A stretch of 64,000 nt of DNA from Patescibacteria group bacterium (GTDB lineage: Bacteria; Patescibacteriota; Microgenomatia; UBA8517). The position numbers and the translations under genes are program-made. This document shows positions 1 to 64,000 of the stretch, in pieces. The notes under the pieces were generated by a model. It was not told where the DNA came from. It saw only the letters and a list, made by a program, of their open reading frames with translations, and did not search any database. Numbering within the stretch: the stretch's first letter is position 1; the number at the start of each line of letters is the position of its first letter. The DNA lies in contig JALHYA010000004.1 of NCBI GenBank assembly GCA_022868165.1, forward strand, positions 16,457 to 80,456, read 5' to 3'.

Positions 1-2
1 TC

Positions 3-128
3 TCTACTGGACTAATAGGTTTGGTTATCGTAATTACTGCAATATTTATTGTCGACCTGGTTGGAACTCTTATCGGAATTCCGAACATTCTTAATATCAG
101 CCAACTTTTCAACCAAATTACTAAATAA
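3..128 (+). CDS. T4SS-type pilin-like small membrane protein, C-terminal fragment (5' end outside window)
   Basis: Frame 3 is open from the window edge to TAA at 126-128. The tail STGLIGLVIVITAIFIVDLVGTLIGIPNILNISQLFNQITK mirrors the last TM helix and tail of the paralogs at 132, 473 and 1340. Confidence 0.6.
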   Translation, partial: STGLIGLVIVITAIFIVDLVGTLIGIPNILNISQLFNQITK

Positions 129-131
129 TAA

Positions 132-461
132 ATGTTACTCGCACAAGAACCTATTTCGAATCCAATCGGTCCTAAATTCTCATCGGGGGTGGGTTTCTTC
201 CAAAAGTTTATTCCCTCATTAATAGGAATCGCTTTTGTTGTTGGCTCCTTGGTTTTCTTTTTTGTTATGATAATCGGAGCAATTCAATGGATTACATCGG
301 GCGGAGATAAGGCAGCAATAGAAGCCGCTAGGGGGAAAATTGCAAATGCAGTAATTGGTTTCGTACTTCTTTTGACGGTTTTCGCAATCATTAAGGTAAT
401 CGAGAGCTTTTTTGGAATAAACATACTAATACTTGACATTGGTATTCTGAAAATTCAATAA
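132..461 (+). CDS. T4SS-type pilin-like protein (TrbC/VirB2-like mini-pilin)
   Basis: 109 aa with two hydrophobic helices around the motif WITSGGDKAAIEAARGKI. This motif is shared with 473..808 and, in diverged form, with 1340..1639. Confidence 0.7.
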   Translation: MLLAQEPISNPIGPKFSSGVGFFQKFIPSLIGIAFVVGSLVFFFVMIIGAIQWITSGGDKAAIEAARGKIANAVIGFVLLLTVFAIIKVIESFFGINILILDIGILKIQ

Positions 462-472
462 TAGTTCATAGC

Positions 473-808
473 ATGCTAAATCTTTTGTACGCAGCCACCG
501 ATATTAATCTTCAGCCCTCCGGCCAATTTTCCCAACTTGGAAACTTAACTATCGGCGGAATTGTGTCGGGACTGATTAGATTTATTCTGGTAGTTGCAGC
601 ACTTGTGTTTTTCTTCATCTTGGTTATCGGCGGAATTCGCTGGATAGCATCAGGGGGTGACAAAGCACAAACGGAAGCCGCTAGAAATCAAATTACGGCA
701 GCATTGGTCGGCTTGGTTATTGTTTTTGCCGCTTGGGCGATAGTCCAGCTAATTAACACATTCTTCGGAATCAACATCTTCCAACTCACAATTCCTTCAG
801 CGGTTTGA
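473..808 (+). CDS. T4SS-type pilin-like protein (paralog)
   Basis: 111 aa with motif WIASGGDKAQTEAARNQI between two TM helices and a FFGINIF tail like 132..461. Confidence 0.7.
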   Translation: MLNLLYAATDINLQPSGQFSQLGNLTIGGIVSGLIRFILVVAALVFFFILVIGGIRWIASGGDKAQTEAARNQITAALVGLVIVFAAWAIVQLINTFFGINIFQLTIPSAV

Positions 809-810
809 GC

Positions 811-868
811 TCTAGAGGTTAGAAATTGGAAGCTAGAAACTAGATTATGAAGTTGGATAGTGGATTAG
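811..868. repeat. GGAAGTT-type heptamer array, left arm flanking the four-helix-bundle gene
   Basis: The sequence tctagaggttagaaattggaagctagaaactagattatgaagttggatagtggattag reads as 7-nt units (gaggtta|gaaattg|gaagcta|gaaacta...). It is an imperfect inverted copy of 1240-1299. Confidence 0.7.
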
Positions 869-1230
869 AACTTTCTCCAATTCTCTTTAAGTTTTGTAAG
901 CTTCCTACCAACAACATTATATCTTTCGATTAGTTCGTCGGCTTTATTGGGCGAAAGATACTTCCTCGCTTTGGCAAAAGCTATGTGATTTATCATCTCA
1001 TTTGCCTCCCCGATTGCGTCTCTGAGAAATTTTTTGAATACGGCCACCGTTTCTCTTTTTGCGTATCCTTCTGCAATAAGGGCGGGAATAGCTCTAGAAG
1101 CTCTTCGCATTTGGTCGGTCAAAAGAAATTCTTCACGTCTCGGGAATTCCTTAATCAGATCCTCAATTTCCAAAGACAACCCGAACGATTCTTCGTAAAC
1201 GTCTAAATCAAGAAAGCTTTTAATTGCCAT
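865..1230 (-). CDS. four-helix bundle protein (family formerly called 23S rRNA intervening-sequence protein)
   Basis: 121 aa. The pattern LDVYEESFGL...FPRREEFLLTDQMRRASRAIPALIAEGYAKR...GEANEMINHIAFA matches the family's QxRRAxxSIxxNIAEG core. The gene is antisense to the surrounding pilin genes. Confidence 0.85.
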   Translation of the reverse strand: MAIKSFLDLDVYEESFGLSLEIEDLIKEFPRREEFLLTDQMRRASRAIPALIAEGYAKRETVAVFKKFLRDAIGEANEMINHIAFAKARKYLSPNKADELIERYNVVGRKLTKLKENWRKF

Positions 1231-1239
1231 CTCGTTTCA

Positions 1240-1299
1240 CTATCCCACATCTATCCTCGCTAATCCAGCCTCTCACTTCTAACTTCCAACCTCTAAACC
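1240..1299. repeat. GGAAGTT-type heptamer array, right arm (inverted) flanking the four-helix-bundle gene
   Basis: The reverse complement ggtttagaggttggaagttagaagtgagaggctggattagcgaggatagatgtgggatag aligns by eye at roughly 70% with 811-868. Confidence 0.7.
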
Positions 1300-1339
1300 A
1301 GGCTTGCTCAAAGCACTTCATTAGGTTAAACTTTGCTTA

Positions 1340-1639
1340 ATGTTGGCTCAAGCTGGAAGTTCAGATGTCGCAAAACTCTCAGATCTCGAGGGTGTCTTTG
1401 GAAATGTAGTTGGGATACTTTTAGGGCTAGCAGGTATTGCGCTGTTTATAATGCTTGTGGTCGGGGGTTTTAAATACATCACAGCCGGAGGAGACCCCAA
1501 AGGAATCGAGAGCGCAAAAAAAACCCTGACTTATGCAATCGGCGGAATTGTACTAATTGCTGCAGGATTTTTAATTCTTCAATTCATAAAGCAATTTACG
1601 GGAGTTGATGTAACACAATTTAGAATTTTCCAACCATAA
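1340..1639 (+). CDS. T4SS-type pilin-like protein (diverged paralog)
   Basis: 99 aa with motif YITAGGDPKGIESAKKTL between two TM helices. TAAACT lies 7 nt upstream of the ATG. Confidence 0.65.
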   Translation: MLAQAGSSDVAKLSDLEGVFGNVVGILLGLAGIALFIMLVVGGFKYITAGGDPKGIESAKKTLTYAIGGIVLIAAGFLILQFIKQFTGVDVTQFRIFQP

Positions 1640-1646
1640 ATGAGTC

Positions 1647-3806
1647 ATGGACTCGTTTAAACCTGCCACCTTAAAAATTTTTAGTCTAATTTCTCTTCTT
1701 TTTTCCCTATATACCCTATACCAAATACTTATCCCTCGCACCGCGTTGGCCCAGGTTCCCCAACCCTATGTTCCCTGCAACGAAACTCGACCAAACGAAT
1801 TCAACTCTTTAAGGCCTTATCAGGCAAGCCCGTGTGTCAAGGAGGTATCCCAAACGGCAAATTTTTGCGGCAACCGCCTGGTTCTAACCGATAGCGTAAC
1901 TGCCGTGCAAACAACCTCCCCTGCCTATGCTCCAAACTGCACTTTTATTGAAAATAATCTTTACCAATGTACATATAAAGTTACCGGCAAAACAGCGAAT
2001 TATAAAATCGACCTTTCTAAAGCAAAGTTTCCAATTCTTGGCAACACCGAAGATAATTTAAACGACGCACAAAAAACAAACGACTATGTCAGCTGGTATC
2101 TTAACGGGGTGAACAATAGGGCCGAGTCGACCTATCTTAATTCAAACAATCCAACGGATTTGGACAAACTTGTAAACTTTTCGGGTCCTTTAAATAAACT
2201 CCTCCCTTGGGAGGTTCAACTCAATGATAGAATTACCTCCATCAAGGCGGCCGGCAATAGCCAACACGACCAGATGGTCGCCTGTGAGGTCGCAGGAATT
2301 CCTGTTCCCTGCAACGACCAAGGTGTAATTGGCTTGATAGATACAAAATTGAGACTCTCCTACTGGAATGGCCATCTTCCCCCTCTTCCGAGTGACTCAA
2401 AATATCAGGGAAAAGACTTCAGTGTTTATTGGAAAGATTATCAAAGATGGAGAGGAAATAGCTGCACCCCCGACTTCACAATCCCTGTTATAAACAAAAA
2501 TATTTATCTCTGTTTTGACAATCCCTTAAAACCAAACTTTTGGTCAAACCTTTTTGCATATATCCCGATGTCTTCGACAGAAGACAGAAAAGGGGAAGTT
2601 GCAGTAGAATCGCAAAACGTAAGTGCTGCTTCCCCCGACTTAAAGATCAGTAACGTTAACCTAACGACCACGCCTGCCGACCTGTTTTTCGCACACACCG
2701 AAGAAGCCAATGGTCTTGCTGAAAAACTACAGATGACTTTCGTTCCGCAAGGCGGAGACACAACCGGGGCCGTAACAGGGGTGTCGCCGGCAGAGGCCTG
2801 CGACTTAACAAATATTCGTTCGAACCCCGGGGACAATCTTTTCGCGGGAACCATCGACGGGAATCTAACCTACGACGCAGAATTTACTTGCAACTTCCAG
2901 GGAATCGCTACCGAGAGTGCCTGTAAAAAAGATGTTTCTGTCGGCCTTGGCGTAACAACAAAAACTCCTTTGGCGGATGATTTATGGTCAAGATTGGTTG
3001 CGGGCCCAGCAGGAATTTTTAAAAGAATATTTCCCAAGGTAGGCGAGGGAGGCGCAATTTTGGGAATTCTTGATATTCCGGCTGCAACCAAGGTTAGTTA
3101 TTCGGGAAGCGGAGTTTCTGCGGCAAACCCAGGCCAGCGTTCCGGGGAAAGCGCGGAACTTTACTTTCCTCACGTCGGAGGAATCTCCGAATATTTCTTA
3201 AAAGGAATTCAAACCATACTTCGGCCAAAAGGCTTCGGTGAACAAATTATATCGGGAGAGCCCGGAACTTTTACCTCAAGCGGGAAAATAAACTGCGATA
3301 CCTCTGCCCCCGATGTTTCTCTTCGAGGAACGATTGATAAGCAGGCCTATTTTCAACTCGCCCTAAACTGGCTCGGGGGCCAACCGGGAACCAATGCTCT
3401 CGAGTGTTATAACGACACTGTTAGAAAAGCGAGGGAAGCCGGAATAAATACGGCACTTACGCTTTGGCTCTGGTTACACGAAAGCGATGCCAGCAACTAC
3501 GACTTGGGATACCTTCAAGATTTCGGCGCGGCCAGTCCTGCTCCTGTTGGTTATGTTGACCAGATAAATGAATTCTTCGCCCGCGCCAGAAGATATACCC
3601 CGAGTAGTCCTCTCTGCTCCGGGAGAAATGTAACCCCCATACAGGCTTTCGCTTACATTTATAAGTCGGGTACGTGCGACCCTAATACGACAGATGCCCA
3701 CGGAGTATCCGCCGCCGATTTTTACCAAGCAATGGTTGACCAGTGGTCTTTGGTATCTAGTTGTCCATTTCCCAATTCTCCGACAGATACCAGTTGTCAG
3801 AATTAA
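1647..3806 (+). CDS. large secreted Cys-rich protein of unknown function (T4SS-like cluster)
   Basis: 719 aa with an N-terminal hydrophobic signal-like segment (LKIFSLISLLFSLYTLYQILIPRTALA). I recognised no family motif. It follows the last pilin gene after 7 nt. Confidence 0.7.
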   Translation: MDSFKPATLKIFSLISLLFSLYTLYQILIPRTALAQVPQPYVPCNETRPNEFNSLRPYQASPCVKEVSQTANFCGNRLVLTDSVTAVQTTSPAYAPNCTFIENNLYQCTYKVTGKTANYKIDLSKAKFPILGNTEDNLNDAQKTNDYVSWYLNGVNNRAESTYLNSNNPTDLDKLVNFSGPLNKLLPWEVQLNDRITSIKAAGNSQHDQMVACEVAGIPVPCNDQGVIGLIDTKLRLSYWNGHLPPLPSDSKYQGKDFSVYWKDYQRWRGNSCTPDFTIPVINKNIYLCFDNPLKPNFWSNLFAYIPMSSTEDRKGEVAVESQNVSAASPDLKISNVNLTTTPADLFFAHTEEANGLAEKLQMTFVPQGGDTTGAVTGVSPAEACDLTNIRSNPGDNLFAGTIDGNLTYDAEFTCNFQGIATESACKKDVSVGLGVTTKTPLADDLWSRLVAGPAGIFKRIFPKVGEGGAILGILDIPAATKVSYSGSGVSAANPGQRSGESAELYFPHVGGISEYFLKGIQTILRPKGFGEQIISGEPGTFTSSGKINCDTSAPDVSLRGTIDKQAYFQLALNWLGGQPGTNALECYNDTVRKAREAGINTALTLWLWLHESDASNYDLGYLQDFGAASPAPVGYVDQINEFFARARRYTPSSPLCSGRNVTPIQAFAYIYKSGTCDPNTTDAHGVSAADFYQAMVDQWSLVSSCPFPNSPTDTSCQN

Positions 3807-3842
3807 GCCATTGTTGGCACTGGTAAGGCTAGTGTATTATTT

Positions 3843-3937
3843 ATTGTTAGAGGTTAGAAGTTTGAAATGGGAAGTTAGAAAATTCCAATATCTAGCATCG
3901 ATGTCTAGCGTCCAGCATCCAACTTCCCACATCAAAC
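3843..3937. repeat. GGAAGTT-type palindromic heptamer element, intergenic 'empty' copy
   Basis: The left arm gtttgaaatgggaagttaga (3860-3879) is complementary to the right arm tccaacttcccacatcaaac (3918-3937). The loop contains the near-palindrome ctagcatcgatgtctag. Confidence 0.7.
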
Positions 3938-3943
3938 AAAAAA

Positions 3944-5629
3944 ATGTCAAAAATAAAAAAATTATTAACAAAATCAATTTTGTCCCTGTTTATTTCTCTG
4001 CTTTTTATTTTTTCGTTTGCCCCATCAGCTTATGCTCAAAATTGGTTTAGCCAATCTCCTTCCGAATGGTACACAAAAGTTTATGATACAAATAATCCCA
4101 CAGAAATTTTTGGAGAAAGATATACGGCTGCGCAGGTTGAATGGGTTATCTACACAATTCTTTTCTGGCTTCCAACCAAAATCATTGGACCCCAGGTAAT
4201 GAGCTGTGCACTTTCGGGGGATCTATCCTCTTGCATCGAAAGCCTTTTTTCCTCCTCTACAACCCAGCCCCAGCCGCTAGCGACATCTAGCGAGAGCCTT
4301 TTATCTGCAGTCTTTCTCGAGGAACGTCCAATTTCTGCCATTACATATTTCAAAGACTTGGCCCGCAAATTCAAACTTATTCCGGAAGCCCAAGCACAAG
4401 GTTTTGGTTTCCAGTATGCTCTAAGTCCAGTTCTTGAAATGTGGAAGGCTTCGCGAAATGTTGCTTACGGCCTTATTATTTTGGCAACAATTATTTTGGC
4501 TTTTATGATAATGTTTCGGGTTAAAATATCTCCCCAAGTTGTTATCTCCGTACAGTCCGCAATCCCCAAGCTGGTAATTGCATTAATCTTAATCACTTTT
4601 TCCTATGCAATAGCGGGTTTTCTTATCGATTTGATGTACGTTGTAATTGGACTCGTGAGCCTCGTTGGAAAGGGGTTCTTCCCCTCGGCCCTTCATTTAT
4701 CTTCTACATCAATTTTTAGGTTACTTACCGAGGGACACTTTTTTAATATTAACGTTCCATTGGGCGCAATCGGTTTAATGGCCCTATATCTTTTCTTTTT
4801 CTGTCTAATTCTTGCTCTTACTCTTTTGATGACCCTCGGCACTGTAGGAGTGGGTTTGGGAGCAGTTCTTGGGGCCGTGGGCATTACGTCGATTACAGCT
4901 GGAACGGGAGGTACTTTTGGTATTATTCTTATCATAATCGGTGCTTTGGTTCTCCTTATTCTTTTGGTTAGCCTCCTATGGATGGCGTTTAAAACTCTCT
5001 GGACTATTCTTAAGGCATATGTAACAGTGCTCTTGCTAACCATTTTCGCTCCGTTTCAACTTCTTCTTGGAGTAATTAGTTCTAACTTCGGTTTTGGGGC
5101 CTGGCTAAAAAGTTTCGTTTCGAATCTTTCAACTTTTATTGTCGTTGGGGTTCTTTTCCTTTTGTCTTTCGTTTTTCTTTTTCAAGGCTTCAGCCTAGCA
5201 TTCCAAGAGTTTGTGGGTGGAAACGTTGTTCAGCGTTTTTTTAGTGTGATATTTGGAACGGGGGCAGTAAGCCTTTTTACAGGTTCTACCAACGCCAGCT
5301 GGCCTCCCCTTTTGGGTCTGGGAGGAAATAGCGGAGTCGCGCTTTTGTTTCTTGGGGTAAGTTTTGTCCTCTTCACTATGATTCCAAAGGCGTCTGATAT
5401 AATAAAGTCCATGATTGAAGGAAAACCGTTCGCCTATGGAACAGCAATTGGGGAAGTCGCAGCGCCTTTTAGAATGGTTGCGGGCTCACCTCCTGGCCGG
5501 GTAATCCAGGACGCCTTGACGCGCAAGGGCACATCCCAAACAATTACTAAAGTTGCAACTCGACTTCCAGCAGGTTCAGTTAGGACTTTTCTTGAGGATC
5601 TGGCGGCTGGAACTAGCAGGCGACCTTGA
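3944..5629 (+). CDS. polytopic membrane protein, VirB6/TrbL-like candidate
   Basis: 561 aa with a signal peptide (…FSFAPSAYA|QNW) followed by many long hydrophobic helices and Gly-rich loops. The size, topology and position between pilins and the VirB4-like gene fit VirB6/TrbL. I saw no diagnostic motif. Confidence 0.5.
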   Translation: MSKIKKLLTKSILSLFISLLFIFSFAPSAYAQNWFSQSPSEWYTKVYDTNNPTEIFGERYTAAQVEWVIYTILFWLPTKIIGPQVMSCALSGDLSSCIESLFSSSTTQPQPLATSSESLLSAVFLEERPISAITYFKDLARKFKLIPEAQAQGFGFQYALSPVLEMWKASRNVAYGLIILATIILAFMIMFRVKISPQVVISVQSAIPKLVIALILITFSYAIAGFLIDLMYVVIGLVSLVGKGFFPSALHLSSTSIFRLLTEGHFFNINVPLGAIGLMALYLFFFCLILALTLLMTLGTVGVGLGAVLGAVGITSITAGTGGTFGIILIIIGALVLLILLVSLLWMAFKTLWTILKAYVTVLLLTIFAPFQLLLGVISSNFGFGAWLKSFVSNLSTFIVVGVLFLLSFVFLFQGFSLAFQEFVGGNVVQRFFSVIFGTGAVSLFTGSTNASWPPLLGLGGNSGVALLFLGVSFVLFTMIPKASDIIKSMIEGKPFAYGTAIGEVAAPFRMVAGSPPGRVIQDALTRKGTSQTITKVATRLPAGSVRTFLEDLAAGTSRRP

Positions 5630-5638
5630 AACAACAAA

Positions 5639-8203
5639 CTACCTTCTAAGGATTGGCTTCAATAAAACAATTCTTTCTTCAATGTTAGCTCCAACCTCTG
5701 CAAATTCCTTGGATAATTCCTTCCTGTACGCGTCACTTGCCATGGCCTCCTCCGCTATCCCAGCAAGCATTCCAGCCCTCGCGACAACGGTGGCATAAAA
5801 TTTCGTCATCCTTGCCATATATTCGCCATAGTGTGCATCAATATCGTCTCTTTTCTCGGGCAAATACCTAAAGGCAGTAATCCATTTAGCAATATCCATT
5901 GCCCAATCACTCCTTCTTGATTTGTCTATACCGGCGGCTCCCCACATCCCATGCTCATATGACGTACGAAGTACTACTAAAAGCGGAACAAGCGAGATGG
6001 TCAAGGCTGTCATTGGCAGCTGTTCGTCCCTTTCACCCAAATCGGACCTTTTAAGTAGCTCCTTTAAGTTGTCGGGGCTGGAAAAGAACACTTCCAACTG
6101 ATCCTTCGCTGCCATTTCTGGATCAAGCATTGTAACAACATAGCGAACGGTTTGCCCAATAGTAATCATCCAACGATAGAGTGCTTGATCTCCCATCTTT
6201 TCCCATTTCAACTCGGACATCTTTTCCCCGGTTCTTAACTGATCCCAGACTGTCTGTTGCCCCGGCCTTTCGACCGGTTCGGCCCCTACGTTGACAAATT
6301 TGGGTTTGATGTCTCTATCGCCCTTAAATGAAATTGTATTCAAAAAGTTTAGAGAGGCTATTTCTGGTGGAAAAAAGAAAGGAATTTTCAAAAAAAGAGG
6401 TTTTTCAATTCCGTTCTCGTCTTTGACCATAATTTTAGAATCTTTTATTGATGTTTCCCAATACCAAGCCATCTTTTCCAATAATTTTCGCGTTTTCGGA
6501 TTCCATTCGAAGTTGCCTTCCGGCACCCAAAGTTTGTTCCATGCAGTTCTTAATTTAGGATCCTGATTAACAATTTTTTCTACCTCAATCCAACCCTGTT
6601 TCCAATCTGGAGCATGATCTCCTAGCTCGCTGCGATAATCAGGGCTCGTGGGTGGCAAAAAACCCTTAGACCAGGCCTTGTTTTGATTAACTCTCTCGGT
6701 CTCTCTCCAATAGGCTGGTGTGCTTATGTCGGTCGCAACAGTAGGTCCCCCGAGAGATTTTTCTCTTTTGACATGTAATTCCCAGGGCTCGCTTTTTCTT
6801 TTTTCAATGTCTTTAGTTTCTCGTACATCAATAGAATAATTCCATCCCCACGACATCTCTGCGGAAGACATATGGCCCCAGTCCATCACTACTCCTGCCC
6901 TGGCTACTACTGCAGCCAGTTTGTCCTCTATTTTTCTTGAAGGGGAAAACCAATCCCCAAGCTTCTCTATGTATTTTGCTTTTACAGTGCTAATTAAGTT
7001 GTCCATTCCGACTTGGTCAAAACCTTTAATCCCGTTTTCTTCTTTTTCCAACTTACTTAACTCTTCCCGAGTATTTCCCGTTAGCAAAGTTTCCATTATT
7101 GCCAAATAGGTTCTTTTCTTTTCTTCAACGCTTCCCATGGCGTACCAATTTAGAAGATTAAGCGGAACAGGAGTATCTCCGGTTTTGCCCTTGTAAATAG
7201 CCCAGCCGCCTTCCACTTTGAAATCGCCAATTTTTTGTATAAGCCCTTCTGCATATACCTTGGCTTTTTCTCTAATCTTATCTTTGAGCTTCTCTTCTTG
7301 TGCCCGTTCGGCATCTGGGTCATAGTCGGTAAATACTTTACGAATGAAATATGTTTCTGCCGGTGTCAATTTCTCCATAAAAGTACTATTTGCCGGATCA
7401 TCAAGGTCAATTTGCTGTACCGCAGCAACATTCATTCTCCAATATGCACTGTCATCCTGATACCGAATTGCTTTCTCCCTCAATCCGTCGGCTTTCTCTT
7501 TTAGGACTACTTTCTCCGTATCCGTTAACTTCAATCCAGGCAGTTCTTTGGCAAATGTCCGCTCGTAAAAAGAAGCAGTCGGATCGCTTCGAAGAGGAAC
7601 GCTGACCCACTGCATCATCTTCTTGCCGTCGTAAAAAGCAGGAAGAACGGATCCTAGTCCTTCCAATAATCGAAAGTTGGCCTCACCCCACGTTGCGTCA
7701 ATTGCTATCCTATCTAACCAAGAATCAATCTTTGTCCGAACGTCTTCTTCTGGGCTCGCGCCTGGAACCTTCTCCGGCCACTCCTCTTGCCGGGCTTTTT
7801 GCACGGCTTCGTGCAAATTATCAAACCACATCTCCTGCCTTCTGGAATCGTAAGGATAAGGGCTCTTAAACCTGAGGAGTTGGTTATCAAGCATTCCCTG
7901 AAGCTCGTTTAGCTGCGCTCCCATCAGTTTCTCAAAATTTTTTGGGATCTCTTTTTCTACCCTTGCTGCCAATTCTTCGGCCTCCCTGATTAACTTATCT
8001 TTCTGAGGCCCACTCGCTTCCCTTCTTACTTTATCCAAGTTTGCCAATGCTCTAAGTCCGTTTAAGGTCGCGAGAAAGCTGGGCTCGACATAAAAATACT
8101 CGCGGCCTTCTCCTCTCAAGGGGTCATATTCTCCACCCCCACCCTCCTTGCCCTGTGCTTGGTAGTTAATTCGGGGGCCGAAATCGGGTCTGTTTTCCAT
8201 CAC
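5639..8203 (-). CDS. large soluble hypothetical protein (orphan, Trp/Lys/Glu-rich)
   Basis: An 854-aa uninterrupted ORF antisense to the rest of the cluster, with no TM segment and no recognisable motif. Confidence 0.75.
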   Translation of the reverse strand: MMENRPDFGPRINYQAQGKEGGGGEYDPLRGEGREYFYVEPSFLATLNGLRALANLDKVRREASGPQKDKLIREAEELAARVEKEIPKNFEKLMGAQLNELQGMLDNQLLRFKSPYPYDSRRQEMWFDNLHEAVQKARQEEWPEKVPGASPEEDVRTKIDSWLDRIAIDATWGEANFRLLEGLGSVLPAFYDGKKMMQWVSVPLRSDPTASFYERTFAKELPGLKLTDTEKVVLKEKADGLREKAIRYQDDSAYWRMNVAAVQQIDLDDPANSTFMEKLTPAETYFIRKVFTDYDPDAERAQEEKLKDKIREKAKVYAEGLIQKIGDFKVEGGWAIYKGKTGDTPVPLNLLNWYAMGSVEEKKRTYLAIMETLLTGNTREELSKLEKEENGIKGFDQVGMDNLISTVKAKYIEKLGDWFSPSRKIEDKLAAVVARAGVVMDWGHMSSAEMSWGWNYSIDVRETKDIEKRKSEPWELHVKREKSLGGPTVATDISTPAYWRETERVNQNKAWSKGFLPPTSPDYRSELGDHAPDWKQGWIEVEKIVNQDPKLRTAWNKLWVPEGNFEWNPKTRKLLEKMAWYWETSIKDSKIMVKDENGIEKPLFLKIPFFFPPEIASLNFLNTISFKGDRDIKPKFVNVGAEPVERPGQQTVWDQLRTGEKMSELKWEKMGDQALYRWMITIGQTVRYVVTMLDPEMAAKDQLEVFFSSPDNLKELLKRSDLGERDEQLPMTALTISLVPLLVVLRTSYEHGMWGAAGIDKSRRSDWAMDIAKWITAFRYLPEKRDDIDAHYGEYMARMTKFYATVVARAGMLAGIAEEAMASDAYRKELSKEFAEVGANIEERIVLLKPILRR

Positions 8204-8325
8204 TGTTTATTTTAACACTCCCTCTTTTCAACATACAAACGGCTGTTTGTGAAAAAGGGTTGCTCTTGCGCGGAAGGCTTCACATTGTAACCTAGATTTA
8301 GAGTATCAAAGTACTCCTTTGTTTT

Positions 8326-9423
8326 ATGGAACAACACGCCATACCGCAACAAATATCTTCCTACCAATTCCGGTTGGTGGGAGATATGACCCTCAAGCAG
8401 TTCTTTCAGCTTGCAGGGGGAGCTTTGGTTGCACTTCTTTTCTATGCCGCCCCTCTTCCCGGCTATGTTAAATGGCCTTTTATAATTGTTTCGGCTCTTT
8501 TGGGGGCTGCTCTGGCATTTTTGCCTTTTGAAGAAAGACCGCTGGAGCGATGGATTATTGCTTTCTTTAGAGCCGCCTACTCCCCCACAAGCTTTGTCTG
8601 GCAAGAAACAAAAGCCACGCCCGTGTTTTATCGAGAAGAGGCCAAGGCTCCCACGGAAAAGATAATTGCCCCCGGCGGAGAAGCCGCCTTAAATGCATAT
8701 CTTGCCGCAACTGCCCAACCCCAAGGATTTTTGGGAAAACTAGAACTGGGGGAAAGTGGATTTCTGTCTAAGCTCGGCAAGCTTTTTGGGGCACCCGCGC
8801 CGGTTTCCGCACCGACGGTTGCTGTTCAACCTAGTGTTCCCGTTGCCCCAAGCCCAGCTCCCCTTCCCGCAACCGTGCTGGTTGCCAGACCCCAACAACA
8901 AATTGGGGTAAAGATTCCTACAACTCAATATATTAGAGTTGTTCCTTCGGCAAAACCAAAAATGGTTGTCGAGGAAAAACTAGCCGGCGGTAAGCCAATA
9001 ACCGAAAGGCTGCTTGATATTCAACCCATGGCCGGCCGGGGTTTTGCTCCCGGCGGGAAAGCGGCGCAGTTTTCTCCCGAGGCGGCCCCACCCATTCCGC
9101 CGACCACCCCAAACACCATTGTCGGTCAGGTCCTTGATTCTTCCGGCCGAATTATCGAAGGTGCAATTTTGGAAATTCGCGATGCCGCCGGTCGCCCCGT
9201 ACGAGCTCTTAAAAGCAACAAGGTCGGCCACTTTGTCGTTGTCACCCCATTGCAAAACGGCCGATACGAAATTATTACGGAAAAAGACGGATTTAGTTTT
9301 GACCCTGCAACCTTTGAAGCAACGGGAGAAATAATTCCGCCGATTGCCATTCGCGCCAGAATCAACATCGTCGCCGCCGAACTGCCAACAATCAGCAATC
9401 AGCAATCAACAATCGGCCAATGA
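8326..9423 (+). CDS. PrgI/VirB3-like membrane protein with C-terminal carboxypeptidase-regulatory-like beta-sandwich
   Basis: The N-terminus (IPQQISSYQFRLVGDMTLKQFFQLAGGALVALLFY...PFEERPLERWIIAFFR) has the PrgI-type two-TM layout. The C-terminus IVGQVLDSSGRIIEGAILEIRDAAGRPV...NGRYEIITEKDGF resembles a CarboxypepD_reg fold. Confidence 0.55.
   Translation: MEQHAIPQQISSYQFRLVGDMTLKQFFQLAGGALVALLFYAAPLPGYVKWPFIIVSALLGAALAFLPFEERPLERWIIAFFRAAYSPTSFVWQETKATPVFYREEAKAPTEKIIAPGGEAALNAYLAATAQPQGFLGKLELGESGFLSKLGKLFGAPAPVSAPTVAVQPSVPVAPSPAPLPATVLVARPQQQIGVKIPTTQYIRVVPSAKPKMVVEEKLAGGKPITERLLDIQPMAGRGFAPGGKAAQFSPEAAPPIPPTTPNTIVGQVLDSSGRIIEGAILEIRDAAGRPVRALKSNKVGHFVVVTPLQNGRYEIITEKDGFSFDPATFEATGEIIPPIAIRARINIVAAELPTISNQQSTIGQ
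9389..9416 (+). repeat. tandem heptamer repeat CAATCAG x4 at the CDS junction
   Basis: The units read caatcag|caatcag|caatcaa|caatcgg, flanked by degenerate units ctgccaa and ccaatga. The array ends in the ATGA stop/start overlap at 9420-9423. Confidence 0.85.
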
Positions 9424-10079
9424 AAATCCCTATAATATCAACTCCCGACAAACCCTTGACCGCTTCCAGCCAAGAATTTCTTCCAATTGCGGACATAACC
9501 GACGATATTGTTCTTTATCGGGACGGCGGAGCTGCTTTGATCATGGAGTCCACTTCTCTCAATTTCAGTCTACTCTCTGAAAAGGAACAGGAGGCCGTCA
9601 TTGCTGCCTACGCCGCTTTAATCAACTCCCTTTCCTTTGCGGTCCAGATTGTCGTCAGAACCAAAAGAAAAGATATTACAAGCTATATAAATTATATTGA
9701 CGAAAATGCTCAAAAAATTAGAAATCCTAAATTGGCACAACTGATGCAAGGTTATAAAGCCTTCATTATGGAATCCGTTAAAAAGAAAAATGTCTTGGGC
9801 AAAAAATTTTATATTGTAATTCCGTTTAGCCAACTTGAGCTGGGAGTAACAAAGGCGCTTTTTTCTTCAACCCGCAGAAAAGGTCCTCTTCCTTTCCCCA
9901 AAAGTTACGTTGTCAAAAAAGCCAAGGTGGTTCTTTATCCCAGACGCGACCATTTAATTCGGCAGACAGGACGGCTGGGCATTCGCTTAAAGCAACTCAC
10001 CACCAACGAATTAATTGAACTTTTTTACAGCGTTTTTAATCCTGAAATTCCGACTGTCAAAAAGGAGGAAACCCAATGA
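9420..10079 (+). CDS. T4SS-associated protein resembling the P-loop-less N-terminal domain of VirB4/TraC-type ATPases
   Basis: 219 aa. FLPIADITDDIVLYRDGGAALIMESTSLNFSLLSEKEQEAVIAAYAALINSL has the pattern seen at conjugative ATPase N-termini. ATGA overlaps couple it to both neighbours. Confidence 0.45.
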   Translation: MKIPIISTPDKPLTASSQEFLPIADITDDIVLYRDGGAALIMESTSLNFSLLSEKEQEAVIAAYAALINSLSFAVQIVVRTKRKDITSYINYIDENAQKIRNPKLAQLMQGYKAFIMESVKKKNVLGKKFYIVIPFSQLELGVTKALFSSTRRKGPLPFPKSYVVKKAKVVLYPRRDHLIRQTGRLGIRLKQLTTNELIELFYSVFNPEIPTVKKEETQ

Positions 10080-11803
10080 AGCCCAAAATCCCGAGCGTGC
10101 AGCTTTCGATTGCCCAAAAGCAAAATCTTTTGGATATTATCGCTCCCCAATCTCTCGATATTGATTTCGACTATATAACCCTAAACGGCGTTTTCTTTAG
10201 AACCATTTTTATTGCCGGCTATCCCAGATTTGTTGCTCCGGGCTGGCTCGAGCCGATCGTCAATTTCAACAACTCCCTGGATATTTCCTTCTCTATTTAC
10301 CCGGTCGAGGGTAAAACGGTCCTTGATGATTTACGAAGAAAAATTGCCGAGATGGAGGCCGAAATCGGAACCGACTTGGAAAGAGGAAAAATCGTTGACC
10401 CCTCAACACAGGCAAAACTTGAGGATGCAAGAAACCTGCAGGAACAACTTGTAAAGGGCGCAGAGCGTTTTTATCAGTTTTCTTTCTACATAACAATTCC
10501 GGCTCCGACACTTGAGGAGCTCAATCACATAACCCACCAGGTTGAATCAACTCTCGGTTCGCTCTTGATTGTTTCCAAGCATGCAATTTTGGACATGGAT
10601 TCGGGTTTCCTATCGACTGCCCCCTTTGGTTTAGACAAGCTGGCAATAACAAGAAACATGGACACAACTTCACTTTCCACAACTTTTCCGCTAACAAGCG
10701 CCGAGCTTTCCAGCGACCGCGGAGTCTTGTATGGAATTAATTCCAAAAACGAATCTTTTATTATTTTCGACCGCTTTTCAATGGAAAACAGCAACATGAC
10801 GATTTTCGCTACTTCGGGTGCGGGAAAATCCTACTTCGTAAAACTTGAGGCCTTAAGAAGTCTAATGCTGGGAACGGAAATAATCGTTCTGGACCCGGAA
10901 AGCGAATACAAAAGCCTTTGCGATGCTGTTGGGGGACAATTTATAACTTTTTCTTTCAACTCTCCTTCAAAAATAAATCCGTTTGACCTTTCGCAAATTT
11001 ATGAGGAAGGAGAAAATCAACTGGGACTAAAAATTCTTTCTCTCCACTCTCTATTTAAGGTAATCATGGGCCAGATTACTCCCATACAAGAAGCTCTTTT
11101 GGATAGGTCGTTGGTTGCGACCTACCGGGCCAAGGGAATAACCCAAGACCCTACAACACAGAAAAAAGAGCCGCCTTTAATGGAAGACCTTTATAAAATG
11201 CTTGTGGGAATGGAAACTCCCGAGGCTTTGGACTTGGCCGCAAGGATTGAAAAATTCGTCAGAGGCTCTTTTGTGGGAATCTTTGACAGGCAAACAAATG
11301 TCGATTTGAATAATCCGTTCACCGTTTTTTCTGTCAAAGACCTTCAGGATGTTCTGCGCCCAATCGCAATGTTTGTAATCCTCGATTATGTTTGGACAAG
11401 AGTCAAAAAGGATATTAAAAAGAGGCTTTTAATTGTAGATGAGGCCTGGCACATGATGAAATACCCGGACTCTGCACAATTTTTGTGGTCGGTGGTCAAA
11501 AGGGCCAGAAAATATTATTTGGGTCTTACAACTATCACCCAAGACGTAGAAGACTTTTTGGGTCAGGATATCGGAAAGGCGATAGTTACCAACTCCGCTT
11601 TGCAGCTTCTTCTTAAACAATCGCCTGCGGCTATAGATAAAATTGCCGAAGTTTTTTATTTGTCGCAGGGAGAAAGACAGCTTCTCTTGGCCGCCAACAT
11701 CGGTGAGGGAATCTTCTTTGCCGGTCCTCACCACGCTCCCATTAGGATTGTTGCCTCGGATGCGGAACATAAACTAATATCCACCAAACCCTTAGCAACA
11801 TGA
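10076..11803 (+). CDS. VirB4/TrbE-like type IV secretion ATPase
   Basis: 575 aa with Walker A (FATSGAGKSYF), Walker B (LLIVDEAWHMM), and LGLTTITQDVEDF. Confidence 0.8.
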   Translation: MKPKIPSVQLSIAQKQNLLDIIAPQSLDIDFDYITLNGVFFRTIFIAGYPRFVAPGWLEPIVNFNNSLDISFSIYPVEGKTVLDDLRRKIAEMEAEIGTDLERGKIVDPSTQAKLEDARNLQEQLVKGAERFYQFSFYITIPAPTLEELNHITHQVESTLGSLLIVSKHAILDMDSGFLSTAPFGLDKLAITRNMDTTSLSTTFPLTSAELSSDRGVLYGINSKNESFIIFDRFSMENSNMTIFATSGAGKSYFVKLEALRSLMLGTEIIVLDPESEYKSLCDAVGGQFITFSFNSPSKINPFDLSQIYEEGENQLGLKILSLHSLFKVIMGQITPIQEALLDRSLVATYRAKGITQDPTTQKKEPPLMEDLYKMLVGMETPEALDLAARIEKFVRGSFVGIFDRQTNVDLNNPFTVFSVKDLQDVLRPIAMFVILDYVWTRVKKDIKKRLLIVDEAWHMMKYPDSAQFLWSVVKRARKYYLGLTTITQDVEDFLGQDIGKAIVTNSALQLLLKQSPAAIDKIAEVFYLSQGERQLLLAANIGEGIFFAGPHHAPIRIVASDAEHKLISTKPLAT

Positions 11804-14163
11804 GCCAAGAAGAAGCTCGAAAACTTTTAGATGCATGGGCGTTTTTCGATAAACATCCCGAAGCCAAAAGCTGGGAAGGAATGCCGCGGCCAGAATTTTA
11901 TCGGCTGGTACAAATCATTGCCGGCACTGACAATTTGGTCGATGCCAAGGAATATTTCGAGGGAGTTGCCGCAGGAACCATAACCGGCGACATGCCGACC
12001 GCACTTCTTGAGGCCCAAAAAGAAGGGCAAGATATTTCCACGCGCCTTTCGACTTCCAAAAGTGCTTCGAGAGTCACAAAGGGTTGGTTGGCCAAATTAA
12101 GCACTAAGAGCGCAGAGGAAGTAGCAGAAAAGCAGGTGGCTGCGGCCCAAGTTCGGGCCGTAGTCGAAAGAGCAGAGGAAGAAACTCCCGCACTCAAAGA
12201 GGTTCCAAAGCCTAAAGCAACCAAGACGGTCGTGCCCTCTTCCGCGGAGACCCCGCCCTCGGCACCGGCCACAACACCGTCTACACCCGTTGAGGAAGGC
12301 CTTAGTATAAAAATTTCCAGCGGGGCATTTGGGTCTTTTGAACAAATGGCCGGAAAAGCGGCAGGAACTCCCCTGGCAATAATTTCTATGTTCTCTCCCC
12401 CCAAGAGCTCGATGACTCCCCAAACAAGCGCCGCTGTTTCGAGCGCCCTAAGTCTTTCCCAAGTAGCACAAAGGGCCGAAAAACTTCCTGAGGCGGACAG
12501 AGAGCACATCTTGTCTTTGGTTAACAATCTTAGAAAGGCCGAGTTTTCTTTTGTCCAACAAACCCGGCTTCTTTCCGTTCGAGAAATCACTATTCTCAGC
12601 GGTTCCGAGTTCGGGATGGACCAGGAAAGCATAGTTGCCCTCCTCGGCGGAGGGCGGGGTATTCCCGAAAGAGGCCCTTCTTTCGTTGCTCGGGTAGGAC
12701 AACAGCTTTTCGGCAGCATCGCCAAAAAGGCGGCAAGCAAGGCAATTGCAGGAGCACTAACCAAAGCAGGAATCTCTGTTGCCGGCAAAGCCGTTGCCGG
12801 AGCCGTAGGTCAGGCCGCAATCCCCATTCCCGGAGTCGGTTTTATTGTCGGCCAAATTATCGACTGGATTGCAAATAAAGCAGTGGATCTGGCCTCCCGT
12901 GTAGCTATCTGGATTAAAGAACACGGAAAAGAAGTTGTCGGGGGTCTTTTGATTGGCGGAGGAATCTTAATCGGCGGGTTTGCCGGATTGGCTGCCGGAA
13001 TTGCTGGCGGAGCAATTGCGCTGGGCGGTTCCGGGCTAAGCACAATCGCATCTGGAATTGGGAGTTTCTTTTCATTTATCTTTACCGGAATAATTCTTCC
13101 TTCAATTGGAATTCCGATATTGGTAGCCCTCTTTGCTGTTCCTGCAGTTATTGTAATTATTCTTTTTATTATCAACTCCAGTGCCTATATTGTCCCTCCT
13201 CGGACGGGATTTATAAGCGGAGAAAATCCTTATATAGGCGTAGAAAAAGTAGCCAGCCCCACGGGGCCCTTTAGCAACGACGACCTTTTCAAAACTCCCC
13301 CGATAGTTGTCGAATATACCATCACAATAACGGCGAAAAAGGGTACTCTGACCAATATAAGTTTTGCTTATGACTGCGAGGTTATAAAAAAGGGCTCGAC
13401 AGAGGACTGCCCTAATGCAAATTTAGTCGACTCGCAAGGGAAAGCAATTACAATTGGGCCGCAAGCAAACTTAAGAATCTCTCCGACCGAGCCCTACAAA
13501 ATTACATATCAAGCCCAGTATTCCGGCGGCCGCTTTCAAGACTCTGCAATTATAGATACCCTGACGGTTACCGCGGACGCGGCAGAACAAAACGGGGCGC
13601 AAGCAAGCGGCGGTGCAGCCGTAATAATCGGAAACCCCCCGACCGGCTGTTTCAGGTTTGATGATTCCTGGCCGGCCAATCTAAAGGCAAATGAGGTTAG
13701 AGCAATTACCGAGCTTACAAGGGCCAGTGTATATATGACAAGACTTTGTGCTGCAGGAGAAATTGTTCTGAAATACGGCGGGAACAACGGCGGTGTCGGC
13801 GGAGATGTTATCGCCGGTCCCAACATTATCACCATCTATTCTGCGGGCGTGCAATATGGACCCACAAGCACCCTCTATACCACAACGCACGAATCGGGCC
13901 ACATCTTTGCAAGAAGATATGGAGGAATTTTTAGACAATATGCGGACACGCCTGGCGTTGGCAATGTTCTTATCTGCACTTATCCTTTCAACAACAGCGT
14001 TGGAGAAAGCTTTCCCGAAATGATAGGTCTTTTTGTGGCCAACAGCCCGGGACATGCCCCAATTAATCTCTTCGGCTGTTTGGGTGGAAGTTTTAAAACC
14101 AAATATCCTGCACACTGGCAGTTTGCGCGAAACGTAATTTTTCAGCAAGACCTGGGGTGGTAA
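11800..14163 (+). CDS. membrane protein with Gly/Ala-rich TM core and C-terminal HExxH (putative zinc peptidase) domain
   Basis: 787 aa. The central region (about aa 330-460) is G/A/I-rich helices. The C-terminal domain carries TTTHESGHIFARRYGG. An ATGA overlap joins it to the VirB4-like gene. Confidence 0.6.
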   Translation: MSQEEARKLLDAWAFFDKHPEAKSWEGMPRPEFYRLVQIIAGTDNLVDAKEYFEGVAAGTITGDMPTALLEAQKEGQDISTRLSTSKSASRVTKGWLAKLSTKSAEEVAEKQVAAAQVRAVVERAEEETPALKEVPKPKATKTVVPSSAETPPSAPATTPSTPVEEGLSIKISSGAFGSFEQMAGKAAGTPLAIISMFSPPKSSMTPQTSAAVSSALSLSQVAQRAEKLPEADREHILSLVNNLRKAEFSFVQQTRLLSVREITILSGSEFGMDQESIVALLGGGRGIPERGPSFVARVGQQLFGSIAKKAASKAIAGALTKAGISVAGKAVAGAVGQAAIPIPGVGFIVGQIIDWIANKAVDLASRVAIWIKEHGKEVVGGLLIGGGILIGGFAGLAAGIAGGAIALGGSGLSTIASGIGSFFSFIFTGIILPSIGIPILVALFAVPAVIVIILFIINSSAYIVPPRTGFISGENPYIGVEKVASPTGPFSNDDLFKTPPIVVEYTITITAKKGTLTNISFAYDCEVIKKGSTEDCPNANLVDSQGKAITIGPQANLRISPTEPYKITYQAQYSGGRFQDSAIIDTLTVTADAAEQNGAQASGGAAVIIGNPPTGCFRFDDSWPANLKANEVRAITELTRASVYMTRLCAAGEIVLKYGGNNGGVGGDVIAGPNIITIYSAGVQYGPTSTLYTTTHESGHIFARRYGGIFRQYADTPGVGNVLICTYPFNNSVGESFPEMIGLFVANSPGHAPINLFGCLGGSFKTKYPAHWQFARNVIFQQDLGW

Positions 14164-14164
14164 A

Positions 14165-14737
14165 ATGTTTCGGATGAATAAAAAAATCGTTGTTGTTGGA
14201 ATAATTATTTTTATCTTGCTTTTTGGAGCAATTTTCCTTCTTGGTGCGGGACGTAAAAAAACGCCCACTCCTGTTCCAACTACAACCTCGGGGGTTTCCT
14301 GGCAAGGCCTCGTCGCCGGCAAGAGCACAAAGGACCAGGTCAATGGTGTACTGGGAAACCCTCTCAGTGAAACTTCCTCGGGAAATCAAACTACAAACAC
14401 ATATTCTTCCTTAAGCGAAACCCGACCCAACAGTGCCGTTTTTGACAACAACTCCAATACCGCACTGTTTTTAAGGCAAATCGTTTCCGCTAAAGATACC
14501 AAAACAACAAAAGACATTGTGGATGTGTATGGGGAAACAAACACAAAGCTTTACGGCCTTGATTGGATAAACGGGATTTACCTTTTTGTTTATCTGGACA
14601 AGGGGATTGCATATCTTGCAAACCCGGACAGCAACACCCTATTTGAAGTCTGGTATTTTCCTCCCACAACGCTCGACAATTTCCTAAAGACTTGGGCAAC
14701 CGATTATTCAACTCAACCCAAAAACCAACCCTTCTAG
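14165..14737 (+). CDS. membrane-anchored hypothetical protein
   Basis: 190 aa with an N-terminal TM helix (IVVVGIIIFILLFGAIFLLGA). It starts 2 nt after the preceding stop. Confidence 0.65.
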   Translation: MFRMNKKIVVVGIIIFILLFGAIFLLGAGRKKTPTPVPTTTSGVSWQGLVAGKSTKDQVNGVLGNPLSETSSGNQTTNTYSSLSETRPNSAVFDNNSNTALFLRQIVSAKDTKTTKDIVDVYGETNTKLYGLDWINGIYLFVYLDKGIAYLANPDSNTLFEVWYFPPTTLDNFLKTWATDYSTQPKNQPF

Positions 14738-15852
14738 CCCTGAAGTCTAACCGGCATTATAAGGTGAAGATAGTTGGGGTCTGTGGCTTCCTGAAACACT
14801 CCAGGAGCGGTGGCGGATGAGAAAGTTAGCGTTATGGCATCTCCTACGGCTGACTGCAAGAATTCTTCAACAAATCGATAATTGAATGCAATTTCAAATC
14901 CCTTACTTTCGCCCTCGACCTTTGCATCAACTACCGCCTTCTGGCTTCCGGTTTGGTTACTTTCGGCGCTTAACGAAAGTCCCCCTTTTGAAGTAGCAAA
15001 TCGAATTATGTTTGCCGAGTCTCTGGCAAAAACCGAGGATGTTTTGACCGCCCTTAAAAGTTCCTCTTTGTCCACTCCGACTTTTACTTGTCCTCCTTTG
15101 GGGATTATTTTTTCAAAATCGGGAAAGTCCCCTTCCAAAATTCTTGTCGAAAAAACACAATCCCCCACTTCAAAAACCACCTGACTGTCTTTTTCTTTAT
15201 AGGAAAGGGAGATCTCTTCTGCCTCCGCCGAAAGCCTGGAAATTTCTCCCAAAGCGCTTTTCGGCAAAATAATCTTTTGCGGCTTTCCTCCCCCACCCAA
15301 AGAAATCTTCTTTTGGGAAAGCCTAAACCCGTCGGTTGCAACCATTGTCAAGAATCCTTTCTGAAAAAGAAAAAGAACCCCCGTAAGAATGGGCCTTGTC
15401 TCGTCTACTGATGCCGAAAAAACAACCTGAGAAAGGGCCCGGGAAAATTCTTCTTTGGGTAGAAGTATTGAGTTTTGTTTATCTACGCTCTGAGGAATTG
15501 AAGGAAAGTCCCCGGCGTTCATTCCGGAAATGTTGCTTTCAAAACCCTGTGCCGAAATTTGAATTTTTTCTTTTTCTACGGATAATTCAATTTGTCCCGG
15601 AGGAAGATTGGCTACAAGTTCCGAGATAACCCTTGCCGGTACTGTAATTTCTCCCTCTTTTTGTACCTGTGCCCCTATGGAAATTGCAACCGAAATTTCT
15701 AAATTTGTTGCCAAAATGGAAAGTTTTGTCTTCTTTGCCGAAAGAAAGATATTTCCCAAGACAGGAAGTTGGGCTTTGCTGGAAGTAAATCTTAAGGCCG
15801 TATTAAGGGCTTTGGATAAGTTCTCCTGAAGAACAGTAAGTTTCATTTCCAT
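14734..15852 (-). CDS. dnaN: DNA polymerase III beta sliding clamp
   Basis: 372 aa starting MKLTVLQENLSKALN, with clamp-like three-domain length. It lies directly downstream of dnaA. Confidence 0.9.
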   Translation of the reverse strand: MEMKLTVLQENLSKALNTALRFTSSKAQLPVLGNIFLSAKKTKLSILATNLEISVAISIGAQVQKEGEITVPARVISELVANLPPGQIELSVEKEKIQISAQGFESNISGMNAGDFPSIPQSVDKQNSILLPKEEFSRALSQVVFSASVDETRPILTGVLFLFQKGFLTMVATDGFRLSQKKISLGGGGKPQKIILPKSALGEISRLSAEAEEISLSYKEKDSQVVFEVGDCVFSTRILEGDFPDFEKIIPKGGQVKVGVDKEELLRAVKTSSVFARDSANIIRFATSKGGLSLSAESNQTGSQKAVVDAKVEGESKGFEIAFNYRFVEEFLQSAVGDAITLTFSSATAPGVFQEATDPNYLHLIMPVRLQG

Positions 15853-15893
15853 GAGTATATAAAAAGGTTCTCAAAACACAAGTCGTACTTTTG

Positions 15894-16006
15894 ATTATGA
15901 CAGCATTCAAAAAACCGTGAGTGCAAGCTCTCAAATGAATTGAATGCTGACATGTCATCCTTCAAAACAAAAAAGCCTCAACTGTAAGATCGTAGAAGGA
16001 TGTCAT
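15894..16006 (-). repeat. promoter-proximal structured repeat, copy a (upstream of dnaN)
   Basis: The minus strand reads atgacatccttc-N33-gaaggatgacat-gtcagcattcaattcat-hairpin-tttttt-gaatgctgtcataat. It is collinear with the copies at 17887 and 47742. Confidence 0.75.
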
Positions 16007-16033
16007 TAAAATAGTCGTGATAGTAGTAGGTGA

Positions 16034-16131
16034 AGTTGATAAGTGGAAATTTTGACATATATGAATTTAAGTTTCGGGACAAATTCGTGTTGACATCAAA
16101 TATATCAATTTGTGGATTCTTTTGTGGATAG
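16034..16131 (-). promoter_or_regulatory. candidate DnaA boxes in the dnaA-dnaN spacer
   Basis: The minus strand reads TTATCAACT (16034-16042), GAATCCACA (16111-16119) and CTATCCACA (16123-16131), against the consensus TTATCCACA. An A/T-rich stretch lies at 16055-16110. Confidence 0.5.
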
Positions 16132-16176
16132 TTTTGAGGCGAGTGTTGATATGTTGGTGCTTTTTGCCAACTATCC

Positions 16177-17538
16177 TCAAAGCCTCTGTTTTATCCCCAA
16201 GATATCCTGGCGGATTTGCACATCGGTCGAAGCCATCTGGGTTATTTTGTCCACAGCGTGCATTACGGTAGTATGATCTCTTCCTCCCACAAGCCTCCCA
16301 ACTTCTTCCAGAGGAAGCCCCAGGTCCCTTCGAAGTAAATACATCAGTATCTGCCGGGGTCTGGCGACGGGCCTTGCTCTGGAATCTCCAAGAAGGGAAC
16401 GTTTTCCTAAGGAGAAGTGTTTGGACACCGCGGAGATGACGTTTTCCGGATTAACCCTTTTTGTTTGCAAAGCTTGCGACTCCCCCTTACCGAGAAGTGA
16501 CTGAATAAGCTCTTCGGTTATTTGTGTATTTTTTAGTTTCGCTTCAGAAGAAAGCCTTACCAAAAACCCTTCAAGCTTTCGGGCTGAGTCGGTGTTGGCT
16601 GCAATAAGCTGAACCAATTCCATAGGAAGCTCTATTCCCCTACCGGCCGCCTTTATCTGCAAAATCGCACAGCGCAACTCAAAATCCGGGGGCGCAATGT
16701 CAACAATTAATCCCGCCTCAAAACGGCTTCTTAATCTTTCCTCGAGTTTTGATATTTCGGAAGGGGGCCTGTCGGAGGTTAAAATAATTTGACCCCCGGC
16801 GCTGGTTACGGCGTTGAATGTGTGGAAGAATTCTTCCTGCACTGCGTCCTTGCCAGCAATAAACTGAATGTCGTCTATTAAAAGGGCATCAAGTTTGCGG
16901 TATTTGTTTCTGAAAGATTGTGTCGTTTTGTTTCTTATTCCCTCCACGATGTCGTTGGTAAAATCTTCTCCGGTACAAAAAAGAACGTTTGGGTTGGGAT
17001 TTTTGCTTAAGATTTCATACCCGACAGCAATCATTAAATGGGTTTTCCCAACCCCAACGCCTCCCCAAATAAAAAGAGGGTTATATGCGCTCCCCGGAGT
17101 TTTTGAAACCGCGTCAGCCGCAGCCCACGCCATTTGATTGGAAGAAGAGACGGCAAAGTTTTCGAAAGTAAACCCCTGTCTAATCCTTGCCCTAGCTAGC
17201 GCCGTAGAAAGCACTTCCAAAGATTCCTTTTCCTGATTAAACAAAGGGGCGAGAGAGTTTTCGATTGCTTTTGTTTTTGGCGCCTGTTTTACTACAAAGA
17301 GGATGTCGCAGGGCTTCCCCAACTGTTTTGTCAAGCTGTCTTGAATCAGTCCAAAATATCTCGACTCAATGGTTGTCTTAACAAAAGGGGAATTGCAACC
17401 GACCTGTGCGGTTGCCCGATCGTTTATGTCGGCAAGATCTATTAGGTGGGTTTGGGAAAACCATGTAGAGAAAATTGCGGGGGAGACTGCAACCTTTATA
17501 CTCTCAAGGACATCGTGCCAGAGTCTATTTGCATCCAT
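16177..17538 (-). CDS. dnaA: chromosomal replication initiator DnaA
   Basis: 453 aa with Walker A GGVGVGKTHL, Walker B LLIDDIQF, and a C-terminal DNA-binding region (...GGRDHTTVMHAVDKI). Confidence 0.95.
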   Translation of the reverse strand: MDANRLWHDVLESIKVAVSPAIFSTWFSQTHLIDLADINDRATAQVGCNSPFVKTTIESRYFGLIQDSLTKQLGKPCDILFVVKQAPKTKAIENSLAPLFNQEKESLEVLSTALARARIRQGFTFENFAVSSSNQMAWAAADAVSKTPGSAYNPLFIWGGVGVGKTHLMIAVGYEILSKNPNPNVLFCTGEDFTNDIVEGIRNKTTQSFRNKYRKLDALLIDDIQFIAGKDAVQEEFFHTFNAVTSAGGQIILTSDRPPSEISKLEERLRSRFEAGLIVDIAPPDFELRCAILQIKAAGRGIELPMELVQLIAANTDSARKLEGFLVRLSSEAKLKNTQITEELIQSLLGKGESQALQTKRVNPENVISAVSKHFSLGKRSLLGDSRARPVARPRQILMYLLRRDLGLPLEEVGRLVGGRDHTTVMHAVDKITQMASTDVQIRQDILGIKQRL

Positions 17539-17561
17539 TGTGGGAGGACAGGAGTAAGGGG

Positions 17562-17591
17562 ATAGTAACTAAGTTATCAACAATCCGTCAA
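17562..17591 (-). promoter_or_regulatory. candidate dnaA promoter overlapping a DnaA-box-like site
   Basis: The minus strand reads TTGACG (17586-17591), an 18-nt spacer, then TACTAT (17562-17567). The spacer contains TTATCAACA in reverse. Confidence 0.35.
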
Positions 17592-17592
17592 T
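17574..17592 (+). promoter_or_regulatory. 19-bp repeat ttatcaacaatccgtcaat containing a DnaA-box-like TTATCAACA (copy 1)
   Basis: An exact second copy lies at 17826-17844. TTATCAACA matches the TTATCCACA consensus at 8 of 9 positions. Confidence 0.5.
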
Positions 17593-17825
17593 AGTCAAAA
17601 AGTCTCAGTTTTGTTATCCCTCGAGCTTTGTCGTAAACGCATTTTCAAAAAATGCTCGTCGGGTGTAGCACAAAGAAGATTGCAAATCTCACTCCTCGCT
17701 TGACGTTTCACCAGTCGGAATTTCTCTTACGAGATACAACATCCTTTTTATGACTGGTTCGACACATTTTTGAAAATGGTTTCCTCGCGCTCTCGGGGCA
17801 AACAAAGACTTTGGTAGAATTTTCC

Positions 17826-17844
17826 TTATCAACAATCCGTCAAT
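17826..17844 (+). promoter_or_regulatory. 19-bp repeat ttatcaacaatccgtcaat (copy 2)
   Basis: Identical to 17574-17592. Confidence 0.5.
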
Positions 17845-17854
17845 CCCCAAAAAA

Positions 17855-17884
17855 CTGGAGACTGGAAAATGGAGATTGGAAACT
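17855..17884 (+). repeat. heptamer array (GGAGACT/GGAAAAT type)
   Basis: The sequence reads ctggagactggaaaatggagattggaaact, with a clear 7-nt period (ggagact|ggaaaat|ggagatt|ggaaact). It abuts structured repeat copy b. Confidence 0.6.
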
Positions 17885-17886
17885 TT

Positions 17887-17999
17887 ATGACATCCTCCCC
17901 GCTCCAAAGAGCGGGGTTTCCCTCCAAAGGAGGATGACATATCGGCGTTCAATTCATCTCCGCAACAAATTGCGGAGCGTTCTTGAATGCTGTTATAAT
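17887..17999 (+). repeat. promoter-proximal structured repeat, copy b (upstream of rpmH), ending in the extended -10 TGTTATAAT
   Basis: The sequence is atgacatcctcc-ccgctccaaagagcggggtttccctccaaa-ggaggatgacat-atcggcgttcaattcat-ctccgcaacaaattgcggag-cgttc-ttgaatgctgttataat. TATAAT (17994-17999) lies 6 nt before the rpmH ATG. Confidence 0.8.
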
Positions 18000-18005
18000 A
18001 CCCCT

Positions 18006-18146
18006 ATGTCAACAAAAAGAACCTATCAACCGAAGAAAAGGAAAAGAGCAAAAACTCACGGATTTCGTGCGAGAGTTAAGTCCGCTTCCGGCCGCAGGGT
18101 CCTTAAAAGAAGGCGCCAAAAAGGCCGAAAAAGGCTGACTCCATAA
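18006..18146 (+). CDS. rpmH: 50S ribosomal protein L34
   Basis: 46 aa: [46 protein letters not shown]. The ORF-track entry 17811..18146 is an in-frame read-through of the upstream repeat, so I moved the start to ATG 18006. Confidence 0.9.
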
Positions 18147-18148
18147 TA

Positions 18149-18493
18149 ATGCTTGCTGCACCATATAGACTTTCAGGCGAAGAAGAATTTGCTCGGGTCG
18201 AAAAAGAGGGAAAGCTTTATCAAAGCAAGTCCTTTGGCTTGCGCTTTTTTGATAGGGGAGACACCCAATACTCGAGGTTTGGAGTTGTTGTTTCAAACAA
18301 GATTTCTAAAGAAGCAACCCAAAGGAATAGAATAAAAAGAGCTTTCAGGGAGGCCATAAGGCAATCGATGGGCTATATTAATAGGGGATTGGACGTAGTC
18401 TTTTTAGCAAAAAAAATAAGCCTGTCGGAGTCTACGGACGAGCTGATGCATGAGGTCGGAAACGCTCTTTCGGCGACAGGAATAATGAAATGA
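18149..18493 (+). CDS. rnpA: ribonuclease P protein component
   Basis: 114 aa containing SRFGVVVSNKISKEATQRNRIKRAFREA (the RNR-motif region). It has the canonical position after rpmH. Confidence 0.85.
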   Translation: MLAAPYRLSGEEEFARVEKEGKLYQSKSFGLRFFDRGDTQYSRFGVVVSNKISKEATQRNRIKRAFREAIRQSMGYINRGLDVVFLAKKISLSESTDELMHEVGNALSATGIMK

Positions 18494-18720
18494 AAAAAAT
18501 ATTTACCTTTTCTTTGACCGCTTACAAAAATACGTTATCTTGGATACTGAAAGTTCTCTTTGGCGGAGGGTGCAGATTCCAGCCAACCTGTAGCGAATAC
18601 GCCAAACAGTCGATTGAAAAATTCGGAGTAATTAACGGAACTGGTCTGGCGCTTAAAAGGTTGATTCACTGCCACCCCTTTGGGAGTTTTGGCTATGACC
18701 CCATTCCGGAAAAGACATGA
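18490..18720 (+). CDS. yidD: membrane protein insertion efficiency factor YidD
   Basis: 76 aa containing CRFQPTCSEYAKQSIEKFG...HCHPF. Confidence 0.85.
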   Translation: MKKIFTFSLTAYKNTLSWILKVLFGGGCRFQPTCSEYAKQSIEKFGVINGTGLALKRLIHCHPFGSFGYDPIPEKT

Positions 18721-19529
18721 ATATTTTTAACACATTGTTAATTCAGCCGTTGGCAAACGGCTTGATTCTTTTTTACAAACTTCTTTTTAGCAACATGGGC
18801 CTGGCGATTGTCGGTTTCTCTCTTTTTCTTCGGCTAATTTTAAATCCGCTAACAAAGCCCTATATGCAATCGATGAAGAAAATGAAGGAGTATGAGCCGC
18901 AACTGGCGAAACTAAAAGAGAAGTGGAAGGGAGATAAGACAAAGCTTGTACAGGCGCAGGCAGATTTTTATAAAGAAAAAGGCATAAATCCGGGGGCCGG
19001 GTGCCTTCCTTATATTTTGCAAATAGTCGTTTTAATAGCTCTTTTTAATGTGTTTGCTCGCGCACTTTCTACTTCCAACGAGGCAGTCACAAATTTTAAC
19101 AAGCTTCTTTATTCTCCCCTGAAGTTTGCAGAAAACCAAACAATAAATACGAAATTTTTATATTTGGACGTAACCAAACCGGACATTTTCCATATTCCGG
19201 GAGTACCTTTCCCTTTCCCCGGACCAATTTTGCTTCTTGCGGCCCTGGTGCAGTTTTTGTCCGCAAAGATGATGGCGCCTTTGGTCAAAGCCGAAGAAAA
19301 GGTTGCCGAGAAAACAAAGAGCGGAGTTGACGATATTCAAGTTGCCATGCAGTCTTCGATGACATTTACGTTTCCCCTGTTTACTATTATTTTTGGAATA
19401 AGTTTTCCCGCGGGACTCGCGCTGTATTGGTTCCTATTCTCGCTTTATCAGATGATTCAGCAATATCAAACCTCCGGGTGGGGGTCTCTTTCTCCTTTTG
19501 TACAAAAAGTGAGCTTCTGGCGTAAATAA
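18717..19529 (+). CDS. yidC: membrane insertase YidC/Oxa1 family
   Basis: 270 aa and multi-TM, containing NPGAGCLPYILQIVVLIALF. It lies in the rnpA-yidD-yidC-jag order. Confidence 0.8.
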   Translation: MNIFNTLLIQPLANGLILFYKLLFSNMGLAIVGFSLFLRLILNPLTKPYMQSMKKMKEYEPQLAKLKEKWKGDKTKLVQAQADFYKEKGINPGAGCLPYILQIVVLIALFNVFARALSTSNEAVTNFNKLLYSPLKFAENQTINTKFLYLDVTKPDIFHIPGVPFPFPGPILLLAALVQFLSAKMMAPLVKAEEKVAEKTKSGVDDIQVAMQSSMTFTFPLFTIIFGISFPAGLALYWFLFSLYQMIQQYQTSGWGSLSPFVQKVSFWRK

Positions 19530-19558
19530 GACATCTCTGCTAGAATTGGGGTTGCAAA

Positions 19559-20035
19559 ATGGCGGCAAAAAATAAAATCCTTGTGCAAGTTGATGAGGCG
19601 GCGAACGGCCTTCTAACCTTGATGGGGACAAAGGCTAAGGCCCGCGTTTATGAAGACAAAGAAAATCAAGCGATTCGGGTGGATATTGAAACAGAAGACG
19701 AAACGGGACTTTTGATAGGCCGACATGGAGAAACACTGGCCTCCATGGAAACGGCACTGGGGATGATGATAAGACAATCGGTCGGCGAATGGGTAAGAAT
19801 AATAGTAAACGTCGGCGATTGGAGAGAGCGCCAGGAAGACCACCTTAAGGAAATTGCCGAGCAGGCAATGGAGAGGGCAATCCAAACAGGAGAGCCGCAA
19901 CCGATTTATAATCTGACTCCGGCACAGAGAAGGATTGTTCACCTTGCCTTGTCGGAAAGCAAAGATGTGGAAACAGAGTCGGTCGGAGAAGGCTTGGAGC
20001 GATATTTGGTAGTTAAGCCCAAAGGCAAAAAGTAA
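19559..20035 (+). CDS. jag: Jag-like KH/R3H RNA-binding protein
   Basis: 158 aa with a KH-like segment (IGRHGETLASME) and an R3H-like segment (LTPAQRRIVHLALSE). It lies downstream of yidC. Confidence 0.7.
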   Translation: MAAKNKILVQVDEAANGLLTLMGTKAKARVYEDKENQAIRVDIETEDETGLLIGRHGETLASMETALGMMIRQSVGEWVRIIVNVGDWRERQEDHLKEIAEQAMERAIQTGEPQPIYNLTPAQRRIVHLALSESKDVETESVGEGLERYLVVKPKGKK

Positions 20036-21225
20036 TGAGGTTCCTCGAAAAGATTTTCTTTTTCCTACTTATCTTTTTTCTTCCAACACAAATAGGCTTA
20101 CACCTTTGGCCAAACTGGTCTTTTGTCGCCGGAATTAGGGTCGATTATCTTTCCCCGACAATTTATTTAACGGATTTATTAATTCTGGGGATTTTACTAA
20201 CCTCACTAGTCAATCTCGGGTGGTATAAAAAGAGGAAATTCCTGGTTGTTGTGGCCGGCCTTTTGGTTTTCGCCATCATAAATTCATTGCGGGCGTTAAA
20301 TCCCTTGGTATCAATATTAAAGTGGGGGAAAGTTTTGGAGCTGACACTCTTGGCTTATTATATAATTGCTTCAAACCGCGAGAGAGTAAAGACACTAATA
20401 CTTAAGGCTCTCCCGTTTTCGATTGTAACCTTTGCCCTAATTGGGTTTTTACAGATTATTTTCCAAAAAACATTGGGCGGTCCTTTATATTATTTGGGAG
20501 AGAGAAGTTTCTCTGCGACCACCCCCGGCATCGCGCTTTACAACATTTTCGGGAAACTTCTTCTTAGGCCCTATTCAACCTTTCCTCACCCCAATGTTTT
20601 TGGCGCTTATATGTTTGTGGCAACATTAATATTTGTTGTTTTGAAAAGCAAAAAGTCCAGGTCGGACTATTTAGTTGTTCTAATTGGATTTTTGGCGTCT
20701 TTCTTGTCCGGGTCTTTAGCTGTTTATCTTGGAACAGTTGTTGTTTTATCCCTAAAATTTTTAGGAAAGAGTAGGGAAAAGCTAACAAAACTTATTCCGG
20801 CGGGGGCAATTCTTCTAAGCTTTGCTTTTTTGTTTCTCTCTCCACAACTTCTTTCGCAAAAATTTCCTGAAAGCATAGAAAAAAGAATTCTCTTGGCGAG
20901 AGCATCCGCAACCATGGTCTCAAAGTCGCCGTTATTGGGGGTAGGATTTAACAATTTTATCGTAAACCTTCCGGCCTATGCGGCAAAAGATTCTTCTTTG
21001 TGGATACTCCAACCGGTACACAATATTTTTCTTCTAACTTTTGTCGAGACAGGGATATTTGGCTTGTTATTGTTGGGATATTTATTTCAAAGGACATTAT
21101 CGAAAACATCCCCGCTAGCTTTAGCAATAGTTTTTGTTATCGTGACGGGAATGTTCGACCACTACTGGCTTACTCTCCAGCAACCCCAAATTTTGTTCGC
21201 TCTTTTGATCGGACTCCTGTGGTAA
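20035..21225 (+). CDS. O-antigen ligase (Wzy_C)-like polytopic membrane protein
   Basis: 396 aa with about 10 TM helices and a late HNIFLLTFVETGIFGLLLL segment typical of the family. Confidence 0.55.
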   Translation: MRFLEKIFFFLLIFFLPTQIGLHLWPNWSFVAGIRVDYLSPTIYLTDLLILGILLTSLVNLGWYKKRKFLVVVAGLLVFAIINSLRALNPLVSILKWGKVLELTLLAYYIIASNRERVKTLILKALPFSIVTFALIGFLQIIFQKTLGGPLYYLGERSFSATTPGIALYNIFGKLLLRPYSTFPHPNVFGAYMFVATLIFVVLKSKKSRSDYLVVLIGFLASFLSGSLAVYLGTVVVLSLKFLGKSREKLTKLIPAGAILLSFAFLFLSPQLLSQKFPESIEKRILLARASATMVSKSPLLGVGFNNFIVNLPAYAAKDSSLWILQPVHNIFLLTFVETGIFGLLLLGYLFQRTLSKTSPLALAIVFVIVTGMFDHYWLTLQQPQILFALLIGLLW

Positions 21226-21237
21226 ACTAGCAAGACA

Positions 21238-21657
21238 ATGGAGAGCAAACTTTCGATTTATTCCGACGGAGGAGCAAGGGGGAATCCCGGGCCCGCAGCC
21301 TGCGGCGTAGTTTTTTCAAAAGACGGTAAAGTAGTTTTTAAAGGCTCAAAATTTTTAGGAGAAACTACAAATAACGTTGCAGAATATCGCGGAGTAATTT
21401 TTGCCTTGGAAACGCTTTCAAAAAACCGTGAGTGGAGTGCAGATGCACCTGTAGATTTATTTCTGGACTCAGAACTAATAGCTCATCAGCTAAACGGAAA
21501 ATACAAAATTAAAAATCAACTGTTGGCAACGCTTTCTTTTGAAGTAAAAAAGTTGGAAAAACACCTTTCGACAAAAATTATTTATCAACACATTCCCCGG
21601 TCCAAAAATTCTATCGCGGATTTTCTGGTTAATGAAGAATTGGACAAACATCAGTGA
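21238..21657 (+). CDS. rnhA: ribonuclease H (type 1)
   Basis: 139 aa with the catalytic D/E/D pattern: YSDGGARGNPGPAA...NNVAEY...FLDSELI...SIADFLVNE. Confidence 0.8.
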   Translation: MESKLSIYSDGGARGNPGPAACGVVFSKDGKVVFKGSKFLGETTNNVAEYRGVIFALETLSKNREWSADAPVDLFLDSELIAHQLNGKYKIKNQLLATLSFEVKKLEKHLSTKIIYQHIPRSKNSIADFLVNEELDKHQ

Positions 21658-21720
21658 AAATTTCACGTTGCCCGTAATTTTCTTGATAATTCCACGTCTG
21701 TCATTTGGAAAATTGAAAGT

Positions 21721-24462
21721 TTGCGGAGATTGGCCTACGATAAGTCTACAATGAAGAGCTCGAGTAGTCCCTCTTTTGTGATAAGCAACAGACCTGCAGT
21801 TTCTGTCTTTGCCGATTTTGATGTTTTACCACTTAGCTTATTGGAAAAACTTCTTGCCAATTTTTGCAAGGTAAAAATATTTTCAGAAGATATCATGGCT
21901 TGGCAGGAAAAAACATTGCATCTTGGACACGCGAGATACTTTAGTTTTGCAAGCTATAGTGCTTTTTCTGAACTAAAGGGGTCCTCTTACGTGATTTATG
22001 TGAATCTTTACCCCGAGAATCTGGCCAGGGAGGAAAGAATAATTAAAGAAATAATAAAGTATTCTTCCGAAAACTTTGAAAAGGCAATTTTTGTTCTCCC
22101 CTATTTTTTAGAAACCGAAGAGCAGAAAAAACTTTGCACTTTTGTTAAGACTCAAATTGGAAAAGAGGAAAATTTTGAGCTTATTTATGTTGGACAAATT
22201 TTTTCTCCAAGGATGGTATTAAAAAGAGGGATTCTGCTCCATGAAATGTTAAGCGATTTGGAAAGAGGCTCCCGCCTAAAAATTCCCGACAACAATTTTG
22301 AAGTTTATCCAACCTTCGCAGTTGATGTTGCAAGAGAAGTCGTTAAGTCTTTGTTTTCTTTCGGATATTTTGGGCAGGAGGTATCAATGTACTCTGCAAA
22401 AACTACTTTTGATAATTTTGTTAAATATCTCGCCAGATTAAGACAAACCGAAAGCCCTATTGAAGCCGGAACTAAATATGTCAGGGCACCGGGGGTCGAC
22501 AAAGAAATTCATATTGCAAAAAATCTTGAAAGTTTTGTGCCCGACACTGTCGAATGGTTTCAGCAAAACCCCGGCGAAGTTCTTCCTCAAATCAAACCCA
22601 GAGAAGCTAGTAGGGTTAAAGAGGCGGCAGTTAAAGTTTCCTTCCCCAGAATTAAAAGAATATTGACCAACCCCATGTTTGTTTGGGGTGGGGGGTTGGT
22701 AGTTGGTTTCCTTCTGCTGCCGTTTTTGATGCTGATAATTAGCATTCTCAGCTTAGTCATTTTCGGGAAAACATTTGTAACCGGAAAACTTGTTTTGGCC
22801 GAAAGCGCAGCGGGGTTTGTTGGTGTCACGGCCAATTTGGCAAACAAAGAGTCGGGGTTTCTTATGCAAATCCCTCTTTTGGGAATGCCATACAAGGAGA
22901 CGGCTTCTTTGGGAAATATAATTGAAGATTCTTCTGTTATTGCCAAGCGGGCCGTATCAATAGCAAAACAAGGCAAAAGCCTTGTAAAAAACATTTTAGG
23001 AAAAGATTCTTATAACTTAAGTGGCGCATCCGAGTCCTTGGGGCTGGATTTGGATGTTCTCTATAAAGACTTGGGGTTTCTCCAGGGAGAGATCAACGAC
23101 CTAATGCCGATTAGCGCAAGGCTTGTGGCGCCGCTAACCGCACGCATAGATTTGGGCCAACTAAAAGAACGGCTCTTTTTTGGCAAAACCGCTGTCGATA
23201 ACTTACCCGATCTTTTGGGTGCGGACAAACAGAAAAGTTATCTAGTTCTTTTGCAAAACAATATGGAGCTTAGGCCAACCGGGGGATTTATCGGCTCATA
23301 CGCCCTTTTAACATTTGACCAAGGAAAATTGGTTGATACAAACGTCTCCGATATTTACTCTGCAGACGGGCAACTTCAGGGGCATGTTGAACCGCCGGCT
23401 CCTATTAAAAAATACCTGGGAGAAGCGAATTGGTATTTAAGAGACTCTAATTGGGATCCGGACTTTCCAACCTCGGCAACCCGCGCGGAATGGTTTTTGG
23501 GAAAAGAAATCAACAAATCCGTCGATGGAGTTATCGGAATTGACCTCGAGTTTATCAAGGGTCTAATTAAGGTAACCGGGCCAATTACGCTTTCCGATTT
23601 CAATCAAACGATTGGTTCGTCCGACCTTTACGAAAAAACCCAAACCCAGGTCGAAAAAGATTTTTTTCCGGGATCTCAGAAAAAGACAAATTACCTCACG
23701 GCACTTACCCGAACACTTTTGACGAATTTGGAAAATCCTTCGGATTCATTAATCTTGGGATTTTCAAAAGAAACATTCGCAGCCCTTAACGCAAGGCATA
23801 TCCAGGTATTTGTACATAACCGCGACGTACAAAACGCATTGTCAAACATCGGTTGGGATGGCGCAGTCAATCAGCCGACTTGCGAAGGCAACTGTTATCC
23901 TGATTGGGTTGGAATAGTTGATGCAAATGTGGGCGTAAATAAGGCAAATTACTATATAGGGAGAGAATCGTCTTTGGGGGTTAGATTTGACAACGACAAT
24001 ATTACCAGAGAGTTAACAATTAATTATAAAAATAGCGCGAATACAGTACTTGGAGCCGGAGCAAAATATAAAAATTATGTAAGAATCCTAGCCCCAAAAG
24101 GAGCCGACTTTGCAGACGTGCAAGTGACAATTGGAGACAAAACACAAACGATAAAGCCCGAAATTAACGACACACAGGGAAGAAGAGAAGCCGGTGTTTT
24201 GATAGAAATCCCTGCGGGGGCTAAAGCCTCGGCTAAGTTTGTTTGGCAAACTCCACTGGGCATCTCTTTCGGTCAGCCCGGAGAGTACAGACTCTATGTA
24301 CGCAAACAGGCAGGAACAATTGCAGACACAATAACCTTGAAGTTTTCTTTTCCCGAGGGGGTTGTCGCAAAAACCAGCCCAAAGCCTACCTTGACCGTCG
24401 AGGGAAGCCTCGAGTATAATACGACTCTGGCTGGCGATTTATTTGCGCTCAGCCGCTGGTAG
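21721..24462 (+). CDS. DUF4012 domain membrane protein (start uncertain)
   Basis: 913 aa with a TM helix near aa 320-350 and LLQNNMELRPTGGFIGSYALLTF, characteristic of DUF4012. The 21721 start is non-ATG, and ATG 21751 (MKSSSS...) is an alternative. Confidence 0.65.
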   Translation: MRRLAYDKSTMKSSSSPSFVISNRPAVSVFADFDVLPLSLLEKLLANFCKVKIFSEDIMAWQEKTLHLGHARYFSFASYSAFSELKGSSYVIYVNLYPENLAREERIIKEIIKYSSENFEKAIFVLPYFLETEEQKKLCTFVKTQIGKEENFELIYVGQIFSPRMVLKRGILLHEMLSDLERGSRLKIPDNNFEVYPTFAVDVAREVVKSLFSFGYFGQEVSMYSAKTTFDNFVKYLARLRQTESPIEAGTKYVRAPGVDKEIHIAKNLESFVPDTVEWFQQNPGEVLPQIKPREASRVKEAAVKVSFPRIKRILTNPMFVWGGGLVVGFLLLPFLMLIISILSLVIFGKTFVTGKLVLAESAAGFVGVTANLANKESGFLMQIPLLGMPYKETASLGNIIEDSSVIAKRAVSIAKQGKSLVKNILGKDSYNLSGASESLGLDLDVLYKDLGFLQGEINDLMPISARLVAPLTARIDLGQLKERLFFGKTAVDNLPDLLGADKQKSYLVLLQNNMELRPTGGFIGSYALLTFDQGKLVDTNVSDIYSADGQLQGHVEPPAPIKKYLGEANWYLRDSNWDPDFPTSATRAEWFLGKEINKSVDGVIGIDLEFIKGLIKVTGPITLSDFNQTIGSSDLYEKTQTQVEKDFFPGSQKKTNYLTALTRTLLTNLENPSDSLILGFSKETFAALNARHIQVFVHNRDVQNALSNIGWDGAVNQPTCEGNCYPDWVGIVDANVGVNKANYYIGRESSLGVRFDNDNITRELTINYKNSANTVLGAGAKYKNYVRILAPKGADFADVQVTIGDKTQTIKPEINDTQGRREAGVLIEIPAGAKASAKFVWQTPLGISFGQPGEYRLYVRKQAGTIADTITLKFSFPEGVVAKTSPKPTLTVEGSLEYNTTLAGDLFALSRW

Positions 24463-24466
24463 AAAA

Positions 24467-25174
24467 ATGGACAAAATAACTTTAGCGGCAGAAAAAAGAA
24501 GTGTTGTTGGTAGAAAAGTAAAAACTTTAAGAAAAGAAGGGTATTTGCCAGCAAACGTTTTCGGAAAAGGAATTAAATCCGAATCTTTGCAGGTAAAACT
24601 TTCCGACTTTCAAGATACCTATAAAAAGGTTGGAGAAACTGGACTTCTTTACCTTTCTATCAAAAACGGAAAAGTTGAAGAAAAACCCGTGTTGGTTTCC
24701 AATGTCCAACTTCAGCCCGTATCCGACACTCCCATTCATGTAGATTTCCACCAGGTTGATCTTAAGGAGAAAGTTACGGCTGCGGTTCCCGTAGAGATTA
24801 GCGGGGAAGCGCCGGCGGAAAAAGGAGGAATAGGCACTGTCGTTCAATATATCGACGAAATCGAGGTCGAGGCACTTCCGACCGATCTTCCCGAGAAGTT
24901 TATTTTAGATATCTCAAATTTGACCGAAGTGGACCAGGCGATTTTTGTCAAAGATTTACCGGTCGATAAGGCAAAGGTTGACATTAAGACGGATGCCGAA
25001 GGGATTATTGCTAAAGTAGAACCTCCTCAAAAGGAAGAGGTTGCACCTGTCGCTGAGGTTCCCGTAGAGGGAGCAGTTCCGGCGGAAGGAGCTCCTGAGG
25101 GTGTTGTGCCGGCCGAGGGAGAAGCTCCGGCCGCGGAAGAAAATGAGCCCCAAGAAAAAAAGCCTAAGGAGTAG
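24467..25174 (+). CDS. rplY: 50S ribosomal protein L25/general stress protein Ctc
   Basis: Starts MDKITLAAEKRSVVGRKVKTLRKEGYLPANVFGKG and has an acidic Pro/Glu/Ala-rich tail. I moved the start from 24443 to ATG 24467. Confidence 0.85.
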   Translation: MDKITLAAEKRSVVGRKVKTLRKEGYLPANVFGKGIKSESLQVKLSDFQDTYKKVGETGLLYLSIKNGKVEEKPVLVSNVQLQPVSDTPIHVDFHQVDLKEKVTAAVPVEISGEAPAEKGGIGTVVQYIDEIEVEALPTDLPEKFILDISNLTEVDQAIFVKDLPVDKAKVDIKTDAEGIIAKVEPPQKEEVAPVAEVPVEGAVPAEGAPEGVVPAEGEAPAAEENEPQEKKPKE

Positions 25175-25547
25175 TATTTAAGGCGCTTTCCAAATTTCTG
25201 ACTTCGCTTGAGTTCGGATCTATTTCCTTGGCGCGATCGAGATATGAAAGTGCGGCCTTATTGTCTCCGGACTTTATCTCGAGTTTTGCCAATTCCACCC
25301 ATCCTGACAAATAATTTGGGTACTTTGCTACGAGATTTTGCCAATAGAGAATTTCCTCTTGGGTTGTGGCCCTTTGACTGCTTGTCCCAAGAACCTTCCT
25401 ATTTAAAAAGAAGCTAGCGTTAAAAGTCGAAAGCGAAAAAATTATTATTGCCGCGCAACAGGAGCATAAAAACACGACTTCTTTGCTGAATTTGAGACGC
25501 AATTTCTTTTTCGATTTTTTTGGGGGTTGCTGGACAGGTTCTTTCAT
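25164..25547 (-). CDS. membrane-anchored TPR-repeat protein
   Basis: Starts MKEPVQQPPKKSKKK, then a TM helix, then TPR-like YWQNLVAKYPNYLSGWVELAKLEIKSGDNKAALSYLDRAKEIDP. The ORF-track 5' extension to 25787 is antisense to the neighbouring Pro-rich gene. Confidence 0.55.
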   Translation of the reverse strand: MKEPVQQPPKKSKKKLRLKFSKEVVFLCSCCAAIIIFSLSTFNASFFLNRKVLGTSSQRATTQEEILYWQNLVAKYPNYLSGWVELAKLEIKSGDNKAALSYLDRAKEIDPNSSEVRNLESALNTTP

Positions 25548-25566
25548 GCTGTATAATAAATTAATT

Positions 25567-26361
25567 ATGGATGACAACCTGCCGAATCCGCAAGGGGATA
25601 CCCAGAACCTTGCCAAAATGACAACTCCACCTACTGGAACACCTCCCATACCTCCAACCACGCCGGCTCCTTCTGCGTCGGTCTTAACTCCGACACCAAC
25701 CCCGCCGCCGACCCCCCCAGTGCCTAGTGCCTCAAAGCCTAATTTGATGCTTTGGATTTCTTTGGGAATTTTGGCGTTGGCCGCCATTGCGGGCGGAGCA
25801 TATTATTTCCTCAAGGGAACCTCGACAAAGCCAGTACCCACGCCGGTACCCGTTGCCCCAACTCCAATCCCAACCCCGGTAGATAGAACCACCGGTTGGC
25901 TGACTTATACAAACACAAAGAATAATTTTTCTTTCAAATATCGCCCGGACGCCAAGGTTCAGGAGCAAACAGACGGAACAATAAATCTTACCCTTTTGGG
26001 ACCGACTCAAAAAACAGGAACCGAATTTTTCGACGGACTAAACATGACTTTTAAGCCGGGAAGTCTAGGAGGCTTAACGCTTAAAACCTTTGTCGACAAA
26101 AAAATGACTGTGCTTTCCACTGAGGGGGTTGTTTCGGCGACAACCAGCGCAACCATAGCCCAAATGGTAGGGTATAAATTCCATTTGGAGACCATTGTGC
26201 CCTCCGATTATTATTATCTTCCCTTGGGAACGACTTCATACTTGGAAATTGTTGATTTGACCAGAGACCCTTCAAGCCAAGGTTTTGAGCAAAACGCCCA
26301 AGACACGCTCTCGACTATTACGTTTGGTGTAGCTAGCCCATCGGCAACTCCCGCGATTTAA
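25567..26361 (+). CDS. Pro-rich membrane-anchored hypothetical protein
   Basis: Starts MDDNLPNPQ, with a TPPxP-rich N-terminus, a TM helix (LMLWISLGILALAAIAGGAYYF) and an extracytoplasmic domain. TATAAT (25552-25557) lies 9 nt upstream of the ATG. Confidence 0.6.
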   Translation: MDDNLPNPQGDTQNLAKMTTPPTGTPPIPPTTPAPSASVLTPTPTPPPTPPVPSASKPNLMLWISLGILALAAIAGGAYYFLKGTSTKPVPTPVPVAPTPIPTPVDRTTGWLTYTNTKNNFSFKYRPDAKVQEQTDGTINLTLLGPTQKTGTEFFDGLNMTFKPGSLGGLTLKTFVDKKMTVLSTEGVVSATTSATIAQMVGYKFHLETIVPSDYYYLPLGTTSYLEIVDLTRDPSSQGFEQNAQDTLSTITFGVASPSATPAI

Positions 26362-28511
26362 GTTTTGGGCCAAGAAGCATTAATTAAAATAGGGGAGTCG
26401 AACCGTTCTTTTCCTTCTTGCCAAATTACTTCACTGACAAACGGCATAAACGGATGAATAAGTTTTAGAGATTCTTGTAAAACAAACTCCAAAGTTTTCT
26501 GAGCCTGCTCACGCCTATCTTTGCTTTTTTCGATGTATTCATCCGCAAATTTATGCCAGACAAATTCGTATATTTCTCCTGCAGCCTCATTGAGTCTATA
26601 TTTATCAAGCGCCTTGGTTACTTTGCTTGTCGTGCTTTTGAGCTCTTTTAATATTTTTTTGTCTTCGTCGTTCTTTTTAGCTTTTGAAGACGGTTGGGCC
26701 AGCACAAACCTTGCAATATTCCAAACCTTGTTGGCAAAGTTTCTTTGACCGCGAATATTGTCTTCGGAAAGGGAAATATCGTTTTCCACCAAAGCTCCCC
26801 AGACCATTCCCATTCTCATAGCATCCGCCCCGTATTTATTGGCCATGTCAATCGGGTCAATTACATTTCCCTTTGACTTGGAAATCTTTTGTCCTTCCTT
26901 ATCCCTAACCAATCCATGAATTACAACGTCTCTAAATGGAACATCGCCGGTTGCATAAAGCCCGAGCATGATCATTCTTATGACCCAGAAAGGGAGAATA
27001 TCGTAGGCCGTTTCCATAACTGAGGTTGGATAAAAATAGTTGTAGTCTTCGAATTTTTCTTTATTGGAAATTCCACTCGACGATAGGAGAGTGGCATATG
27101 GCCATTGGCCAGACGAAAACCAGGTGTCGAAGGTGTCCGGGTCCTGAACAAACTTGTCGTGCCCACAACTGGGGCATTTGACAGGCTCAGCCCCGTCTGT
27201 AACGGTCCACTTCATACATTTGTCGCAGCGAAAAGCCGGAATTCTTATTCCCCAGACAATTTGTCTTGAAATATTCCAATCCCTGAGGTTTTTAAGCCAG
27301 TGCTTGGCAATTTTTTCGTAGCGTTCTGAAACAAATTTCACTTGACCTTTAGTTATGGCTTCCAGTGCTTTTTTGGCCAAGGGCGTGATTTTTATAAACC
27401 ATTGTTTTGAAAGCATCGGCTCAATTAGGCCCTTGTCCCTATAGCAAAGTCCAACCACGTGCGCTATTTTTTCTATCTTTTTGATTTTGCCGGCCGCTTC
27501 GAGGTCTTTTACAACTTCTTGTCTTGCTTCTTCCACTTTCATTCCGACATATTTAGAGGGAGTATTCTTCATCCTTCCGGCCTCATCGATTACGCTGACA
27601 ATTTGCAGCTTGTGCTTTTGCCCGATTTCAAAGTCGGTCGCATCATGCCCTGGAGTAATTTTGAGAGCTCCCGTTCCGAAATCTTTATCAACCAAAACAT
27701 CCTCAATTATCGGAAGCTCACGCTCAACCAAGGGTAAGAGGGCGGTTTTGCCGACAATGTCTTTATATCTAGCATCATTGGGATTAACCGCAACCGCAAC
27801 ATCCGCAAATATCGTTTCCGGCCGGGTTGTGGCGATTGTGATTGTTCCGTAGTCCAGATAATACAAATTGTCTTCCCGTTCAACCGAATCAACCTCAAGC
27901 TGTGAATATGCCGTGCCGCAGCGGGGACAATAGTTAACTATTCTTTCGCCCCTATAAACCAACCCTTCGTCATAGAGCTTTTTGAATGTTTTATAGACTA
28001 TCTTGATAATTTCGGGGTCGAGGGTAAATTTGTTTCTTGTCCAGTCGCAGGAAGCACCCAAAATTCTAAGCTGACTTTCCATGGTGGATTTATTTTTTTG
28101 AACATCATCCCAAATCATCTTATAAAGTGTGTCTCGGTCATAGTCGAAGCGGCTTTTGCCTTCGACTCTTAGCTTCCTTTCAAAAACAAACTGCGTTTCA
28201 ATTCCGGCATGGTCTGCGCCCGGAAGCCAAAGCGTGGATTCGCCCTTCATCCTGTGATAACGAATTAAAATATCTTCGATTGCGATAAAACGTGCATGGC
28301 CAACATGTAGAGGGTCGGAAGCATTGGGAGGAGGCATAATTATGGTGAACGGAGGCATCCGACGTCCTGAGCTCTTCGAGTCTGAGCCTGAGGGCTCATC
28401 CCTCAGAGTCGAATGACTTGTCGAAGGAAGGCTTGGGCTAAAGGCGCCGGACTTTTCCCACATTTCATAGATTTTCGCCTCAAAAAGAGCGTGATTATAT
28501 GCCTTGTCCAT
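26358..28511 (-). CDS. valS: valine--tRNA ligase
   Basis: 717 aa with the HIGH region PPPNASDPLHVGHA, WLPGADHAGIETQ, and the KMSKS variant KISKSKGN. Confidence 0.85.
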   Translation of the reverse strand: MDKAYNHALFEAKIYEMWEKSGAFSPSLPSTSHSTLRDEPSGSDSKSSGRRMPPFTIIMPPPNASDPLHVGHARFIAIEDILIRYHRMKGESTLWLPGADHAGIETQFVFERKLRVEGKSRFDYDRDTLYKMIWDDVQKNKSTMESQLRILGASCDWTRNKFTLDPEIIKIVYKTFKKLYDEGLVYRGERIVNYCPRCGTAYSQLEVDSVEREDNLYYLDYGTITIATTRPETIFADVAVAVNPNDARYKDIVGKTALLPLVERELPIIEDVLVDKDFGTGALKITPGHDATDFEIGQKHKLQIVSVIDEAGRMKNTPSKYVGMKVEEARQEVVKDLEAAGKIKKIEKIAHVVGLCYRDKGLIEPMLSKQWFIKITPLAKKALEAITKGQVKFVSERYEKIAKHWLKNLRDWNISRQIVWGIRIPAFRCDKCMKWTVTDGAEPVKCPSCGHDKFVQDPDTFDTWFSSGQWPYATLLSSSGISNKEKFEDYNYFYPTSVMETAYDILPFWVIRMIMLGLYATGDVPFRDVVIHGLVRDKEGQKISKSKGNVIDPIDMANKYGADAMRMGMVWGALVENDISLSEDNIRGQRNFANKVWNIARFVLAQPSSKAKKNDEDKKILKELKSTTSKVTKALDKYRLNEAAGEIYEFVWHKFADEYIEKSKDRREQAQKTLEFVLQESLKLIHPFMPFVSEVIWQEGKERFDSPILINASWPKT

Positions 28512-28526
28512 GCTGATGCTATTATA

Positions 28527-29009
28527 TCAGCACCTGGCTTTGGAGAGAATGAATTTACGAATCTCGGGGGCGACATCGGAAGTAAATTTGTTAAGGACTT
28601 CCCCGGCCGGTACCCAGGCAATTTCGGCAATTTCATATGTTTCGCCATTTTTGGGAGTTTGATTTGCCTTGGGGGTGCAATCAAAATATGCAACTTCAAC
28701 AAAAGTATCGGGATGTTTGCGTTCCAAGAGTTTTTTTACAACCTTAACATCCAATCCGACTTCTTCTTTTGCTTCCCGGATAACCGCCTGCTCATCCGTT
28801 TCATCATCCTCAATAACGCCGCCCGGAAATGCCCACTCCAACTTAAGAAGTCTAACCTTTCTTCTTATGAGTAGAAATTTTCCGTCTTTGACAATCAAGG
28901 CAAGGACCACTTTGGGTTTAAAAACCCTTTTCTCTTTACGCATGAGGCTATTATACACCCGCTTTAATAGTTCTTCTTGCTTTTTTTGGACTCTTAATCG
29001 CTGTCGCAA
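28527..29009 (-). CDS. NUDIX hydrolase (start uncertain)
   Basis: Carries the Nudix box GGVIEDDETDEQAVIREAKEEVGL. The internal ATG at 28943 (MRKEKRV...) is an alternative start. Confidence 0.75.
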   Translation of the reverse strand: MRQRLRVQKKQEELLKRVYNSLMRKEKRVFKPKVVLALIVKDGKFLLIRRKVRLLKLEWAFPGGVIEDDETDEQAVIREAKEEVGLDVKVVKKLLERKHPDTFVEVAYFDCTPKANQTPKNGETYEIAEIAWVPAGEVLNKFTSDVAPEIRKFILSKARC

Positions 29010-29132
29010 TTCTTAGAAAAGAAGCGGTATTGGGGCTTCTGGGAATGCAGGAAAAGGCGGAATAATCTTCAAAGCATCCTTTTTACCGTTCCTTTTTGAT
29101 TATAGGATTAAGAATTGGTACAATTCGCACAT

Positions 29133-29687
29133 ATGGAGAGGATAGGTAGAAGGGACTTCCTTAAAATTATAAAAGTGGCGGGGGGAGGATTGATCTTGGC
29201 AGGCTGCGGGATTCCTACACCCCATCCAACTCCCGAGGCCGAAGAGGGAGAAATTTTTAGAGGAATAGTGGCAGATCCGGAAGATGGCTCTTTATGGGTT
29301 ATCCTTGATGAAGATTACAGAATTGTAGGAAGCTCGGCTGGAAGCTTCTATCGCTGGGTACCGGAAGAATCTATACCCGTAGATGAAAGACAAGATGGGG
29401 TAAGGTGGGGATTGTGGTCGAATAGGGAAGGGCGAGGAAGGATAAGGTTTATGAGGCTGGAAGGTTTTCAGGGAGATTTAAATTCTTCTATTTTCTTGGC
29501 GGATGCGAATAATGGAACTATCTGGAGAATGGTTGATAGAGACTACAAACTAGTTGGTAACTACCAAGGTATATTTGACGGTTGGGTGGATGAGGAAGAG
29601 GGAATTCGTAGCGGCAGATGGTCAAATAGAGAAGGTTATGGCACAGTCGGATTCGTGTGCATAGAAGAGCCGGAAGAGACTAAATAA
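29133..29687 (+). CDS. Tat-signal lipoprotein with internal two-fold repeat, unknown function
   Basis: Starts MERIGRRDFLKIIKVAGGGLILAGCG, which combines a twin-arginine motif (RRDFLK) with a lipobox (LAGC). Two repeats follow, of the form ADxxxGxxWxxxDxDYxxVGxxxGxFxxWVxEE...WSNREGxG. Confidence 0.65.
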   Translation: MERIGRRDFLKIIKVAGGGLILAGCGIPTPHPTPEAEEGEIFRGIVADPEDGSLWVILDEDYRIVGSSAGSFYRWVPEESIPVDERQDGVRWGLWSNREGRGRIRFMRLEGFQGDLNSSIFLADANNGTIWRMVDRDYKLVGNYQGIFDGWVDEEEGIRSGRWSNREGYGTVGFVCIEEPEETK

Positions 29688-29750
29688 ATCCTCTAGTGGT
29701 AAAATAGTGACTAACTAAACCACTTGTTGGTTTTGAAGCGTTAACCTAAA

Positions 29751-31076
29751 ATGAGAGAAAGAATGCCTGAACAGAAGTCTGAAATAGTTGAGGTTCCCCA
29801 TGAGGAATTTGTAGCGCGGGCTATTGTCGAAAACGCCAGAAACATGGCCCGTTTTTCAATTGGCCAAACCCCGCCCCCCAACTTTGATTTGGAGAGAGCA
29901 ACCGATTTGGAAGTTGCAAGACATCTTTCTGATGTACAAGTTGACGACAAAAGTCTAGCACAAGATATAAAAGAGGCTCTTGATAGAAATCTCGCAGACC
30001 CGGATGAAGCTTTTCAGGCAGCAAGCCTGACAGTAGCCAAAGCCATAGCTACAGAAGAAGTCGTATTGCCGAATGAAAGAGGATTCTTTAAAAGAGTCTC
30101 CGATAAAGTGGCAAAAGAGATGGGTCAGCTTATCGCCTCAAAATCCGGGAAGAGAGGTTTAGCTGTAGTTTCTGGCCTTTCGCTTGTCGCCACCGCCTGC
30201 GGTCAGGTTGCCCAAGGAGCAGAACCCTTAAGGCCAATAGACCTTGAAACTCCGACTACCGTGGCCACAGAGGTCAGACCTACCAGCACTCCTTTTTCAC
30301 CGGTTCCGCCAACCGAAATAGCCACCCCCACCCCCGAAGCGGTTAGGGATGAGTGGCAGGTATCGGCAGACGGGCTTATTCTTTACAATGAAGCAGAGTT
30401 ATATGACGGGATGTTTACTATAAACCCGGAACGAACAGGATATCTTTACGAACAACTGATGCGGAGTCTTTATCAAATTAACGTGGCGGGGGAAAATATG
30501 CCCTTCTTAAGACAATTTCCGACTCTCGAAGCTTTTATTCAATATGCCCATACTGGACAACCCATAAATAATATGTGGATTGCCATTGACCACCCGGGAA
30601 GCGGGGTAAGGTACCTGTATCAAGCAACTTGGGCTCCAGTTGAACCCGTAGACCTTTCCTCAACGGCCGTTGCTATTGTCCATCTAACCTATGATGATAT
30701 CGTGCATCCTACCACCCGGGACGAAAGGCCATTCTTTCCCGTCGAGGAGGGCGTGGGCGAGCTGGTAATAGAAAGGGTGGAAATAAACGGCGGTTTTGTC
30801 ATAAGGTTTACTTTCCGGCAAAGTCTTTATGATGACTCGGACTATGGCACTTTAGGGCTGTCAGATGATTATCCTTCGGAGCATAATTTGGCGGCAATAA
30901 CCCAGCTTATGAATGCTTGGTCTTGGGAAGTCGACCATATGAGGGATGATGAGGACGATATTCGTATAACTGGTGCGACCCCGCCCATATTCAACATAAC
31001 CAAAAGTTGGCCCAGTGAGGGGGAATTTAGAGAAATGGCAGAAGATGTTGAGAACTCTCCTTTTGTGCTTCGTTAA
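29751..31076 (+). CDS. hypothetical membrane-anchored/secreted protein
   Basis: 441 aa with an internal hydrophobic segment (GLAVVSGLSLVATACGQ) followed by a Pro/Thr linker. I recognised no family motif. Confidence 0.65.
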   Translation: MRERMPEQKSEIVEVPHEEFVARAIVENARNMARFSIGQTPPPNFDLERATDLEVARHLSDVQVDDKSLAQDIKEALDRNLADPDEAFQAASLTVAKAIATEEVVLPNERGFFKRVSDKVAKEMGQLIASKSGKRGLAVVSGLSLVATACGQVAQGAEPLRPIDLETPTTVATEVRPTSTPFSPVPPTEIATPTPEAVRDEWQVSADGLILYNEAELYDGMFTINPERTGYLYEQLMRSLYQINVAGENMPFLRQFPTLEAFIQYAHTGQPINNMWIAIDHPGSGVRYLYQATWAPVEPVDLSSTAVAIVHLTYDDIVHPTTRDERPFFPVEEGVGELVIERVEINGGFVIRFTFRQSLYDDSDYGTLGLSDDYPSEHNLAAITQLMNAWSWEVDHMRDDEDDIRITGATPPIFNITKSWPSEGEFREMAEDVENSPFVLR

Positions 31077-31122
31077 GTCACTTGAAAGATTTACCTTTTT
31101 TTGTAAAGATTAAGGTAGGTAT

Positions 31123-31641
31123 ATGAATAAGCTTCTTTATATTCTATTTGGTATAGTATTTGTCCTTGCTACTGTTTTAGGGGTGTTGTATGAAAGACGG
31201 GGAGGCTTGGTATTTTTGAGTAAAGACAAAATAAACTTCATAAGTAGTAAGAGCGGATTTGAGTGGGAAGTAAACGAAGATTTTGTGCGTTCGCTCGAAG
31301 AGTTGATTAGGACGAAAGAGGGCTCCGAATCGAAGAAAGTATTGGTAGTTCTCTCCTCCGAATTCAAACAAACACCCGAAGGTGGGGGATATGGAGAGCT
31401 TGAACCGTTTGTTTATGCAGAGTGGAGTTCTTCTGGAAATCGGGATACTTTAAATATCTACCTTGATGGCAATATTTGGAAGCAAATAGAAGAAAAGAAG
31501 AGAAATACCCCTGTGTCTTATCTGATATCTCAACAAATTCTGCAACACTTTGAGATGACCGATGAACCTTTAGAGAAGATTACTGAAGATATTTTTAACA
31601 ATGGACCAAAAATTTCTATTAAGGAAAGTTCAATTTTTTAA
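31123..31641 (+). CDS. membrane-anchored hypothetical protein
   Basis: 172 aa with an N-terminal TM helix (LLYILFGIVFVLATVLGVLY). Confidence 0.6.
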   Translation: MNKLLYILFGIVFVLATVLGVLYERRGGLVFLSKDKINFISSKSGFEWEVNEDFVRSLEELIRTKEGSESKKVLVVLSSEFKQTPEGGGYGELEPFVYAEWSSSGNRDTLNIYLDGNIWKQIEEKKRNTPVSYLISQQILQHFEMTDEPLEKITEDIFNNGPKISIKESSIF

Positions 31642-31648
31642 ATTTGCC

Positions 31649-33265
31649 ATGAGGAAACTAATATTGCTAATCTTTTCAGGTTTGATCTTTATTGCATTAT
31701 TTGTTGTCCCCAAAAACATTCAGGCTGCTTGTACTGGTAATACGAAATGCGCACCTTATAGTGGAGGCCATTGTTGGTGGGAGGAGAGTATGTACTATAC
31801 AGTAGGCTGTACCGCCTCGCCACAGTGCGAGGGGAATCCCTGTAATAAGGCCATTTGCCTAGTATCCGATACCTGTGCTTATGTCTGTAATCCTGGTGCA
31901 ACAACTTGTGGTCCTTGTTCCAAAACTTGTGGAGGAGGAATAAGTCTCTGTACGAATGGGTGTAGTTCGTGGAATGTGAATTGTAATACCCAGGCTTGTC
32001 CTCCGCCTGGCTGTCTTTGTGGTAACTGGGTGGACGGCGCCTGCGGTGTTGGTTTATGCGGCTCCAGCGAGCGGCAGCAAACAAGAACCTGTGTCCCTGC
32101 CGCCTGTGCCGCCGAAACCCAATGCGTTGTCGATCCAACTTGTACACTTCCTTCCAGTTGCACCGTTGATCTTCTACCGGCAACAGCCACAACATCAGTG
32201 GGCTCAAGCGTAACGCTTACGGCTTCGGTTACGGTAGGAAGTGGAACCGTTGACCAGGTAAATTTCACTTCTGCCAATACGGGGATTCTTACGGTAAGCC
32301 CGGCTTCCGACAGCACCGTGACGTATCAAACGCAGGCAACAGGGGTGGCCATTGGTTCAACTACCGTATCCACAGAGGTGATTATGGGCGGGGTTTCAAC
32401 TTGCGCTGATAGTGCTGGGTTAGGCGGAGGCACAGTTGTTAATGTGACTTCCGCAGGCCCTTGGTGGCAGGTGATTGATGCGGATATTACAACAAATGGA
32501 AGCATAACATCCAGCATTCCTGGAACTTGCGCCTTGCCGGGATGTAATCCCTTGTTTGATTTGGTCGGCCCCGGAGGCTATCCTGGTGTGCCTGCTTACG
32601 GGGGAACGGCAAGTTTTAGTACAGGCACGGTTTCTACTATTGGATGGCTGGCAAACACTTTAAGTCTAACTTCCAATAACCGGCAATATGCATATGCCTG
32701 GTTTAAGAGACTGATTCCTTCGGATGTAACTATGAATGAGATAACTTCACCTTCCATTGACGGCACCGAGCTTTCTTCAGGGGGAACGGCCAGTGGGGGA
32801 TACTATTATTACCGTTATGACGGCTCAAGCGGGCTGGATTTAACCATAAACACCGATGCTTCGTTGGGCACAAGAAAGGTAATTTTGCTGGTGGACGGGG
32901 CAGATTTGAACCTAAACGCAAGGATTAACTTCACAAAGGGACAGGGATTCTTTATGGCTTTTGTCGGCAAAACCCTGCTGGGGGCCAAGGGTAACATCAA
33001 TGTTTCTTCAACGCTTGGCGGAGGAGTCACACCCCATCTTGAAGGATTGTATGAAGCCGATGGCGCTTTCCATTCAGGAGCAGGAACAACACAGCTTTAT
33101 ATTCGCGGGTCTGTTGCGGCATATGGGGGAATGAATTTGGAACGGAATTTGACCGATAATTCCGCCACCCCGGCCGAAGTCTTTGAATACGCGCCCGATT
33201 TAATCTTCACCTATCCCTATAAACTTAGGGAAAGAAGGATCTTCTGGCAAGAAGTAGCCCCATAG
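31649..33265 (+). CDS. secreted surface protein with thrombospondin-type-1-like Cys repeats and a Big_2-like Ig domain
   Basis: The signal peptide is MRKLILLIFSGLIFIALFVVPKNIQA. CGPCSKTCGGGISLC and W..GACGVGLCGSSERQQTRTC resemble TSR cores (CSxTCGxG...R.R.C). TVDLLPATATTSVGSSVTLTASV...LTVSP is Big_2-like. I moved the start from 31601 to ATG 31649. Confidence 0.6.
   Translation: MRKLILLIFSGLIFIALFVVPKNIQAACTGNTKCAPYSGGHCWWEESMYYTVGCTASPQCEGNPCNKAICLVSDTCAYVCNPGATTCGPCSKTCGGGISLCTNGCSSWNVNCNTQACPPPGCLCGNWVDGACGVGLCGSSERQQTRTCVPAACAAETQCVVDPTCTLPSSCTVDLLPATATTSVGSSVTLTASVTVGSGTVDQVNFTSANTGILTVSPASDSTVTYQTQATGVAIGSTTVSTEVIMGGVSTCADSAGLGGGTVVNVTSAGPWWQVIDADITTNGSITSSIPGTCALPGCNPLFDLVGPGGYPGVPAYGGTASFSTGTVSTIGWLANTLSLTSNNRQYAYAWFKRLIPSDVTMNEITSPSIDGTELSSGGTASGGYYYYRYDGSSGLDLTINTDASLGTRKVILLVDGADLNLNARINFTKGQGFFMAFVGKTLLGAKGNINVSSTLGGGVTPHLEGLYEADGAFHSGAGTTQLYIRGSVAAYGGMNLERNLTDNSATPAEVFEYAPDLIFTYPYKLRERRIFWQEVAP
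33147..33265 (+). repeat. 119-bp perfect direct repeat, copy 1 (3' end of CDS 31649..33265); putative attL
   Basis: Checked base by base, this copy is identical to 39509-39627. Confidence 0.95.
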
Positions 33266-33306
33266 TCTCAAATCCCGAAGTTCTGAAAGTTGCAGGCGAC
33301 ACAAAA

Positions 33307-33336
33307 TTGGACGATAGGCGAGTTGGGCCTTATAAT
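33307..33336 (+). promoter_or_regulatory. candidate island promoter
   Basis: TTGGAC (33307-33312), an 18-nt spacer, then TATAAT (33331-33336), ending 20 nt upstream of ATG 33357. Confidence 0.4.
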
Positions 33337-33356
33337 AGTTTCTCAATAGTATATAT

Positions 33357-33923
33357 ATGGTAGACATCGACAGACTCAGGACATTGCCTGGAGAGGAATT
33401 GGTAAGGCTCGCTTTAAAAGGTGAGGTTATTCTAGCCAGCGAAGAAGGCATTGGAATTCTTGATGGCCAAATCGACCGAACAAAAAATGAAGCAGCTTCG
33501 CTTAAGCTAAGGCTAGGAGAAGTCGCTCGCCAGGACCCAGATTTGCCGGAAAATATAGAATTTAAGGAAATCAAAACCAAGTTACAGTTTGAGATCCCCA
33601 GAAAATTAGACGACTTGGGAAGGAAAAAAGCAAAAACAATAGTCTTTCAAGAAAACCAGGATGGAGCTATCCGTTTTGGAACTCTATTTGAAGCTCGGAT
33701 AGAGTATCCCACTGAGACTACCTCTGGGGTATTTGTTTTTTTGGGACCCATAGAAGCAGCCGCCGGAAAAATTGAGGCCAAACCTGAGGCCCAAGTTATT
33801 TCTTACCTGTCTGTAGTCGGAAAGGCTTTATGGGGTTATGATCCAAATAGTGGTAAACCGGTTCAGTTTGAGACGCCAGCTGGCAAGGCTACTTGTATTG
33901 TTAAAAAAGTTTTCAAGCCGTAA
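33357..33923 (+). CDS. GreA/GreB-family transcription elongation factor homolog
   Basis: 188 aa. The coiled-coil tip ARQDPDLPENIEFKEIK parallels GreA (GDLSENAEYHAAK). The C-terminus VISYLSVVGKALWGYDPNSGKPVQFETPAGKATCIVKKV parallels the GreA C-terminal domain. Confidence 0.65.
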   Translation: MVDIDRLRTLPGEELVRLALKGEVILASEEGIGILDGQIDRTKNEAASLKLRLGEVARQDPDLPENIEFKEIKTKLQFEIPRKLDDLGRKKAKTIVFQENQDGAIRFGTLFEARIEYPTETTSGVFVFLGPIEAAAGKIEAKPEAQVISYLSVVGKALWGYDPNSGKPVQFETPAGKATCIVKKVFKP

Positions 33924-34585
33924 TGATCGAGTCCAAAGAAAGTTCATATCTTTTGTATGGTCCTCCCGCAAGTGGTAAAACTGCACTTGCCCTCGAATTA
34001 AGCAGGAGGATTGCCAAGGAGTACATTTCAGTTGGCGAGCTTACTCGTAGGGAAATCGAATTAGGAACACCTAGGGGTAAAAGACTTCAGAGGTGTTTAG
34101 ACGAAGTTACCGAATATCCAATAGAGTTAATTACAGGATTGGTAGAGGAGAGCATTGTTGCTTGTATGTCGGCGGGCGAGAATTTCATTTTAGATGGTTT
34201 TCCTAAATATGCCCAAGAGGCTCGAGCGTTCGTAAAACTATTAGAAAAACACAGGATTCTCCTAGATGCAGCAATTGTAATTGACCTACCCGTTGAAGGA
34301 GCTTTTGTGCGAGTTCTTAACAGAAGAATTTGTGTTTCCTGTCTAGCGCAAACAGAAGATGGCGGACAAATATGTCCGCAATGTGGAGATGCCCTTACTA
34401 TAAGAGACGACGATATCCCACCCATATTTAAAAGAAGGTATAATGACTATAAGGACTCAATAGACGAAACACTTAGAATTATCGGACCATTTTGTAAGAG
34501 GATAATCCACATACAGGGCTCACAAAGCAAAGAAGATTTATTTAATTTGCTGTATATAAAATTATCCCTTTCCATGCCCGAGTAG
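33923..34585 (+). CDS. adenylate-kinase-like nucleotide kinase with zinc-lid
   Basis: 220 aa with P-loop YGPPASGKT, ILDGFPKYAQEA (compare LDGFPRT), and lid CVSC...CPQCGDALTIRDDD. Confidence 0.7.
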   Translation: MIESKESSYLLYGPPASGKTALALELSRRIAKEYISVGELTRREIELGTPRGKRLQRCLDEVTEYPIELITGLVEESIVACMSAGENFILDGFPKYAQEARAFVKLLEKHRILLDAAIVIDLPVEGAFVRVLNRRICVSCLAQTEDGGQICPQCGDALTIRDDDIPPIFKRRYNDYKDSIDETLRIIGPFCKRIIHIQGSQSKEDLFNLLYIKLSLSMPE

Positions 34586-34651
34586 CTCAGCAGAGAGAGC
34601 GGTTGCGTTGTAAGCAACAGGTCGATGGTTCAAGTCCATCCTCGGGCTCCA
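34576..34651 (+). tRNA. tRNA-Thr (anticodon UGU), CCA encoded, atypical D-loop
   Basis: I folded the cloverleaf by hand. The acceptor GCCCGAG/CUCGGGC has 7 of 7 Watson-Crick pairs. The D stem is GCUC/GAGC, the anticodon stem GUUGC/GCAAC, and the loop G-U-UGU-A-A. The T arm is GAUGG-UUCAAGU-CCAUC, followed by U-CCA. The D-loop AGCAGAGA lacks the usual GG, and position 32 is G. Confidence 0.8.
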
Positions 34652-34658
34652 ACAGTTT

Positions 34659-35576
34659 ATGAAAAATAAGGCCATTTTTACTTGGAAAGAGATCGTAGAA
34701 CTTTTAACTGGAAATGGTCACGCGGTTTCTTGTGCAGACATGAGTTCTCTGATTACATACTCCAGACAGCGTGGAATAGGCACGGCTATTTCTTATCAAA
34801 AAACCTCGTACTCAGAAGAAGGCTTGAAAAATCTTAAACGACTTGTTCGGTGGTGGATTTATCTAGACGATTTCACTATCCCCGAGTGGAGAAACGCTAT
34901 TATTACAAAAAAGATTCAAAAAATAGTTGTCGGCTCGTTAAAAAATAACTTACCTCTGACTTTGTACGCAGTATTCTGTCCTTCCTACAAAAAAGGGGTT
35001 GGAGTATCTGGATATACTGGGAAATTAGGAATGCATACCAAAAGGTATATTCAAAAAATGTCAGAATTCGTTCTTTCCACGGAAGATGCGGGCTTGAAAG
35101 TAAAAGGGACAGCCTTTTTTAGCGACCTTCTTTTAGAAAATTACAAAAGACTTGTCGGAACGAACTATAAAAAGGATCTCGCGTCCAACTTTCGAGAATT
35201 CAAAAAAGATATTAAAAAAAACAGTAAAGGAAAAATAAAAAGTGCTCTTTTGTCATCTATCATGGCCCTTAAGCGTGATGTCGGGGAGAAAGGGATAAAG
35301 ACTGGCCCTTTGGGGATATCAGGTGAGCTTTTTAATACGGTCTTTAAGAGGAATAGAGTTTTTTATACAAACCAGCTTGGCTGGTCGGAGCCCATGGTAA
35401 AAGAAAGAACGGAGGTCTTGGCCAGAAGTTACGCAAAACTTGGGGAATACTTTAGGAAGAAATATCCCGAGGGAATTATGTTTTGGGTAGAGAGTGCTTA
35501 CGAGAGGGGTGCCATGTATAGCGGAAACAATCAGCAGGACCCTATTCCAATAATTTATCCCAAAAAAGATGAATGA
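34659..35576 (+). CDS. hypothetical protein (island orphan)
   Basis: 305 aa and Lys-rich. I recognised no family motif. It overlaps the downstream gene by 8 nt. Confidence 0.7.
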   Translation: MKNKAIFTWKEIVELLTGNGHAVSCADMSSLITYSRQRGIGTAISYQKTSYSEEGLKNLKRLVRWWIYLDDFTIPEWRNAIITKKIQKIVVGSLKNNLPLTLYAVFCPSYKKGVGVSGYTGKLGMHTKRYIQKMSEFVLSTEDAGLKVKGTAFFSDLLLENYKRLVGTNYKKDLASNFREFKKDIKKNSKGKIKSALLSSIMALKRDVGEKGIKTGPLGISGELFNTVFKRNRVFYTNQLGWSEPMVKERTEVLARSYAKLGEYFRKKYPEGIMFWVESAYERGAMYSGNNQQDPIPIIYPKKDE

Positions 35577-36546
35577 CAATTCCAAAATAGAGGGGCTTCT
35601 AAGCAACTTGGAACTTGAGTGGTTTAGGCTGGGCCGAGATTTCCACCTCGATTTTGAATTTCTTACAAATCTTTACAGCAAGGAGAAAAAACATATTTTC
35701 GAACATAGCCCCTATCATGTACTCTCCTATTTACGATTCAAAAACCAGCTCTACGGTATTTCAGGCAGATTTGGTTCTCTAGTTTTGGTTTCGAGAAAAG
35801 ATGACAAATTTCTATTTACCCCTCGCATTGACGACTTTAAATCATTCGAGCTTTTTATCAAAGCAATTAAAAGGAGCCTCGGGGTTACCAAAATTGAAAT
35901 TCGGAACGTCAGTGAGCAATGGTTACAATCATTCCTGGTGAATGTATCAAATGTTGCGAAAAGGGGGATGTCTGTGAAAGAGCGCTCAAGGGAGGAGGCT
36001 ATCTATGATGTCGACCTGTTGTGCGAACTCCGCGGAAAAGATTTTGCAGGGATTAGACAATCCAGAAATAAGTTGTTAAACAGTGGAAGTATTCAGTTTA
36101 AGCCCTTTACTAAAATTTCCTTAAAGGACGGTGTAGGGGTCTTAAATAAATGGCAGAAAGTCCAAGGTTGGAAGTATGTTAAAGAGAGAATAGAGAAAGA
36201 GAAATATGTACTTGCGAGATTTTTTGATTTTTCTCGGTTAACAAAGAATGTATTGTGTGGGGTTGGCTATTATAAGGAAGTGCCTTTAAGTATTCTGGTT
36301 ATGCACCTTGTTCCAAACGGGGAAAAAAGCGGAACAATCTACCTACTTAAAGGAATAAACAGGCCTTCTGACGGGGGCACCCATGGAATATCAGATGCTA
36401 CTTACTGTTACGCTTTCCTTAGAGCTAAGGAGATGGGTATAAAATACCTCAATGATGGAGAATTGGGAACAGAAGAGGGTACAAGGAGACACAAACTCAA
36501 TTTTAAGCCGATAGAATTTCTCAAATCCTACGACGTTTTGCTCTAA
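35569..36546 (+). CDS. DUF2156-type (MprF/LysX C-terminal-like) putative aminoacyl-tRNA-dependent transferase
   Basis: 325 aa. EEAIYDVDLLCELRGKDFAGIRQSRNKL and the C-terminal YLNDGELGTEEGTRRHKLNFKP match the pattern I recall for DUF2156 (…Y…L..L.G......R...N.F … N.G......GL..FK..F.P). Confidence 0.55.
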   Translation: MNDNSKIEGLLSNLELEWFRLGRDFHLDFEFLTNLYSKEKKHIFEHSPYHVLSYLRFKNQLYGISGRFGSLVLVSRKDDKFLFTPRIDDFKSFELFIKAIKRSLGVTKIEIRNVSEQWLQSFLVNVSNVAKRGMSVKERSREEAIYDVDLLCELRGKDFAGIRQSRNKLLNSGSIQFKPFTKISLKDGVGVLNKWQKVQGWKYVKERIEKEKYVLARFFDFSRLTKNVLCGVGYYKEVPLSILVMHLVPNGEKSGTIYLLKGINRPSDGGTHGISDATYCYAFLRAKEMGIKYLNDGELGTEEGTRRHKLNFKPIEFLKSYDVLL

Positions 36547-36548
36547 AT

Positions 36549-37688
36549 ATGAAACAGCTAAGAACGAATGAGTTTTATAACGAGATCGAATTTGAAAAAA
36601 TTTTCCCCCCTCAACTTTATGAAAATTTCAACTCTGAATTGCCAGCACCACTAAATGGACGGACAACAATTTTCACCTTATATGGCAGAAATGCTCTGTA
36701 CCTTGGTGCGAGAGAGATGTTAAATTTGACTAAAAGAAACATTGTGCTAGTTCCGGCCTACTCGTGTGGGGATGAAATAGCTCCATTTGTAGCTTCCGGT
36801 TGCAGAATTAAAGCTTACCGTGTACACCCTGAAACCTTGCAGGTAGATAAAAAGGATATTGAGCAGAAATTGGATCAGAATGTTTCTGCGGTTTTGATAA
36901 CACACTATTTTGGTTTTCCTCAAAAGGAAATAGAAATTATAAAAAAGATATGTGGAGAAAGGGGAGTCGTACTTATTGAAGACTGTGCCCACGCTTTTGC
37001 GGGTGGATTTAAAAACATCCCCCTAGGTGCTTTTGGGGACTTTTCCATTTTTAGTTTAAGAAAGTTTTTGCCTATTCCGCATGGGGGAGCTCTGGTCATA
37101 AATAACACGAAGATAAACAGACCAAATCCCCTCCCGCCACCGGCTACGGCAGTAAATCTTGACCTTTTTCTTTATTCGGGTTACCAGGCTGGTATTTTTA
37201 CGCGAGGAATAAACATTCAGGACACACTCGATATGGTAGGTGTCAAACAAAAAGATTTACATGGCCCACGGCTAAAAGAGTTTGGTGGTTATAATTTAGG
37301 TCTTTCCAATGTTGCAAAAGTTCTAATCGCATTTATTGCAAAGCAGAAATTGTGGACAAAGAGAAGATCAAACTTTCTTTATTATTTGGACTTTTTCGAA
37401 AAGAATTCGCATAAATCGGTGCAACCGCTGTTTGAATTCCTTGAGAAAGGGGTAGTACCTTTATTTTTTCCTGTTCTAGTAAACGACTCTGAAGAGATAT
37501 ATAAAAGATTGAGAGACAAGGGCCTTTTTGCTGGACAACCATTCTGGTCTGATTCCCATACCTATTTCAACTGGGCTGATTTTTCGCCCTTAAACGAGCT
37601 GAAGAAGAAGGTTATGGTTTTGCCAGTGAATCATAGAGTCCATTATCGAGACTTAAAGCGTTTCCTTGAAGTTTCAGACTATAGGTAG
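36549..37688 (+). CDS. DegT/DnrJ/EryC1/StrS-family PLP-dependent aminotransferase
   Basis: 379 aa with VLITHYFGFPQ, LIEDCAHAFAGG, and FSIFSLRKFLPIPHGGALV, which places the Lys at the PLP position. Confidence 0.75.
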   Translation: MKQLRTNEFYNEIEFEKIFPPQLYENFNSELPAPLNGRTTIFTLYGRNALYLGAREMLNLTKRNIVLVPAYSCGDEIAPFVASGCRIKAYRVHPETLQVDKKDIEQKLDQNVSAVLITHYFGFPQKEIEIIKKICGERGVVLIEDCAHAFAGGFKNIPLGAFGDFSIFSLRKFLPIPHGGALVINNTKINRPNPLPPPATAVNLDLFLYSGYQAGIFTRGINIQDTLDMVGVKQKDLHGPRLKEFGGYNLGLSNVAKVLIAFIAKQKLWTKRRSNFLYYLDFFEKNSHKSVQPLFEFLEKGVVPLFFPVLVNDSEEIYKRLRDKGLFAGQPFWSDSHTYFNWADFSPLNELKKKVMVLPVNHRVHYRDLKRFLEVSDYR

Positions 37689-37700
37689 TATAATTCTTTT

Positions 37701-38978
37701 ATGTGTAGAGACATGTATATACTGTTTGGGCCTCCTGGAAGTGGTAAAACTGTCCAGGCGAGATTTTTGTCCCAAAGGTTGAAACTGGACGGTATTTCAT
37801 GGGGTGACATCTACTGGGGTACAAAGTTTAACAAGAAGTACAAGGGACAAATTGCTGTAATAAAGAAGGAGGCTATCTCTGACAGAACTCGCTCGAAGGA
37901 GATAGCAAAGATAATTGACAAGGAAATTGGCAGCCTTACTTTACGAAATAAAGGCGGGAAGCGGGGGTTGGTTTTGGACGGATTTCCTAGAAGATTGGGA
38001 GAGGCTAGACTCCTTCTTAAAATATGCAAGAAAAGGGGATACAGAATAAAATCCTTGATTCGCATAAATCCATCTTTAGATTTTTCAGCGAACCGCTTCA
38101 AAAAAAGGCTTTTTTGTGAAAAATGCCGCGCTTATTACGATGAACTCAATCTACCCAAGAAGAAGGGTCGTTGTGATTTAGACGGCGGAAGGCTATCTCA
38201 TATGGATATTTCAAAGGAGAGTGTGGCGAAAGAATTTAACACCTATTTAGACGAATGTCTCGAAACATTTGAATATCTCAAAGATTATGCAGACATTTTT
38301 TTTGATGTAACTGGCGACGATGAAGATATGGTTATTTCTTCAAATATTCTTATTAAAATAAAGAATAGAATTCGAGAAAATTATAGTCTCTTTTCAAGAA
38401 AGCCCTCTACATCTATTATGACTAAGTACGGTAGTTTTAAGCTTGTACCCTATCAATCACGACTAGATTATTCCTACCACTTAGCGCTTGTAAAGGGAAA
38501 CGTTAGAGATGGAAAACGAGTACTGGTTAGGGTTCATTCCTCTTGCATAACCGGAGATATTTTTGGGTCCTATATGTGTGATTGCGGAGAACAACTAGAG
38601 GAATCCATGAAAAGAATCGAGCACGAAAAGAGGGGAGTTTTAATATATTTATTTCAGGAAGGCAGGGGCATAAACATGATTAACAAAATTCAAGCTTACA
38701 GGTTACAACGCAATGGGTATGACACAGTGGATGCTAATGAAGCCATCGGTTTTCCAGCCGAAATGAGGGACTACCGGTTAGTGAAGGAGGTTTTGGAGGA
38801 TTTGGGGGTAAAAACAATTAGATTGTTGTCCAATAGTCCCGAGAAGATCAATAAACTTACAGACCAGGGAGTTATTATAGAAGAAATGGTTGGAGTCGAA
38901 GTAGAGCCTCGAAAGTGGAACAGAGGATACTTGCTTACAAAAAAGGAGAAAATGGGTCATAAGTTGGATGTTTCATAA
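37701..38978 (+). CDS. fusion protein: adenylate-kinase-like N-domain + GTP cyclohydrolase II (RibA-like) C-domain
   Basis: The N-domain has LFGPPGSGKT, LDGFPRRLGEA and lid CEKC...CDLDGG. The C-domain has VRVHSSCITGDIFGSYMCDCGEQL, conserving the three Zn Cys of RibA, plus QEGRGINMINK...GYDTVDAN...LLSNSPEK. ATG 37713 is an alternative start. Confidence 0.75.
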   Translation: MCRDMYILFGPPGSGKTVQARFLSQRLKLDGISWGDIYWGTKFNKKYKGQIAVIKKEAISDRTRSKEIAKIIDKEIGSLTLRNKGGKRGLVLDGFPRRLGEARLLLKICKKRGYRIKSLIRINPSLDFSANRFKKRLFCEKCRAYYDELNLPKKKGRCDLDGGRLSHMDISKESVAKEFNTYLDECLETFEYLKDYADIFFDVTGDDEDMVISSNILIKIKNRIRENYSLFSRKPSTSIMTKYGSFKLVPYQSRLDYSYHLALVKGNVRDGKRVLVRVHSSCITGDIFGSYMCDCGEQLEESMKRIEHEKRGVLIYLFQEGRGINMINKIQAYRLQRNGYDTVDANEAIGFPAEMRDYRLVKEVLEDLGVKTIRLLSNSPEKINKLTDQGVIIEEMVGVEVEPRKWNRGYLLTKKEKMGHKLDVS

Positions 38979-39507
38979 TAATATGAAAGTTGTTTTAGGG
39001 TCCACAAGTGATGATAAAAAAAGAATTGTAAAGGCAGCCCTGAAATCTCTTGGTGTAAAGGCTGTGATTGAGGGGGTTACTGTCTCTTCGGGGATAAGTG
39101 AGCAGCCTTTAGATAAAAAGACCACGATTTGCGGTGCAGTGAATCGGGCGGTAGAAGCCTTGAAAATTAAAACCGATTCGGACCTCGCTGTGGGGTTAGA
39201 GGGGGGCTTGGATCGAGTAAAAGATTCAGGCTTTTTTCTTGTGTGTGCGGCTGCTATATATGACAAAAGCGGAGGAATCTATCTGGGAACGAGCAGGAAA
39301 ATAAAACTTCCCAAAGAAGTATCTGAAAAAATAGAGGAGGGGGCATTTTTCGGAACGGTAATTAGAGAATATAGAAAGAAAGTAAGAAAAAATAAGGCAT
39401 TGTTTAATCTTTCAGACCAACTTATAACAAGAAATGTCCCTTTTTCAGAGGCAATACGAAACGCCTATAAATCTTTCAAAGAAGGTACACTCTATCAAAA
39501 GTTTTAG
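38968..39507 (+). CDS. YjjX-family non-canonical purine NTP phosphatase (ITPase/XTPase)
   Basis: MKVVLGSTSDDKKRIVKAAL...VSSGISEQPL...GAVNRA...LAVGLEGGL resembles the inosine/xanthosine triphosphatase family. ATG 38983 is an alternative start. The stop ends 1 nt before repeat copy 2. Confidence 0.6.
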   Translation: MFHNNMKVVLGSTSDDKKRIVKAALKSLGVKAVIEGVTVSSGISEQPLDKKTTICGAVNRAVEALKIKTDSDLAVGLEGGLDRVKDSGFFLVCAAAIYDKSGGIYLGTSRKIKLPKEVSEKIEEGAFFGTVIREYRKKVRKNKALFNLSDQLITRNVPFSEAIRNAYKSFKEGTLYQKF

Positions 39508-39508
39508 G

Positions 39509-39627
39509 ATTTGACCGATAATTCCGCCACCCCGGCCGAAGTCTTTGAATACGCGCCCGATTTAATCTTCACCTATCCCTATAAACTTAGGGAAAGAAGG
39601 ATCTTCTGGCAAGAAGTAGCCCCATAG
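39509..39627 (+). repeat. 119-bp perfect direct repeat, copy 2 (orphan copy of the gene 3' end); putative attR
   Basis: Identical to 33147-33265. It ends 2 nt before the convergent tsaD stop codon (39630-39632). Confidence 0.95.
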
Positions 39628-39629
39628 GT

Positions 39630-40835
39630 TTAGGCTGAATCGACAATCGTCATCTCCGCGTTAGCTGAAATCTTTTCCAAGGAAGCGGGTTTGTTGTTGA
39701 AAAAGGCATATGAGGCGATATATGCGGCGTTGTCCGTGCAGAGATTTGCGGGAGGAAATCGTAAATCAACTTTTAACTTTTCACTTTTCACTTTTAACTC
39801 AAATACTTGTCGAAGACGAGTATTAGCCGATACTCCTCCAGCTAAAAGAAGGGATTTGGGCTTGAATTTCTTTACTGCGTCCAGAGTCTTTTTAACTAAA
39901 ACGTCAACGATTGCCTCCTGTATTTCTGCTGCCAGCCTGGAAGTTAGAGGTGGGAAGCTTGAAGCTGGATGTAGATGTTGGAGTTTAGATTTATTCCAAC
40001 TTCTAACTTCTTTGTCCAGCTTCTCACCTCTATTTTCCAATTTCTCTGTTTCCCTAAGCACCGCTGTCTTAAGGCCCGAAAAACTGAAGTCAAAATTATC
40101 CTCATCAATCATCGGTCTGGGAAGTAGATTTAGTTGGAAGTGGGAGGCAGGAGGCTGGAAGTTCGCTGCGGCGGCGGCGATGGCTGGTCCTCCCGGGTAG
40201 GGAAGTCCCAAAAGACGGGCGGACTTGTCAAAAGCCTCGCCGGCCGCATCATCCCTTGTTCCTCCAATCCACTCTATTTTTCCCCGCCCGCCAGCGCTAC
40301 GCGCAAGCGTTGCGGGCGCGGCGTGGCCTTTCATCAGAACCAAATCCGTATGTCCTCCGGAAACAACCAGTGCCAGTGCCGGAAATTCCGGCCGACTATC
40401 CGTTAGCCAGTTGGCGTATATGTGTGCCACAAGATGGTTAACCGGAATAACAGGCTTTTTCCATAAATAGGAAAGGGTTTTGGCCGTTTCTACTCCGACC
40501 AAAAGGGAACCAATAAGGCCCGGCCCGACGGTTACGGCAATGGCGTCTATATTGGAAGATAGAAGATGGAGGTTTGAAGCTAGATTTTGATGTTGGATAT
40601 TAGATTTTTCCTCCAACTTCGAACTTCTAACTTCAGAGACAGTACTTAGTGCTTCGGAGATAACAGGAAGAACGCTGAGAACCTGCTGGCGTGCAGCCTG
40701 CTCCGGGATTACGCCGCCAAATTTGGCCTGCATTTCCGCGCTCGATGCAACAACATTGGAAAGAATTTTTGTTCCGTCTTCGACAACTGCCGCTGCAGTT
40801 TCATCACATGAGGTCTCTATCCCCAGAATTTTCAT
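39630..40835 (-). CDS. tsaD: tRNA N6-adenosine threonylcarbamoyltransferase TsaD, with low-complexity insertions
   Basis: Contains MKILGIETSCDETAAAVV, AIAVTVGPGLIGSLLVG, VVSGGHT, GGTRDDAAGEAFDK, FSFSGLKTA and LAGGVSANTRLR. At 401 aa it is longer than typical TsaD proteins, which as I recall are about 330-350 aa. Confidence 0.9.
   Translation of the reverse strand: MKILGIETSCDETAAAVVEDGTKILSNVVASSAEMQAKFGGVIPEQAARQQVLSVLPVISEALSTVSEVRSSKLEEKSNIQHQNLASNLHLLSSNIDAIAVTVGPGLIGSLLVGVETAKTLSYLWKKPVIPVNHLVAHIYANWLTDSRPEFPALALVVSGGHTDLVLMKGHAAPATLARSAGGRGKIEWIGGTRDDAAGEAFDKSARLLGLPYPGGPAIAAAAANFQPPASHFQLNLLPRPMIDEDNFDFSFSGLKTAVLRETEKLENRGEKLDKEVRSWNKSKLQHLHPASSFPPLTSRLAAEIQEAIVDVLVKKTLDAVKKFKPKSLLLAGGVSANTRLRQVFELKVKSEKLKVDLRFPPANLCTDNAAYIASYAFFNNKPASLEKISANAEMTIVDSA
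39768..39800. repeat. tandem heptamer repeat (AACTTTT/CACTTTT x4) inside tsaD
   Basis: The sequence aacttttaacttttcacttttcacttttaactc encodes ELKVKSEKLKV on the coding strand. Confidence 0.75.
39936..40046. repeat. GGAAGTT-type palindromic heptamer element, in-frame inside tsaD (copy B)
   Basis: The left half is ctggaag|ttagagg|tgggaag|cttgaag|ctggatg... The right half is ...ccaacttctaacttctttgtccagcttctcacctcta. The arms are mutually complementary, and the element is homologous to 40551-40640. Confidence 0.75.
40551..40640. repeat. GGAAGTT-type palindromic heptamer element, in-frame inside tsaD (copy D)
   Basis: The sequence is attggaagatagaagatggaggtttgaagctagattttgatgttggatattagatttttcctccaacttcgaacttctaacttcagagac. 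With copy B it shares gatgttgga..ttagattt..ccaacttc..taacttc. Confidence 0.75.
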
Positions 40836-40884
40836 TTCCCAATTATACTATTGAATCTGCCTTCCCGGTGCTAAAATTTAGTCC

Positions 40885-41409
40885 ATGAAAGAGGGGCACA
40901 GAGACGACGACTGTATAAACTGGCTTCTGGGAGATTCTTCCGTCTTTCCGGAAAAGAGGGTTTTGAGTGACAATTCCCGACCTCCCTCAAAGGAAGAGTT
41001 AACAGGCCGTGACGCATTTATAAAGGTTGTTTTTGACAAGATTGATAATCTAGTATTTCGACTATCGCGATATAAACATGAACACGTTCGAGGGTATTCG
41101 ACCATAGAAGGGGAATTTTTTATAAACCCAGGTGTCGCCAAAAAAACTTTGAGTTTTTTAGGTTTAGATCAAGAATCTTCCAGGGCCGGAGAGATAACGG
41201 TTGGTGTTTCTGTTTTAGACATAAAAGGTAAACAGGATGGAGCAAAAATATCGGTGAGAGCTCGGGACAAAGAAGCAATTTTTGCCTTTCAGAGAGATAC
41301 AACCGGTTCCAAAATTACTTTTAGCTGGTTTCCCTCCGGCGATGATGCTTTAAGGGGAGACTTCACTCAAAAAGCCCTCGAGGTAGTGGAGGAGATAGAG
41401 AATTTGTAA
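40885..41409 (+). CDS. hypothetical protein
   Basis: A 174-aa ORF divergent from tsaD. I recognised no motif. Confidence 0.55.
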   Translation: MKEGHRDDDCINWLLGDSSVFPEKRVLSDNSRPPSKEELTGRDAFIKVVFDKIDNLVFRLSRYKHEHVRGYSTIEGEFFINPGVAKKTLSFLGLDQESSRAGEITVGVSVLDIKGKQDGAKISVRARDKEAIFAFQRDTTGSKITFSWFPSGDDALRGDFTQKALEVVEEIENL

Positions 41410-41416
41410 AAATAAA

Positions 41417-43159
41417 TCAGTTTGCTGGGCCTGTCCCTCGAAGGTAGACAGCCTGCCAGGGTCGAAAATTTGAAACAAAAGTTTTCTGATAGATTGTCTC
41501 TCCGCCCCTTTCGACGGAATAGTTGAAAGTTACGGTTGCTCCCCAGGCGGTAAAATCAACCTGTTTTACCGTTCCTGTGGGCAGAGTCGGGTCGTCCTGA
41601 TAAAGATCCGGCGGTGGGGGAGATTGATTGGTGATAATCGGCTTGGTTACGGTTGCTACCCTACTGTCTTTGGTTCCGTAGAGCTCGAAAACAAGATTCA
41701 TAGTATTTAAGTCGACCGAAGTTTGAATGAGGATATATCCGGGAGTATCGTTTTTGAATTTCAAATCCGGCGAAGGAGAGTAAACCGTTGCATCAAGGCC
41801 GGGAGGAGAGTCCTGTTCGTAGTAGCCGACGCGATAGGCATGTGCGGCTCTCTCGGCAATTGGGAGTCCGGCATTTAATATTGCCCTAAAAAGGGTTGTC
41901 GAAACCTGGCAAACCCCACCGCCGTCTCCAAGGACGGTTTTTCCGTCTTTTATTATGTAGGCCTGTTTGTAGCCGGTGTAGGGGGAAACGTCTCCCAGAA
42001 CGTCATTGAAGGAAAAAGTATCTCCGGGTTTTACCAAGACTCCGTTGAATCTTGAGGAAGCGAGAACAATATTGTGAATCCTTCCCGGGATAGAGTGGAA
42101 GAAAAGCGAGGAGCCCCGGCCGATTAGCTCCTTTATTCCCAAATTGTTTATGTCTCCTGTTTTAATTTCCGGGGGAGTTGTAACAACGGGAATATCAACG
42201 GATGCCGTTTTTGCATCAGTTGATTCGAGAGTCTGGAGATTTCCGACGACTCGAGTTTCAAGAGCCGAAATATCTACTTTTGCGCCGTCTTTTGAAGGCT
42301 TAAACTCCTGAACCTTTCCGCCCTGAAAGACAAACACAGAATCTTGGGGTTCCCGGTTTACGGATTTGGCAATAGTCTCTTCTTCGGCCTCAATTGCACT
42401 TGTCGAATATTTTCCTTGGGGATTTAAAAACTTGAACAACTCTTCGGAAGAGAAAGAAAACCTTTGAAATTCAAAGCTTAGGTTCAGGGTTTTGCCCACA
42501 AGATTTTGGGCTCTTTCTTTAAATTTATTGGTCTGTTCGGTGTCAAGCGAAGGATCTACTTTGACAATCGGAACATTTATCGGAGAGGTTTTGGCAAAAG
42601 CCAGGTTTTGGCCTATTTCCACGCGAAGAAGCTGGTTATCCAAATTTGTCCCTTTCTTTCCGTTATCTATGACTACATTTCCTCCCACAAGTTTCGCCGT
42701 AGGATATATGGGGTCAACGGTTACTTGGCCCGCGAGAACCGAAATTTGGCTGTTTAATTTGTCCTCGTTGAGATTTATTCTTGAGCCAAGATTTATATGC
42801 CTAAAAAAGCCAAGTGAGCGGCAGTAAAAGTCGGCAAGAATATTTCCGGTTCTGTCCAAGTTGTAAGCCGCCCGGGCGGACTCATTAAAGTTATAAGAAA
42901 AATCAAAAGAGCCGGTTTCGATGTCAAAGTTTTGTCCGTTTGCGCTCAAGGTTAGCTTTGCCGGAGGGACCAATGATTTTTCCAAAGTACTTTGGGCTTC
43001 CTCGGGAGTTTTGCCTCCCAGATAAATTCCGGCGACGGATATGCCCGGAAAAATTCTTCCGGCAAATGCGATGTTATAAGCAGCAAAAAGGACAAGGACC
43101 GAGGTAAAAGAAATTAGAATTTTTTGCAGGTTTTTTTGTTTTTTTCGGGAAAACTTCAT
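41417..43159 (-). CDS. VanW-family protein
   Basis: The VanW core is GGGVCQVSTTLFRAILNAGLPIAERAAHAYRVGYY. An N-terminal TM anchor follows MKFSRKKQKNLQK. I moved the start from 43255 to ATG 43159. Confidence 0.75.
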   Translation of the reverse strand: MKFSRKKQKNLQKILISFTSVLVLFAAYNIAFAGRIFPGISVAGIYLGGKTPEEAQSTLEKSLVPPAKLTLSANGQNFDIETGSFDFSYNFNESARAAYNLDRTGNILADFYCRSLGFFRHINLGSRINLNEDKLNSQISVLAGQVTVDPIYPTAKLVGGNVVIDNGKKGTNLDNQLLRVEIGQNLAFAKTSPINVPIVKVDPSLDTEQTNKFKERAQNLVGKTLNLSFEFQRFSFSSEELFKFLNPQGKYSTSAIEAEEETIAKSVNREPQDSVFVFQGGKVQEFKPSKDGAKVDISALETRVVGNLQTLESTDAKTASVDIPVVTTPPEIKTGDINNLGIKELIGRGSSLFFHSIPGRIHNIVLASSRFNGVLVKPGDTFSFNDVLGDVSPYTGYKQAYIIKDGKTVLGDGGGVCQVSTTLFRAILNAGLPIAERAAHAYRVGYYEQDSPPGLDATVYSPSPDLKFKNDTPGYILIQTSVDLNTMNLVFELYGTKDSRVATVTKPIITNQSPPPPDLYQDDPTLPTGTVKQVDFTAWGATVTFNYSVERGGETIYQKTFVSNFRPWQAVYLRGTGPAN

Positions 43160-43195
43160 GGCTAGTAAATATGATAACATTAAGTTTGAAATTAT

Positions 43196-44578
43196 ATGGA
43201 CGGACAAAATATTTACCAGCCTCAAACTCCAACACCGGTTGTTCCGGTACCTCAAGTTACACCTCCAGCACCAAAAAGGAGAATTCCAAAGATAATTATT
43301 TTTATTTTGCTTGGGCTTGTCTTGCTTTCTTTGATTTTTGCAGCGATTAAATTTTTGCCTAAAAAGACAGCGGGCGGAGGTGAAATTACAATGTGGGGTC
43401 TTTGGGAAGACGAACCAACATTTGCACCACTAATTGCAGAATACCAACAGCAAAATCCCGGCGTAAAAATAACATATGTAAGACAATCCCAACAGGATTA
43501 CCGCGAAAGGCTTACAAATTCTTTGGCCAAGGGAGACGGCCCCGATATTTTCCGTTTCCACAATTCTTGGGTTCCGATGCTTAAAAGCAGTTTGGATTAT
43601 GTTCCGGCGTCGGTAATAAGCCCGGCCGATTTTGCCAAGAATTACTACCCCGTAATGACAAGCGATTTGTCCAGCGGAACCGGTATTGTAGGAATTCCTT
43701 TAATGTATGACGGCTTGGCGCTATTTATTAACCAGGATATTTTTGACAAAGCCGGAAAAATCCCACCGACCACATGGGATGAGCTAAGGATTACCGCTAA
43801 GGCGCTGACCCAAAAAGACGATCAAGGAGTTATCACACAAGCGGGAGTTGCATTGGGTAAAACTGGGAATGTCGACAATTGGCCGGAAATTTTGGCCTTG
43901 ATGATGCTTCAGAACGGAGTTTCTCTTTTTAAACCGACGGGCAAATTGGCTGAAGACGCCTTAACTTTCTACACCCTTTTTTCTACCGTAGACGGGGTGT
44001 GGGACGATACACAGCCGCCTTCGACCGTCGCCTTTGCTACCGGGAAACTTGCAATGTATATTGGACCTTCGTGGCGGGCCTTTGAAATAATGCAGCAAAA
44101 TCCGTCTTTGAAGTTTACAGTTGCACCTGTTCCTCAAGTTCCTAAAGTAAGCCAAAACCAGCCCGGCATTACCTATGCGACATATTGGGTAGAAGGGGTT
44201 TGGGCAAAGAGCAAAAACACGCAGGCCGCCTGGGATTTTCTGAAATTTCTTTCGAGCAAGGATTCATTGACCAAGCTTTACACCAACGCTTCGGCCCAGA
44301 GGCAATTCGGCGAACCCTATCCGAGAACGGATATGGCGGACCTACTCAAGGACCAGCCGATTTTGGCTCCGATTATTTCTCAGGCGCCCAACGCCGAAAG
44401 CTGGTATCTTGATTCGAGAACTTTTGACGGCCCGACAGGAATCAATTCGCAAATAAACAAGTATTTCGAAGATGCTGTAAATGCGGTAGGAAGCGGAACG
44501 CCGGCCGCAAAGGCCCTCGAAACCGTAGCCTCGGGAGTATCCCAAGTTCTTGCCCAATACGGTATGATTGCAAAATGA
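43196..44578 (+). CDS. ABC-transporter extracellular solute-binding protein (family 1, sugar type), membrane-anchored
   Basis: 460 aa with an N-terminal TM helix followed by ITMWGLWEDEPTFAPLIAEYQQQNPGVKITYV...GDGPDIFRFHNSWVPML. No permease or ATPase gene is adjacent. Confidence 0.7.
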   Translation: MDGQNIYQPQTPTPVVPVPQVTPPAPKRRIPKIIIFILLGLVLLSLIFAAIKFLPKKTAGGGEITMWGLWEDEPTFAPLIAEYQQQNPGVKITYVRQSQQDYRERLTNSLAKGDGPDIFRFHNSWVPMLKSSLDYVPASVISPADFAKNYYPVMTSDLSSGTGIVGIPLMYDGLALFINQDIFDKAGKIPPTTWDELRITAKALTQKDDQGVITQAGVALGKTGNVDNWPEILALMMLQNGVSLFKPTGKLAEDALTFYTLFSTVDGVWDDTQPPSTVAFATGKLAMYIGPSWRAFEIMQQNPSLKFTVAPVPQVPKVSQNQPGITYATYWVEGVWAKSKNTQAAWDFLKFLSSKDSLTKLYTNASAQRQFGEPYPRTDMADLLKDQPILAPIISQAPNAESWYLDSRTFDGPTGINSQINKYFEDAVNAVGSGTPAAKALETVASGVSQVLAQYGMIAK

Positions 44579-45384
44579 AGCTTGAAGCCGGCGAGGTTGC
44601 CTCGATTTATTATCACGACATTTTTGATTATCCTCTAACCCCTTTTGATTTAATCCGCTGGCGGGCGGGGGAAAAGGTAAGACCTAAAGATTTGAATTTT
44701 GAGATTACCCAAGAGAGGGGATACCTTTTTGTCAAAGGCCGCAAGGGACTGATTTTCAAAAGAACGATTCGCGAGAAAAACTTCCAGAGGAAAAAGGAAA
44801 TTGCCCAAAGCGCGGCAAGACTTCTTGCCAAACTTCCGACAATAAAAGTAATCGGACTTACGGGTTCGTTGGCAATGCAAAATGCACCGGATTCGTCCGA
44901 TATAGATTTTTTGATAATCACACGGAAGGGAACTCTTTGGACAACAAGGCTTTTGTCGTTTTTGCTTTTGAAATTGGCAGGTATTCCCACCAGAAGATTT
45001 GGAGACAAAAAGGAAAAGGACAAGATTTGTTTAAATTTGTGGCTCGACGAAACCGCACTTAACTGGCCAAAAACGCAAAGAAACGCTTATACAGCCCACG
45101 AAATCGCACAAATAATCCCGGTGGCGGATAAAGACAAGGTATTCGAAAAATTCCTGTGGCTGAACCGCTGGATAGAGAAGTATTGGCCCAACGCGATTAA
45201 GATAAGAAAAGCTATATTCCGTTCTGGAAAAAAGTCAGGCCCGAGCTTTATCGAGTTTATCGCCAGAAATTTTCAGTTCTGGCACATGAGAGGTAAGATT
45301 ACCCGGGAAAGAGTTTCCAAGAAAAAAGCTCTTTTTCATCCTCAGGATTGGGGAGAAATAGTTAAAACGCGATTTTACACTTGA
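44575..45384 (+). CDS. nucleotidyltransferase (Pol-beta superfamily) domain protein
   Basis: IGLTGSLAMQNAPDSSDIDFLIIT fits the GS...D.D NTase motif. Confidence 0.45.
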   Translation: MKLEAGEVASIYYHDIFDYPLTPFDLIRWRAGEKVRPKDLNFEITQERGYLFVKGRKGLIFKRTIREKNFQRKKEIAQSAARLLAKLPTIKVIGLTGSLAMQNAPDSSDIDFLIITRKGTLWTTRLLSFLLLKLAGIPTRRFGDKKEKDKICLNLWLDETALNWPKTQRNAYTAHEIAQIIPVADKDKVFEKFLWLNRWIEKYWPNAIKIRKAIFRSGKKSGPSFIEFIARNFQFWHMRGKITRERVSKKKALFHPQDWGEIVKTRFYT

Positions 45385-45408
45385 CAATATCCGCCCACCC
45401 CGTATAAA
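45381..45408 (+). promoter_or_regulatory. groES-groEL promoter
   Basis: TTGACA (45381-45386), a 16-nt spacer, then TATAAA (45403-45408). Confidence 0.6.
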
Positions 45409-45409
45409 A

Positions 45410-45435
45410 TAGCACTCGCTGTTGGTATTTGCTAA
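45410..45435 (+). promoter_or_regulatory. degenerate CIRCE-like operator
   Basis: tAGCACTC-N9-atTTGCTAA against the CIRCE consensus TTAGCACTC-N9-GAGTGCTAA. The left half is nearly intact and the right half matches 6 of 9. It lies just downstream of the -10. Confidence 0.45.
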
Positions 45436-45450
45436 CAGTTTTTCTAGTAT

Positions 45451-45759
45451 ATGGCAGCCAAATCTTCAAAACCTAATTTTAAGCCCACTGCGGGCTACGT
45501 TCTTATTGAGCCTTTAGAAGCCGAGACAAAAACAGCCTCGGGCATTTATCTTCCCGACACAGCCAGTGAAAAACCCCTAAAAGGAAAAGTCTTGGCAGTA
45601 GGCCCCGACGAGATAACAGATTCCGGTGCCAAAAGGTCGGCTCCGGTAAAAGCGGGGGATTATGTCATTTACAAAAAATGGGGAGGAAACGAAGTCAAAA
45701 TTGACGGCAAAGAATATCTTTTTGCAAAATTCGAGGACGTTTTAGCTGTTGAAGGCTAA
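45451..45759 (+). CDS. groES: co-chaperonin GroES
   Basis: 102 aa containing [28 protein letters not shown]...KGKVLAVG. Confidence 0.95.
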
Positions 45760-45782
45760 AACGTGGTGAGCGAAGTCGAACC

Positions 45783-47420
45783 ATGGCTAAACAATTAAAA
45801 TTCAGCGAAGACGCAAGACAAGCCCTACTTAAGGGAATGGAAGTCGTATCCAAGGCTGTCGTAACAACTTTGGGTCCAAAAGGCAGAAATATTGCTTTGG
45901 ATAAAAAGTGGGGAGCTCCAAACATAGTCCACGATGGAGTTTCCGTTGCCAAAGAAATTGATCTGGCCGACCCATTCGAAAATATGGGCGCACAATTGGT
46001 CAAAGAAGCCGCTTCAAAGACCAACGATGATGCCGGAGACGGAACGACTACAGCTACCCTTCTTGCCTATTCTATGACCAGAGACGGAATGAAGAATGTA
46101 GCTGCCGGAGCAAACCCGATGATTGTCAAAAAAGGAATTGAAAAAGCAGTTGCGGCTGTCGTTGAGGGCCTTAAGAAAATCTCCAAACCTATCAAAAACA
46201 GGGAAGAAATTACACAGGTTGCCACAATTTCCGCGGGAGACAGCGAGATTGGTGCCAAAATTGCCGAGGCTTTGGACAAAGTCGGAAGAGACGGAGTAGT
46301 TACAGTTGAAGAAGGAAAGGGCCTAACAATCGATATTGAATACAAAGAAGGAATGGAATTCGATAAAGGATATGCTTCGGCATACTTTGTCACGGAACCC
46401 GAAAAAATGGAGGCAGAGATTGAAAATCCATATATTTTGCTTACCGACAAGAAGATCTCCGCAATTGCCGACCTCCTTCCTTTCTTAGAAAAGTTTGTTA
46501 AAGTTTCCAAAAACCTCGTAATAATTGCCGACGAAATAGAAGGCGAAGCCCTAGCTACATTGGTTGTAAATAAACTTCGCGGAACCTTCAATATTTTGGC
46601 CATAAAGGCTCCGGGATTTGGCGACAGGCGCAAGGAAATGCTTGAGGACATAGCAATACTAACTGGCGGTTCGGTAATTAGCGAAGATACGGGCAAAACC
46701 TTCGAAAATATTGAAGTTGCGGATTTGGGACAGGCAGAAAAAGTTTGGGCCGACAAGGAAAACGCTCGAATAATCGGCGGAAAAGGCTCAAAAGCGGCAA
46801 TTAGTGCCAGAATAAGTCTTGTCAAAAACCAAATAGAAGAGTCCGACTCGGATTTCGACAAGGAGAAATTTGAGGAAAGATTGGCAAAGCTTTCCGGAGG
46901 AGTTGCTCAAATTAATGTTGGTGCAGCAACCGAGATTGAACTTAACGAGAAAAAAGAGAGAGTAAAAGATGCGGTTGGAGCGACAAAGGCTGCCGTAGAA
47001 GAGGGAATTTTGCCCGGCGGAGGAGTTGCACTTTTAAGAGCCAGGGAAGTTTTAAAAACCTTAACTGTTGAAAAAGGTATTAATAATAAAGATGAGCAGA
47101 CCGCCAAGGATATTGTATATGAAGCCTTGGAGCAGCCTCTCCGCTGGTTGGCTAAAAATGCCGGGGAGGACGATGGGTATGTTCTTAAGAAAATTGAAGA
47201 AGCAAAAGACGGTGATTATGGTTTCAATGCGCTAACCGGAGAATTCGGTTCAATGACCAAATTTGGAATTTTGGATCCCCTTAAGGTGACCAGGACCGCT
47301 CTTCAAAACGCCGCATCGGTTGCAATGATGGTTCTGACGACCGAAGGATTGGTTACGGATATCCCGGAAAAAGAAAAATCCACCCCGACTCCTGATATGG
47401 GTGGGGGAATGGAGTATTAA
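45783..47420 (+). CDS. groEL: chaperonin GroEL
   Basis: 545 aa containing [21 protein letters not shown], and the C-terminal GGM motif. Confidence 0.97.
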
Positions 47421-47732
47421 TTAGTTTTTGCTAGGCAATGGATAAACCCCCAAGGGGGCAGAATAAATTCTTTTATCTTCGCTTACCCCAAGATCTCTGG
47501 CGAGTTTTTCTATTTCCTGCTTACCTCTCACTGCGTGTTTTGGTGAAACTAAATAACCAGAATCCGGATGTCGCGGATGGGGAGAGACAAGAGAAAGGAA
47601 ATCATATATCTGTTCAGTTGCTTGCAGCTCGTTTTCAACACGCTCTCGGCCATCGGGGATGGGGGTAACCATATGTGGTTGGCCGAAAGGGTCTTCGGCT
47701 ACAGGATAGTAGTTTTTGATTCTTTCTGGCAT
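47421..47732 (-). CDS. hypothetical protein
   Basis: A 103-aa ORF whose stop abuts the groEL stop. I recognised no motif. Confidence 0.5.
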   Translation of the reverse strand: MPERIKNYYPVAEDPFGQPHMVTPIPDGRERVENELQATEQIYDFLSLVSPHPRHPDSGYLVSPKHAVRGKQEIEKLARDLGVSEDKRIYSAPLGVYPLPSKN

Positions 47733-47741
47733 GGGTGAATT

Positions 47742-47850
47742 ATGACATCCTCCCCGCTCAAAAGAGCGGGGTTCCCTCTAAAGGAGGATGACATATCAGC
47801 GTTCAATTCATCCCCGACTAAGTCGGGGTTTTCTTGAATGCTGTTATAAT
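47742..47850 (+). repeat. promoter-proximal structured repeat, copy c (upstream of ORF 47860)
   Basis: The sequence is atgacatcctcc-ccgctcaaaagagcggggttccctctaaa-ggaggatgacat-atcagcgttcaattcat-ccccgactaagtcgggg-ttttc-ttgaatgctgttataat. Confidence 0.8.
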
Positions 47851-47859
47851 ATACGCCCT

Positions 47860-48267
47860 ATGGGAAAAGAAAGAAAAAACGATTTTATGCCCCAGGAAAT
47901 TTATGGCGATACGCCGGCGACAAGACGCTGGTTTGCGATTTCCATATGTGAGGTAGCCAAGTACAAGCTTAAAATTAGAGGCGTTCATGAGCCTTCTTGT
48001 GAGGAAATCGAAGCTTTCGTTAAACGGATTAAAGAAAAGCATCCGGGAGAGTGGGCGGTGTTGAGGGATAAGGCCTCGCAACTCCGAAGGAACGAATTCC
48101 TAAAAATAAAAAGAGAGCTCTTTGGGGAAGCCGCGTTTTCTAAGGATGTTTTGATAGGTGTTGGCGAAAAAGTAGAGGAAATTTATCAGGAAATAGACAA
48201 AGATTTGTCAAGAAACTGTGCATTTTTAGATAAAATAATTTTTCCCGAACAAGAGGAAGAAGAATAG
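47860..48267 (+). CDS. hypothetical protein (acidic C-terminus)
   Basis: 135 aa from ATG 47860. The ORF-track start at 47788 reads through the repeat. TATAAT (47845-47850) lies 9 nt upstream. Confidence 0.6.
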   Translation: MGKERKNDFMPQEIYGDTPATRRWFAISICEVAKYKLKIRGVHEPSCEEIEAFVKRIKEKHPGEWAVLRDKASQLRRNEFLKIKRELFGEAAFSKDVLIGVGEKVEEIYQEIDKDLSRNCAFLDKIIFPEQEEEE

Positions 48268-48356
48268 GAATCTTACTCAAAAAGTCTTTTAATGGCCGAA
48301 AGTTAGGACAAATTGCCACCAAATGGATTCCTTACCGAACGGTTGCTTCTTGGTAC

Positions 48357-49100
48357 TTATGGCATTGGGACTATTGCCCAGGGGTTCATAGGAATTCCGT
48401 TCTGTCTAACTTCAAGGTGGACATGAGGCCCGGTTGCGTGCCCCGTAGCACCCATTTTACCGACTTCGATGATAGTTGTGACATACTGGCCTTCAGCCAC
48501 TTCAATTTCCGATAGATGAGCATAAAGAGAAGTAATTTCGTTCCCATGGCCGATGATTATGGCGTTTCCGTAGCCGTATCTCGAATGGTCGACAGCCTCA
48601 ATAACGCCTCCCATAATAGGGTAGACCGGTTCGCCCAAGTTTCCCGCAAGGTCAACTCCGGGGTGGAAAAAGCTAAATCCCTGGCTAATCATAAACTCCT
48701 TAACAGGAGTTTGGATTTTGCGTTCGGTTGTAAGCGGAGCAATATTTTCCTGAATAACTGCCGAGTCCGGCGCCGTTGTGTCTATGGTTTTGATGGGAAG
48801 AAAAGAGGACAAAATAATGCCCATGGCAAGGTTTGCGCCCAGAAGTTTTTTAACACTTCTGTGCTCAAAGACATGCCTGAAAAACCTCGAGATTTTACTA
48901 CCCTTTCTGGCCTTCTTGATGTCTTCAAGGCTAGGCATAAGGGGTAAATCATCAGAGGATTTTCGCCTTCTTACAAGATGAAGACGAAGGCGATATTTGG
49001 ACAGATTTAGCGATAGTTGTACCATATTGGGCAGATTTGTTGGGACAAAAAAATCCCGCATTTGTGCGGGACGCGTGAGTTTAGCTGATGAAGAGCCCAA
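48357..49100 (-). CDS. M23-family metallopeptidase (start uncertain)
   Basis: Contains HPGVDLAG...GYGNAIIIGHGNEITSLYAHL...GATGHATGPHVHLEV, which gives the HxxxD and HxH motifs. Confidence 0.8.
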   Translation of the reverse strand: MGSSSAKLTRPAQMRDFFVPTNLPNMVQLSLNLSKYRLRLHLVRRRKSSDDLPLMPSLEDIKKARKGSKISRFFRHVFEHRSVKKLLGANLAMGIILSSFLPIKTIDTTAPDSAVIQENIAPLTTERKIQTPVKEFMISQGFSFFHPGVDLAGNLGEPVYPIMGGVIEAVDHSRYGYGNAIIIGHGNEITSLYAHLSEIEVAEGQYVTTIIEVGKMGATGHATGPHVHLEVRQNGIPMNPWAIVPMP

Positions 49101-49158
49101 AAGTCAAGTTTTAAAGTTTTGTATCCGGAAGTGAGTTAAGATACAATATCAGTGTTTC

Positions 49159-49230
49159 GGCCTGGTGGCGAAGTGGAAACGCTGCGGTCTGCAAAACCGC
49201 GATGCGAGGGTTCGATTCCCTCCCAGGCCT
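49159..49230 (+). tRNA. tRNA-Cys (anticodon GCA), CCA not encoded
   Basis: I folded it by hand. The acceptor is GGCCUGG/CCAGGCC, the anticodon arm GCGGU-CUGCAAA-ACCGC, and the T arm GAGGG-UUCGAUU-CCCUC, with discriminator U. It is 72 nt long. Confidence 0.85.
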
Positions 49231-49295
49231 CAGACTCCGTCTTCGGCCAGTTCGGTCATCGATAGTGCTGGATAAAGTACTTCGTGCCGTGCACA

Positions 49296-49316
49296 CGATT
49301 CCCTCCCAGGCCTCAG
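49296..49316 (+). repeat. 21-bp duplicate of the tRNA-Cys 3' end
   Basis: cgattccctcccaggcctcag occurs at 49213-49233, covering the T-loop and 3' acceptor strand of the tRNA plus 3 nt beyond its 3' end. It occurs again at 49296-49316. Confidence 0.9.
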
Positions 49317-49335
49317 TTGTCAAGCGCAAACCTCT

Positions 49336-50232
49336 TTGCTACACTTGGAGCTCGTGAGAAAGCTTCTTCCGATTTTAGGGATAATAGTTTTAGTATTGGC
49401 CATTATCGGTTTGGTCTACTTCGTAATTGCCTATACAAAACCAAAGGCGGCAGGAATTTACATAACCTCCAATCCGCCGGCTACAGTTTATATAAACGGC
49501 CAGCAGGTGGGCAAAACTCCCTACGATGCTACCCGAAAACCGGGGGAAATAGTGGTTAAGCTTATCCCTATTTCGACGGGTAAGCCTTTAGCCTCATTTG
49601 AAACCAAAGTAATTTTGAGCCCCGATATCCAAACGGTAATTAGGAGAGATTTCGGAGATTCTGATGATACCTCCGCAGGGGAGGTAACCTCTTTTGTCAG
49701 AGTCGGCGGAAAGGATGCGCAGATTGCAATTATTTCTGTTCCGGACGCCGCAGCCGTCACCATCGATGGCCAAAAGGTTGGATATGCTCCTTATAAAGAC
49801 TCCGCGGTCTCTCCCGGAGATCATCAAATGATTGTTTCCGCAAGCGGGTTTTTTGAAAGAACTTTTTCCGCCAAAGCAATTGCCGGTTATAAATTAACCG
49901 TTGTGGTTAAGTTGGCCCAAAGCTCCGCCAATCAAGTTAGCGAAAAGCCGAAAGAAGTTCCTAAGCCAATGGTGCAAATCTTGGACACACCCACAGGGTT
50001 TTTACGGGTAAGGGTTGCGCCGAAGACCGATTCGGATGAAGTCGGCCAGGTAAAACCGGGGGACACCTTTGTACTGTTAGGTGAGGACAAAGACAGCGGC
50101 TGGTTTCAGATAGAATATCAAAAAGGAAAAAGCGGCTGGATTTCCAATCAATTTGCCAAGAAACTCGAGACAAATCCTTCGGGGAGTCCTACGCCATCGC
50201 CGACTTCTACATCTTCCGCGACCCCGGCCTGA
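49336..50232 (+). CDS. membrane-anchored PEGA-domain / SH3-like domain protein (start uncertain)
   Basis: The PEGA-like segments are IYITSNPPATVYINGQQVGKTPY and IISVPDAAAVTIDGQKVGYAPY. The SH3_3-like segment is GFLRVRVAPKTDSDEVGQVKPGDTFVLL...GWFQIEY. The 49336 start is TTG, and GTG 49354 is an alternative. Confidence 0.6.
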   Translation: MLHLELVRKLLPILGIIVLVLAIIGLVYFVIAYTKPKAAGIYITSNPPATVYINGQQVGKTPYDATRKPGEIVVKLIPISTGKPLASFETKVILSPDIQTVIRRDFGDSDDTSAGEVTSFVRVGGKDAQIAIISVPDAAAVTIDGQKVGYAPYKDSAVSPGDHQMIVSASGFFERTFSAKAIAGYKLTVVVKLAQSSANQVSEKPKEVPKPMVQILDTPTGFLRVRVAPKTDSDEVGQVKPGDTFVLLGEDKDSGWFQIEYQKGKSGWISNQFAKKLETNPSGSPTPSPTSTSSATPA

Positions 50233-50234
50233 AG

Positions 50235-51212
50235 TTAGGCAACGGTTGAAACTCCGCTATATAAAATCCAGATCACAAGTCCTATCCAGATGGCAACCGA
50301 AGCAAGAAGGGGAATGTCTGTTAAGAGAATCTTTTCCGGAGCTTCGGTTCTATCTTCAAAAATCAAGCTTTCATATCTCATTATTCCGAAAATAACCAAG
50401 GGGATTGTAATCATTAACATTTTATTGATAGTTGTGGTTTTTGATATTTCGGCCAAAAAAAGCCAAACGGGCACGGTTGCCTGAGGGGACTCGAAAAAGG
50501 TAAAAAGCGCCCAAGATAGCCAGGCCGCGTTTCCGAACATGGTAACATAGGAATCCAAGAGGCTTTTGGAATATTTGGTAAGACTTTGGCGTGTTGCCCC
50601 AGATGAAGCAGAAATTACCCCAAGCTCGGCCCTTCTTTTTCCTGAAGCCAAAAATAGAGCAACAGAGATTACACACAATAGAAACCAAACCGAAAGATGA
50701 GCATTAATGACAAATGCGCCGGCATAAACCCTTAAAATGAATCCGGCCGCAATGATAAGAATATCTATTATCGCCAAATTCTTAAGAACCAGAGAATAGA
50801 GCGCCTGCATAACTAAATAGCCGATAATCGAAAAGAGAAATAGGGGATTTAGCTTTGCCGCAAGAAAGATGGAAGCCGCAGCGAAGATAAACGCTTCGGC
50901 GAATGCAACCGAAATTGGAAGCTCCCCGGAAGCAATTGGCCTGAATTTTTTATGTGGATGGAGCCTGTCTCTTTTTATATCCCAAACATCATTGAAAATA
51001 TAGGTAGCCGATGTTGCCAAACAGAAAGCTATAAAAGCCAAAACTGTTCTATCTAAAAATATTTTGGTATAGAGGTTCCCGGTAAATATCAGGGCCGCAA
51101 AAAGAGCAAAATTTTTGACCCAATGAAGAGGTCTTGCCACTCGGATAAACGACGGCAAGAAAGAGAGAGTCTCTAGGTTTTCTTTGTAAGATTCGGTCGA
51201 TAAGTTAGCCAC
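50235..51212 (-). CDS. UbiA-family prenyl-phosphate phosphoribosyltransferase (decaprenyl-phosphate phosphoribosyltransferase-like)
   Basis: 325 aa and polytopic. NDVWDIKRDRLHPHKKFRPIASGEL matches the NDxxDxxxDxxHPxKxxRPIAsG signature of DPPR synthases. Confidence 0.7.
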   Translation of the reverse strand: MANLSTESYKENLETLSFLPSFIRVARPLHWVKNFALFAALIFTGNLYTKIFLDRTVLAFIAFCLATSATYIFNDVWDIKRDRLHPHKKFRPIASGELPISVAFAEAFIFAAASIFLAAKLNPLFLFSIIGYLVMQALYSLVLKNLAIIDILIIAAGFILRVYAGAFVINAHLSVWFLLCVISVALFLASGKRRAELGVISASSGATRQSLTKYSKSLLDSYVTMFGNAAWLSWALFTFFESPQATVPVWLFLAEISKTTTINKMLMITIPLVIFGIMRYESLIFEDRTEAPEKILLTDIPLLASVAIWIGLVIWILYSGVSTVA

Positions 51213-52255
51213 AAAATTAAGCCCCCTAAAGCGATTGCGACACCCACAATTGTATAGAACTTGGTCTTTGTATTCAAATTAATTGCCATAAATCCCAACA
51301 GGGCAGTGATTGCCCAGTAAAAAGACGCAACTTTTCTTTTGCTCCAACCCAAATCCAATAGCCTGTGGTGAAGGTGACCGCGGTCGCCCCACACCGGAGA
51401 CCTGCCCCCTATTATGCGTCGCACAATAGTATAGCCGGTGTCAATCAAAGGTACGCCCAAAACTACAATCAAGGTGCCAACTTTGGTTGTTGCCAGAATT
51501 GAAAGAACCGCCAAAAGATATCCGGCCAATGCGGCGCCTCCATAGCTCGGCATTATTTTTTGCGGATAAATGTGCCAAGGTAAAAATCCCAAATAAGCCC
51601 CGGCGGTTATTGCGGCAAGAATTATAACCGGCCATTGAGTGATATCGGCCGAAAACTTTAGGGAAAGAACGGCTATGGTTGCTGCGGCAATCACAACAAC
51701 TCCCGAAAGCTGGCCGTCAACCCCCTTGGCTCCCATATTGAGCATGTTCATCATAAAAACTATCCAAAAAAGAGCGAACAAATCCGACAGCACCCAGATG
51801 CTTTTTGCATCCCCGAAAAGGCTAAAGTGCAGTTGTGGCTGGGAAAGATTAATTATCCCGCCCAAAGGATTTGAAATGAATGCTATTCCGATTCCTGCGG
51901 CAATCGGGAAAAGTGCGGCCACAAAGCCAATGAGTAGCCTGAAATATGGGTTTAGGTCATATTTGTCATCCAGTAGCCCCATGATGATAATTACGGCTCC
52001 CCCGCCCAAAATCGCCAAAATATATTTGTCGTTGGGTAGAAACAGGAAGGAGGCAACGGCTATTGCCGCAAAAATCGCCAAACCTCCGGCTCGCGGCGTA
52101 GGGTGAATATGGATAATCGCGGGGTGCTTATGTTTTTTAGGGTCGTCCATAAGCCCAAATTTTTTAGCAAACCTGATTACCAGGGGTGTTGCAGCAAAGG
52201 CGATAAGTGCGGAAACTAAAGCCGGCAGAAGAGCCAGATTAAATATGCTATTCAT
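51173..52255 (-). CDS. glycosyltransferase family 4 (MraY/WecA-like polyprenyl-phosphate sugar-1-phosphate transferase)
   Basis: 360 aa and polytopic, with GLLDDKYDL, MNMLNMGAKGVDGQ and DRGHLHHRLLDLG. Confidence 0.7.
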   Translation of the reverse strand: MNSIFNLALLPALVSALIAFAATPLVIRFAKKFGLMDDPKKHKHPAIIHIHPTPRAGGLAIFAAIAVASFLFLPNDKYILAILGGGAVIIIMGLLDDKYDLNPYFRLLIGFVAALFPIAAGIGIAFISNPLGGIINLSQPQLHFSLFGDAKSIWVLSDLFALFWIVFMMNMLNMGAKGVDGQLSGVVVIAAATIAVLSLKFSADITQWPVIILAAITAGAYLGFLPWHIYPQKIMPSYGGAALAGYLLAVLSILATTKVGTLIVVLGVPLIDTGYTIVRRIIGGRSPVWGDRGHLHHRLLDLGWSKRKVASFYWAITALLGFMAINLNTKTKFYTIVGVAIALGGLILWLTYRPNLTKKT

Positions 52256-52406
52256 AGCAGTTTCAAGGATACCACGAATTTTATTCGTGGAGGAATTGAA
52301 CCTGATATATCATACTTCGATGGTACTCAGTATGATACTGAGCTTGCCGAAGTATCATCCTTCCCTCAAGGGAAACCGCAAACTTTAGTTTGCTTAAGGA
52401 TGTTAT
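52256..52406 (-). repeat. promoter-proximal structured repeat, degenerate copy d (upstream of the GT4 gene)
   Basis: The minus strand reads acatcctt-N33-aaggatgata, then a 52-nt insert, then ggttcaattcct-ccacgaataaaattcgtgg-tatccttgaaactgctATG. It has the same order of stems as copies a-c. Confidence 0.5.
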
Positions 52407-52410
52407 AAAG

Positions 52411-52812
52411 TTAAAAACTTCCTACCAAGAAAATTATCTTGATAGTTGTAATCACCGTAAAAAAAGTAACGCCGATGCTTGTTAAAATCAGTGCCTTTTT
52501 GAGGAATTCATCTTCCATCAAAAAACATGCCATAACATTGATAATCAGGATTCCTAAAGATACCAAACTTGGTAAGATTAGCCCCAATGCCGGGGCGAGC
52601 TGTGCTTCTCCTTCGGGAAGACTGTAATAAAGAGGTACCTGAGGAGGCAGTCTTTTAAGAAGAAGGACAACGGCCAAAATAGTGGCCAAGCTTGCGAAAA
52701 GCGAAAAATAGGCATAGTTCCTAAAAGGAATTAGGTCCGTGTCGAACCGGACATTTGTGGACAGTTTGGCAGGCCAAAATTTTCTTTTTGGGCCCTTCTT
52801 GGAGTTAGTCAT
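52411..52812 (-). CDS. small polytopic membrane protein
   Basis: 133 aa with 3-4 hydrophobic helices. It overlaps the upstream GT-C gene by 4 nt. Confidence 0.6.
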   Translation of the reverse strand: MTNSKKGPKRKFWPAKLSTNVRFDTDLIPFRNYAYFSLFASLATILAVVLLLKRLPPQVPLYYSLPEGEAQLAPALGLILPSLVSLGILIINVMACFLMEDEFLKKALILTSIGVTFFTVITTIKIIFLVGSF

Positions 52813-54287
52813 TTAGCTTTAGTCCTAATGAACCTCCAGACTTCAGCGCCCTCAACGCTGGCAATCCGGATATAAGAGGTTCTGATAAGCGGAGTCAGTT
52901 CCGTAAAGGCTTGTGCATCCGGAAGAAGAACTATAAATGTCGGCTTATTTTTCTCAAACTGCTTCTCAACATCGGCTTTGGAGGAAAAGTCGTTTATATG
53001 ATAGCCTGCAACATATTTTATCGGAGGAAACTTCCGGGAAAGCGCATAAATTGACGGACTGTCTCCCCAAACAAACACGGTTTCTCCCGGCATCATGGAT
53101 TTAACCAGAAAATCCGCAATTTTATAATCTCTGGGTACGGAGGCTCCGAAAGAAGCAAGATATGTCTGCTTGTCCATTTTCATAGAAGCAAAGCTCGCAA
53201 ACCTTTGGTAGTAAGTAGCTGTCGGGTAATACCAGAATTTGTAGTAAACGGGGACCAGAAAGAAAATAGCCAAAGGCAAAATCACCAAAGATTGTTCCAG
53301 TGTTTTGTCGGCAACAAGCACTCCAAACAAAAGTGCGGTTGGCGCCAACGATTGAATCAGATAATGAGGATAAGGTCGTTCCGAAAGCGTTACGGCAAAA
53401 AGAGAGAACAGAAGCCACAGACAAAGGAAAATAAATTGTTTGGAGAATTTTGCGCGTTTCCAATAAAGAAGCCCCGCGCCAATCAAAACGACAAAGCCCC
53501 TTATAAATAGGGGCAAATTTTTAAGTAGAGACTTGCCCTGGGTCCCTACCCTCCAGCTCGAAAGATAACCAAGGTTTTGCAAAAAGGCCGCGGTGAAGTA
53601 GTCTTTTAAACTTCCCTTAAAGGCAAACCAAAGAAAGGTTAAACCGATCGGAACAATAAAGCCCAAGACCAGCGGCCAGGTTTTCTTTGCAACAGCCTTT
53701 ATTCCATTTATATTTATGCCGTCTTTGATTAGCCACAAAAAGACTATCGCAGGGACATCAAAGGCAGCAGGAATTTTAAAAAGTGTCGCAATCGAAAAAA
53801 GCACCCCCGCCCAAAATATATTTTTGAATGTTTCGGGTTTGGAAAAAAGAATAAGAAAAGCCGCAATAATAGGCCCAATCATAAATATCTCGGCGTTTGC
53901 GATATTTCCTTCAAAAAGGGGAATTGTGGTTATTAAGGCAAAAATTGCGGTCGCTACTTTATGAAGCTTTTCTTTCCCGGGGAAAAGGGTTTTGGAAAGA
54001 TGCCAGAAAAGGACTATTGTACCCAGGCTCCAGAAGGCCAAAATCACCTTAAACCAAAACAAGCTTCCGGCAACGGCTGCGGTGATATAAAGAAGCGGAG
54101 GCTTGTTGTCGTAAATCCCGCTATATAGGGTAATCCCCTGTCTTATTCCGTTGCCCAAAGTTAAGTAAACCATCTCGTCGCCGTAGGAATAAGGCTCAAA
54201 GAAAGATGGAATCCTAAGAATTAAGACGATACCCAGAAGAATTGTCAACCAATTTGGTGTGTGAATTTTGTTCAAAATTTTTTTCAT
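52809..54287 (-). CDS. GT-C-fold membrane glycosyltransferase (ArnT/PMT-like)
   Basis: 492 aa and polytopic. The N-terminal loop YSYGDEMVYLTLG...IYDNKPPLLY resembles the DE...PPL(Y/F) pattern of GT39/GT83 enzymes. Confidence 0.55.
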   Translation of the reverse strand: MKKILNKIHTPNWLTILLGIVLILRIPSFFEPYSYGDEMVYLTLGNGIRQGITLYSGIYDNKPPLLYITAAVAGSLFWFKVILAFWSLGTIVLFWHLSKTLFPGKEKLHKVATAIFALITTIPLFEGNIANAEIFMIGPIIAAFLILFSKPETFKNIFWAGVLFSIATLFKIPAAFDVPAIVFLWLIKDGININGIKAVAKKTWPLVLGFIVPIGLTFLWFAFKGSLKDYFTAAFLQNLGYLSSWRVGTQGKSLLKNLPLFIRGFVVLIGAGLLYWKRAKFSKQFIFLCLWLLFSLFAVTLSERPYPHYLIQSLAPTALLFGVLVADKTLEQSLVILPLAIFFLVPVYYKFWYYPTATYYQRFASFASMKMDKQTYLASFGASVPRDYKIADFLVKSMMPGETVFVWGDSPSIYALSRKFPPIKYVAGYHINDFSSKADVEKQFEKNKPTFIVLLPDAQAFTELTPLIRTSYIRIASVEGAEVWRFIRTKAK

Positions 54288-55594
54288 ATTTTGTCAAACC
54301 AGACAAATTTTAAGTCCGAAAAAGTCTTTGCTTCACCTCTAGTATAGCCAGGTAGAGATGTCTCATCAATGCTCCCGCTCGTTATTACTCCTACTCTGGC
54401 CACCGTATGCGAATCCACCTTTTTTGGAATGGACGAAACAACATCGTCTTTTGTCATAAGCGCAGTGCCGACAAAAAACGGCAATGTTCCTCCGGGATTA
54501 TATAAGGGAGCGTTGAGGCCGTAGTATTTTGATTCCCACAAATGGTGCGAGGCGGAGTTCCAATTGATAAGATAGTCGTCTCCTTTTTGGACTTCGCGGG
54601 CGTAAGATGCCAAATCTCTAAACGGCAATTTGGTGGGATGGGTGAAATAAAAAGCGTCCATAATCACAAAAAAGATGACTAAGGGAGTTAAAAAGATATA
54701 CGAATATCTTCTTATGTTTGAGCCCAATAGAAGCATTGCCGCCGGAATTGTATAAAGTAAGTATCTATCGAAAAAGATAGATTGAAACTTTTGGGAAACA
54801 ATCCAGGTCAAGACAATAGGGACAAAAAACCAGGACAACAGAACAAGCGATTTTTCTTTGTCCGCGAGCCATCTTCGCAGGATAAGGATGGCAAAAGTCA
54901 GGTAAAGAGCAGGCTGGGCAAGCCTGTGCTTGATTCCCTCGGCCAAATAGTTGTAAATCAGATTTCTTAGGTCGACGAGTGTCGGTCTTCCCAACCAGAA
55001 ACCTCCGCCAACCATTTTGGTTTGCCCGTAAAGCGGGAGAATCCAGGGGGAATACAAAACTGCTACTAACGCGAAAGATTTGAGAATCGAATATGCAACC
55101 TTTCTTTTACCGAAGAAAAACTCTTTAAGGAACCAAAGGCCATGGGTAAATACGGCAAAAATTGCGAAGTGGTGCGTATATAAAGCTAGAGTCGTTGCTA
55201 CGACATACCACTTCCATTTTTTAGAAAGGAAAAAGTAAAAAGAGGCGGTAACGGTTGCCGCAAGCAGAGAATACATCCTTCCCTCGAAAGCGTAGGTGAA
55301 GAAAAACGGATTTAATAAAGTTAAAATGGCGGCCATAAATCCTGTTTTTTTGTCCCAAAGGTATTTGCCGATTAGATAAACAAAAAAGACGGCTATCAGA
55401 AAATAAAGCGAAGAAAGTGTTCTTATTGCGACCTCGGAATTCCCGAAGAGCTTAAACCAAAAATGTTCGGTTAGATTGTATAGGGGCGGAGAGGTGTCGT
55501 GAATTATGATTGAAATAATTTGGGGCACGCTCTTTTGAGATAAAACGGCCGAGAATGCCTCGTCTCCCCAAATACTGACGGTAAATTGGTTCAC
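54284..55594 (-). CDS. GT-C-fold membrane glycosyltransferase (ArnT/PMT-like), paralog
   Basis: 436 aa and polytopic, with WGDEAFSAVLSQ...HDTSPPLYNLTEHFWFKLFG. Confidence 0.55.
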   Translation of the reverse strand: MNQFTVSIWGDEAFSAVLSQKSVPQIISIIIHDTSPPLYNLTEHFWFKLFGNSEVAIRTLSSLYFLIAVFFVYLIGKYLWDKKTGFMAAILTLLNPFFFTYAFEGRMYSLLAATVTASFYFFLSKKWKWYVVATTLALYTHHFAIFAVFTHGLWFLKEFFFGKRKVAYSILKSFALVAVLYSPWILPLYGQTKMVGGGFWLGRPTLVDLRNLIYNYLAEGIKHRLAQPALYLTFAILILRRWLADKEKSLVLLSWFFVPIVLTWIVSQKFQSIFFDRYLLYTIPAAMLLLGSNIRRYSYIFLTPLVIFFVIMDAFYFTHPTKLPFRDLASYAREVQKGDDYLINWNSASHHLWESKYYGLNAPLYNPGGTLPFFVGTALMTKDDVVSSIPKKVDSHTVARVGVITSGSIDETSLPGYTRGEAKTFSDLKFVWFDKI

Positions 55595-55600
55595 AATTTA

Positions 55601-57091
55601 CTATACCTTTTCTGTTACCTTGTACTCAAGATACTTTCCCAGCATAAGCCGGGTGTGGGCGTCAAGCCCCGGAAGGGCTGAAAAGAAAAATCCGGCAATA
55701 GGCATTAGGACGAACTCCAAGGGAGTCAAAAGAGCTTTCCATAAAGGAACTTCTTTGGGCCTTTTTGGTCTATAGATGTTATCAATGATTATCATGATTA
55801 CAAGGAATATGAGGGCAAGAGACAGGACAAACGAGGAAAGTCTTGGAATCGTATAGCCAAGAGCTGTTCTTCTAAAAGCCGGGTTTAAAAGAGACGGAAG
55901 GGTTAACCCTATGGTGATGATGAACCAGTTAACTGGCCAGAGAAAGTGCGACCAGAGGACATAAATAAGCCTCATTGTCTTATCCCAAAAAGGAACACCG
56001 GGAGTAAGAAGATAATTTTTAATAATCCAGGGGTCATCGGATACCCCCCAAGACCAGCGTTTATATTGTTCATATTGGTTTTTAAGAGTTTTCCAAAAAG
56101 ATGTTGATTGTGCAGCATCAGCATGCAGGGGAAGATAAATCGGTTCAACCTCCACATCGCCCCGTTTTTTGTAGTAAGCTTTAAAAAATATTCCCCAGTC
56201 TTCAGGAATTTTATCCGGGTCCCAGTAGCCTACTTCATCCAGAAGTTTGAAAGAAAGGGAATAATTTTGTTGATTGATGAGCCTGTCCTTTCTGGGGAGT
56301 TGAGAAAGATTCCAAATGGTAGAGAAAGTATTGGGAACTCTGGTGATTGCCGGAAGTTCCCAGATGTTATTGTAAAACATTACCGCCGGTTGCCAGAAAT
56401 AGTTATAGCGCTTGGGGTTATCCAGAAATCTGAAAGTAAGAACGGCAAAATGCTGCGGGTGATATTTATGGTCGGCATCGCAACTGGTGACGGTAATATA
56501 GTTAATATCCATTTTTTCCTTATCGATAAGTTCCTTTTTAACCCAAACGGCGGCGAAACGCTCATTAGAGGCTTTCCCTACGACCTCTCCGGGGATAAGC
56601 TCATGAACAGTTACGAAAAAATTAGCAAAAACATTTTTAAACTTAGACTGGAGCTCCTGGACTTTTTTGGCTCTATCTTCTTCCGGTTCTTTTTTCTCCA
56701 TTGCCAAAACAAGGGTTATTTGCTTTCTAGGCAGGGTTTGGGCGGCAAGGGAGGCGAAGGTGCGCTCAAGAATGTGAATAGGCTCTTTATAAGTGGGGAT
56801 TATTATTATGTGATGGACTTTTTGCCAATCAGGGAAAGCTTTTATATCTTTCATCCAATCGTATTGCATCGATGCCTGAATTCTTAAGTGCGAGATAATC
56901 GCGGCCAAGGCAATTTGGAAGGATTGGTAAAACCAGTAGATGTTGAATAGAAGTACGAAGTATGCAACCGCCGAGGGCATAACGAAAATTCCCCAGTAAG
57001 GAAAAAGAATTAAATTCCAAGAGGTAAACCCTGGAAGTATTTCCAGAAAACGGCGAACGAGCCTATCGTGCTTAATAATAAAATCGCGCAT
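55601..57091 (-). CDS. membrane-embedded family-2 glycosyltransferase (processive, cellulose/chitin-synthase-like)
   Basis: Contains IIIPTYKEPIHILERTFASLAAQ, TSCDADH (DxD) and EQYKRWSWG (QxxRW). I moved the start to ATG 57091, because the ORF-track extension to 57337 overlaps metG. Confidence 0.7.
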   Translation of the reverse strand: MRDFIIKHDRLVRRFLEILPGFTSWNLILFPYWGIFVMPSAVAYFVLLFNIYWFYQSFQIALAAIISHLRIQASMQYDWMKDIKAFPDWQKVHHIIIIPTYKEPIHILERTFASLAAQTLPRKQITLVLAMEKKEPEEDRAKKVQELQSKFKNVFANFFVTVHELIPGEVVGKASNERFAAVWVKKELIDKEKMDINYITVTSCDADHKYHPQHFAVLTFRFLDNPKRYNYFWQPAVMFYNNIWELPAITRVPNTFSTIWNLSQLPRKDRLINQQNYSLSFKLLDEVGYWDPDKIPEDWGIFFKAYYKKRGDVEVEPIYLPLHADAAQSTSFWKTLKNQYEQYKRWSWGVSDDPWIIKNYLLTPGVPFWDKTMRLIYVLWSHFLWPVNWFIITIGLTLPSLLNPAFRRTALGYTIPRLSSFVLSLALIFLVIMIIIDNIYRPKRPKEVPLWKALLTPLEFVLMPIAGFFFSALPGLDAHTRLMLGKYLEYKVTEKV

Positions 57092-57092
57092 T

Positions 57093-58523
57093 TTATTTGA
57101 TGCGGGGAAAAAGCGGCGCTTCGGATTTAATTTTCGGTCCGGCAAACTGCTTTTCGATTTTCTCGGCTGTTTGGGGCAAGAAAGACACAAGACAATCAGC
57201 AATAGAACGGATAGCAGAAACCGCGGATTCCAAAGTTTTTTTGAGGTTCTCTCCGGTTTGCTCCCACGGCTTTTGGTCGTTGATATATTTATCGAGTTCG
57301 GAAACTTTTTTCCAAATAGATTCCAATGCCCCATCAAACCTAAATTCTTGCATATGTTTTTCTACGTCTTTATTTAGACTTCGATGAATCGATTCATCGA
57401 AGCGGAAGTCGTCTTTCTCACATAACTTTGCGACTCTGGCAACCAAATTTCCAATGCCATTTGCCAAGTCGGCATTGTAGGTTTCTTTTAATTTTTCCTC
57501 CGAGAAATCGCCATCGGCAAACGGAGAAACTTTTGCCAAAAGATAGTAGCGCAGGGCATCGACACCGTATTTTTCGATAATTCCGAATGGGTCGATTACA
57601 TTACCTAAAGTTTTCGAGATTTTCTGGCCGTTAACCGTCAAATAACCGTGTACAAATAGAGCTTTGGGAAGCTTCAGCTTTGCCGAAAGAAGAAATGCCG
57701 GCCAGTAAATTGCATGGAAGCGTGTAATGCCTTTCCCGATAACATGAACGTCTGCGGGCCAGTATTTGTTATATTTTTCTTCGTCCCAGCCGAAGCCGAT
57801 TCCGGATTGATAAATGTTCAGTGCATCAAACCAAACATAAATTTTTTGGTTTGGGTCACCCGGAACAGGAACACCCCAATTTTTTGCACGGTCGTTTGTT
57901 CGGGAAATGCTGATATCCTGCAAAGGCTCTTTCAGAAAAGCCAAGACTTCGTTTTTCCTGGTTTCGGGAACAATTTTTAATTCATCCGATTCGACGAGTT
58001 TTATTAATTGGTCTTGATATTTTGATAGTTTGAAGAAGTAGTTTTCCTCCGCTACCTTCTCGAGTTTTTTGCCCGGGTGCTCGAAACATTCCCCGTTTTC
58101 GTCAAGTTCATCGGGTGTATAAAATGCCTCGCAGCCGACGCAGTAAAGTCCCTCATAAGTTTTTTTGTAAATATCCTTCTCGCATAATTTCCAAAGTTTT
58201 TGTACAGAGGAATAATGATGGGTTTTGTCGCTGCCTTTTTGCCAAACTCCGAATTCGGCATTCATGGCAATGGCAAGCTTGCGGAAGGCCTCGGTGTTTC
58301 TGTCGACAAATTCCTGAATAGGAACTCCTTCTTCCTCGGCTGCCTGGACATTTTTGACCGCATTTTCATCTCCTCCGGAAAGCGAAAGAGTATCCTTGCC
58401 CAAAAGCTTATGGTATCGGGCTATTGTGTCCGTTTGTACGAACTCCAAAGCGTGCCCGATATGAGGCTTAGCGTTAACATATGGAATGGCAGCAGTGATA
58501 TAAAATTTCTTGGCCATAGGCAT
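57093..58523 (-). CDS. metG: methionine--tRNA ligase
   Basis: 476 aa with the HIGH region IPYVNAKPHIGHA and the KMSKS variant KISKTLGN. Confidence 0.85.
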   Translation of the reverse strand: MPMAKKFYITAAIPYVNAKPHIGHALEFVQTDTIARYHKLLGKDTLSLSGGDENAVKNVQAAEEEGVPIQEFVDRNTEAFRKLAIAMNAEFGVWQKGSDKTHHYSSVQKLWKLCEKDIYKKTYEGLYCVGCEAFYTPDELDENGECFEHPGKKLEKVAEENYFFKLSKYQDQLIKLVESDELKIVPETRKNEVLAFLKEPLQDISISRTNDRAKNWGVPVPGDPNQKIYVWFDALNIYQSGIGFGWDEEKYNKYWPADVHVIGKGITRFHAIYWPAFLLSAKLKLPKALFVHGYLTVNGQKISKTLGNVIDPFGIIEKYGVDALRYYLLAKVSPFADGDFSEEKLKETYNADLANGIGNLVARVAKLCEKDDFRFDESIHRSLNKDVEKHMQEFRFDGALESIWKKVSELDKYINDQKPWEQTGENLKKTLESAVSAIRSIADCLVSFLPQTAEKIEKQFAGPKIKSEAPLFPRIK

Positions 58524-58549
58524 ATTTTACCTTCTAAAGGGGATTCTAG

Positions 58550-58903
58550 CTACTTGCGGACGAACTTGCGGATTTTTTCGGCCCATTGATTCGCCCATTC
58601 TTCGGCCTCGATTTTTTTGATTGCGGAGGCAAATCCCGGCTTTTTCATCTGCTTTTCAACGGTAGCAATTGTGGCGGAAGAGACTTTTAAATTCTCTCTT
58701 ATATTGGAATAGCTTCTTTTCTTTTTTAACCAATAGGCGATAGATAGGCGTTTGGCAAAAGTTTCTAGCTCGCTGTCGTTAAAAAAATCGGAAAGAAACA
58801 AATAAAGCTCGTCGAGGTTTTTGAAATCCAAAATAGTTTGGGCAAAGGTTTTTTCTATTTGATTTTTAAGAGACGGATTTAGTTTTCTGTTTGAAATGCG
58901 CAT
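58550..58903 (-). CDS. TrpR-like (YerC/YecD family) DNA-binding protein
   Basis: 117 aa. ELETFAKRLSIAYWLKKKRSYSNIRENLKVSSATIATV fits the Trp-repressor-like HTH. Confidence 0.6.
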   Translation of the reverse strand: MRISNRKLNPSLKNQIEKTFAQTILDFKNLDELYLFLSDFFNDSELETFAKRLSIAYWLKKKRSYSNIRENLKVSSATIATVEKQMKKPGFASAIKKIEAEEWANQWAEKIRKFVRK

Positions 58904-58932
58904 CGCTTCGTTCGATTAAACCGCAGTATAGC

Positions 58933-59274
58933 CTATTTTCTTGAGAAGTAAAATTCTATTGTTCCCCCAAGAGCAAAGATAAAAAGAAGATTGAGAATGT
59001 TGCCAATTCCGAAATATCTAAGAATCAAAAATATCATTACACACAAGGTAGTAATGATCCCTCTTCTTGTATTTGCGAAAAGAATCGACAAGGTAAAAAG
59101 AAGAGAAAGAATAACCATAAAGAAAAAGACCGGAATAGCGCCAAACGTTTGTGGGTCTACAAAGTAAACGATCCCTGCAGTAACAACCCAGAGAACCATG
59201 GTGACAATCAGCGAAGGCAAAAAATTCTTTCTTCGAAGAATGGCCTGTTTTCTGAGTTCTTTCTTCATAACCAT
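58933..59274 (-). CDS. small membrane protein
   Basis: 113 aa with three or four hydrophobic helices. Confidence 0.55.
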   Translation of the reverse strand: MVMKKELRKQAILRRKNFLPSLIVTMVLWVVTAGIVYFVDPQTFGAIPVFFFMVILSLLFTLSILFANTRRGIITTLCVMIFLILRYFGIGNILNLLFIFALGGTIEFYFSRK

Positions 59275-59304
59275 ATTTTAACGGAAATGATACAATTGCG
59301 TACG

Positions 59305-60309
59305 ATGGACCCTCTTATTACTCTTGTTGTAGTTCTGGCGGCGCTGGTCGTCATCGCAGTTTTTATTAACAGAAAGCTGTCGGAATTGAAAGAGGCGCAG
59401 AAACCTTCGGAAGAACTTTTAGAAATAATTAAAATGCTTCAGACGGGTTCCAAAGAAGACAGAAGGGTTCTGTTGGATTCCCTACAGAAAAATACCCAAA
59501 GCCTGAATGAAAGGCTTGATAATGCCGCAAGGGTTATTTCCCAGGTCCAAAGAAATTTGGGTGAAATGAGCGAAGTTGGAAAGGGAATAAGAACTTTGCA
59601 GGAATTTTTACAATCTCCAAAATTAAGAGGAGGTTTGGGAGAAGAAGTTTTGAAGGAAATGATTAGCCAAACCTTTCCCAAGAACGCCTTTCATTTGCAA
59701 TATCCTTTCAAATCTGGGTTTAAGGTTGATGCTGTTTTGAAAACCGAAGCAGGGCTTTTGTGTATCGACTCGAAATTTCCCATGGAGAACTTTAACGTCA
59801 TGCTTAAAGGGGAAACCGAAGCTGAAAGAAATGCTGGGAAAAAACAATTTGCCGCCGACGTTAAGAAACACATAGAAGATATCTCAAGAAAATACATCTT
59901 GCCCGAAGAAGGAACAATGGATTTTGCCCTAATGTATATCCCCTCCGAGGCGGTTTATTACGAAGTTGTAAACATCCAGGAGCTAAGCAATTTTGCCAGA
60001 AGATTAAGGGTCTATCCCGTATCTCCAAACACCCTCTATGCGCATCTTCAGGTCTTACTTTTATCCTTTGAAGGAAAAGATTTGGAGACAAAATCGCGCG
60101 AGGTATTCAGAATCCTTAGGGCAATTCAGAAAGATTACTCAAAGGTTGGGGAGAATTTGGGAGTTCTGCAAAAGCACCTAAACAACGCTTACAACATAAT
60201 GAGTTCCGTTATTACATCTTTTGTCCAGCTTGGACAAAAGATTACTTCAACCCAAAGCCTGGGGGCGGGAGTTAAAAAAGAAAAGCTTTTGGAAACCAAA
60301 GAGAAGTGA
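59305..60309 (+). CDS. rmuC: DNA recombination protein RmuC
   Basis: Has an N-terminal TM helix, a coiled coil, then LRGGLGEEVLKEMI...VDAVLKTEAGLLCIDSKFP...DFALMYIPSEAVYYE. TACAAT (59291-59296) lies 8 nt before ATG 59305, and ATG 59287 is an alternative start. Confidence 0.8.
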   Translation: MDPLITLVVVLAALVVIAVFINRKLSELKEAQKPSEELLEIIKMLQTGSKEDRRVLLDSLQKNTQSLNERLDNAARVISQVQRNLGEMSEVGKGIRTLQEFLQSPKLRGGLGEEVLKEMISQTFPKNAFHLQYPFKSGFKVDAVLKTEAGLLCIDSKFPMENFNVMLKGETEAERNAGKKQFAADVKKHIEDISRKYILPEEGTMDFALMYIPSEAVYYEVVNIQELSNFARRLRVYPVSPNTLYAHLQVLLLSFEGKDLETKSREVFRILRAIQKDYSKVGENLGVLQKHLNNAYNIMSSVITSFVQLGQKITSTQSLGAGVKKEKLLETKEK

Positions 60310-63227
60310 GCAACTTCGAAAAAAAATTAAACAAAGAACAGCAGGAAGCGATAAAACATAAGGCAGGCCCACTTTTGATTATCGCCGGTGCGGGAACCGG
60401 CAAAACCACAGTTATAACCGAACGGATTAAATATATTATTCTTTCCAAGCTTGCCAAACCCGACGAAATTTTAGCACTTACATTTACGGAGAAAGCGGCA
60501 AGAGAAATGGAAGAAAGAGTCGACGTTGCAATGCCCTACGGATATACCCAGATGTGGATTTCTACATTTCATTCCTTTTGCGACAGGATTTTAAGAAGAG
60601 AGGCGCTTCATATTGGTCTTGACCCGAAATACAAATTAATGGGCGAGGCGGAAACTATCCAGCTAATCCGGAATAATTTATTTAAATTCGACCTGGATTA
60701 TTTTAGACCGCTAGGAAATCCCAATAAATTTATTGGAGGAATGCTTCAACATTTTTCCAGACTTCAGGACGAAGATGTTTCCCCAATTCAATATATGGAC
60801 TGGGTCAAAAAACAAAAAACCAAAGCCAAAAGAAAAAGCAAAGAAGAAAAATTGGAAATAACAAAATGGGAGGAACTTGCCAAAGCTTATAAGGCTTACG
60901 ATGAACTGAAAGTAAAAGAGGGATTCATGGATTATGGAGATTTGATAGTCAAAGCCTTAAAACTTTTTAAAGAAAGGAAAAATATTTTGAGGCAGTATCA
61001 AGAACAATTTAGATATCTTCTAATTGATGAATTTCAGGACACAAACTTTGCTCAAAATGGGTTGTCCGTGCTTTTATCAGGACTTAAGAAAAACATAACG
61101 GTGGTTGGGGATGATGACCAATCAATTTACCGCTTTAGGGGCGCCGCAGTCTCCAACATTATCCAGTTTCGCAAAAATTTCCCAAGGACGAAAGTTATTG
61201 TTCTTACTAAAAACTATCGTTCTACCCAGGAAATTTTGGACAAATCCTACGCTCTTATCCAACACAATAATCCGGATAGGTTGGAGTCGGTTGAAAAAAT
61301 AGACAAGCATCTGGTTTCCCAAGTCGCAAAAGATGGGGAGGAGATTAAATTTATTCATTCCGACAGAGTTGAAAACGAAGCGGACTCGGTTGCCAAAAAA
61401 ATTCAGGAACTTATTAAAGAAGAAGACTATGAATTTAGACATTTTGCTATTTTGGTTCGTGCCAATAATCACGCGGAGCCTTTCGTCCGCGCATTTCAAC
61501 GCCACGGAATCCCCTCTCAATTTTTGGGACCGGGGAGGCTTTTTAAACAGCCGGAGGTAGTGGATCTGATTTCATATTTGAAGGTTCTTTACAACTTCGG
61601 GGATTCGGTGGCTTTTTACAGATTATTATCGATTGAATATTTTGATATATCGGCCAGGGACCTGGCGATGGTAGGCAACTATGCGAAACGGCTCAGACTT
61701 TCTCTTTTTGAGGCCTGCGAAAAAGTTGACGATATTTTTGTTTCAAACGAAACAAAGGAAAAAGTAAAAAAAGTAATTGGCGTTATCGATAAACACCTGA
61801 AGCTTGTAAGAAAAGAAACTGCGGGGCAGCTTCTTTATTATTTTCTGGAAGATACGGGGCTCTTGCAAAAACTTCTTAATCCCAACTCTCCCGATACGGA
61901 AAAAAGGGCAGCAAACATTTCCAAGTTTTTCGACAGATTAAAAACTTATGAAGTCGACCACGAAGATGCGACCATTCCGGCAGTAGTTGATTGGATAGAA
62001 CTTTCGTCGGAATTGGGCGAATCTCCGTTGGCTGCGGATACGGATTGGACAGACATAAATGCCGTAAATATTTTAACGGCCCATTCTGCAAAGGGATTGG
62101 AGTTTCCAGTAGTGTTTTTGGTTAATCTTGTGGCGCAGCGATTCCCGACGATTGAAAGAAGGGAACAAATTCCGATTCCGGACGCTTTGGTTAAAGAAAT
62201 TTTGCCGGTCGGGGATTATCACCTGGAAGAAGAAAGAAGACTTTTCTATGTTGGAATGACCCGGGCCAAAGATTTGCTGTTCTTTACTGCTGCAGATTAT
62301 TACGGAGAAGGCAAAAGGGAAAAACGTCTCTCCCCTTTTATTTTTGAAACACTTGGAGATGAAGTTATTTCTTCCGAACAACTAACCTCCAACGTTAAGC
62401 AGCTGTCTTTCTTGGATTATGCCGCCCCCAAGATACCAGATACAAGATACGAAATACCTTCATTACACGTCGACTATCTTTCTTATTCCCAGATTGAAAC
62501 TTTCAGAACCTGCCCTTTGCATTACAAGCTTAAATATATTGTCAAGATTCCGACTCCGCCGTCTGCCTCTCAAAGTTTTGGAATTTCTATACATGCCGCC
62601 ATCAAAAGGTTTTTCGATTTAGTTGCTTTAGGTGAAAGGGCAAACGAGAAACTGATTTATAAATGTTTGGAAGGCAGTTGGGTGAAGGAAGGGTATTTGG
62701 ATAAAATCCATGAGAAAAAATTCTTCGAGAAAGGAAAAATTTATTTGTCGGGATTTCTAAAGGAAGGTTTTGACCCAGAAAATTTGCCGGAGGCGATGGA
62801 GCAGATGTTTACCGTTCCGATAATTTCAAAAGACAAAAAACAATATTTAAGAGTTGGCGGAAAGATTGATAGACTGGATGTTTTCCCTGACGGCTCAATA
62901 GAAATAATCGATTACAAAACCGGCGCGAGTATGCCTAAACAAAAAGAGCTGGAAAACAATCTTCAACTTTCGTTTTATGCACTTGCCGCGACTAGTATTC
63001 CAGATAAACCATTCGGAAGACTGCCGGAAAAAATAAAACTTACACTTTATTTTCTTGACCAGCAACAGAAGTTTTCGACCACAAGAACAAAAGAAGACTT
63101 GGAAAAGGCGAAGGAAGAAATTTTCAAAACTAAAGAGGAAATAGAAAAATCAGATTTCAAATGTTCTGGCCACATGTTTTGCCAAAACAACTGTGAGTAT
63201 TCACTTTTCTGTAGGGTCCAAGAGTAA
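60306..63227 (+). CDS. UvrD/PcrA-type helicase fused to a C-terminal PD-(D/E)XK (Cas4/AddB-like) nuclease domain with Cys cluster
   Basis: 973 aa with LNKEQQEAI..IIAGAGTGKTTV, LLIDEFQDTN and VGDDDQSIYRFRGA. The C-terminus has FRTCPLHYKLKY...IEIIDYKTG...CSGHMFCQNNCEYSLFC. Confidence 0.8.
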   Translation: MSNFEKKLNKEQQEAIKHKAGPLLIIAGAGTGKTTVITERIKYIILSKLAKPDEILALTFTEKAAREMEERVDVAMPYGYTQMWISTFHSFCDRILRREALHIGLDPKYKLMGEAETIQLIRNNLFKFDLDYFRPLGNPNKFIGGMLQHFSRLQDEDVSPIQYMDWVKKQKTKAKRKSKEEKLEITKWEELAKAYKAYDELKVKEGFMDYGDLIVKALKLFKERKNILRQYQEQFRYLLIDEFQDTNFAQNGLSVLLSGLKKNITVVGDDDQSIYRFRGAAVSNIIQFRKNFPRTKVIVLTKNYRSTQEILDKSYALIQHNNPDRLESVEKIDKHLVSQVAKDGEEIKFIHSDRVENEADSVAKKIQELIKEEDYEFRHFAILVRANNHAEPFVRAFQRHGIPSQFLGPGRLFKQPEVVDLISYLKVLYNFGDSVAFYRLLSIEYFDISARDLAMVGNYAKRLRLSLFEACEKVDDIFVSNETKEKVKKVIGVIDKHLKLVRKETAGQLLYYFLEDTGLLQKLLNPNSPDTEKRAANISKFFDRLKTYEVDHEDATIPAVVDWIELSSELGESPLAADTDWTDINAVNILTAHSAKGLEFPVVFLVNLVAQRFPTIERREQIPIPDALVKEILPVGDYHLEEERRLFYVGMTRAKDLLFFTAADYYGEGKREKRLSPFIFETLGDEVISSEQLTSNVKQLSFLDYAAPKIPDTRYEIPSLHVDYLSYSQIETFRTCPLHYKLKYIVKIPTPPSASQSFGISIHAAIKRFFDLVALGERANEKLIYKCLEGSWVKEGYLDKIHEKKFFEKGKIYLSGFLKEGFDPENLPEAMEQMFTVPIISKDKKQYLRVGGKIDRLDVFPDGSIEIIDYKTGASMPKQKELENNLQLSFYALAATSIPDKPFGRLPEKIKLTLYFLDQQQKFSTTRTKEDLEKAKEEIFKTKEEIEKSDFKCSGHMFCQNNCEYSLFCRVQE

Positions 63228-63548
63228 GTCAAAAATTCCAAGACTTCCTTTAATATTAATCGGTGGGTTAATAGGGCGAATATTTCTAAGAAACCAACTG
63301 TAAGCTCCGGGATAAATTTTTATACAAGCTTTCTTTTCGTGCCCTTTCGTCATTCGTTTTATATCGTAAAGCTCGACTATACACAGCGCTTTTCCGAAAG
63401 GTTCTATTTTGGGGTTTTGTGAAGAGCAGATTACCAAATCACCGCGATAGTTCGTTGACCATTTTCTGGTTTCAATGGTTTTCTTTCCGGAAGTCACCAA
63501 ATTTGCCCAGGGCTGCTTCAACGAAATTGCCTTATGAACTCTTTTCAT
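63201..63548 (-). CDS. ASCH-domain protein
   Basis: 115 aa. AISLKQPWANLVTSGKKTIETRKW fits the ASCH N-terminal motif. Confidence 0.55.
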   Translation of the reverse strand: MKRVHKAISLKQPWANLVTSGKKTIETRKWSTNYRGDLVICSSQNPKIEPFGKALCIVELYDIKRMTKGHEKKACIKIYPGAYSWFLRNIRPINPPINIKGSLGIFDLLLDPTEK

Positions 63549-64000
63549 AATAGAGCTATTCTACTTTTAACAAATGCTCCCGAATATTCAACCTCATATC
63601 CTCCAAAACTTTTCTTGAAATGGGTAAAGCCCAGCCAGGTTTTATTGGGAAACCGTTCATCATAAATTCCTTCAAAATCAAAAATTCTTGCACCTTTTTT
63701 TTTCGCCCAGAGAATTCCTTCCCAAACTACTTTGTATTGATAAAGTTTCTTGCGCCCTTCTTTGTTTGCAAAAGCTTGCCAGTAATAAGCAATGCCGTCG
63801 GCCAATAAAAATATTGCCCCGGATGAACCGTCGGCCGTCATTATAAACAAAGAGTTTTTCTTAAAAGATTTCTTGAGAGCTTTTAAATGAGCAAGTGGCG
63901 GAACATAGCGTTTTAATCCGACTGACCTTTTCCAGGCATTTCTAAAATCTTCCGGAGAGGCAAAACCAGTGGCGATGTTCTCATTTTGCCGGACTGCGCG
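63545..64000 (-). CDS. FemAB-like/GNAT-fold peptidoglycan bridge-formation family protein, C-terminal part (5' end outside window)
   Basis: The frame stays open to the window edge. YYWQAFANKEGRKKLYQYKVVWEGILWAKKKGARIFDFEGI...FTHFKKSFGG resembles the FemAB C-terminal half. Confidence 0.45.
   Translation of the reverse strand, partial: RAVRQNENIATGFASPEDFRNAWKRSVGLKRYVPPLAHLKALKKSFKKNSLFIMTADGSSGAIFLLADGIAYYWQAFANKEGRKKLYQYKVVWEGILWAKKKGARIFDFEGIYDERFPNKTWLGFTHFKKSFGGYEVEYSGAFVKSRIALL

What the first reader, a model, noticed from the sequence alone, without database searches (positions are those of the whole stretch)
1..14737. Type-IV-secretion-like apparatus cluster abutting the replication origin, without relaxase/coupling-protein genes in view
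Seen, in order: four tandem mini-pilin genes; a 719-aa secreted Cys-rich protein; a 561-aa polytopic VirB6/TrbL-like protein; an antisense 854-aa orphan; a PrgI/VirB3-like protein; a 219-aa VirB4-N-domain-like protein; a VirB4-like ATPase (Walker A GAGKS, Walker B LLIVDEAW); a 787-aa membrane protein with HExxH; and a 190-aa anchored protein. The four genes from 8326 to 14163 are chained by ATGA stop/start overlaps at 9420-9423, 10076-10079 and 11800-11803. I found no VirD4-type coupling ATPase, VirB11, relaxase, oriT-like nick site or integrase in the window. The cluster ends by overlapping the dnaN stop. Established: similar pilin/VirB4/VirB6 clusters have been noted computationally in CPR genomes, but their substrate and role (DNA uptake, host attachment or effector delivery) are not established. 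Inference: this is a chromosomal, non-conjugative T4SS-like machine, and most of its mass lies in proteins with no recognisable family.
Basis: partly seen in the sequence, partly recalled or inferred. Interest (0 to 1): 0.7.

Follow-up and report, generated by a model that had tools for sequence, protein, structure and literature searches.

The report
Known Patescibacteria type IV secretion cluster
This is the chromosomal, relaxase-free type IV secretion gene cluster next to the replication origin that a 2025 survey already described across Patescibacteria, here in a Woesebacteria-like genome; only two sub-features (a hypervariable antisense gene and a swapped enzyme-plus-partner pair) seem not to have been described.

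The parts
1..126 (+). 3' end of the fifth VirB2-like pilin gene (121 aa in full; L001 7497-7862)
   Evidence: An identical Logan contig, L001, extends the window upstream (0 mismatches over 5706 nt). It aligns with the other pilins.
132..461 (+). VirB2-like T4SS pilin, 109 aa (sixth of eight)
   Evidence: PF18895 T4SS_pilin, 24.8 bits, just below the 26.6-bit cutoff. It has two hydrophobic helices and is 42-43% identical to the neighbouring paralogues.
473..808 (+). VirB2-like T4SS pilin, 111 aa (seventh of eight)
   Evidence: PF18895, 36.3 bits, above the cutoff. It is 72-86% identical to its counterparts in related loci.
865..1230 (-). 23S rRNA-intervening-sequence protein (bAvd-like four-helix bundle) inserted in the pilin array; probably not part of the machine
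   Evidence: PF05635, 95.3 bits. It is absent at this place in L082, L084 and L085. No template/variable-type repeats occur nearby.
1340..1639 (+). VirB2-like T4SS pilin, 99 aa (eighth of eight)
   Evidence: PF18895, 40.2 bits. NCBIfam Mbov_0395 pilin-like conjugal transfer protein, 5.6e-8.
1647..3806 (+). Secreted Cys-rich modular protein (719 aa): conserved N-terminal ~540 aa plus a variable C-terminal module
   Evidence: One N-terminal hydrophobic segment and 18 Cys. No Pfam or NCBIfam hit of its own. Three of 12 orthologues carry SLT_3 lysozyme-like domains at the C-terminus and one carries GDSL lipase. The window's C-terminus shares a W[LI]xES[DG]ASNY...DFG domain with four orthologues. 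Its position after the pilins is conserved.
3944..5629 (+). VirB6-like polytopic channel subunit (561 aa)
5639..8203 (-). Antisense soluble 854-aa protein of a small T4SS-linked family; occupies a hypervariable slot
8204..8325 (.). 122-nt divergent intergenic region between the 854-aa gene and the prgI-trsD-virB4 operon
   Evidence: Coordinates, sequence. A shared promoter region is an inference only.
8326..9423 (+). PrgI/VirB3-like membrane protein with a Pro-rich linker and a C-terminal CarboxypepD_reg-like domain (365 aa)
   Evidence: PF12666 PrgI, 28.7 bits against a cutoff of 27, residues 6-88; PF13620, 29.5 bits, residues 264-324. Found just upstream of trsD-virB4 in 70 of 80 related loci.
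9420..10079 (+). TrsD-like protein, the separately encoded N-terminal part of VirB4 (219 aa)
   Evidence: NF041427 TrsD, 2.4e-7. It also matches positions 132-286 of the VirB4_plasma model, whose positions 289-893 match the next gene. Present upstream of virB4 in 72 of 80 loci. ATGA overlaps on both sides.
10076..11803 (+). VirB4-type ATPase of the monoderm (MPF_FATA) kind (575 aa)
   Evidence: NF045971 CD1110 family, 373 bits against a cutoff of 325. PF19044, 1.2e-30. PDB 4ag5, a VirB4-like protein, 1.4e-47; TrwK, 1.6e-4. 56-83% identical in 80 species loci.
11800..14163 (+). Membrane-anchored protein (787 aa): cytoplasmic N-terminal region, four hydrophobic segments, and an external C-terminal HExxH...ExxAE metallopeptidase domain
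   Evidence: Hydrophobic segments at 332-468. H, E, H and two downstream E residues are invariant in 10 orthologues of 25-37% identity. Weak profile hits to M34 lethal factor (0.0049) and PPEP-1 (0.07). Orthologues at the same place carry Peptidase_M23 (7 of 20) or CHAP (1 of 20) instead.
14165..14737 (+). N-terminally anchored 190-aa protein, partner of the HExxH domain
   Evidence: One N-terminal hydrophobic segment. Homologues follow all 9 HExxH-type genes whose downstream DNA is available and none of the 9 other types (Fisher p 4e-5). No Pfam, NCBIfam or PDB match.
14734..17538 (-). dnaN (14734-15852) and dnaA (16177-17538): the replication-origin context
   Evidence: Pfam. The cumulative GC-skew minimum lies at 14-18 kb. 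Six of the window's 25 DnaA-box-like sites fall in 15.8-17.9 kb. dnaN lies within 9 kb of virB4 in 64 of 80 related loci.

Best explanation
The region is the chromosomal type IV secretion system typical of Patescibacteria, here in a Woesebacteria-like member of the Microgenomatia. It derives from the monoderm (MPF_FATA) conjugation apparatus.

Proposed working, with each step marked as shown or inferred:
- A VirB4 motor is encoded in two translationally coupled pieces, the TrsD-like 219-aa protein and the 575-aa ATPase (shown by HMMs and the ATGA overlaps).
- PrgI/VirB3 docks it at the membrane (family shown, role inferred).
- A VirB6-like polytopic protein forms the channel (fold shown, role inferred).
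- Eight divergent VirB2-like pilins build a pilus or conduit (family shown, structure inferred).
- A secreted Cys-rich modular protein and a membrane-anchored metallopeptidase open the cell wall of the bacterium itself or of its host (inferred from domain content in orthologues).

The cluster lacks a relaxase and a coupling protein and is inherited with the chromosome beside dnaN/dnaA. It therefore most likely does not conjugate. It most likely mediates contact-dependent exchange of protein or other macromolecules with a host cell. This is by analogy with Southlakia epibionticum, where the homologous cluster is essential for epibiotic growth.
For: HMM assignments. VirB6-like fold. VirB4 is closest to a VirB4-like protein in the PDB (4ag5, 1.4e-47).

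Gene order pilins / 719 / 561 / antisense gene / prgI / trsD / virB4 / 787 / (190) / dnaN / dnaA is conserved in related Microgenomatia loci.

No relaxase, T4CP, VirB11 or integrase lies in the 64-kb window or in 7.7 kb upstream.

Origin context.

Literature: PMC12102498 describes the same clade, components and location. PMC10633639 and PMC12857230 report that the Saccharibacteria cluster is essential and that comEC is dispensable for viability.
Confidence: 0.85

Rival explanations
1. It is an integrated conjugative element, or a remnant of one, whose relaxase and coupling protein lie outside the sequence examined.
For: The VirB4, TrsD and PrgI families are those of Gram-positive conjugative elements. 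Five tRNA genes, which are common integration sites, lie about 7 kb upstream. Some related loci carry a VirD4-type T4CP in the cluster.
Against: No relaxase, T4CP or integrase lies in about 72 kb. The same gene order sits beside dnaN/dnaA in 64 of 80 species-level loci, with graded divergence that follows dnaA and dnaN. This indicates vertical inheritance. GC content does not differ from the rest of the window. No long direct repeats occur in the 13.4-kb contig L001, which spans the upstream edge and the first genes of the cluster.
Confidence: 0.03
2. It is a DNA-uptake machine (ComB-like or archaeal Ced-like) that imports host DNA as a source of nucleotides or genes.
For: VirB4 gives weak hits to the CedB and CedD DNA-import models (49 and 32 bits). 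An uptake system would be expected to lack a relaxase and a T4CP. PMC12102498 notes comF, recG and radA next to the T4SS in class ABY1.
Against: The Ced scores are far below the family cutoffs of 700 and 600. No competence or recombination genes adjoin this cluster. In S. epibionticum, competence depends on comEC and type IV pili, and comEC is dispensable although the T4SS is essential (PMC12857230).
Confidence: 0.1
3. It is mainly an adhesion or pilus-display organelle: the eight pilins provide host attachment and antigenic or host-range variation, with no translocated substrate.
For: There are eight paralogues of 17-43% identity, and pilin arrays are common in Microgenomatia (PMC12102498). 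Tubular structures at the parasite-host interface were seen in another cultivated member (bioRxiv 10.64898/2026.06.21.733656).
Against: A full VirB4/VirB3/VirB6 translocon and envelope hydrolases are kept and are the most conserved parts. Adhesion in Saccharibacteria is attributed to type IV pili.
Confidence: 0.1

Closest known systems
Patescibacteria-clade T4SS (Quinonero-Coronel et al. 2025, PMC12102498; S. epibionticum SEML1_0006-0019, Wang et al. 2023, PMC10633639)
   Same: It has an MPF_FATA-type VirB4, a TrsD gene next to virB4, PrgI/VirB3 and an array of VirB2-like pilins that a non-pilin gene may interrupt. It has no relaxase, is chromosomal, and lies beside dnaA/dnaN as reported for Microgenomatia. 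Hydrolase genes lie downstream of virB4.
   Different: There are no differences in kind. Three details go beyond that survey. A VirB6-like fold is identified, in a class where the survey found VirB6 scarce. PrgI lies next to virB4 in 70 of 80 loci, whereas the survey reports 22.6% association for Microgenomatia. The hypervariable antisense slot and the HExxH/190-aa pairing did not come up in my text searches of that paper.
Gram-positive conjugative T4SS of the pGO1/pSK41 and CTn2 (CD1110) subclasses of MPF_FATA
   Same: The VirB4 family (NF045971, above its cutoff), a separate TrsD protein, PrgI/TrsC-type VirB3, and a membrane-anchored cell-wall hydrolase encoded after the ATPase.
   Different: These conjugative systems have a relaxase, a T4CP and an oriT, and they lack VirB2-like pilins. 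This cluster has eight pilins, has neither a relaxase nor a T4CP within about 72 kb, and is fixed in the chromosome.
Mollicute ICE transfer modules (Mbov_0395 pilin-like protein, Mbov_0397 VirB4)
   Same: The 99-aa pilin matches the Mbov_0395 pilin-like model (5.6e-8). TrsD plus VirB4 together cover the Mbov_0397 model.
   Different: All scores are below the equivalog cutoffs (32 against 40 bits; 255 against 590 bits). The mollicute modules sit on mobile ICEs.
R388 TrwI/VirB6 and Legionella DotA channel subunits
   Different: Sequence identity is 9-12% and there is no Pfam TrbL hit. The protein is about twice the length of TrwI and has an extra N-terminal extracytoplasmic region that is modelled with low confidence.

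Membership tests
Patescibacteria-clade T4SS (MPF_FATA-derived) | VirB4 ATPase of the MPF_FATA type | tested here: met
   NF045971, 373 bits against a cutoff of 325. PF19044, 1.2e-30. PDB 4ag5, 1.4e-47. Walker A and B motifs are present.
Patescibacteria-clade T4SS (MPF_FATA-derived) | VirB4 falls inside the monophyletic Patescibacteria clade | tested here: inconclusive
   No tree was built. The 80 best species-level relatives (56-83% identity) are, where their labels are informative, Patescibacteria MAGs, mostly Microgenomatia: Woesebacteria, Gottesmanbacteria, Daviesbacteria and others. Many other records carry what look like wrong labels.
Patescibacteria-clade T4SS (MPF_FATA-derived) | TrsD-like gene adjacent to virB4 | tested here: met
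   NF041427, 2.4e-7, and a match to the N-terminal part of the VirB4_plasma model. Adjacent in 72 of 80 loci.
Patescibacteria-clade T4SS (MPF_FATA-derived) | PrgI/VirB3 homologue | tested here: met
   PF12666, 28.7 bits against a cutoff of 27, so the margin is small. Conserved in 70 of 80 loci.
Patescibacteria-clade T4SS (MPF_FATA-derived) | Array of VirB2-like pilins | tested here: met
   Eight paralogues. PF18895 scores above the cutoff for two of the three complete pilins in the window. The eight are 17-43% identical to one another.
Patescibacteria-clade T4SS (MPF_FATA-derived) | No relaxase associated; chromosomal, near dnaA/dnaN | tested here: met
   No relaxase in about 72 kb. dnaN overlaps the last gene of the cluster. 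The rest of the genome could not be searched.
Conjugative element (ICE or plasmid) T4SS | Relaxase and oriT | tested here: not met
   No relaxase domain in any ORF of at least 120 aa in the window, or in the called genes 7.7 kb upstream. oriT was not searched for. The remainder of the genome is not testable here.
Conjugative element (ICE or plasmid) T4SS | VirD4/TcpA-type coupling protein | tested here: not met
   None in about 72 kb (same calls). The 854-aa protein at the place where five relatives carry a T4CP has no Walker A motif and no profile similarity to those T4CPs (hhalign probability 0.1).
Conjugative element (ICE or plasmid) T4SS | Integrase and flanking repeats; patchy distribution among relatives | tested here: not met
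   No integrase. Synteny with dnaN/dnaA is conserved in 64 of 80 loci. No long direct repeats occur in L001.
VirB6/TrbL | Sequence match to PF04610 or to the PrgH profiles | tested here: not met
   No Pfam or NCBIfam hit for the 561-aa protein. Only 1 of 18 orthologues gives a weak TrbL hit (1.5e-3). The PrgH profiles were not available.
VirB6/TrbL | Polytopic helical fold like the solved VirB6 subunits | tested here: met
VirB1-like cell-wall hydrolase of monoderm T4SS (PrgK/TraG type) | Membrane anchor plus a peptidoglycan-hydrolase domain (SLT, CHAP or LytM), encoded in the T4SS operon | tested here: inconclusive
   The 787-aa protein is anchored and is translationally coupled to virB4. Orthologues carry M23 (7 of 20) or CHAP (1 of 20). 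The window's own domain is an HExxH...E gluzincin with only weak M34-like hits. Its substrate is unknown.
Ced / ComB DNA-import systems | CedB/CedD-type ATPase at family level | tested here: not met
   CedB 49 bits against a cutoff of 700; CedD 32 bits against 600.

The most novel reading that the evidence does not exclude
Two parts of the cluster behave like exchangeable cargo rather than machine parts.

(a) The antisense slot between the virB6-like gene and prgI always holds one large soluble protein. Its sequence family differs even between genomes whose VirB4 proteins are each about 80% identical to the window's. In five Gottesmanbacteria-like loci the occupant is a VirD4-type coupling protein, and in at least two loci it is ClpB. 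The window's occupant, the 854-aa protein, has a confidently predicted fold with no PDB counterpart. It could be a lineage-specific substrate (effector), or a substrate-recruiting factor that replaces the coupling protein.

(b) The C-terminal enzyme domain of the 787-aa protein (HExxH, M23, CHAP or other) is swapped together with the gene that follows it. This is the pattern of polymorphic effector-immunity cassettes. It suggests a host-directed envelope weapon paired with a self-protection protein.
Probability: 0.3. Interest if true: 0.6.

Novelty: already known. Interest (0 to 1): 0.3.

Why it matters
Taken as a whole the cluster adds nothing new. It is one more instance of a system already catalogued in about 2,400 Patescibacteria genomes and shown to be essential in one cultivated Saccharibacterium. 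What that system transports is still an open question.

The sub-features found here point to concrete candidates to test. One is a hypervariable, T4SS-linked soluble protein that sits where some relatives encode the coupling protein. The other is an enzyme-plus-partner cassette after virB4. If either proves to be a substrate or a host-directed effector, it would show how these ultrasmall episymbionts exploit their hosts and why host range is narrow.

The fold-level identification of VirB6 also fills a gap that the 2025 survey noted for Microgenomatia.

Tried and rejected
- **Slot proteins of other relatives as remote homologues of the 854-aa family: not supported.**
  - BLAST all-against-all gave almost only singletons.
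  - A family HMM built from 99 members hit only L008 and L002.
  - A profile of the L005 slot family against the 854-aa family gave probability 0.1.
  - One partial link exists, from the L005 protein to the distant member P0106 (38% over 111 aa), which hints at mosaicism.
  - Structural comparison could not be done, so homology beyond the reach of sequence methods is not excluded.
- **A diversity-generating retroelement around the bAvd-like IVP gene:** no template/variable repeats and no reverse transcriptase (one search shows only an RNase H).
- **PDB sequence-profile searches:** nothing found for the 854-aa, 561-aa, 719-aa, 219-aa and 190-aa proteins.
- **Structure prediction of the 561-aa protein with locus-derived homologues:** It was redone with database homologues.
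- **The afdb50 fold library:** unavailable.
- **The 719-aa C-terminus as a canonical SLT domain: undecided.** It does not align motif-to-motif with the SLT_3-positive orthologues.
- **Promoter and terminator scans:** at background level.
Full report
**1. Observation**

The three ATGA stop/start overlaps (9420-9423, 10076-10079, 11800-11803) were read directly, as was the convergent overlap of the 190-aa gene's TAG with the dnaN stop at 14734-14737.

Pfam and NCBIfam support the assignments:
- T4SS_pilin PF18895 for the three complete pilins, at 24.8, 36.3 and 40.2 bits against a cutoff of 26.6.
- PrgI PF12666 at 28.7 bits (cutoff 27), plus a C-terminal CarboxypepD_reg-like domain, for the 365-aa protein.
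- TrsD/TraD NF041427 (2.4e-7) for the 219-aa protein. That protein also matches positions 132-286 of the mollicute VirB4 model, whose positions 289-893 match the next gene.
- The CD1110-type VirB4 family for the 575-aa ATPase, at 373 bits against a cutoff of 325. Its closest solved relative is a VirB4-like protein (PDB 4ag5, 1.4e-47); TrwK scores only 1.6e-4.
- dnaN and dnaA, which are unambiguous.

The cumulative GC skew reaches its minimum at 14-18 kb. Six of the window's 25 DnaA-box-like sites fall within 15.8-17.9 kb. The cluster therefore does abut the probable origin.

**2. Corrections and extension**

The window starts inside a pilin gene. A Logan contig (L001, 13,440 bp) is identical to the window over their 5,706-nt overlap and reaches 7,734 nt further upstream. 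It shows eight pilin paralogues in all. The first is 213 aa, with a Sec-type signal and a Cys-rich N-terminal domain. The eight are 17-43% identical to one another.

Upstream of the array lie a divergently transcribed SpoIID gene, a bPH_2 membrane protein, two unassigned proteins, five tRNA genes and a NUDIX gene. None of these is a relaxase, coupling protein or integrase.

The rest of the window (18-64 kb) is housekeeping: YidC, RNase H, L25, LeuRS, MetRS, GroEL, TsaD, glycosyltransferases, RmuC and an AddA-like helicase. It has no VirD4, VirB11, relaxase or integrase domain.

**3. Organism and conservation**

The 854-aa and 561-aa proteins are NCBI entries MUP46_01360 and MUP46_01355 of a 'Patescibacteria group bacterium', on a 210-kb contig. 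A scan of one genome per GTDB species with VirB4 kept 80 loci at 56-83% identity. Where their labels are informative, these are Microgenomatia: Woesebacteria, Gottesmanbacteria, Daviesbacteria, Curtissbacteria and others.

By tblastn, PrgI lies just upstream of virB4 in 70 of the 80 loci and TrsD in 72. dnaN lies within 9 kb in 64. In the Woesebacteria-like subset the whole order is kept: pilins, 719, 561, antisense gene, prgI, trsD, virB4, 787, a small gene, dnaN, dnaA.

Divergence is graded:
- VirB4 80-83%
- TrsD 66-76%
- dnaA 69-71%
- dnaN 52-63%
- PrgI 50-56%
- 561-aa protein 35-48%
- 719-aa protein 35-52%
- 787-aa protein 29-39%

Together with the ordinary GC content, this shows vertical inheritance rather than a mobile element.

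**4. The proteins with no family hit**

*The 787-aa protein.* It has no signal peptide. It consists of a roughly 330-residue cytoplasmic region, four hydrophobic segments and an external C-terminal domain. In ten orthologues of 25-37% identity the motif HExxH and a downstream ExxAE are invariant, which is the gluzincin signature. A profile of the domain weakly matches M34 peptidases: lethal factor at 0.0049 and PPEP-1 at 0.07. At the same gene position, seven of twenty orthologues carry Peptidase_M23 and one carries CHAP.

*The 190-aa anchored protein.* A homologue follows all nine HExxH-type genes for which downstream DNA is available. It follows none of the nine others, which are followed by different proteins (Fisher p = 4e-5). 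The two types are interleaved along the VirB4 identity ranking, so this is not a single clade effect (inference).

*The 719-aa protein.* It has an N-terminal hydrophobic segment and 18 Cys. Its N-terminal ~540 residues are conserved and its C-terminal module varies. Three orthologues carry SLT_3 lysozyme-like domains there and one carries GDSL lipase. The window's version shares an unassigned W[LI]xES[DG]ASNY...DFG domain with four others.

**5. The antisense 854-aa gene**

It has no Pfam, NCBIfam or PDB sequence match. It has seven homologues in a word-indexed search of 5.8 billion proteins and 120 clusters in a full profile search of 1.84 billion representatives. Three homologues at 36-40% identity were traced to their contigs. 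Each lies in the same place and orientation, between the VirB6-like gene and prgI, within a complete cluster.

Every Woesebacteria-like relative also has a 530-925-aa minus-strand ORF there. All of these are predicted to be soluble. However, they are not detectably related to one another:
- BLAST gives singletons.
- The family HMM finds only L008 (4e-113) and the truncated L002.
- The L005 occupant has only two homologues anywhere, and its profile does not match the 854-aa family.

In five Gottesmanbacteria-like loci the occupant is a VirD4-type coupling protein. Two of the five, L051 and L064, were scanned and carry TrwB_AAD_bind and TraG-D_C domains. All five are 66-71% identical to one another and carry the Walker A motif GKTGTGKS. 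Each gene ends 93-160 nt from prgI. In at least two loci (L039, L048) the occupant is ClpB.

**6. Comparison with what is known**

Quinonero-Coronel et al. 2025 (PMC12102498) surveyed 3,035 Patescibacteria genomes. Their findings match this cluster:
- a monophyletic VirB4 clade nested in MPF_FATA;
- TrsD as the most abundant accessory component;
- PrgI/VirB3;
- almost no relaxases;
- T4CP genes that mostly lie far from virB4;
- proximity to dnaA/dnaN in Paceibacteria and Microgenomatia.

Wang et al. 2023 (PMC10633639) showed by Tn-seq that the homologous cluster of Southlakia epibionticum (SEML1_0006-0019) is essential for epibiotic growth and lacks recognisable coupling and relaxase proteins. 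A 2025 review (PMC12857230) adds that comEC is dispensable for viability, which argues against DNA uptake as the essential role. A 2026 preprint reports tubular structures, possibly T4SS pili, at a parasite-host interface.

The finding is therefore a correct recognition of a system that is already known.

**7. Mechanism and verdict**

The most likely mechanism is as follows, with each step marked as shown or inferred:
- A split VirB4 motor (shown).
- PrgI docks it at the membrane (inferred).
- A VirB6-like channel (fold shown).
- A multi-pilin filament (inferred).
- Envelope-cutting enzymes (inferred from the domain content of orthologues).

The system would mediate contact-dependent exchange with a host rather than conjugation. 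Confidence is about 0.85 that this is the Patescibacteria-type chromosomal T4SS, and lower, about 0.6, for the non-conjugative host-interaction function.

The rivals are an ICE (0.03), DNA import (0.1) and adhesion only (0.1).

Overall interest is 0.3. The hypervariable slot and the enzyme-partner cassette are the only parts worth following up.

Noticed in passing
window 865-1230 (-): A 23S rRNA-intervening-sequence / bAvd-like four-helix-bundle gene is inserted, antisense, inside the pilin array. It is absent at that place in three close relatives. No DGR-type repeats or reverse transcriptase lie nearby.
   Followed up: partly
L001 3987-5705 (-), i.e. 2-3.7 kb upstream of window position 1: A 572-aa SpoIID-domain gene is transcribed divergently from the first pilin gene. 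The same arrangement is kept in L082/L083 and L084, so SpoIID may belong functionally to the cluster as a further cell-wall enzyme.
   Followed up: partly
L051 5544-7748, L064 5555-7738, L043 1036-3273, L053 5659-7857, L060 5518-7719 (all -): In five Gottesmanbacteria-like loci a VirD4-type coupling protein (Walker A GKTGTGKS) sits divergently 93-160 nt from prgI. This is exactly where the window has the 854-aa gene.
   Followed up: yes
window 11800-14737 and orthologous positions in L002-L059: The C-terminal catalytic domain of the gene after virB4 alternates between HExxH...E, Peptidase_M23, CHAP and unassigned types, and the next small gene changes with it. Homologues of the 190-aa protein accompany only the HExxH type (9/9 versus 0/9).
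   Followed up: yes
L001 5781-9373 (pilin genes); window 132, 473, 1340: Seven of the eight pilins lack a normal signal peptide and begin with a short shared motif (MLAQ / MLLAQ / MNLLAQ / MLNLLYAATD) ahead of the first hydrophobic helix. This may be a very short processed leader.
   Followed up: no
window 37701-38978 (+): A 425-aa ORF fuses an adenylate-kinase domain (with lid) to GTP cyclohydrolase II. A separate adenylate kinase lies at 33923-34585.
   Followed up: no
L001 53-392 and 1028-1115: Five tRNA genes (Ser-tga, Arg-gcg, Ser-cga, Arg-ccg, Ser-gga) are clustered about 7 kb upstream of the window start. A 42-nt imperfect direct repeat (76% identity) precedes the first and follows the last of them.
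   Followed up: no
L084 13949-14431, L085 14013-14582: Two relatives have an extra 160-189-aa gene between the 719-like and VirB6-like genes. The window has only a 137-nt spacer there (3807-3943).
   Followed up: no
window 21721-24462 (+): A 913-aa protein with a DUF4012 domain lies a few kb beyond dnaA, next to an O-antigen-ligase-like membrane protein. Its function is unknown.
   Followed up: no

Follow-up and report, generated by a model that had tools for sequence, protein, structure and literature searches.

A probable family of non-autonomous, hairpin-forming mobile DNA elements in Woesebacteria and Microgenomates

RESULTS

Anatomy and distribution of the repeat

The window analyzed here (the whole stretch of DNA, 64,000 nucleotides) contains a structured repeat of about 104-111 bp that, together with copies in related genomes, very probably represents a mobile DNA family of Woesebacteria/Microgenomates, the members of which form hairpins and are non-autonomous. 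Copies enter 5'-AT^RA-3' of the gene strand in a single orientation, and insertion is seamless, with no gain or loss of sequence beyond a 2-nt AT ambiguity. The kind of element is already known; the family itself is previously undescribed as far as the literature that we searched shows, and no description of such a repeat in CPR was found there.

Each copy consists of two adjacent long palindromes. The first, P1, has the stem ATGaCATCCTCC/GGAGGATGaCAT and encloses hairpins P1a and P1b; the second, P2, has the stem ATaTCRGCRTTCAA/TTGAATGCTGtTAT and encloses hairpin P2a. On the gene strand, copies start with RACA and end with TGTYAT. The type A consensus is ...TTCAATTCATCC-hairpin-TTTTCTTGAATGCTGTTAT, followed across the junction by AA, and the type B consensus is ...TTCAATTCCTCC-hairpin-TATCCTTGAAACTGTTAT, followed by GAA; many copies were retrieved by patterns that fix GGATGAYA, TTCAATTC, TTGAA, and TGTTAT, so the search itself accounts for part of their conservation.

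The window carries four copies, three canonical and one longer, at the places reported in the initial annotation and each oriented with its downstream gene. The 26-nt core pattern matches three times in the window, against 0.00 matches expected, and the 3' block also matches three times, against 0.40 expected. The limits of the copies are given on the gene strand, AT...AT inclusive, and the parts of the rpmH copy were placed from sequence and fold:

17887-17996, plus strand: rpmH copy, type A
47742-47847, plus strand: copy of ORF 47860, type A
15897-16006, minus strand: dnaN copy, type A
52254-52406, minus strand: GT4 copy, type B
17889-17996, plus strand: net insertion of the rpmH copy (108 bp), placed after TTAT, in the -10 box of the leaderless rpmH
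17887-17896 and 17931-17940, plus strand: P1 arms of the rpmH copy
17897-17916, plus strand: hairpin P1a of the rpmH copy
About 17920-17930, plus strand: small hairpin P1b of the rpmH copy
17941-17952 and 17983-17996, plus strand: P2 arms of the rpmH copy
17958-17977, plus strand: hairpin P2a of the rpmH copy, then a T-rich tract
17994-17999, plus strand: TATAAT -10 box of rpmH, 6 nt 5' of its ATG (18006)
Site of the 47742 copy, plus strand: between a divergent 103-aa ORF (start 47732) and ORF 47860
47845-47850, plus strand: TATAAT of the 47742 copy, 9 nt 5' of the ATG of ORF 47860
Site of the dnaN copy, minus strand: dnaA-dnaN spacer, 44 nt 5' of the dnaN ATG
Site of the GT4 copy, minus strand: the entire spacer from the stop of ORF 52411-52812 to the ATG (52255-52253) of the MraY/WecA-type GT4 gene
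52308-52352, minus strand: nested 45-nt mini-hairpin (GATACTTCGG...CGAAGTAT) in the GT4 copy at GGAT^GATAT, between P1 and P2
Gene context: dnaN 14734-15852 (minus), dnaA 16177-17538 (minus), rpmH 18006-18146 (plus), then rnpA, yidD, and yidC

The dnaN copy is the most diverged of these, and in the 47742 copy P2a with its T-run scores as terminator-like. The GT4 copy had been described as degenerate; it is in fact a normal type B copy that carries the nested hairpin, and its final two bases are the AT of the GT4 start codon. Gene callers are misled by the element, as ORFs run into copies (e.g., P0122 and a 159-aa ORF at 47788).

A profile search of all collected sequence returned 153 hits at 132 loci, 114 of which are distinct by copy and flanks, and so provided the further copies in related genomes (Woesebacteria/Microgenomates) for which a search had been proposed. 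In a pattern scan of species-representative genomes, true copies came solely from Woesebacteria/Microgenomates/Patescibacteria MAGs, a few of these labelled otherwise, and the other matches were chance matches and three real tRNAs (L021, L031, and L065). A second scan, of metagenomes and with the pattern restricted to the P2 module, identified 120 loci, for the most part from groundwater. One Microgenomatus contig holds four near-identical copies (L002, L018, L077, and L079), their "variable" hairpins included.

Some copies precede genes, others adjoin the 3' ends of convergent genes, and one interrupts a gene in frame. The in-frame copy occurs in a GT39 (PMT_2) gene of DYGS01000001.1 (protein P0241), where it accounts for 36 extra residues (36 codons) that are missing from seven homologs with 54-56% identity; the pairwise comparison gives a 37-aa gap. 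Long open frames span at most 8 of the 153 copies, and in-frame insertion was verified for this one.

An Rfam search of the 64-kb window at the gathering threshold returned two tRNAs only and no HgcC hit; the initial annotation had likewise not recognized the repeat as a known RNA family. A tRNA-like reading of GGTTCAATTCC was dropped, as the search pattern itself caught real tRNAs and type A forms no T-arm.

Filled and empty sites

Contigs of relatives were fetched via DnaA and GT4 homologs. The dnaN and rpmH sites are empty in relatives with 96%, 85%, and 73% DnaA identity, and four loci could be compared with and without a copy:

dnaN site: filled in the window as TTTTAAT[GACATCC...GCTGTCAT]AATC; empty in L117-L120, reading GACTATTTTAAT^AATCTAAAGTACGAC, also given as TATTTTAAT^AATCTAAAG
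rpmH site: filled in the window; empty in L117-L121, reading GGAAACT TTAT AATACCCCTATG, with the junction GGAAACTTTAT^AATACCCCTATG
rnpA/yidD site: filled by a type B copy in L117-L119 as GAAAT[AACATCC...CTGTTAT]GAAAAA; empty in the window and L120, reading AATGAAAT^GAAAAAA
GT4 site: filled in the window and in a 97% relative (L243); empty in 85%, 75%, and 74% relatives (L244-L246), where the genes are adjacent with a spacer of 0-8 nt

In all four filled/empty pairs, the shared AT is the only ambiguity. The empty rnpA/yidD site is an ATGA stop/start overlap, which the insertion splits into TAA...ATG; rnpA then ends at the element's TAA, and the yidD ATG is kept. In L121, a type B copy has inserted independently at the dnaN ATG, where the window has none. 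An empty site for the 47742 copy was also sought; none was obtained, and the sole public contig stops inside the copy. Assemblies are broken by the element, and copies differ between strains that are 96-97% identical.

The nested 45-nt hairpin is missing from the GT4 copy of L243. Unrelated type A copies (L140 and L138/L131) carry it at the identical internal position; it starts with GAYA and ends with GTAT, and it obeys the AT^RA rule too.

The initial annotation had offered, as one of two readings, a miniature mobile element comparable to Correia elements. Mobility is borne out by the presence/absence of copies, the exact junctions, the near-identical copies, and the 153 hits, whereas the likeness to Correia elements is functional only.

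The copies in the dnaA-dnaN and dnaA-rpmH spacers lie beside DnaA-box-like TTATCCACA motifs, as would suit functional parts of a replication origin (unwinding or protein-binding hairpins). However, both copies are missing in the 96% relative, the spacers of which are otherwise collinear, and the same element occurs at >100 unrelated loci. Because the dnaN and rpmH copies are absent in close relatives, we take the two copies flanking dnaA to be unrelated to origin function, and we assign an origin role a probability close to nil.

Insertion rule

Among the first 38 copies, the downstream gene-strand flank of type A is AA in 27 of 27 (opposite-strand target TTAT^), and that of type B is GAA in 10 of 11, with the G and the following A in 11 of 11 (opposite-strand target TTCAT^). 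In the upstream flank, nothing is invariant except the A of AT, and the base that precedes may be T, A, G, or C. With RA at its start and AT at its end, the element makes both junctions read AT^RA again, and overlapping short signals survive. The comparison of sites showed that T^ATAAT -10 boxes, ^ATGAA start codons, and TTAT^AA stop codons are rebuilt or kept on insertion. Copies L036 and L014 illustrate the last case, with the stop codon of a gene within TTATAA at the 3' ends of convergent genes. Because -10 boxes are rebuilt, type A copies can lie 6-9 nt 5' of an ATG.

These junctions bear on a further reading, in which the family is a cut-and-paste DDE MITE (Correia/Tc1-IS630-like, with short TIRs and a 2-bp duplication) or a MITE mobilized by a serine recombinase of the IS607 type, with an AT crossover. 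The ends are inverted (TGACA...TGTCA), both junctions carry AT, and a circle of joined ends would read TGTY-AT-RACA, with a palindromic core; moreover, IS607 elements too carry tnpB, which is compatible with the similarity to HgcC and sot0042 described below. The inverted termini are just about 5 nt long (TRACA), however, compared with at least 10 bp for a classical MITE. The shared dinucleotide is AT rather than the TA of Tc1/IS630 and Correia elements, and target conservation on one side is unusual for symmetric DDE transposases. Subterminal hairpins and asymmetric spacing fit IS200/IS605 better, and no such transposase was found among the neighbor ORFs or the 20 window ORFs. We consider a MITE of either sort improbable. 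The shared 2-nt AT crossover in itself suits a serine or a tyrosine recombinase equally well.

Promoters and start codons

Shine-Dalgarno motifs precede 4 of 58 window genes, and in many genes a TATAAT-like box stands 5-10 nt 5' of the ATG. Across 733 genes of the collected loci, Shine-Dalgarno 4-mers hardly rise before starts, and TATAAT-like hexamers peak at 6, 7, and 8 nt before the ATG (58, 22, and 33, respectively, compared with a background of about 7). From these motif counts, leaderless transcription seems common in these genomes, an architecture that is useful for modelling CPR gene expression. The ATAA-containing -10 boxes directly before start codons would then explain the 6-9 nt spacing of type A.

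The -10-like ending TGTTATAAT reported earlier, followed by an ATG after 6 nt at rpmH and 9 nt at ORF 47860, is present. It is a hybrid: ..TGTT is the end of the element, AT is shared, and AAn belongs to the target. In the filled rpmH site, the T of the box comes from the element end, the AT is shared, and AAT comes from the target. The empty site reads ACTTTATAATACCCCTATG, with TATAAT already 6 nt 5' of the ATG; in three empty lineages the box is TATAAT, TATACT (85%), and TATAAT (73%), at the same distance to the ATG. What is new in comparison with the empty sites is the TG at 17991-17992, which the element supplies and which makes the -10 box an extended one. Sequence upstream of the rpmH -10 box was displaced about 108 bp by the insertion.

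The element could in principle be a mobile cassette (promoter, or terminator plus promoter) that equips the downstream gene with an extended -10: every type A insertion creates TGTTATAAn, the terminator-like P2a and TTTTCTT lie just upstream, and an ATG or a tRNA follows 6-13 nt downstream in five to six copies. The initial annotation had likewise suggested that the element delivers a promoter, which is wrong for the rpmH case tested, as the empty sites have the -10 box at the same distance. The base that follows ATAA and completes TATAAT is T in just 14 of 61 type A copies, with no enrichment, and a perfect TATAAT is therefore no property of the element. Furthermore, type A contexts are mixed (gene starts, convergent-gene 3' ends, or neither), many copies are without a nearby gene start or are turned toward gene 3' ends, and the type B end is not -10-like. 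We judge a promoter cassette to be quite unlikely.

Type B copies are found at start codons. An ORF of at least 70 aa starts at the junction, between the AT of the element and the G of the flank, in 20 of 22 non-edge copies, and the ATAACA end gives the upstream gene a TAA stop in six copies. Based on the availability of ATGAA in 866 kb (163-234 gene-start sites compared with 472 intergenic sites), about 30% would be predicted at gene starts. Some type B copies are orthologous, which makes the excess less extreme than a naive binomial test implies; the excess at start codons is nevertheless real, and target sequence alone is insufficient to explain it.

Folding and covariation

All four window copies are much more stably folded than shuffled sequence: their RNA fold z-scores are -7.8, -7.9, -3.1, and -6.2, and those of the opposite strand are about as good (-5.5, -8.6, -3.4, and -5.6). 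Folded as single-stranded DNA, the copies also reach equal significance on either strand. In an alignment of 86 distinct copies from many genomes (A2), the five-helix structure is 95.2% paired, compared with 80.7% in shuffle controls, 0 of 500 of which reach the observed value, and 36-47% in slid controls. Two-sided changes occur in 28 of 37 pairs, so the covariation that had been seen in four copies holds in the larger alignment. The paired change from CATCCTCC/GGAGGATG to CATCCTTC/GAAGGATG is present as described, and P1 has wholly different stem sequences in L172, L192, L184, and L177; alternative P1 stems are ATGATTTTC/GAAAATCAT, ATGACGTGCC/GGCACGACAT, and CATTCTC/GAGAATG. Hairpin P1a is missing from at least eight copies (L170, L193, L194, L203, L204, L234, L159, and L111). 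Judging by this pattern of paired changes, the stems are under selection.

A strand bias in the form of wobble asymmetry was sought in the 86 copies, and none that would support an RNA was found. G.T and A.C mismatches number 5 and 5 in P1, 23 and 22 in P1a, 6 and 9 in P1b, and 12 and 15 in P2a. Only P2 departs from this symmetry, through one inherited G.T that 42 of 86 copies share. Both GCATTCAA and GCGTTCAA do pair with TTGAATGC, as the initial annotation had noted, but its argument that this change is G.U-compatible only in RNA does not stand, as one inherited position is involved. Stem covariation is strong but strand-symmetric and thus gives no indication of an RNA with a particular polarity; it would fit equally well with hairpins that are read on DNA.

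A conserved structured 5' leader or cis-regulatory RNA that serves the downstream genes (riboswitch-like, a processing site, or a translational operator) would be expected to have strong covarying stems, as seen here. The co-orientation of all window copies with the downstream gene, the type B copies at an ATG in 20 of 22 cases, the pairing of GGAGG with CCUCC in P1, and the copies within operons (GT4 and yidD), which must be co-transcribed, are also in its favor. The same loci are empty in the 96%, 85%, and 73% relatives, however, and the downstream genes are mutually unrelated. Type A copies adjoin convergent-gene 3' ends and one copy lies in frame within an ORF; G.T and A.C mismatches lack strand bias; Shine-Dalgarno motifs are hardly used in these genomes; and no Rfam family reaches threshold. 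As the reason that the sequence exists, a transcribed cis-acting or processing RNA, the other reading in the initial annotation, finds no support in view of the empty loci, the 3'-end and ORF contexts, and the absence of strand bias, and we regard it as very unlikely. Individual copies may have acquired an RNA role.

Mechanism of movement

Mobile DNA that forms hairpins is thus our preferred reading, and the element is probably IS200/IS605-like, working like an IS200/IS605-type PATE by resemblance rather than by proven membership. Movement would take a single-stranded HUH route (IS200/IS605-like "peel and paste") or a related site-specific route, with the enzyme provided in trans. The stems would be retained because the transposase reads hairpins, and effects on RNA (intercistronic structure, the terminator-like P2a plus T-run of type A, and the TG before the -10 box) would be by-products.

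The arrangement of the hairpins may suit such a route. Along the reverse strand, 17-19 nt separate the target, which is outside the element, from one hairpin on its 3' side, and 8-10 nt separate the other hairpin from the element end 3' of it; however, both hairpins sit within a further long stem, and P1a is absent from at least eight copies. Hairpin-to-cleavage distances in IS608 are 19 nt at the left end and 10 nt at the right end (PMC3201880). The copies that have lost P1a are awkward if P1a is the right-end recognition hairpin.

Next to the foot of P2a, alignment columns 107 and 106 complement flank positions +1 and +2 in 78 and 84 of 86 copies, respectively (six to eight exceptions), and column 77 tracks the flank in 80 of 86, a covariation that has one informative position only and could reflect subfamily linkage. 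Columns 107 and 106 are positioned where IS608 keeps its guide on the reverse strand; flank positions +3 and +4 give no complementarity signal. A perfect guide/target rule, which held for 38 of 38 copies in the first set, was rejected, as there are six exceptions among the 86.

The reverse strand scores 27-34 bits against Rfam family RF00062 (HgcC) in seven copies, below the gathering score of 50 bits, with a best score of 34.3 bits (E = 8e-7 in a 141-nt search with relaxed thresholds), and 18.5 bits against RF02656 (sot0042; relaxed thresholds); much of these sub-threshold scores comes from a generic GC hairpin. Via a right-end-like hairpin, HgcC and sot0042 have been connected with PATEs and with the right ends of tnpB elements of the IS1341 type (PMC4615843). 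A more specific form of the mechanism combines these observations: in a guide-bearing HUH-type element, a 2-nt guide by P2a would set TTAT or TTCAT as target, type B would be directed to or retained at leaderless gene starts, and HgcC RNAs would be the transcribed form of such an element. We hold this version to be doubtful. A possible reason for the type B preference would be that the open complex of a promoter exposes the template strand as single-stranded DNA.

No transposase (tnpA, tnpB, RAYT, or serine recombinase) was found among the ORFs within 1.5 kb of 150 copies, and Pfam analysis of 20 window ORFs identified no Y1_Tnp, OrfB, or recombinase. Clustering of neighbor ORFs with alignments of at least 100 aa recovered 10 loci of GT39-like genes and no transposase. 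A full-length element with the same ends, or solo ends, was not found in the collected sequence; hits first read as "solo P2" are really copies with a reduced or re-sequenced P1. Two other candidates were discarded. An adjacent tnpB was not upheld, as the genes that end at the element's 3' side encode MurE-like, GT, GlmU-like, and membrane proteins, and a recurrent neighbor gene, an ORF family of 40 loci, proved to be an artefact: the peptides involved ([10 protein letters not shown] and IRGILETVM) come from translation of the element.

DISCUSSION

The genomes of CPR/Patescibacteria are small, and mobile DNA is usually considered scarce in them; a single element at four copies in 64 kb contrasts with this description. 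An AT^RA target combined with RA...AT ends lets a selfish element survive neatly in a genome that is compact and for the most part leaderless, as -10 boxes, start codons, and stop codons are rebuilt. In practical terms, the element should be masked before promoters, start codons, or "structured leaders" are annotated in Woesebacteria.

Correia elements (CREE) of Neisseria are structured, abundant repeats of about 100-150 bp that lie beside genes, are co-transcribed, and can influence mRNA processing as well as promoters and terminators; they have 26-bp terminal inverted repeats and a TA duplication. The Woesebacteria family is likewise an abundant structured repeat of that size class adjoining genes, but it has inverted termini of about 5 nt, a one-sided target, and two tandem palindromes. 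Rickettsia palindromic elements, reportedly described by Ogata and colleagues in 2000, are said to be about 100-150 bp long and to occur both between genes and in frame within coding genes of a reduced genome. The palindromic repeat and the in-frame 36-codon insert in the GT39 gene resemble them, whereas there is no sequence relation, and most copies of the present family are intergenic, with a defined 4-5 nt target.

HgcC is an RNA of an archaeon (Methanocaldococcus), whereas the hosts here are bacterial CPR; in addition, the central region is 22 nt shorter and scores are sub-threshold. Nevertheless, the reverse strand aligns over the full 130-nt model, which comprises a hairpin, GAUGA..UGAAC, a small hairpin, a CCCCGC..GCGGGG hairpin, and AGGAGGUCA/AGGAUGUCA. 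The sot0042 RNA (RF02656) is a 3'-end transcript of haloarchaeal IS1341-type tnpB. The sub-threshold match to HgcC and sot0042 is a testable lead on the orphan HgcC family, and if the guide-bearing HUH reading were true, an unexplained Rfam family would be tied both to a CPR repeat and to TnpB-type omega-RNA scaffolds.

The closest comparison is with PATEs and other IS200/IS605 miniatures (fused ends; the IS608 model) and with REP/REPIN-RAYT systems. Unlike PATEs and REPINs, the copies have no TnpA, TnpB, or RAYT found near them or among the window ORFs. Unlike in PATEs, each Woesebacteria hairpin sits inside an extra long-range stem (P1 or P2), the target and the element's own 3' end have AT in common, the candidate guide is about 2 nt long and imperfect, and some copies are without one hairpin. 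These systems are likewise small and non-autonomous, with subterminal hairpins. As in PATEs, insertion is oriented and occurs 3' of 4-5 nt (reverse-strand TTAT or TTCAT), real duplication is absent, and empty sites are seamless; the asymmetric hairpin-to-end distances and the complementarity of nucleotides by the hairpin foot to the target may be further likenesses to PATEs and IS608.

Internal and 3' variation among element copies

In otherwise unrelated element copies, a 45-nt mini-hairpin sits at an identical internal GGAT^GA site.

Mini-hairpins nested in element copies
Window 52308-52352, minus strand: mini-hairpin nested in the element copy
L140 4313-4355: mini-hairpin nested in an element copy
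L138 778-820: mini-hairpin nested in an element copy
L131 3853-3895: mini-hairpin nested in an element copy

The element copy of the 97% relative (locus L243) that is orthologous to the window copy does not contain this 45-nt segment. The mini-hairpin looks like an even smaller mobile hairpin that follows the same AT^RA rule.

In the alignment of 86 distinct element copies (columns 104-108), type A copies carry a terminator-like T-run, TTTTCTT, 3' of hairpin P2a, and one type A copy in the window was flagged as terminator-like at 47812-47828. Type B copies, which are usually positioned at start codons within operons, have TATCC or TTTCC as this tract and no T-run.

Two RNAs with ordinary Rfam matches were also located near element copies: a glmS ribozyme directly adjoins one copy (L112 7070-7279, minus strand), and a DUF3800-V RNA lies ~750 nt from another (L060 3149-3246, minus strand).

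Gene starts

Shine-Dalgarno motifs precede just 4 of the 58 window genes, and TATAAT-like boxes cluster 6-8 nt 5' of the ATG (58, 22, and 33, versus a background of ~7) among 733 genes of related loci. Together, the rarity of the former and the accumulation of the latter suggest that these Woesebacteria commonly use leaderless mRNAs.

Example positions in the window
28527-29009, minus strand
37701, plus strand
39630-40835, minus strand
26358-28511, minus strand

Copies within open reading frames

Within DYGS01000001.1, an element copy (L002 1079-1191) lies in frame in a gene encoding a GT39/PMT_2 membrane glycosyltransferase (P0241), adding 36 residues that are missing from seven homologs. Long open frames span seven more copies, which are candidate in-frame inserts.

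The element also affects annotation or assembly (window 47788-48267, protein P0122, and locus L247), and gene callers run ORFs on into it. With its start extended in this way, window 47788-48267 is called as 159 aa rather than 135 aa; a GT4 homolog is called as 387 aa rather than 360 aa, and the called start of dnaN in L121 falls inside an element copy. Because one public contig also terminates within a copy, the element degrades annotation and assembly alike.

Other spacer insertions

The dnaA-rpmH spacer contains, at window 17572-17848, an additional 252-bp segment that is absent from relatives L117-L121; a second copy was not found in any of the collected loci. Direct copies of the 19-nt sequence TTATCAACAATCCGTCAAT, in which a DnaA-box-like motif occurs, bound the segment. 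Between yidD and yidC, the 96% relatives (L117-L119) carry an ~80-bp AT-rich, partly palindromic insert (AACCAACTAATAACTAAAATG...TTAGATAAT; about 1998-2070) that is absent from the window, L120, and L121. This insert may be another small mobile repeat.

Follow-up and report, generated by a model that had tools for sequence, protein, structure and literature searches.

Promoter-type -10 boxes adjoining start codons in a Patescibacteria genome window: candidates for leaderless and near-leaderless mRNAs

Introduction

Among the classes of gene starts distinguished by GeneMarkS-2, group C possesses a Pribnow box located 6-8 nt from the starts of the first genes of operons, and 25-50% of the operons in these genomes, mostly from Actinobacteria and Deinococcus-Thermus, are predicted to be leaderless (PMC6028130). 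In the CPR/Patescibacteria, loss of the anti-Shine-Dalgarno (anti-SD) sequence has been described in about half of Parcubacteria by Tsurumaki et al., who do not discuss leaderless genes (PMC9297842). No paper linking leaderless mRNAs to CPR/Patescibacteria was found in the literature searched, and the sole CPR transcription start site set cited there, comprising 188 RNA-seq sites of TM7x, is described there as imprecise. The leaderless architecture of group C is already known, and the lineage is apparently new for it.

The window analysed here is a stretch of 64,000 nucleotides from a Patescibacterium. Its DnaA shares at most 51% identity with any species representative, with Candidatus Amesbacteria at the top, followed by other Patescibacteria, which points to a CPR bacterium probably belonging to the Microgenomates. 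The window contains dnaA (16177-17538, minus strand), dnaN, and an rpmH-rnpA-yidD-yidC cluster; no rRNA gene occurs in it, the RNA genes found being tRNA-Thr and tRNA-Cys. In the window, TATAAT-like hexamers lie a few bases upstream of many start codons. Judging from the sequence, we consider it quite likely that these boxes are promoters giving leaderless or near-leaderless mRNAs, with the transcription starts and the mode of translation deduced rather than observed.

Materials and Methods

Genes were called by a simple codon-usage model, with the first ATG of the ORF as the motif-blind start. The gene calls of a 19.9-kb public contig, identical to part of the window, provided a second, independent annotation. 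The strict criterion for a -10 box was at least 5/6 matches to TATAAT, with A2 and T6 required, at a spacer of 6-9 nt, while the relaxed criterion was TAnnnT with 4/6 matches. Extra candidates came from reading all upstream regions and from listing all TGnTAnnnT sites in the window. The control sets were dnaA loci run through the pipeline used for the window, scoring a -10 box at spacer 6-9 and an SD word at spacer 4-12. The relatives are 80 metagenomic loci with 52-81% identity, found with the valS-like protein. The covariance model of the structured element was built from four copies.

Results

Boxes, spacers, and start codons

The original prediction listed eight sites, each with a hexamer, a short spacer, and an ATG, and all of them match the sequence base for base. 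The absence of a GGAGG-like element, which it also claimed, is borne out in the 20 nt upstream, where GGAG, GAGG, AGGA, and AAGG are all missing. About 13 further box-to-start sites exist in the window (Table 1). ATG is the start codon in 21 of the 22 candidates, and the sole GTG start belongs to the PEGA/SH3 protein; the corresponding counts in the relatives are 112 ATG and 6 GTG.

Table 1. Candidate box-to-start sites and copies of the structured element in the window. Hyphens separate an upstream TGn from the hexamer; a -35-like hexamer is given with its distance from the box.
Feature	Positions	Strand	-35-like element	Box	Spacer (nt)	Start codon	Remark
rpmH	17994..18008	+		TGT-TATAAT 17994-17999	6	ATG 18006	spacer ACCCCT
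Adk-GTP cyclohydrolase II fusion	37689..37703	+	TTGAAG, 17 nt	TATAAT 37689-37694	6	ATG 37701	
T4SS-pilin-like gene	1327..1342	+		TAAACT 1327-1332	7	ATG 1340	without TGn
Tat-signal lipoprotein	29119..29135	+	TTGATT, 17 nt	TGG-TACAAT 29119-29124	8	ATG 29133	
rmuC	59291..59307	+		TGA-TACAAT 59291-59296	8	ATG 59305	box in 36-nt divergent gap
Pro-rich membrane protein	25552..25569	+		TATAAT 25552-25557	9	ATG 25567	
orf135 (ORF 47860)	47845..47862	+		TGT-TATAAT 47845-47850	9	ATG 47860	
RNase H	21223..21240	+		TGG-TAAACT 21223-21228	9	ATG 21238	
tsaD	40833..40847	-		TATAAT 40842-40847	6	ATG 40835	absent from the original prediction
orf174	40872..40887	+		TGC-TAAAAT	7	ATG 40885	back to back with tsaD box, 49-nt gap
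valS-like tRNA synthetase	28509..28526	-		TGA-TATAAT	9	ATG 28511	
NUDIX hydrolase	28941..28955	-		TATAAT	6	ATG 28943	
orf853	8198..8214	-		TGT-TAAAAT	8	ATG 8200	
dnaN	15844..15859	-		TATACT	7	ATG 15846	in-frame ATG 15852 within spacer
metG	58515..58529	-		TAAAAT	6	ATG 58517	ambiguous
orf111	59266..59280	-		TAAAAT	6	ATG 59268	second in-frame ATG
ASCH-domain gene	63546..63563	-		TAGAAT	9	ATG 63548	4-nt overlap with upstream gene
PEGA/SH3 protein	49340..49356	+	TTGTCA, 17 nt	TGC-TACACT	8	GTG 49354	
orf187	14161..14176	+		TGG-TAAAAT	7	ATG 14174	box spans stop codon of upstream gene
DUF4012 protein	21736..21753	+	TTGAAA, 17 nt	TACGAT	9	ATG 21751	
orf103	47730..47744	-		TGT-CATAAT	6	ATG 47732	doubtful
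Structured element	17881-17993	-					covariance model
Structured element	47736-47844	-					covariance model
Structured element	15900-16012	+					covariance model
Structured element	52257-52412	+					covariance model

The starts of rpmH, RNase H, tsaD, the valS-like synthetase, and dnaN are backed by Pfam alignment. In rpmH, position 1 of the L34 profile corresponds to residue 68 of the long ORF, two residues past the Met at 18006. In tsaD, which has a Pfam TsaD match, translation from the earliest start codon in the ORF gives the N-terminus MKILGIETSCDE, which we take to be the usual one of TsaD. In dnaN, position 1 of the profile aligns at the Met of 15846, and the orthologues begin with MKLQVLQE, whereas the public gene call places the start at 15852, with two extra codons, and omits rpmH altogether. 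The profile and the orthologue N-termini of dnaN thus favour the ATG that the box would select, in line with the original suggestion that the box helps to choose among alternative start codons. In dnaN, metG, and orf111, an in-frame ATG lies inside or touches the spacer, upstream of the ATG situated 6-7 nt from the box. For metG, the in-frame ATG 58523 adjoins the box, and GAAGG further upstream is a possible weak SD for it.

At Adk, RNase H, valS, and orf187, the upstream gene ends only 10-15 nt away, and its stop codon is in contact with the box; the Adk box follows this codon directly, and the TAA of the RNase H box is itself the stop codon. The Adk product carries the Pfam ADK and GTP_cyclohydro2 domains, ATG 37713 is a possible alternative start, and no orthologue occurs among the fetched loci. 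The pilin box is weak alone (4/6 matches), and its TAAACT is a recurrent -10 variant in the clade. The translation of the Tat lipoprotein contains RRDFLK and LAGC motifs, and its box and spacing are the same in the closest relative (L082), in which the Pro-rich site is also kept with one change in the spacer. Since the ASCH gene overlaps the upstream gene by 4 nt, its box would either act as an internal promoter or match by chance. The orf103 box is located inside the 3' tail of a structured element, and the ORF has a low coding score and no Pfam match.

Two groups of competing reading frames were discarded. In-frame extensions of 24 codons upstream of rpmH (ATG 17934) and orf135 (ATG 47788), each beginning after AAAGGAGG, were rejected as true N-termini because they coincide with a repeated structured element, have zero spacing from SD to ATG, and, in rpmH, precede an L34 profile starting at 18006; the in-frame stretch 47788-47859 before orf135 is a non-coding copy of this element. 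The Pro-rich gene was preferred to the competing ORF at 25164-25787 on the minus strand, in which the N-terminal 80 residues are the Gly-rich antisense of the Pro-rich sequence.

Excess of boxes over chance expectation

A/T-rich hexamers could arise by chance in A/T-rich DNA, with starts picked to fit them. The composition of the window (about 44% G+C, 56% A+T) gives this explanation some room, the loose TAnnnT motif (4/6) being found at 4.5 of 57 genes in shuffles; in addition, the pilin and ASCH sites are individually weak, and some starts were picked with the motif in view. However, with motif-blind starts, which are independent of such choices, a strict box precedes 10 of the 57 genes, against 24 of 1380 other ATGs (1.7%; Fisher 2.7e-7). 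Local shuffles of each gene's own 40 upstream bases give a mean of 1.81, and none of 1000 reaches 10, so local A/T richness is not the explanation. Exact TATAAT at spacer 6-9 occurs at 4/57 genes, compared with 4/1380 other ATGs and a shuffle expectation of 0.16. With curated starts, 17 of 61 genes possess a box with 5/6 matches, against 2.1 expected, in a list assembled partly with the motif in view, as were the starts of ORF 47860, the Pro-rich gene, and rmuC. Comparison with shuffled controls, the check that accompanied the original prediction, accordingly shows a spacing distribution in the window that exceeds random expectation. Three results presented below also speak against chance: TGn accompanies the boxes, the pattern is conserved among orthologues, and Firmicutes loci analysed by the same pipeline lack it. 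For the full set of sites, chance is already refuted, and we regard it as extremely improbable.

The spacer profile of the window peaks at 6-10 nt and drops almost to zero at longer distances, except for a second hump at 19-24 nt, which corresponds to short-leadered genes such as dnaA, orf188, and orf117. When relaxed boxes are included, a box precedes 16 of 34 first-in-unit genes (47%) versus 6 of 27 internal genes (22%; p 0.06). Among the relatives, sorted by intergenic gap, the box is found at 18-22% of first-in-unit genes versus 12% of genes with a short same-strand gap. Sorted in this way, first and internal genes differ only weakly in both data sets.

Promoter features of the hexamers

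TGn, the mark of the extended -10 promoter, precedes 11 of the 22 candidates compared with 6.4% of 1381 window hexamers of the same class (p 5e-9), TG having played no part in selection save to break ties between equal-match hexamers of one gene. In the relatives, TGn is present at 22 of 54 sites with spacer 6. T-12, A-11, and T-7 are invariant in the box, and TG stands exactly one base before it; this arrangement is the contact pattern of the RNA polymerase sigma factor. The -35 elements are mostly poor, which fits promoters of the extended -10 type, recognisable ones being situated 16-17 nt upstream at Adk, Tat, PEGA-SH3, orf187, and DUF4012. A scan with a two-hexamer -35/-10 consensus found no enrichment over shuffles (28 vs 23.9, 36 vs 32.0, and 34 vs 28.9), and such a scan lacks the specificity required for promoters that mostly do without a -35 element.

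Three pairs of divergent start codons are separated by only 19, 36, and 49 nt (25547/25567, 59268/59305, and 40835/40885), and each gene has its own box inside the gap. The first pair consists of the Pro-rich gene and a TPR gene, whose start is probably 25547. It is hard to fit two leadered transcripts into divergent gaps of 19-49 nt.

Predicted transcription start sites

The canonical distance places the transcription start at the 7th base after the box (PMC12641261). In the spacer-6 class of relatives (n=83), 81% have a pyrimidine immediately before the ATG and 51% have C there, compared with C in 15% of motif-less genes (Fisher 3e-9). This pyrimidine has the appearance of the Y(-1)R(+1) start-site signature, whose R(+1) would fall on the A of the ATG. 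Of the spacer-9 class of relatives (n=44), 75% possess a purine as the 7th base after the box, so the start probably stays 7 nt from the box and leaves a leader of about 3 nt. Altogether, the base composition in the relatives suggests a transcription start about 7 nt after the box.

In the window, rpmH, Adk, tsaD, and NUDIX, all with spacer 6, would be truly leaderless. With 9-nt spacers, as in the Pro-rich gene, orf135, and RNase H, the composition in the relatives makes an mRNA with a leader of about 3 nt more probable than one with a 5'-terminal AUG. The Pro-rich gene, RNase H, valS, and ASCH all have A as the 7th base, which predicts mRNAs beginning ANN-AUG. In orf135, the 7th base is C, and the first purine is the A of its ATG. 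The enrichment of spacers of 9-13 nt further suggests many leaders of 3-7 nt. The view that genes with spacers of 6-9 nt are leaderless therefore has to be divided: it fits the spacer-6 class, and it should give way in the spacer-9 class to leaders of about 3 nt. Leaders of 0-3 nt leave no room for an SD in either case, and the box-bearing mRNAs very probably begin at the AUG or within three bases of it.

Distribution among lineages and orthologous genes

The four sets of loci differ in the share of genes with a -10 box and with an SD word. In the Firmicutes loci (541 genes), the shares are 1.8% for the -10 box and 52.9% for the SD; in the Chloroflexi loci (167 genes), 4.2% and 31.7%; in 22 CPR loci (325 genes), 14.8%, with peaks at spacers 6, 7, and 8, and 21.2%; and in the window (57 genes), 17.5% and 3.5%. 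The rpmH box, usually TGn-extended, lies 6-9 nt before the ATG in 12 CPR loci from Amesbacteria/Microgenomates, Paceibacteria, and Saccharibacteria, and GGAGGTG replaces it in every Firmicutes locus. Among 859 unique starts of the 80 relatives, spacers 6, 7, and 9 stand out with 54, 32, and 27 boxes over a background of about 8, in counts that are not phylogenetically independent, and the SD profile is flat across the same starts.

The orthologues of individual genes also differ clearly. TAnnnT at spacer 6-9 is present in 78% (18/23) of rpmH orthologues, 60% (9/15) of DUF4012 orthologues, 44% of RNase H orthologues, where TGnTAAACT is conserved, and 42% of valS orthologues, with another 21% at spacer 10-12. 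The conservation at RNase H becomes visible with the relaxed criterion, since the 5/6 threshold misses TGnTAAACT; there, TGnTAAACT or TGnTAGACT recurs at spacers 6-11. In valS orthologues, the box is found at spacer 6-12 in 33 of 53, and many spacers measure 9-13 nt, which means that the AUG does not always stay strictly 5'-terminal. The corresponding values are 4% for rnpA, 0% for yidD, and 11% for yidC, all operon-internal, and 13% for L25, which in the window is leadered with a promoter 46 nt upstream; these four equal the shuffle expectation.

Such specificity bears on the alternative that the hexamer is not a promoter but a ribosome-binding site of non-SD type or an enhancer, located on mRNAs that have leaders and are often polycistronic, as known from the Bacteroidetes-type group B. 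The window and its clade make practically no use of SD, so another initiation signal would be needed; furthermore, the motif does occur at the 12% of genes with short same-strand gaps noted above, and several boxes lie 10-15 nt after an upstream stop codon. Nevertheless, the motifs of group B make no distinction between internal and first genes (PMC6028130), whereas here the box is kept at rpmH, DUF4012, RNase H, and valS (42-78%) and not at rnpA, yidD, yidC, and L25, which argues against a general translation signal. The sigma contact pattern of T-12, A-11, T-7, and TG, together with the Y(-1)R(+1) step at the 7th base, also points away from a ribosome-binding element, which is in our estimation very unlikely. 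A promoter remains the better description of the box.

Structured element beside the boxes

A repeat of about 110 nt is situated just upstream of the rpmH and orf135 boxes, and the covariance model locates four copies in the window (Table 1) and further copies in other loci (L090, L094, L110, and L111). Compensatory changes are present in 31 of 34 pairs, and paired cells amount to 92.8%, compared with 35-44% in slid controls, in an alignment fitted to the covariance model, which favours structure in these figures. The fold is very stable (z about -7). Oriented opposite to the neighbouring gene, a match to Rfam HgcC (RF00062) reaches 34.3 and 32.6 bits, short of the gathering threshold of 50 bits; the match (E about 1e-6) covers the full model length except for a 24-nt deletion. 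In each window copy, the modelled 5' end adjoins the -10 box or the start codon of a divergent gene.

This adjacency raises a local question of a shared or bidirectional box at rpmH and orf135, and it renders orf103 and its promoter doubtful. At these two genes, the box could chiefly serve the divergent structured RNA, for which it reads TATTAT, while a promoter further upstream, such as TGGTAGAAT at 17812, would give rise to the mRNA. The covarying element with its modelled 5' end 1 nt from the box, its wobble pairs, which favour the strand opposite to the gene, and the orphan extended -10 box at 17812-17820 agree with this arrangement. However, the rpmH box is kept in most relatives and in other CPR phyla, whereas pattern and covariance-model searches (rather than a flank-by-flank comparison) placed the element beside a gene start only at valS of L090 and L094, and beside the rpmH of no relative. 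Moreover, a 185-nt leader ending ACCCCT-ATG would lack a ribosome-binding site, and both uses are compatible, as the promoter could be bidirectional. We therefore consider service chiefly to the divergent RNA unlikely at rpmH and orf135.

Shine-Dalgarno words and the remaining genes

SD 4-mers at spacer 4-12 precede 2 of 57 window genes, which equals background, with a flat profile. This scarcity is common to the whole window and not special to the box-bearing genes, and the sole clear SD is AAGGAGG, 7 nt before ATG 10076. The motif-less genes possess a mildly A-rich, G-poor stretch at -9 to -1, and many of them share 4 nt with the preceding gene, an arrangement compatible with translational coupling. 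In groES, a canonical promoter (TTGACA, 18 nt, TAAAAT) is followed by a 40-nt leader with a CIRCE-like hairpin, so leadered mRNAs coexist with leaderless ones. No 16S 3' end is present in the window or in any fetched CPR locus, the only match belonging to a Firmicutes locus (L041).

Discussion

In the explanation that best accounts for these data, the hexamers would be -10 boxes of the sigma-70 type, often extended by TGn and accompanied by weak -35 elements. RNA polymerase would begin transcription some 7 nt past the box, which with spacer 6 is the A of the ATG and with spacers 7-9 lies 1-3 nt before it. Such mRNAs, with no room for an SD, would rely on an AUG recognised at or close to the 5' end, the mode known from Actinobacteria and Deinococcus, while the other genes would be leadered or operon-internal, likewise without SD. 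Roughly a quarter of the window genes, and up to about half of the transcription units, may be built in this way. The original expectation that a substantial share of the transcription units in the window would be leaderless is thus supported by the excess of boxes, by TGn, and by the specificity for lineage and gene.

A more comprehensive picture can be proposed tentatively, although it is less probable than the promoter assignment itself. The clade may initiate translation essentially without SD pairing, with about half of the transcription units leaderless or provided with leaders of 1-3 nt (sometimes up to 7 nt), and the rest relying on A-rich unstructured leaders or coupling. Some promoters may stand head to head, via a near-palindromic -10 box, with a multi-copy HgcC-like RNA, forming a reusable bidirectional cassette.

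In practical terms, SD-tuned gene finders misplace starts in such genomes, as seen here for dnaN and rpmH, and a rule based on the distance from -10 box to ATG would improve start annotation in thousands of metagenome-assembled CPR genomes. If the reading is correct, a large uncultured radiation with reduced ribosomes joins the organisms with 5'-end-dependent, SD-independent initiation. This would be an initiation regime so far undescribed for CPR, which could connect with the reduced ribosomes, and it would bear on the evolution of translation initiation and on expression signals for engineering CPR genes and tools.

Several known systems share parts of this architecture. Group C, including Mycobacterium tuberculosis and D. 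deserti, resembles the window in the spacing of the box, the AUG start, the lack of SD on those genes, and a similar share of them. However, the other genes of group C use SD in a dual model, whereas SD is at background in all genes of the window; furthermore, the window comes from a low-GC Patescibacterium, not from a high-GC actinobacterium, and spacers of 9-13 nt are also enriched. Extended -10 promoters of the sigma-70 type likewise have TG one base upstream of TAnnnT, as in half of the candidates, with a weak or absent -35, and only the position relative to the start codon is notable in the window. Compared with Bacteroidetes and Cyanobacteria (GeneMarkS-2 groups B and X), the window shares the scant use of SD and, in the non-candidates, an A-rich, G-poor stretch at -9 to -1, but these groups are not characterised by a promoter box adjoining the start codon. 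In the archaeal leaderless genes (group D), a promoter element also exists at a fixed short distance from the start without SD; there it is a TATA box about 22-26 nt upstream, whereas the window has a bacterial -10 box at 6-9 nt.

Shine-Dalgarno usage and start codons

Shine-Dalgarno (SD) words are no commoner than background for all genes (2/57 in the window), and the SD profile is flat across the whole window and the 80 related metagenomic loci fetched with the valS-like tRNA synthetase as query (L082-L161). The single clear SD is an AAGGAGG upstream of the ATG at 10076. In genes lacking a -10 motif, the sole signal is an A-rich, G-poor stretch from -9 to -1. Furthermore, the valS box is situated 11-13 nt from the ATG in many relatives (L083, L085, L090, L095, L100, L113, L117, and L120), implying leaders of 4-7 nt without an SD; hence, very short leaders of varying length seem to be acceptable in this clade, with no strict need for a 5'-terminal AUG.

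An additional in-frame ATG lies within or touches the spacer between the -10 box and the ATG in dnaN, metG, and orf111, a gene of the window. This upstream ATG is the start chosen by the longest-ORF and public gene calls, and in all three genes it is probably located outside the transcript. The Pro-rich and TPR genes diverge out of a 19-nt gap with overlapping TATAAT and TATTAT boxes. The first 80 residues of the 207-aa minus-strand ORF are a Gly-rich antisense of the Pro-rich gene, and the real TM+TPR protein probably begins only at about Met 25547.

Coordinates of alternative start codons, structured-element copies and the divergent gene pair
Feature	Coordinates	Strand	Source
dnaN, ATG pair	15846/15852
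metG, ATG pair	58517/58523
orf111, ATG pair	59268/59274
Structured element copy	17881-17993	-	window
Structured element copy	47736-47844	-	window
Structured element copy	15900-16012	+	window
Structured element copy	52257-52412	+	window
TM+TPR ORF, 207 aa	25164-25787	-
Pro-rich gene	25567-26361	+

Structured element beside -10 boxes or start codons

A covariance-model search identifies a multi-copy structured element of ~110 nt, with four copies in the window and further copies in L090 (four copies), L094, L110, and L111. The element stands head to head with a divergent gene, its modelled 5' end lying directly against that gene's -10 box or start codon; the genes concerned are rpmH, dnaN, orf135, and orf360 in the window, and valS in L090 and L094. 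Two ATGACAT boxes and GTTCAATTCAT are conserved, and the hairpins vary, with compensatory changes at 31/34 pairs; the alignment used was fitted to the model and is thereby biased towards the structure. The predicted fold has z ~ -7. The Rfam HgcC match is sub-threshold (33-34 bits versus a gathering score of 50, E ~1e-6). In the dnaA-rpmH gap, an orphan extended -10 box, TGGTAGAAT (17812-17820, plus strand), occurs without a nearby start codon, ~60 nt upstream of the element.

Other candidate promoters and genes

The groES mRNA is a leadered, probably HrcA-regulated example in the same genome. Its promoter is near-consensus (TTGACA and TAAAAT separated by 18 nt; region 45381-45450), and the 40-nt leader contains the CIRCE-like inverted repeat GCTGTTGGTATTTGCTAACAGT. 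Within 5395-5413, a perfect extended -10, TGATATAAT, precedes the ATG at 5411 by 7 nt. This ATG lies within orf561 (3944-5629) in the same reading frame. The box could be an internal promoter for a leaderless 72-aa C-terminal product.

In addition, one ORF (37701-38978) fuses an adenylate-kinase domain (residues 8-194) to GTP cyclohydrolase II (residues 236-397), a fusion of which we know no earlier instance. The 132-14737 cluster, within which a 23S-rRNA-intervening-sequence protein gene is situated (865-1230, minus strand), encodes small T4SS-pilin-like proteins along with a TraC-like protein and a VirB4/TraG-like ATPase, and also holds large unknown ORFs; its gene content points to type IV secretion or a conjugation-like system.
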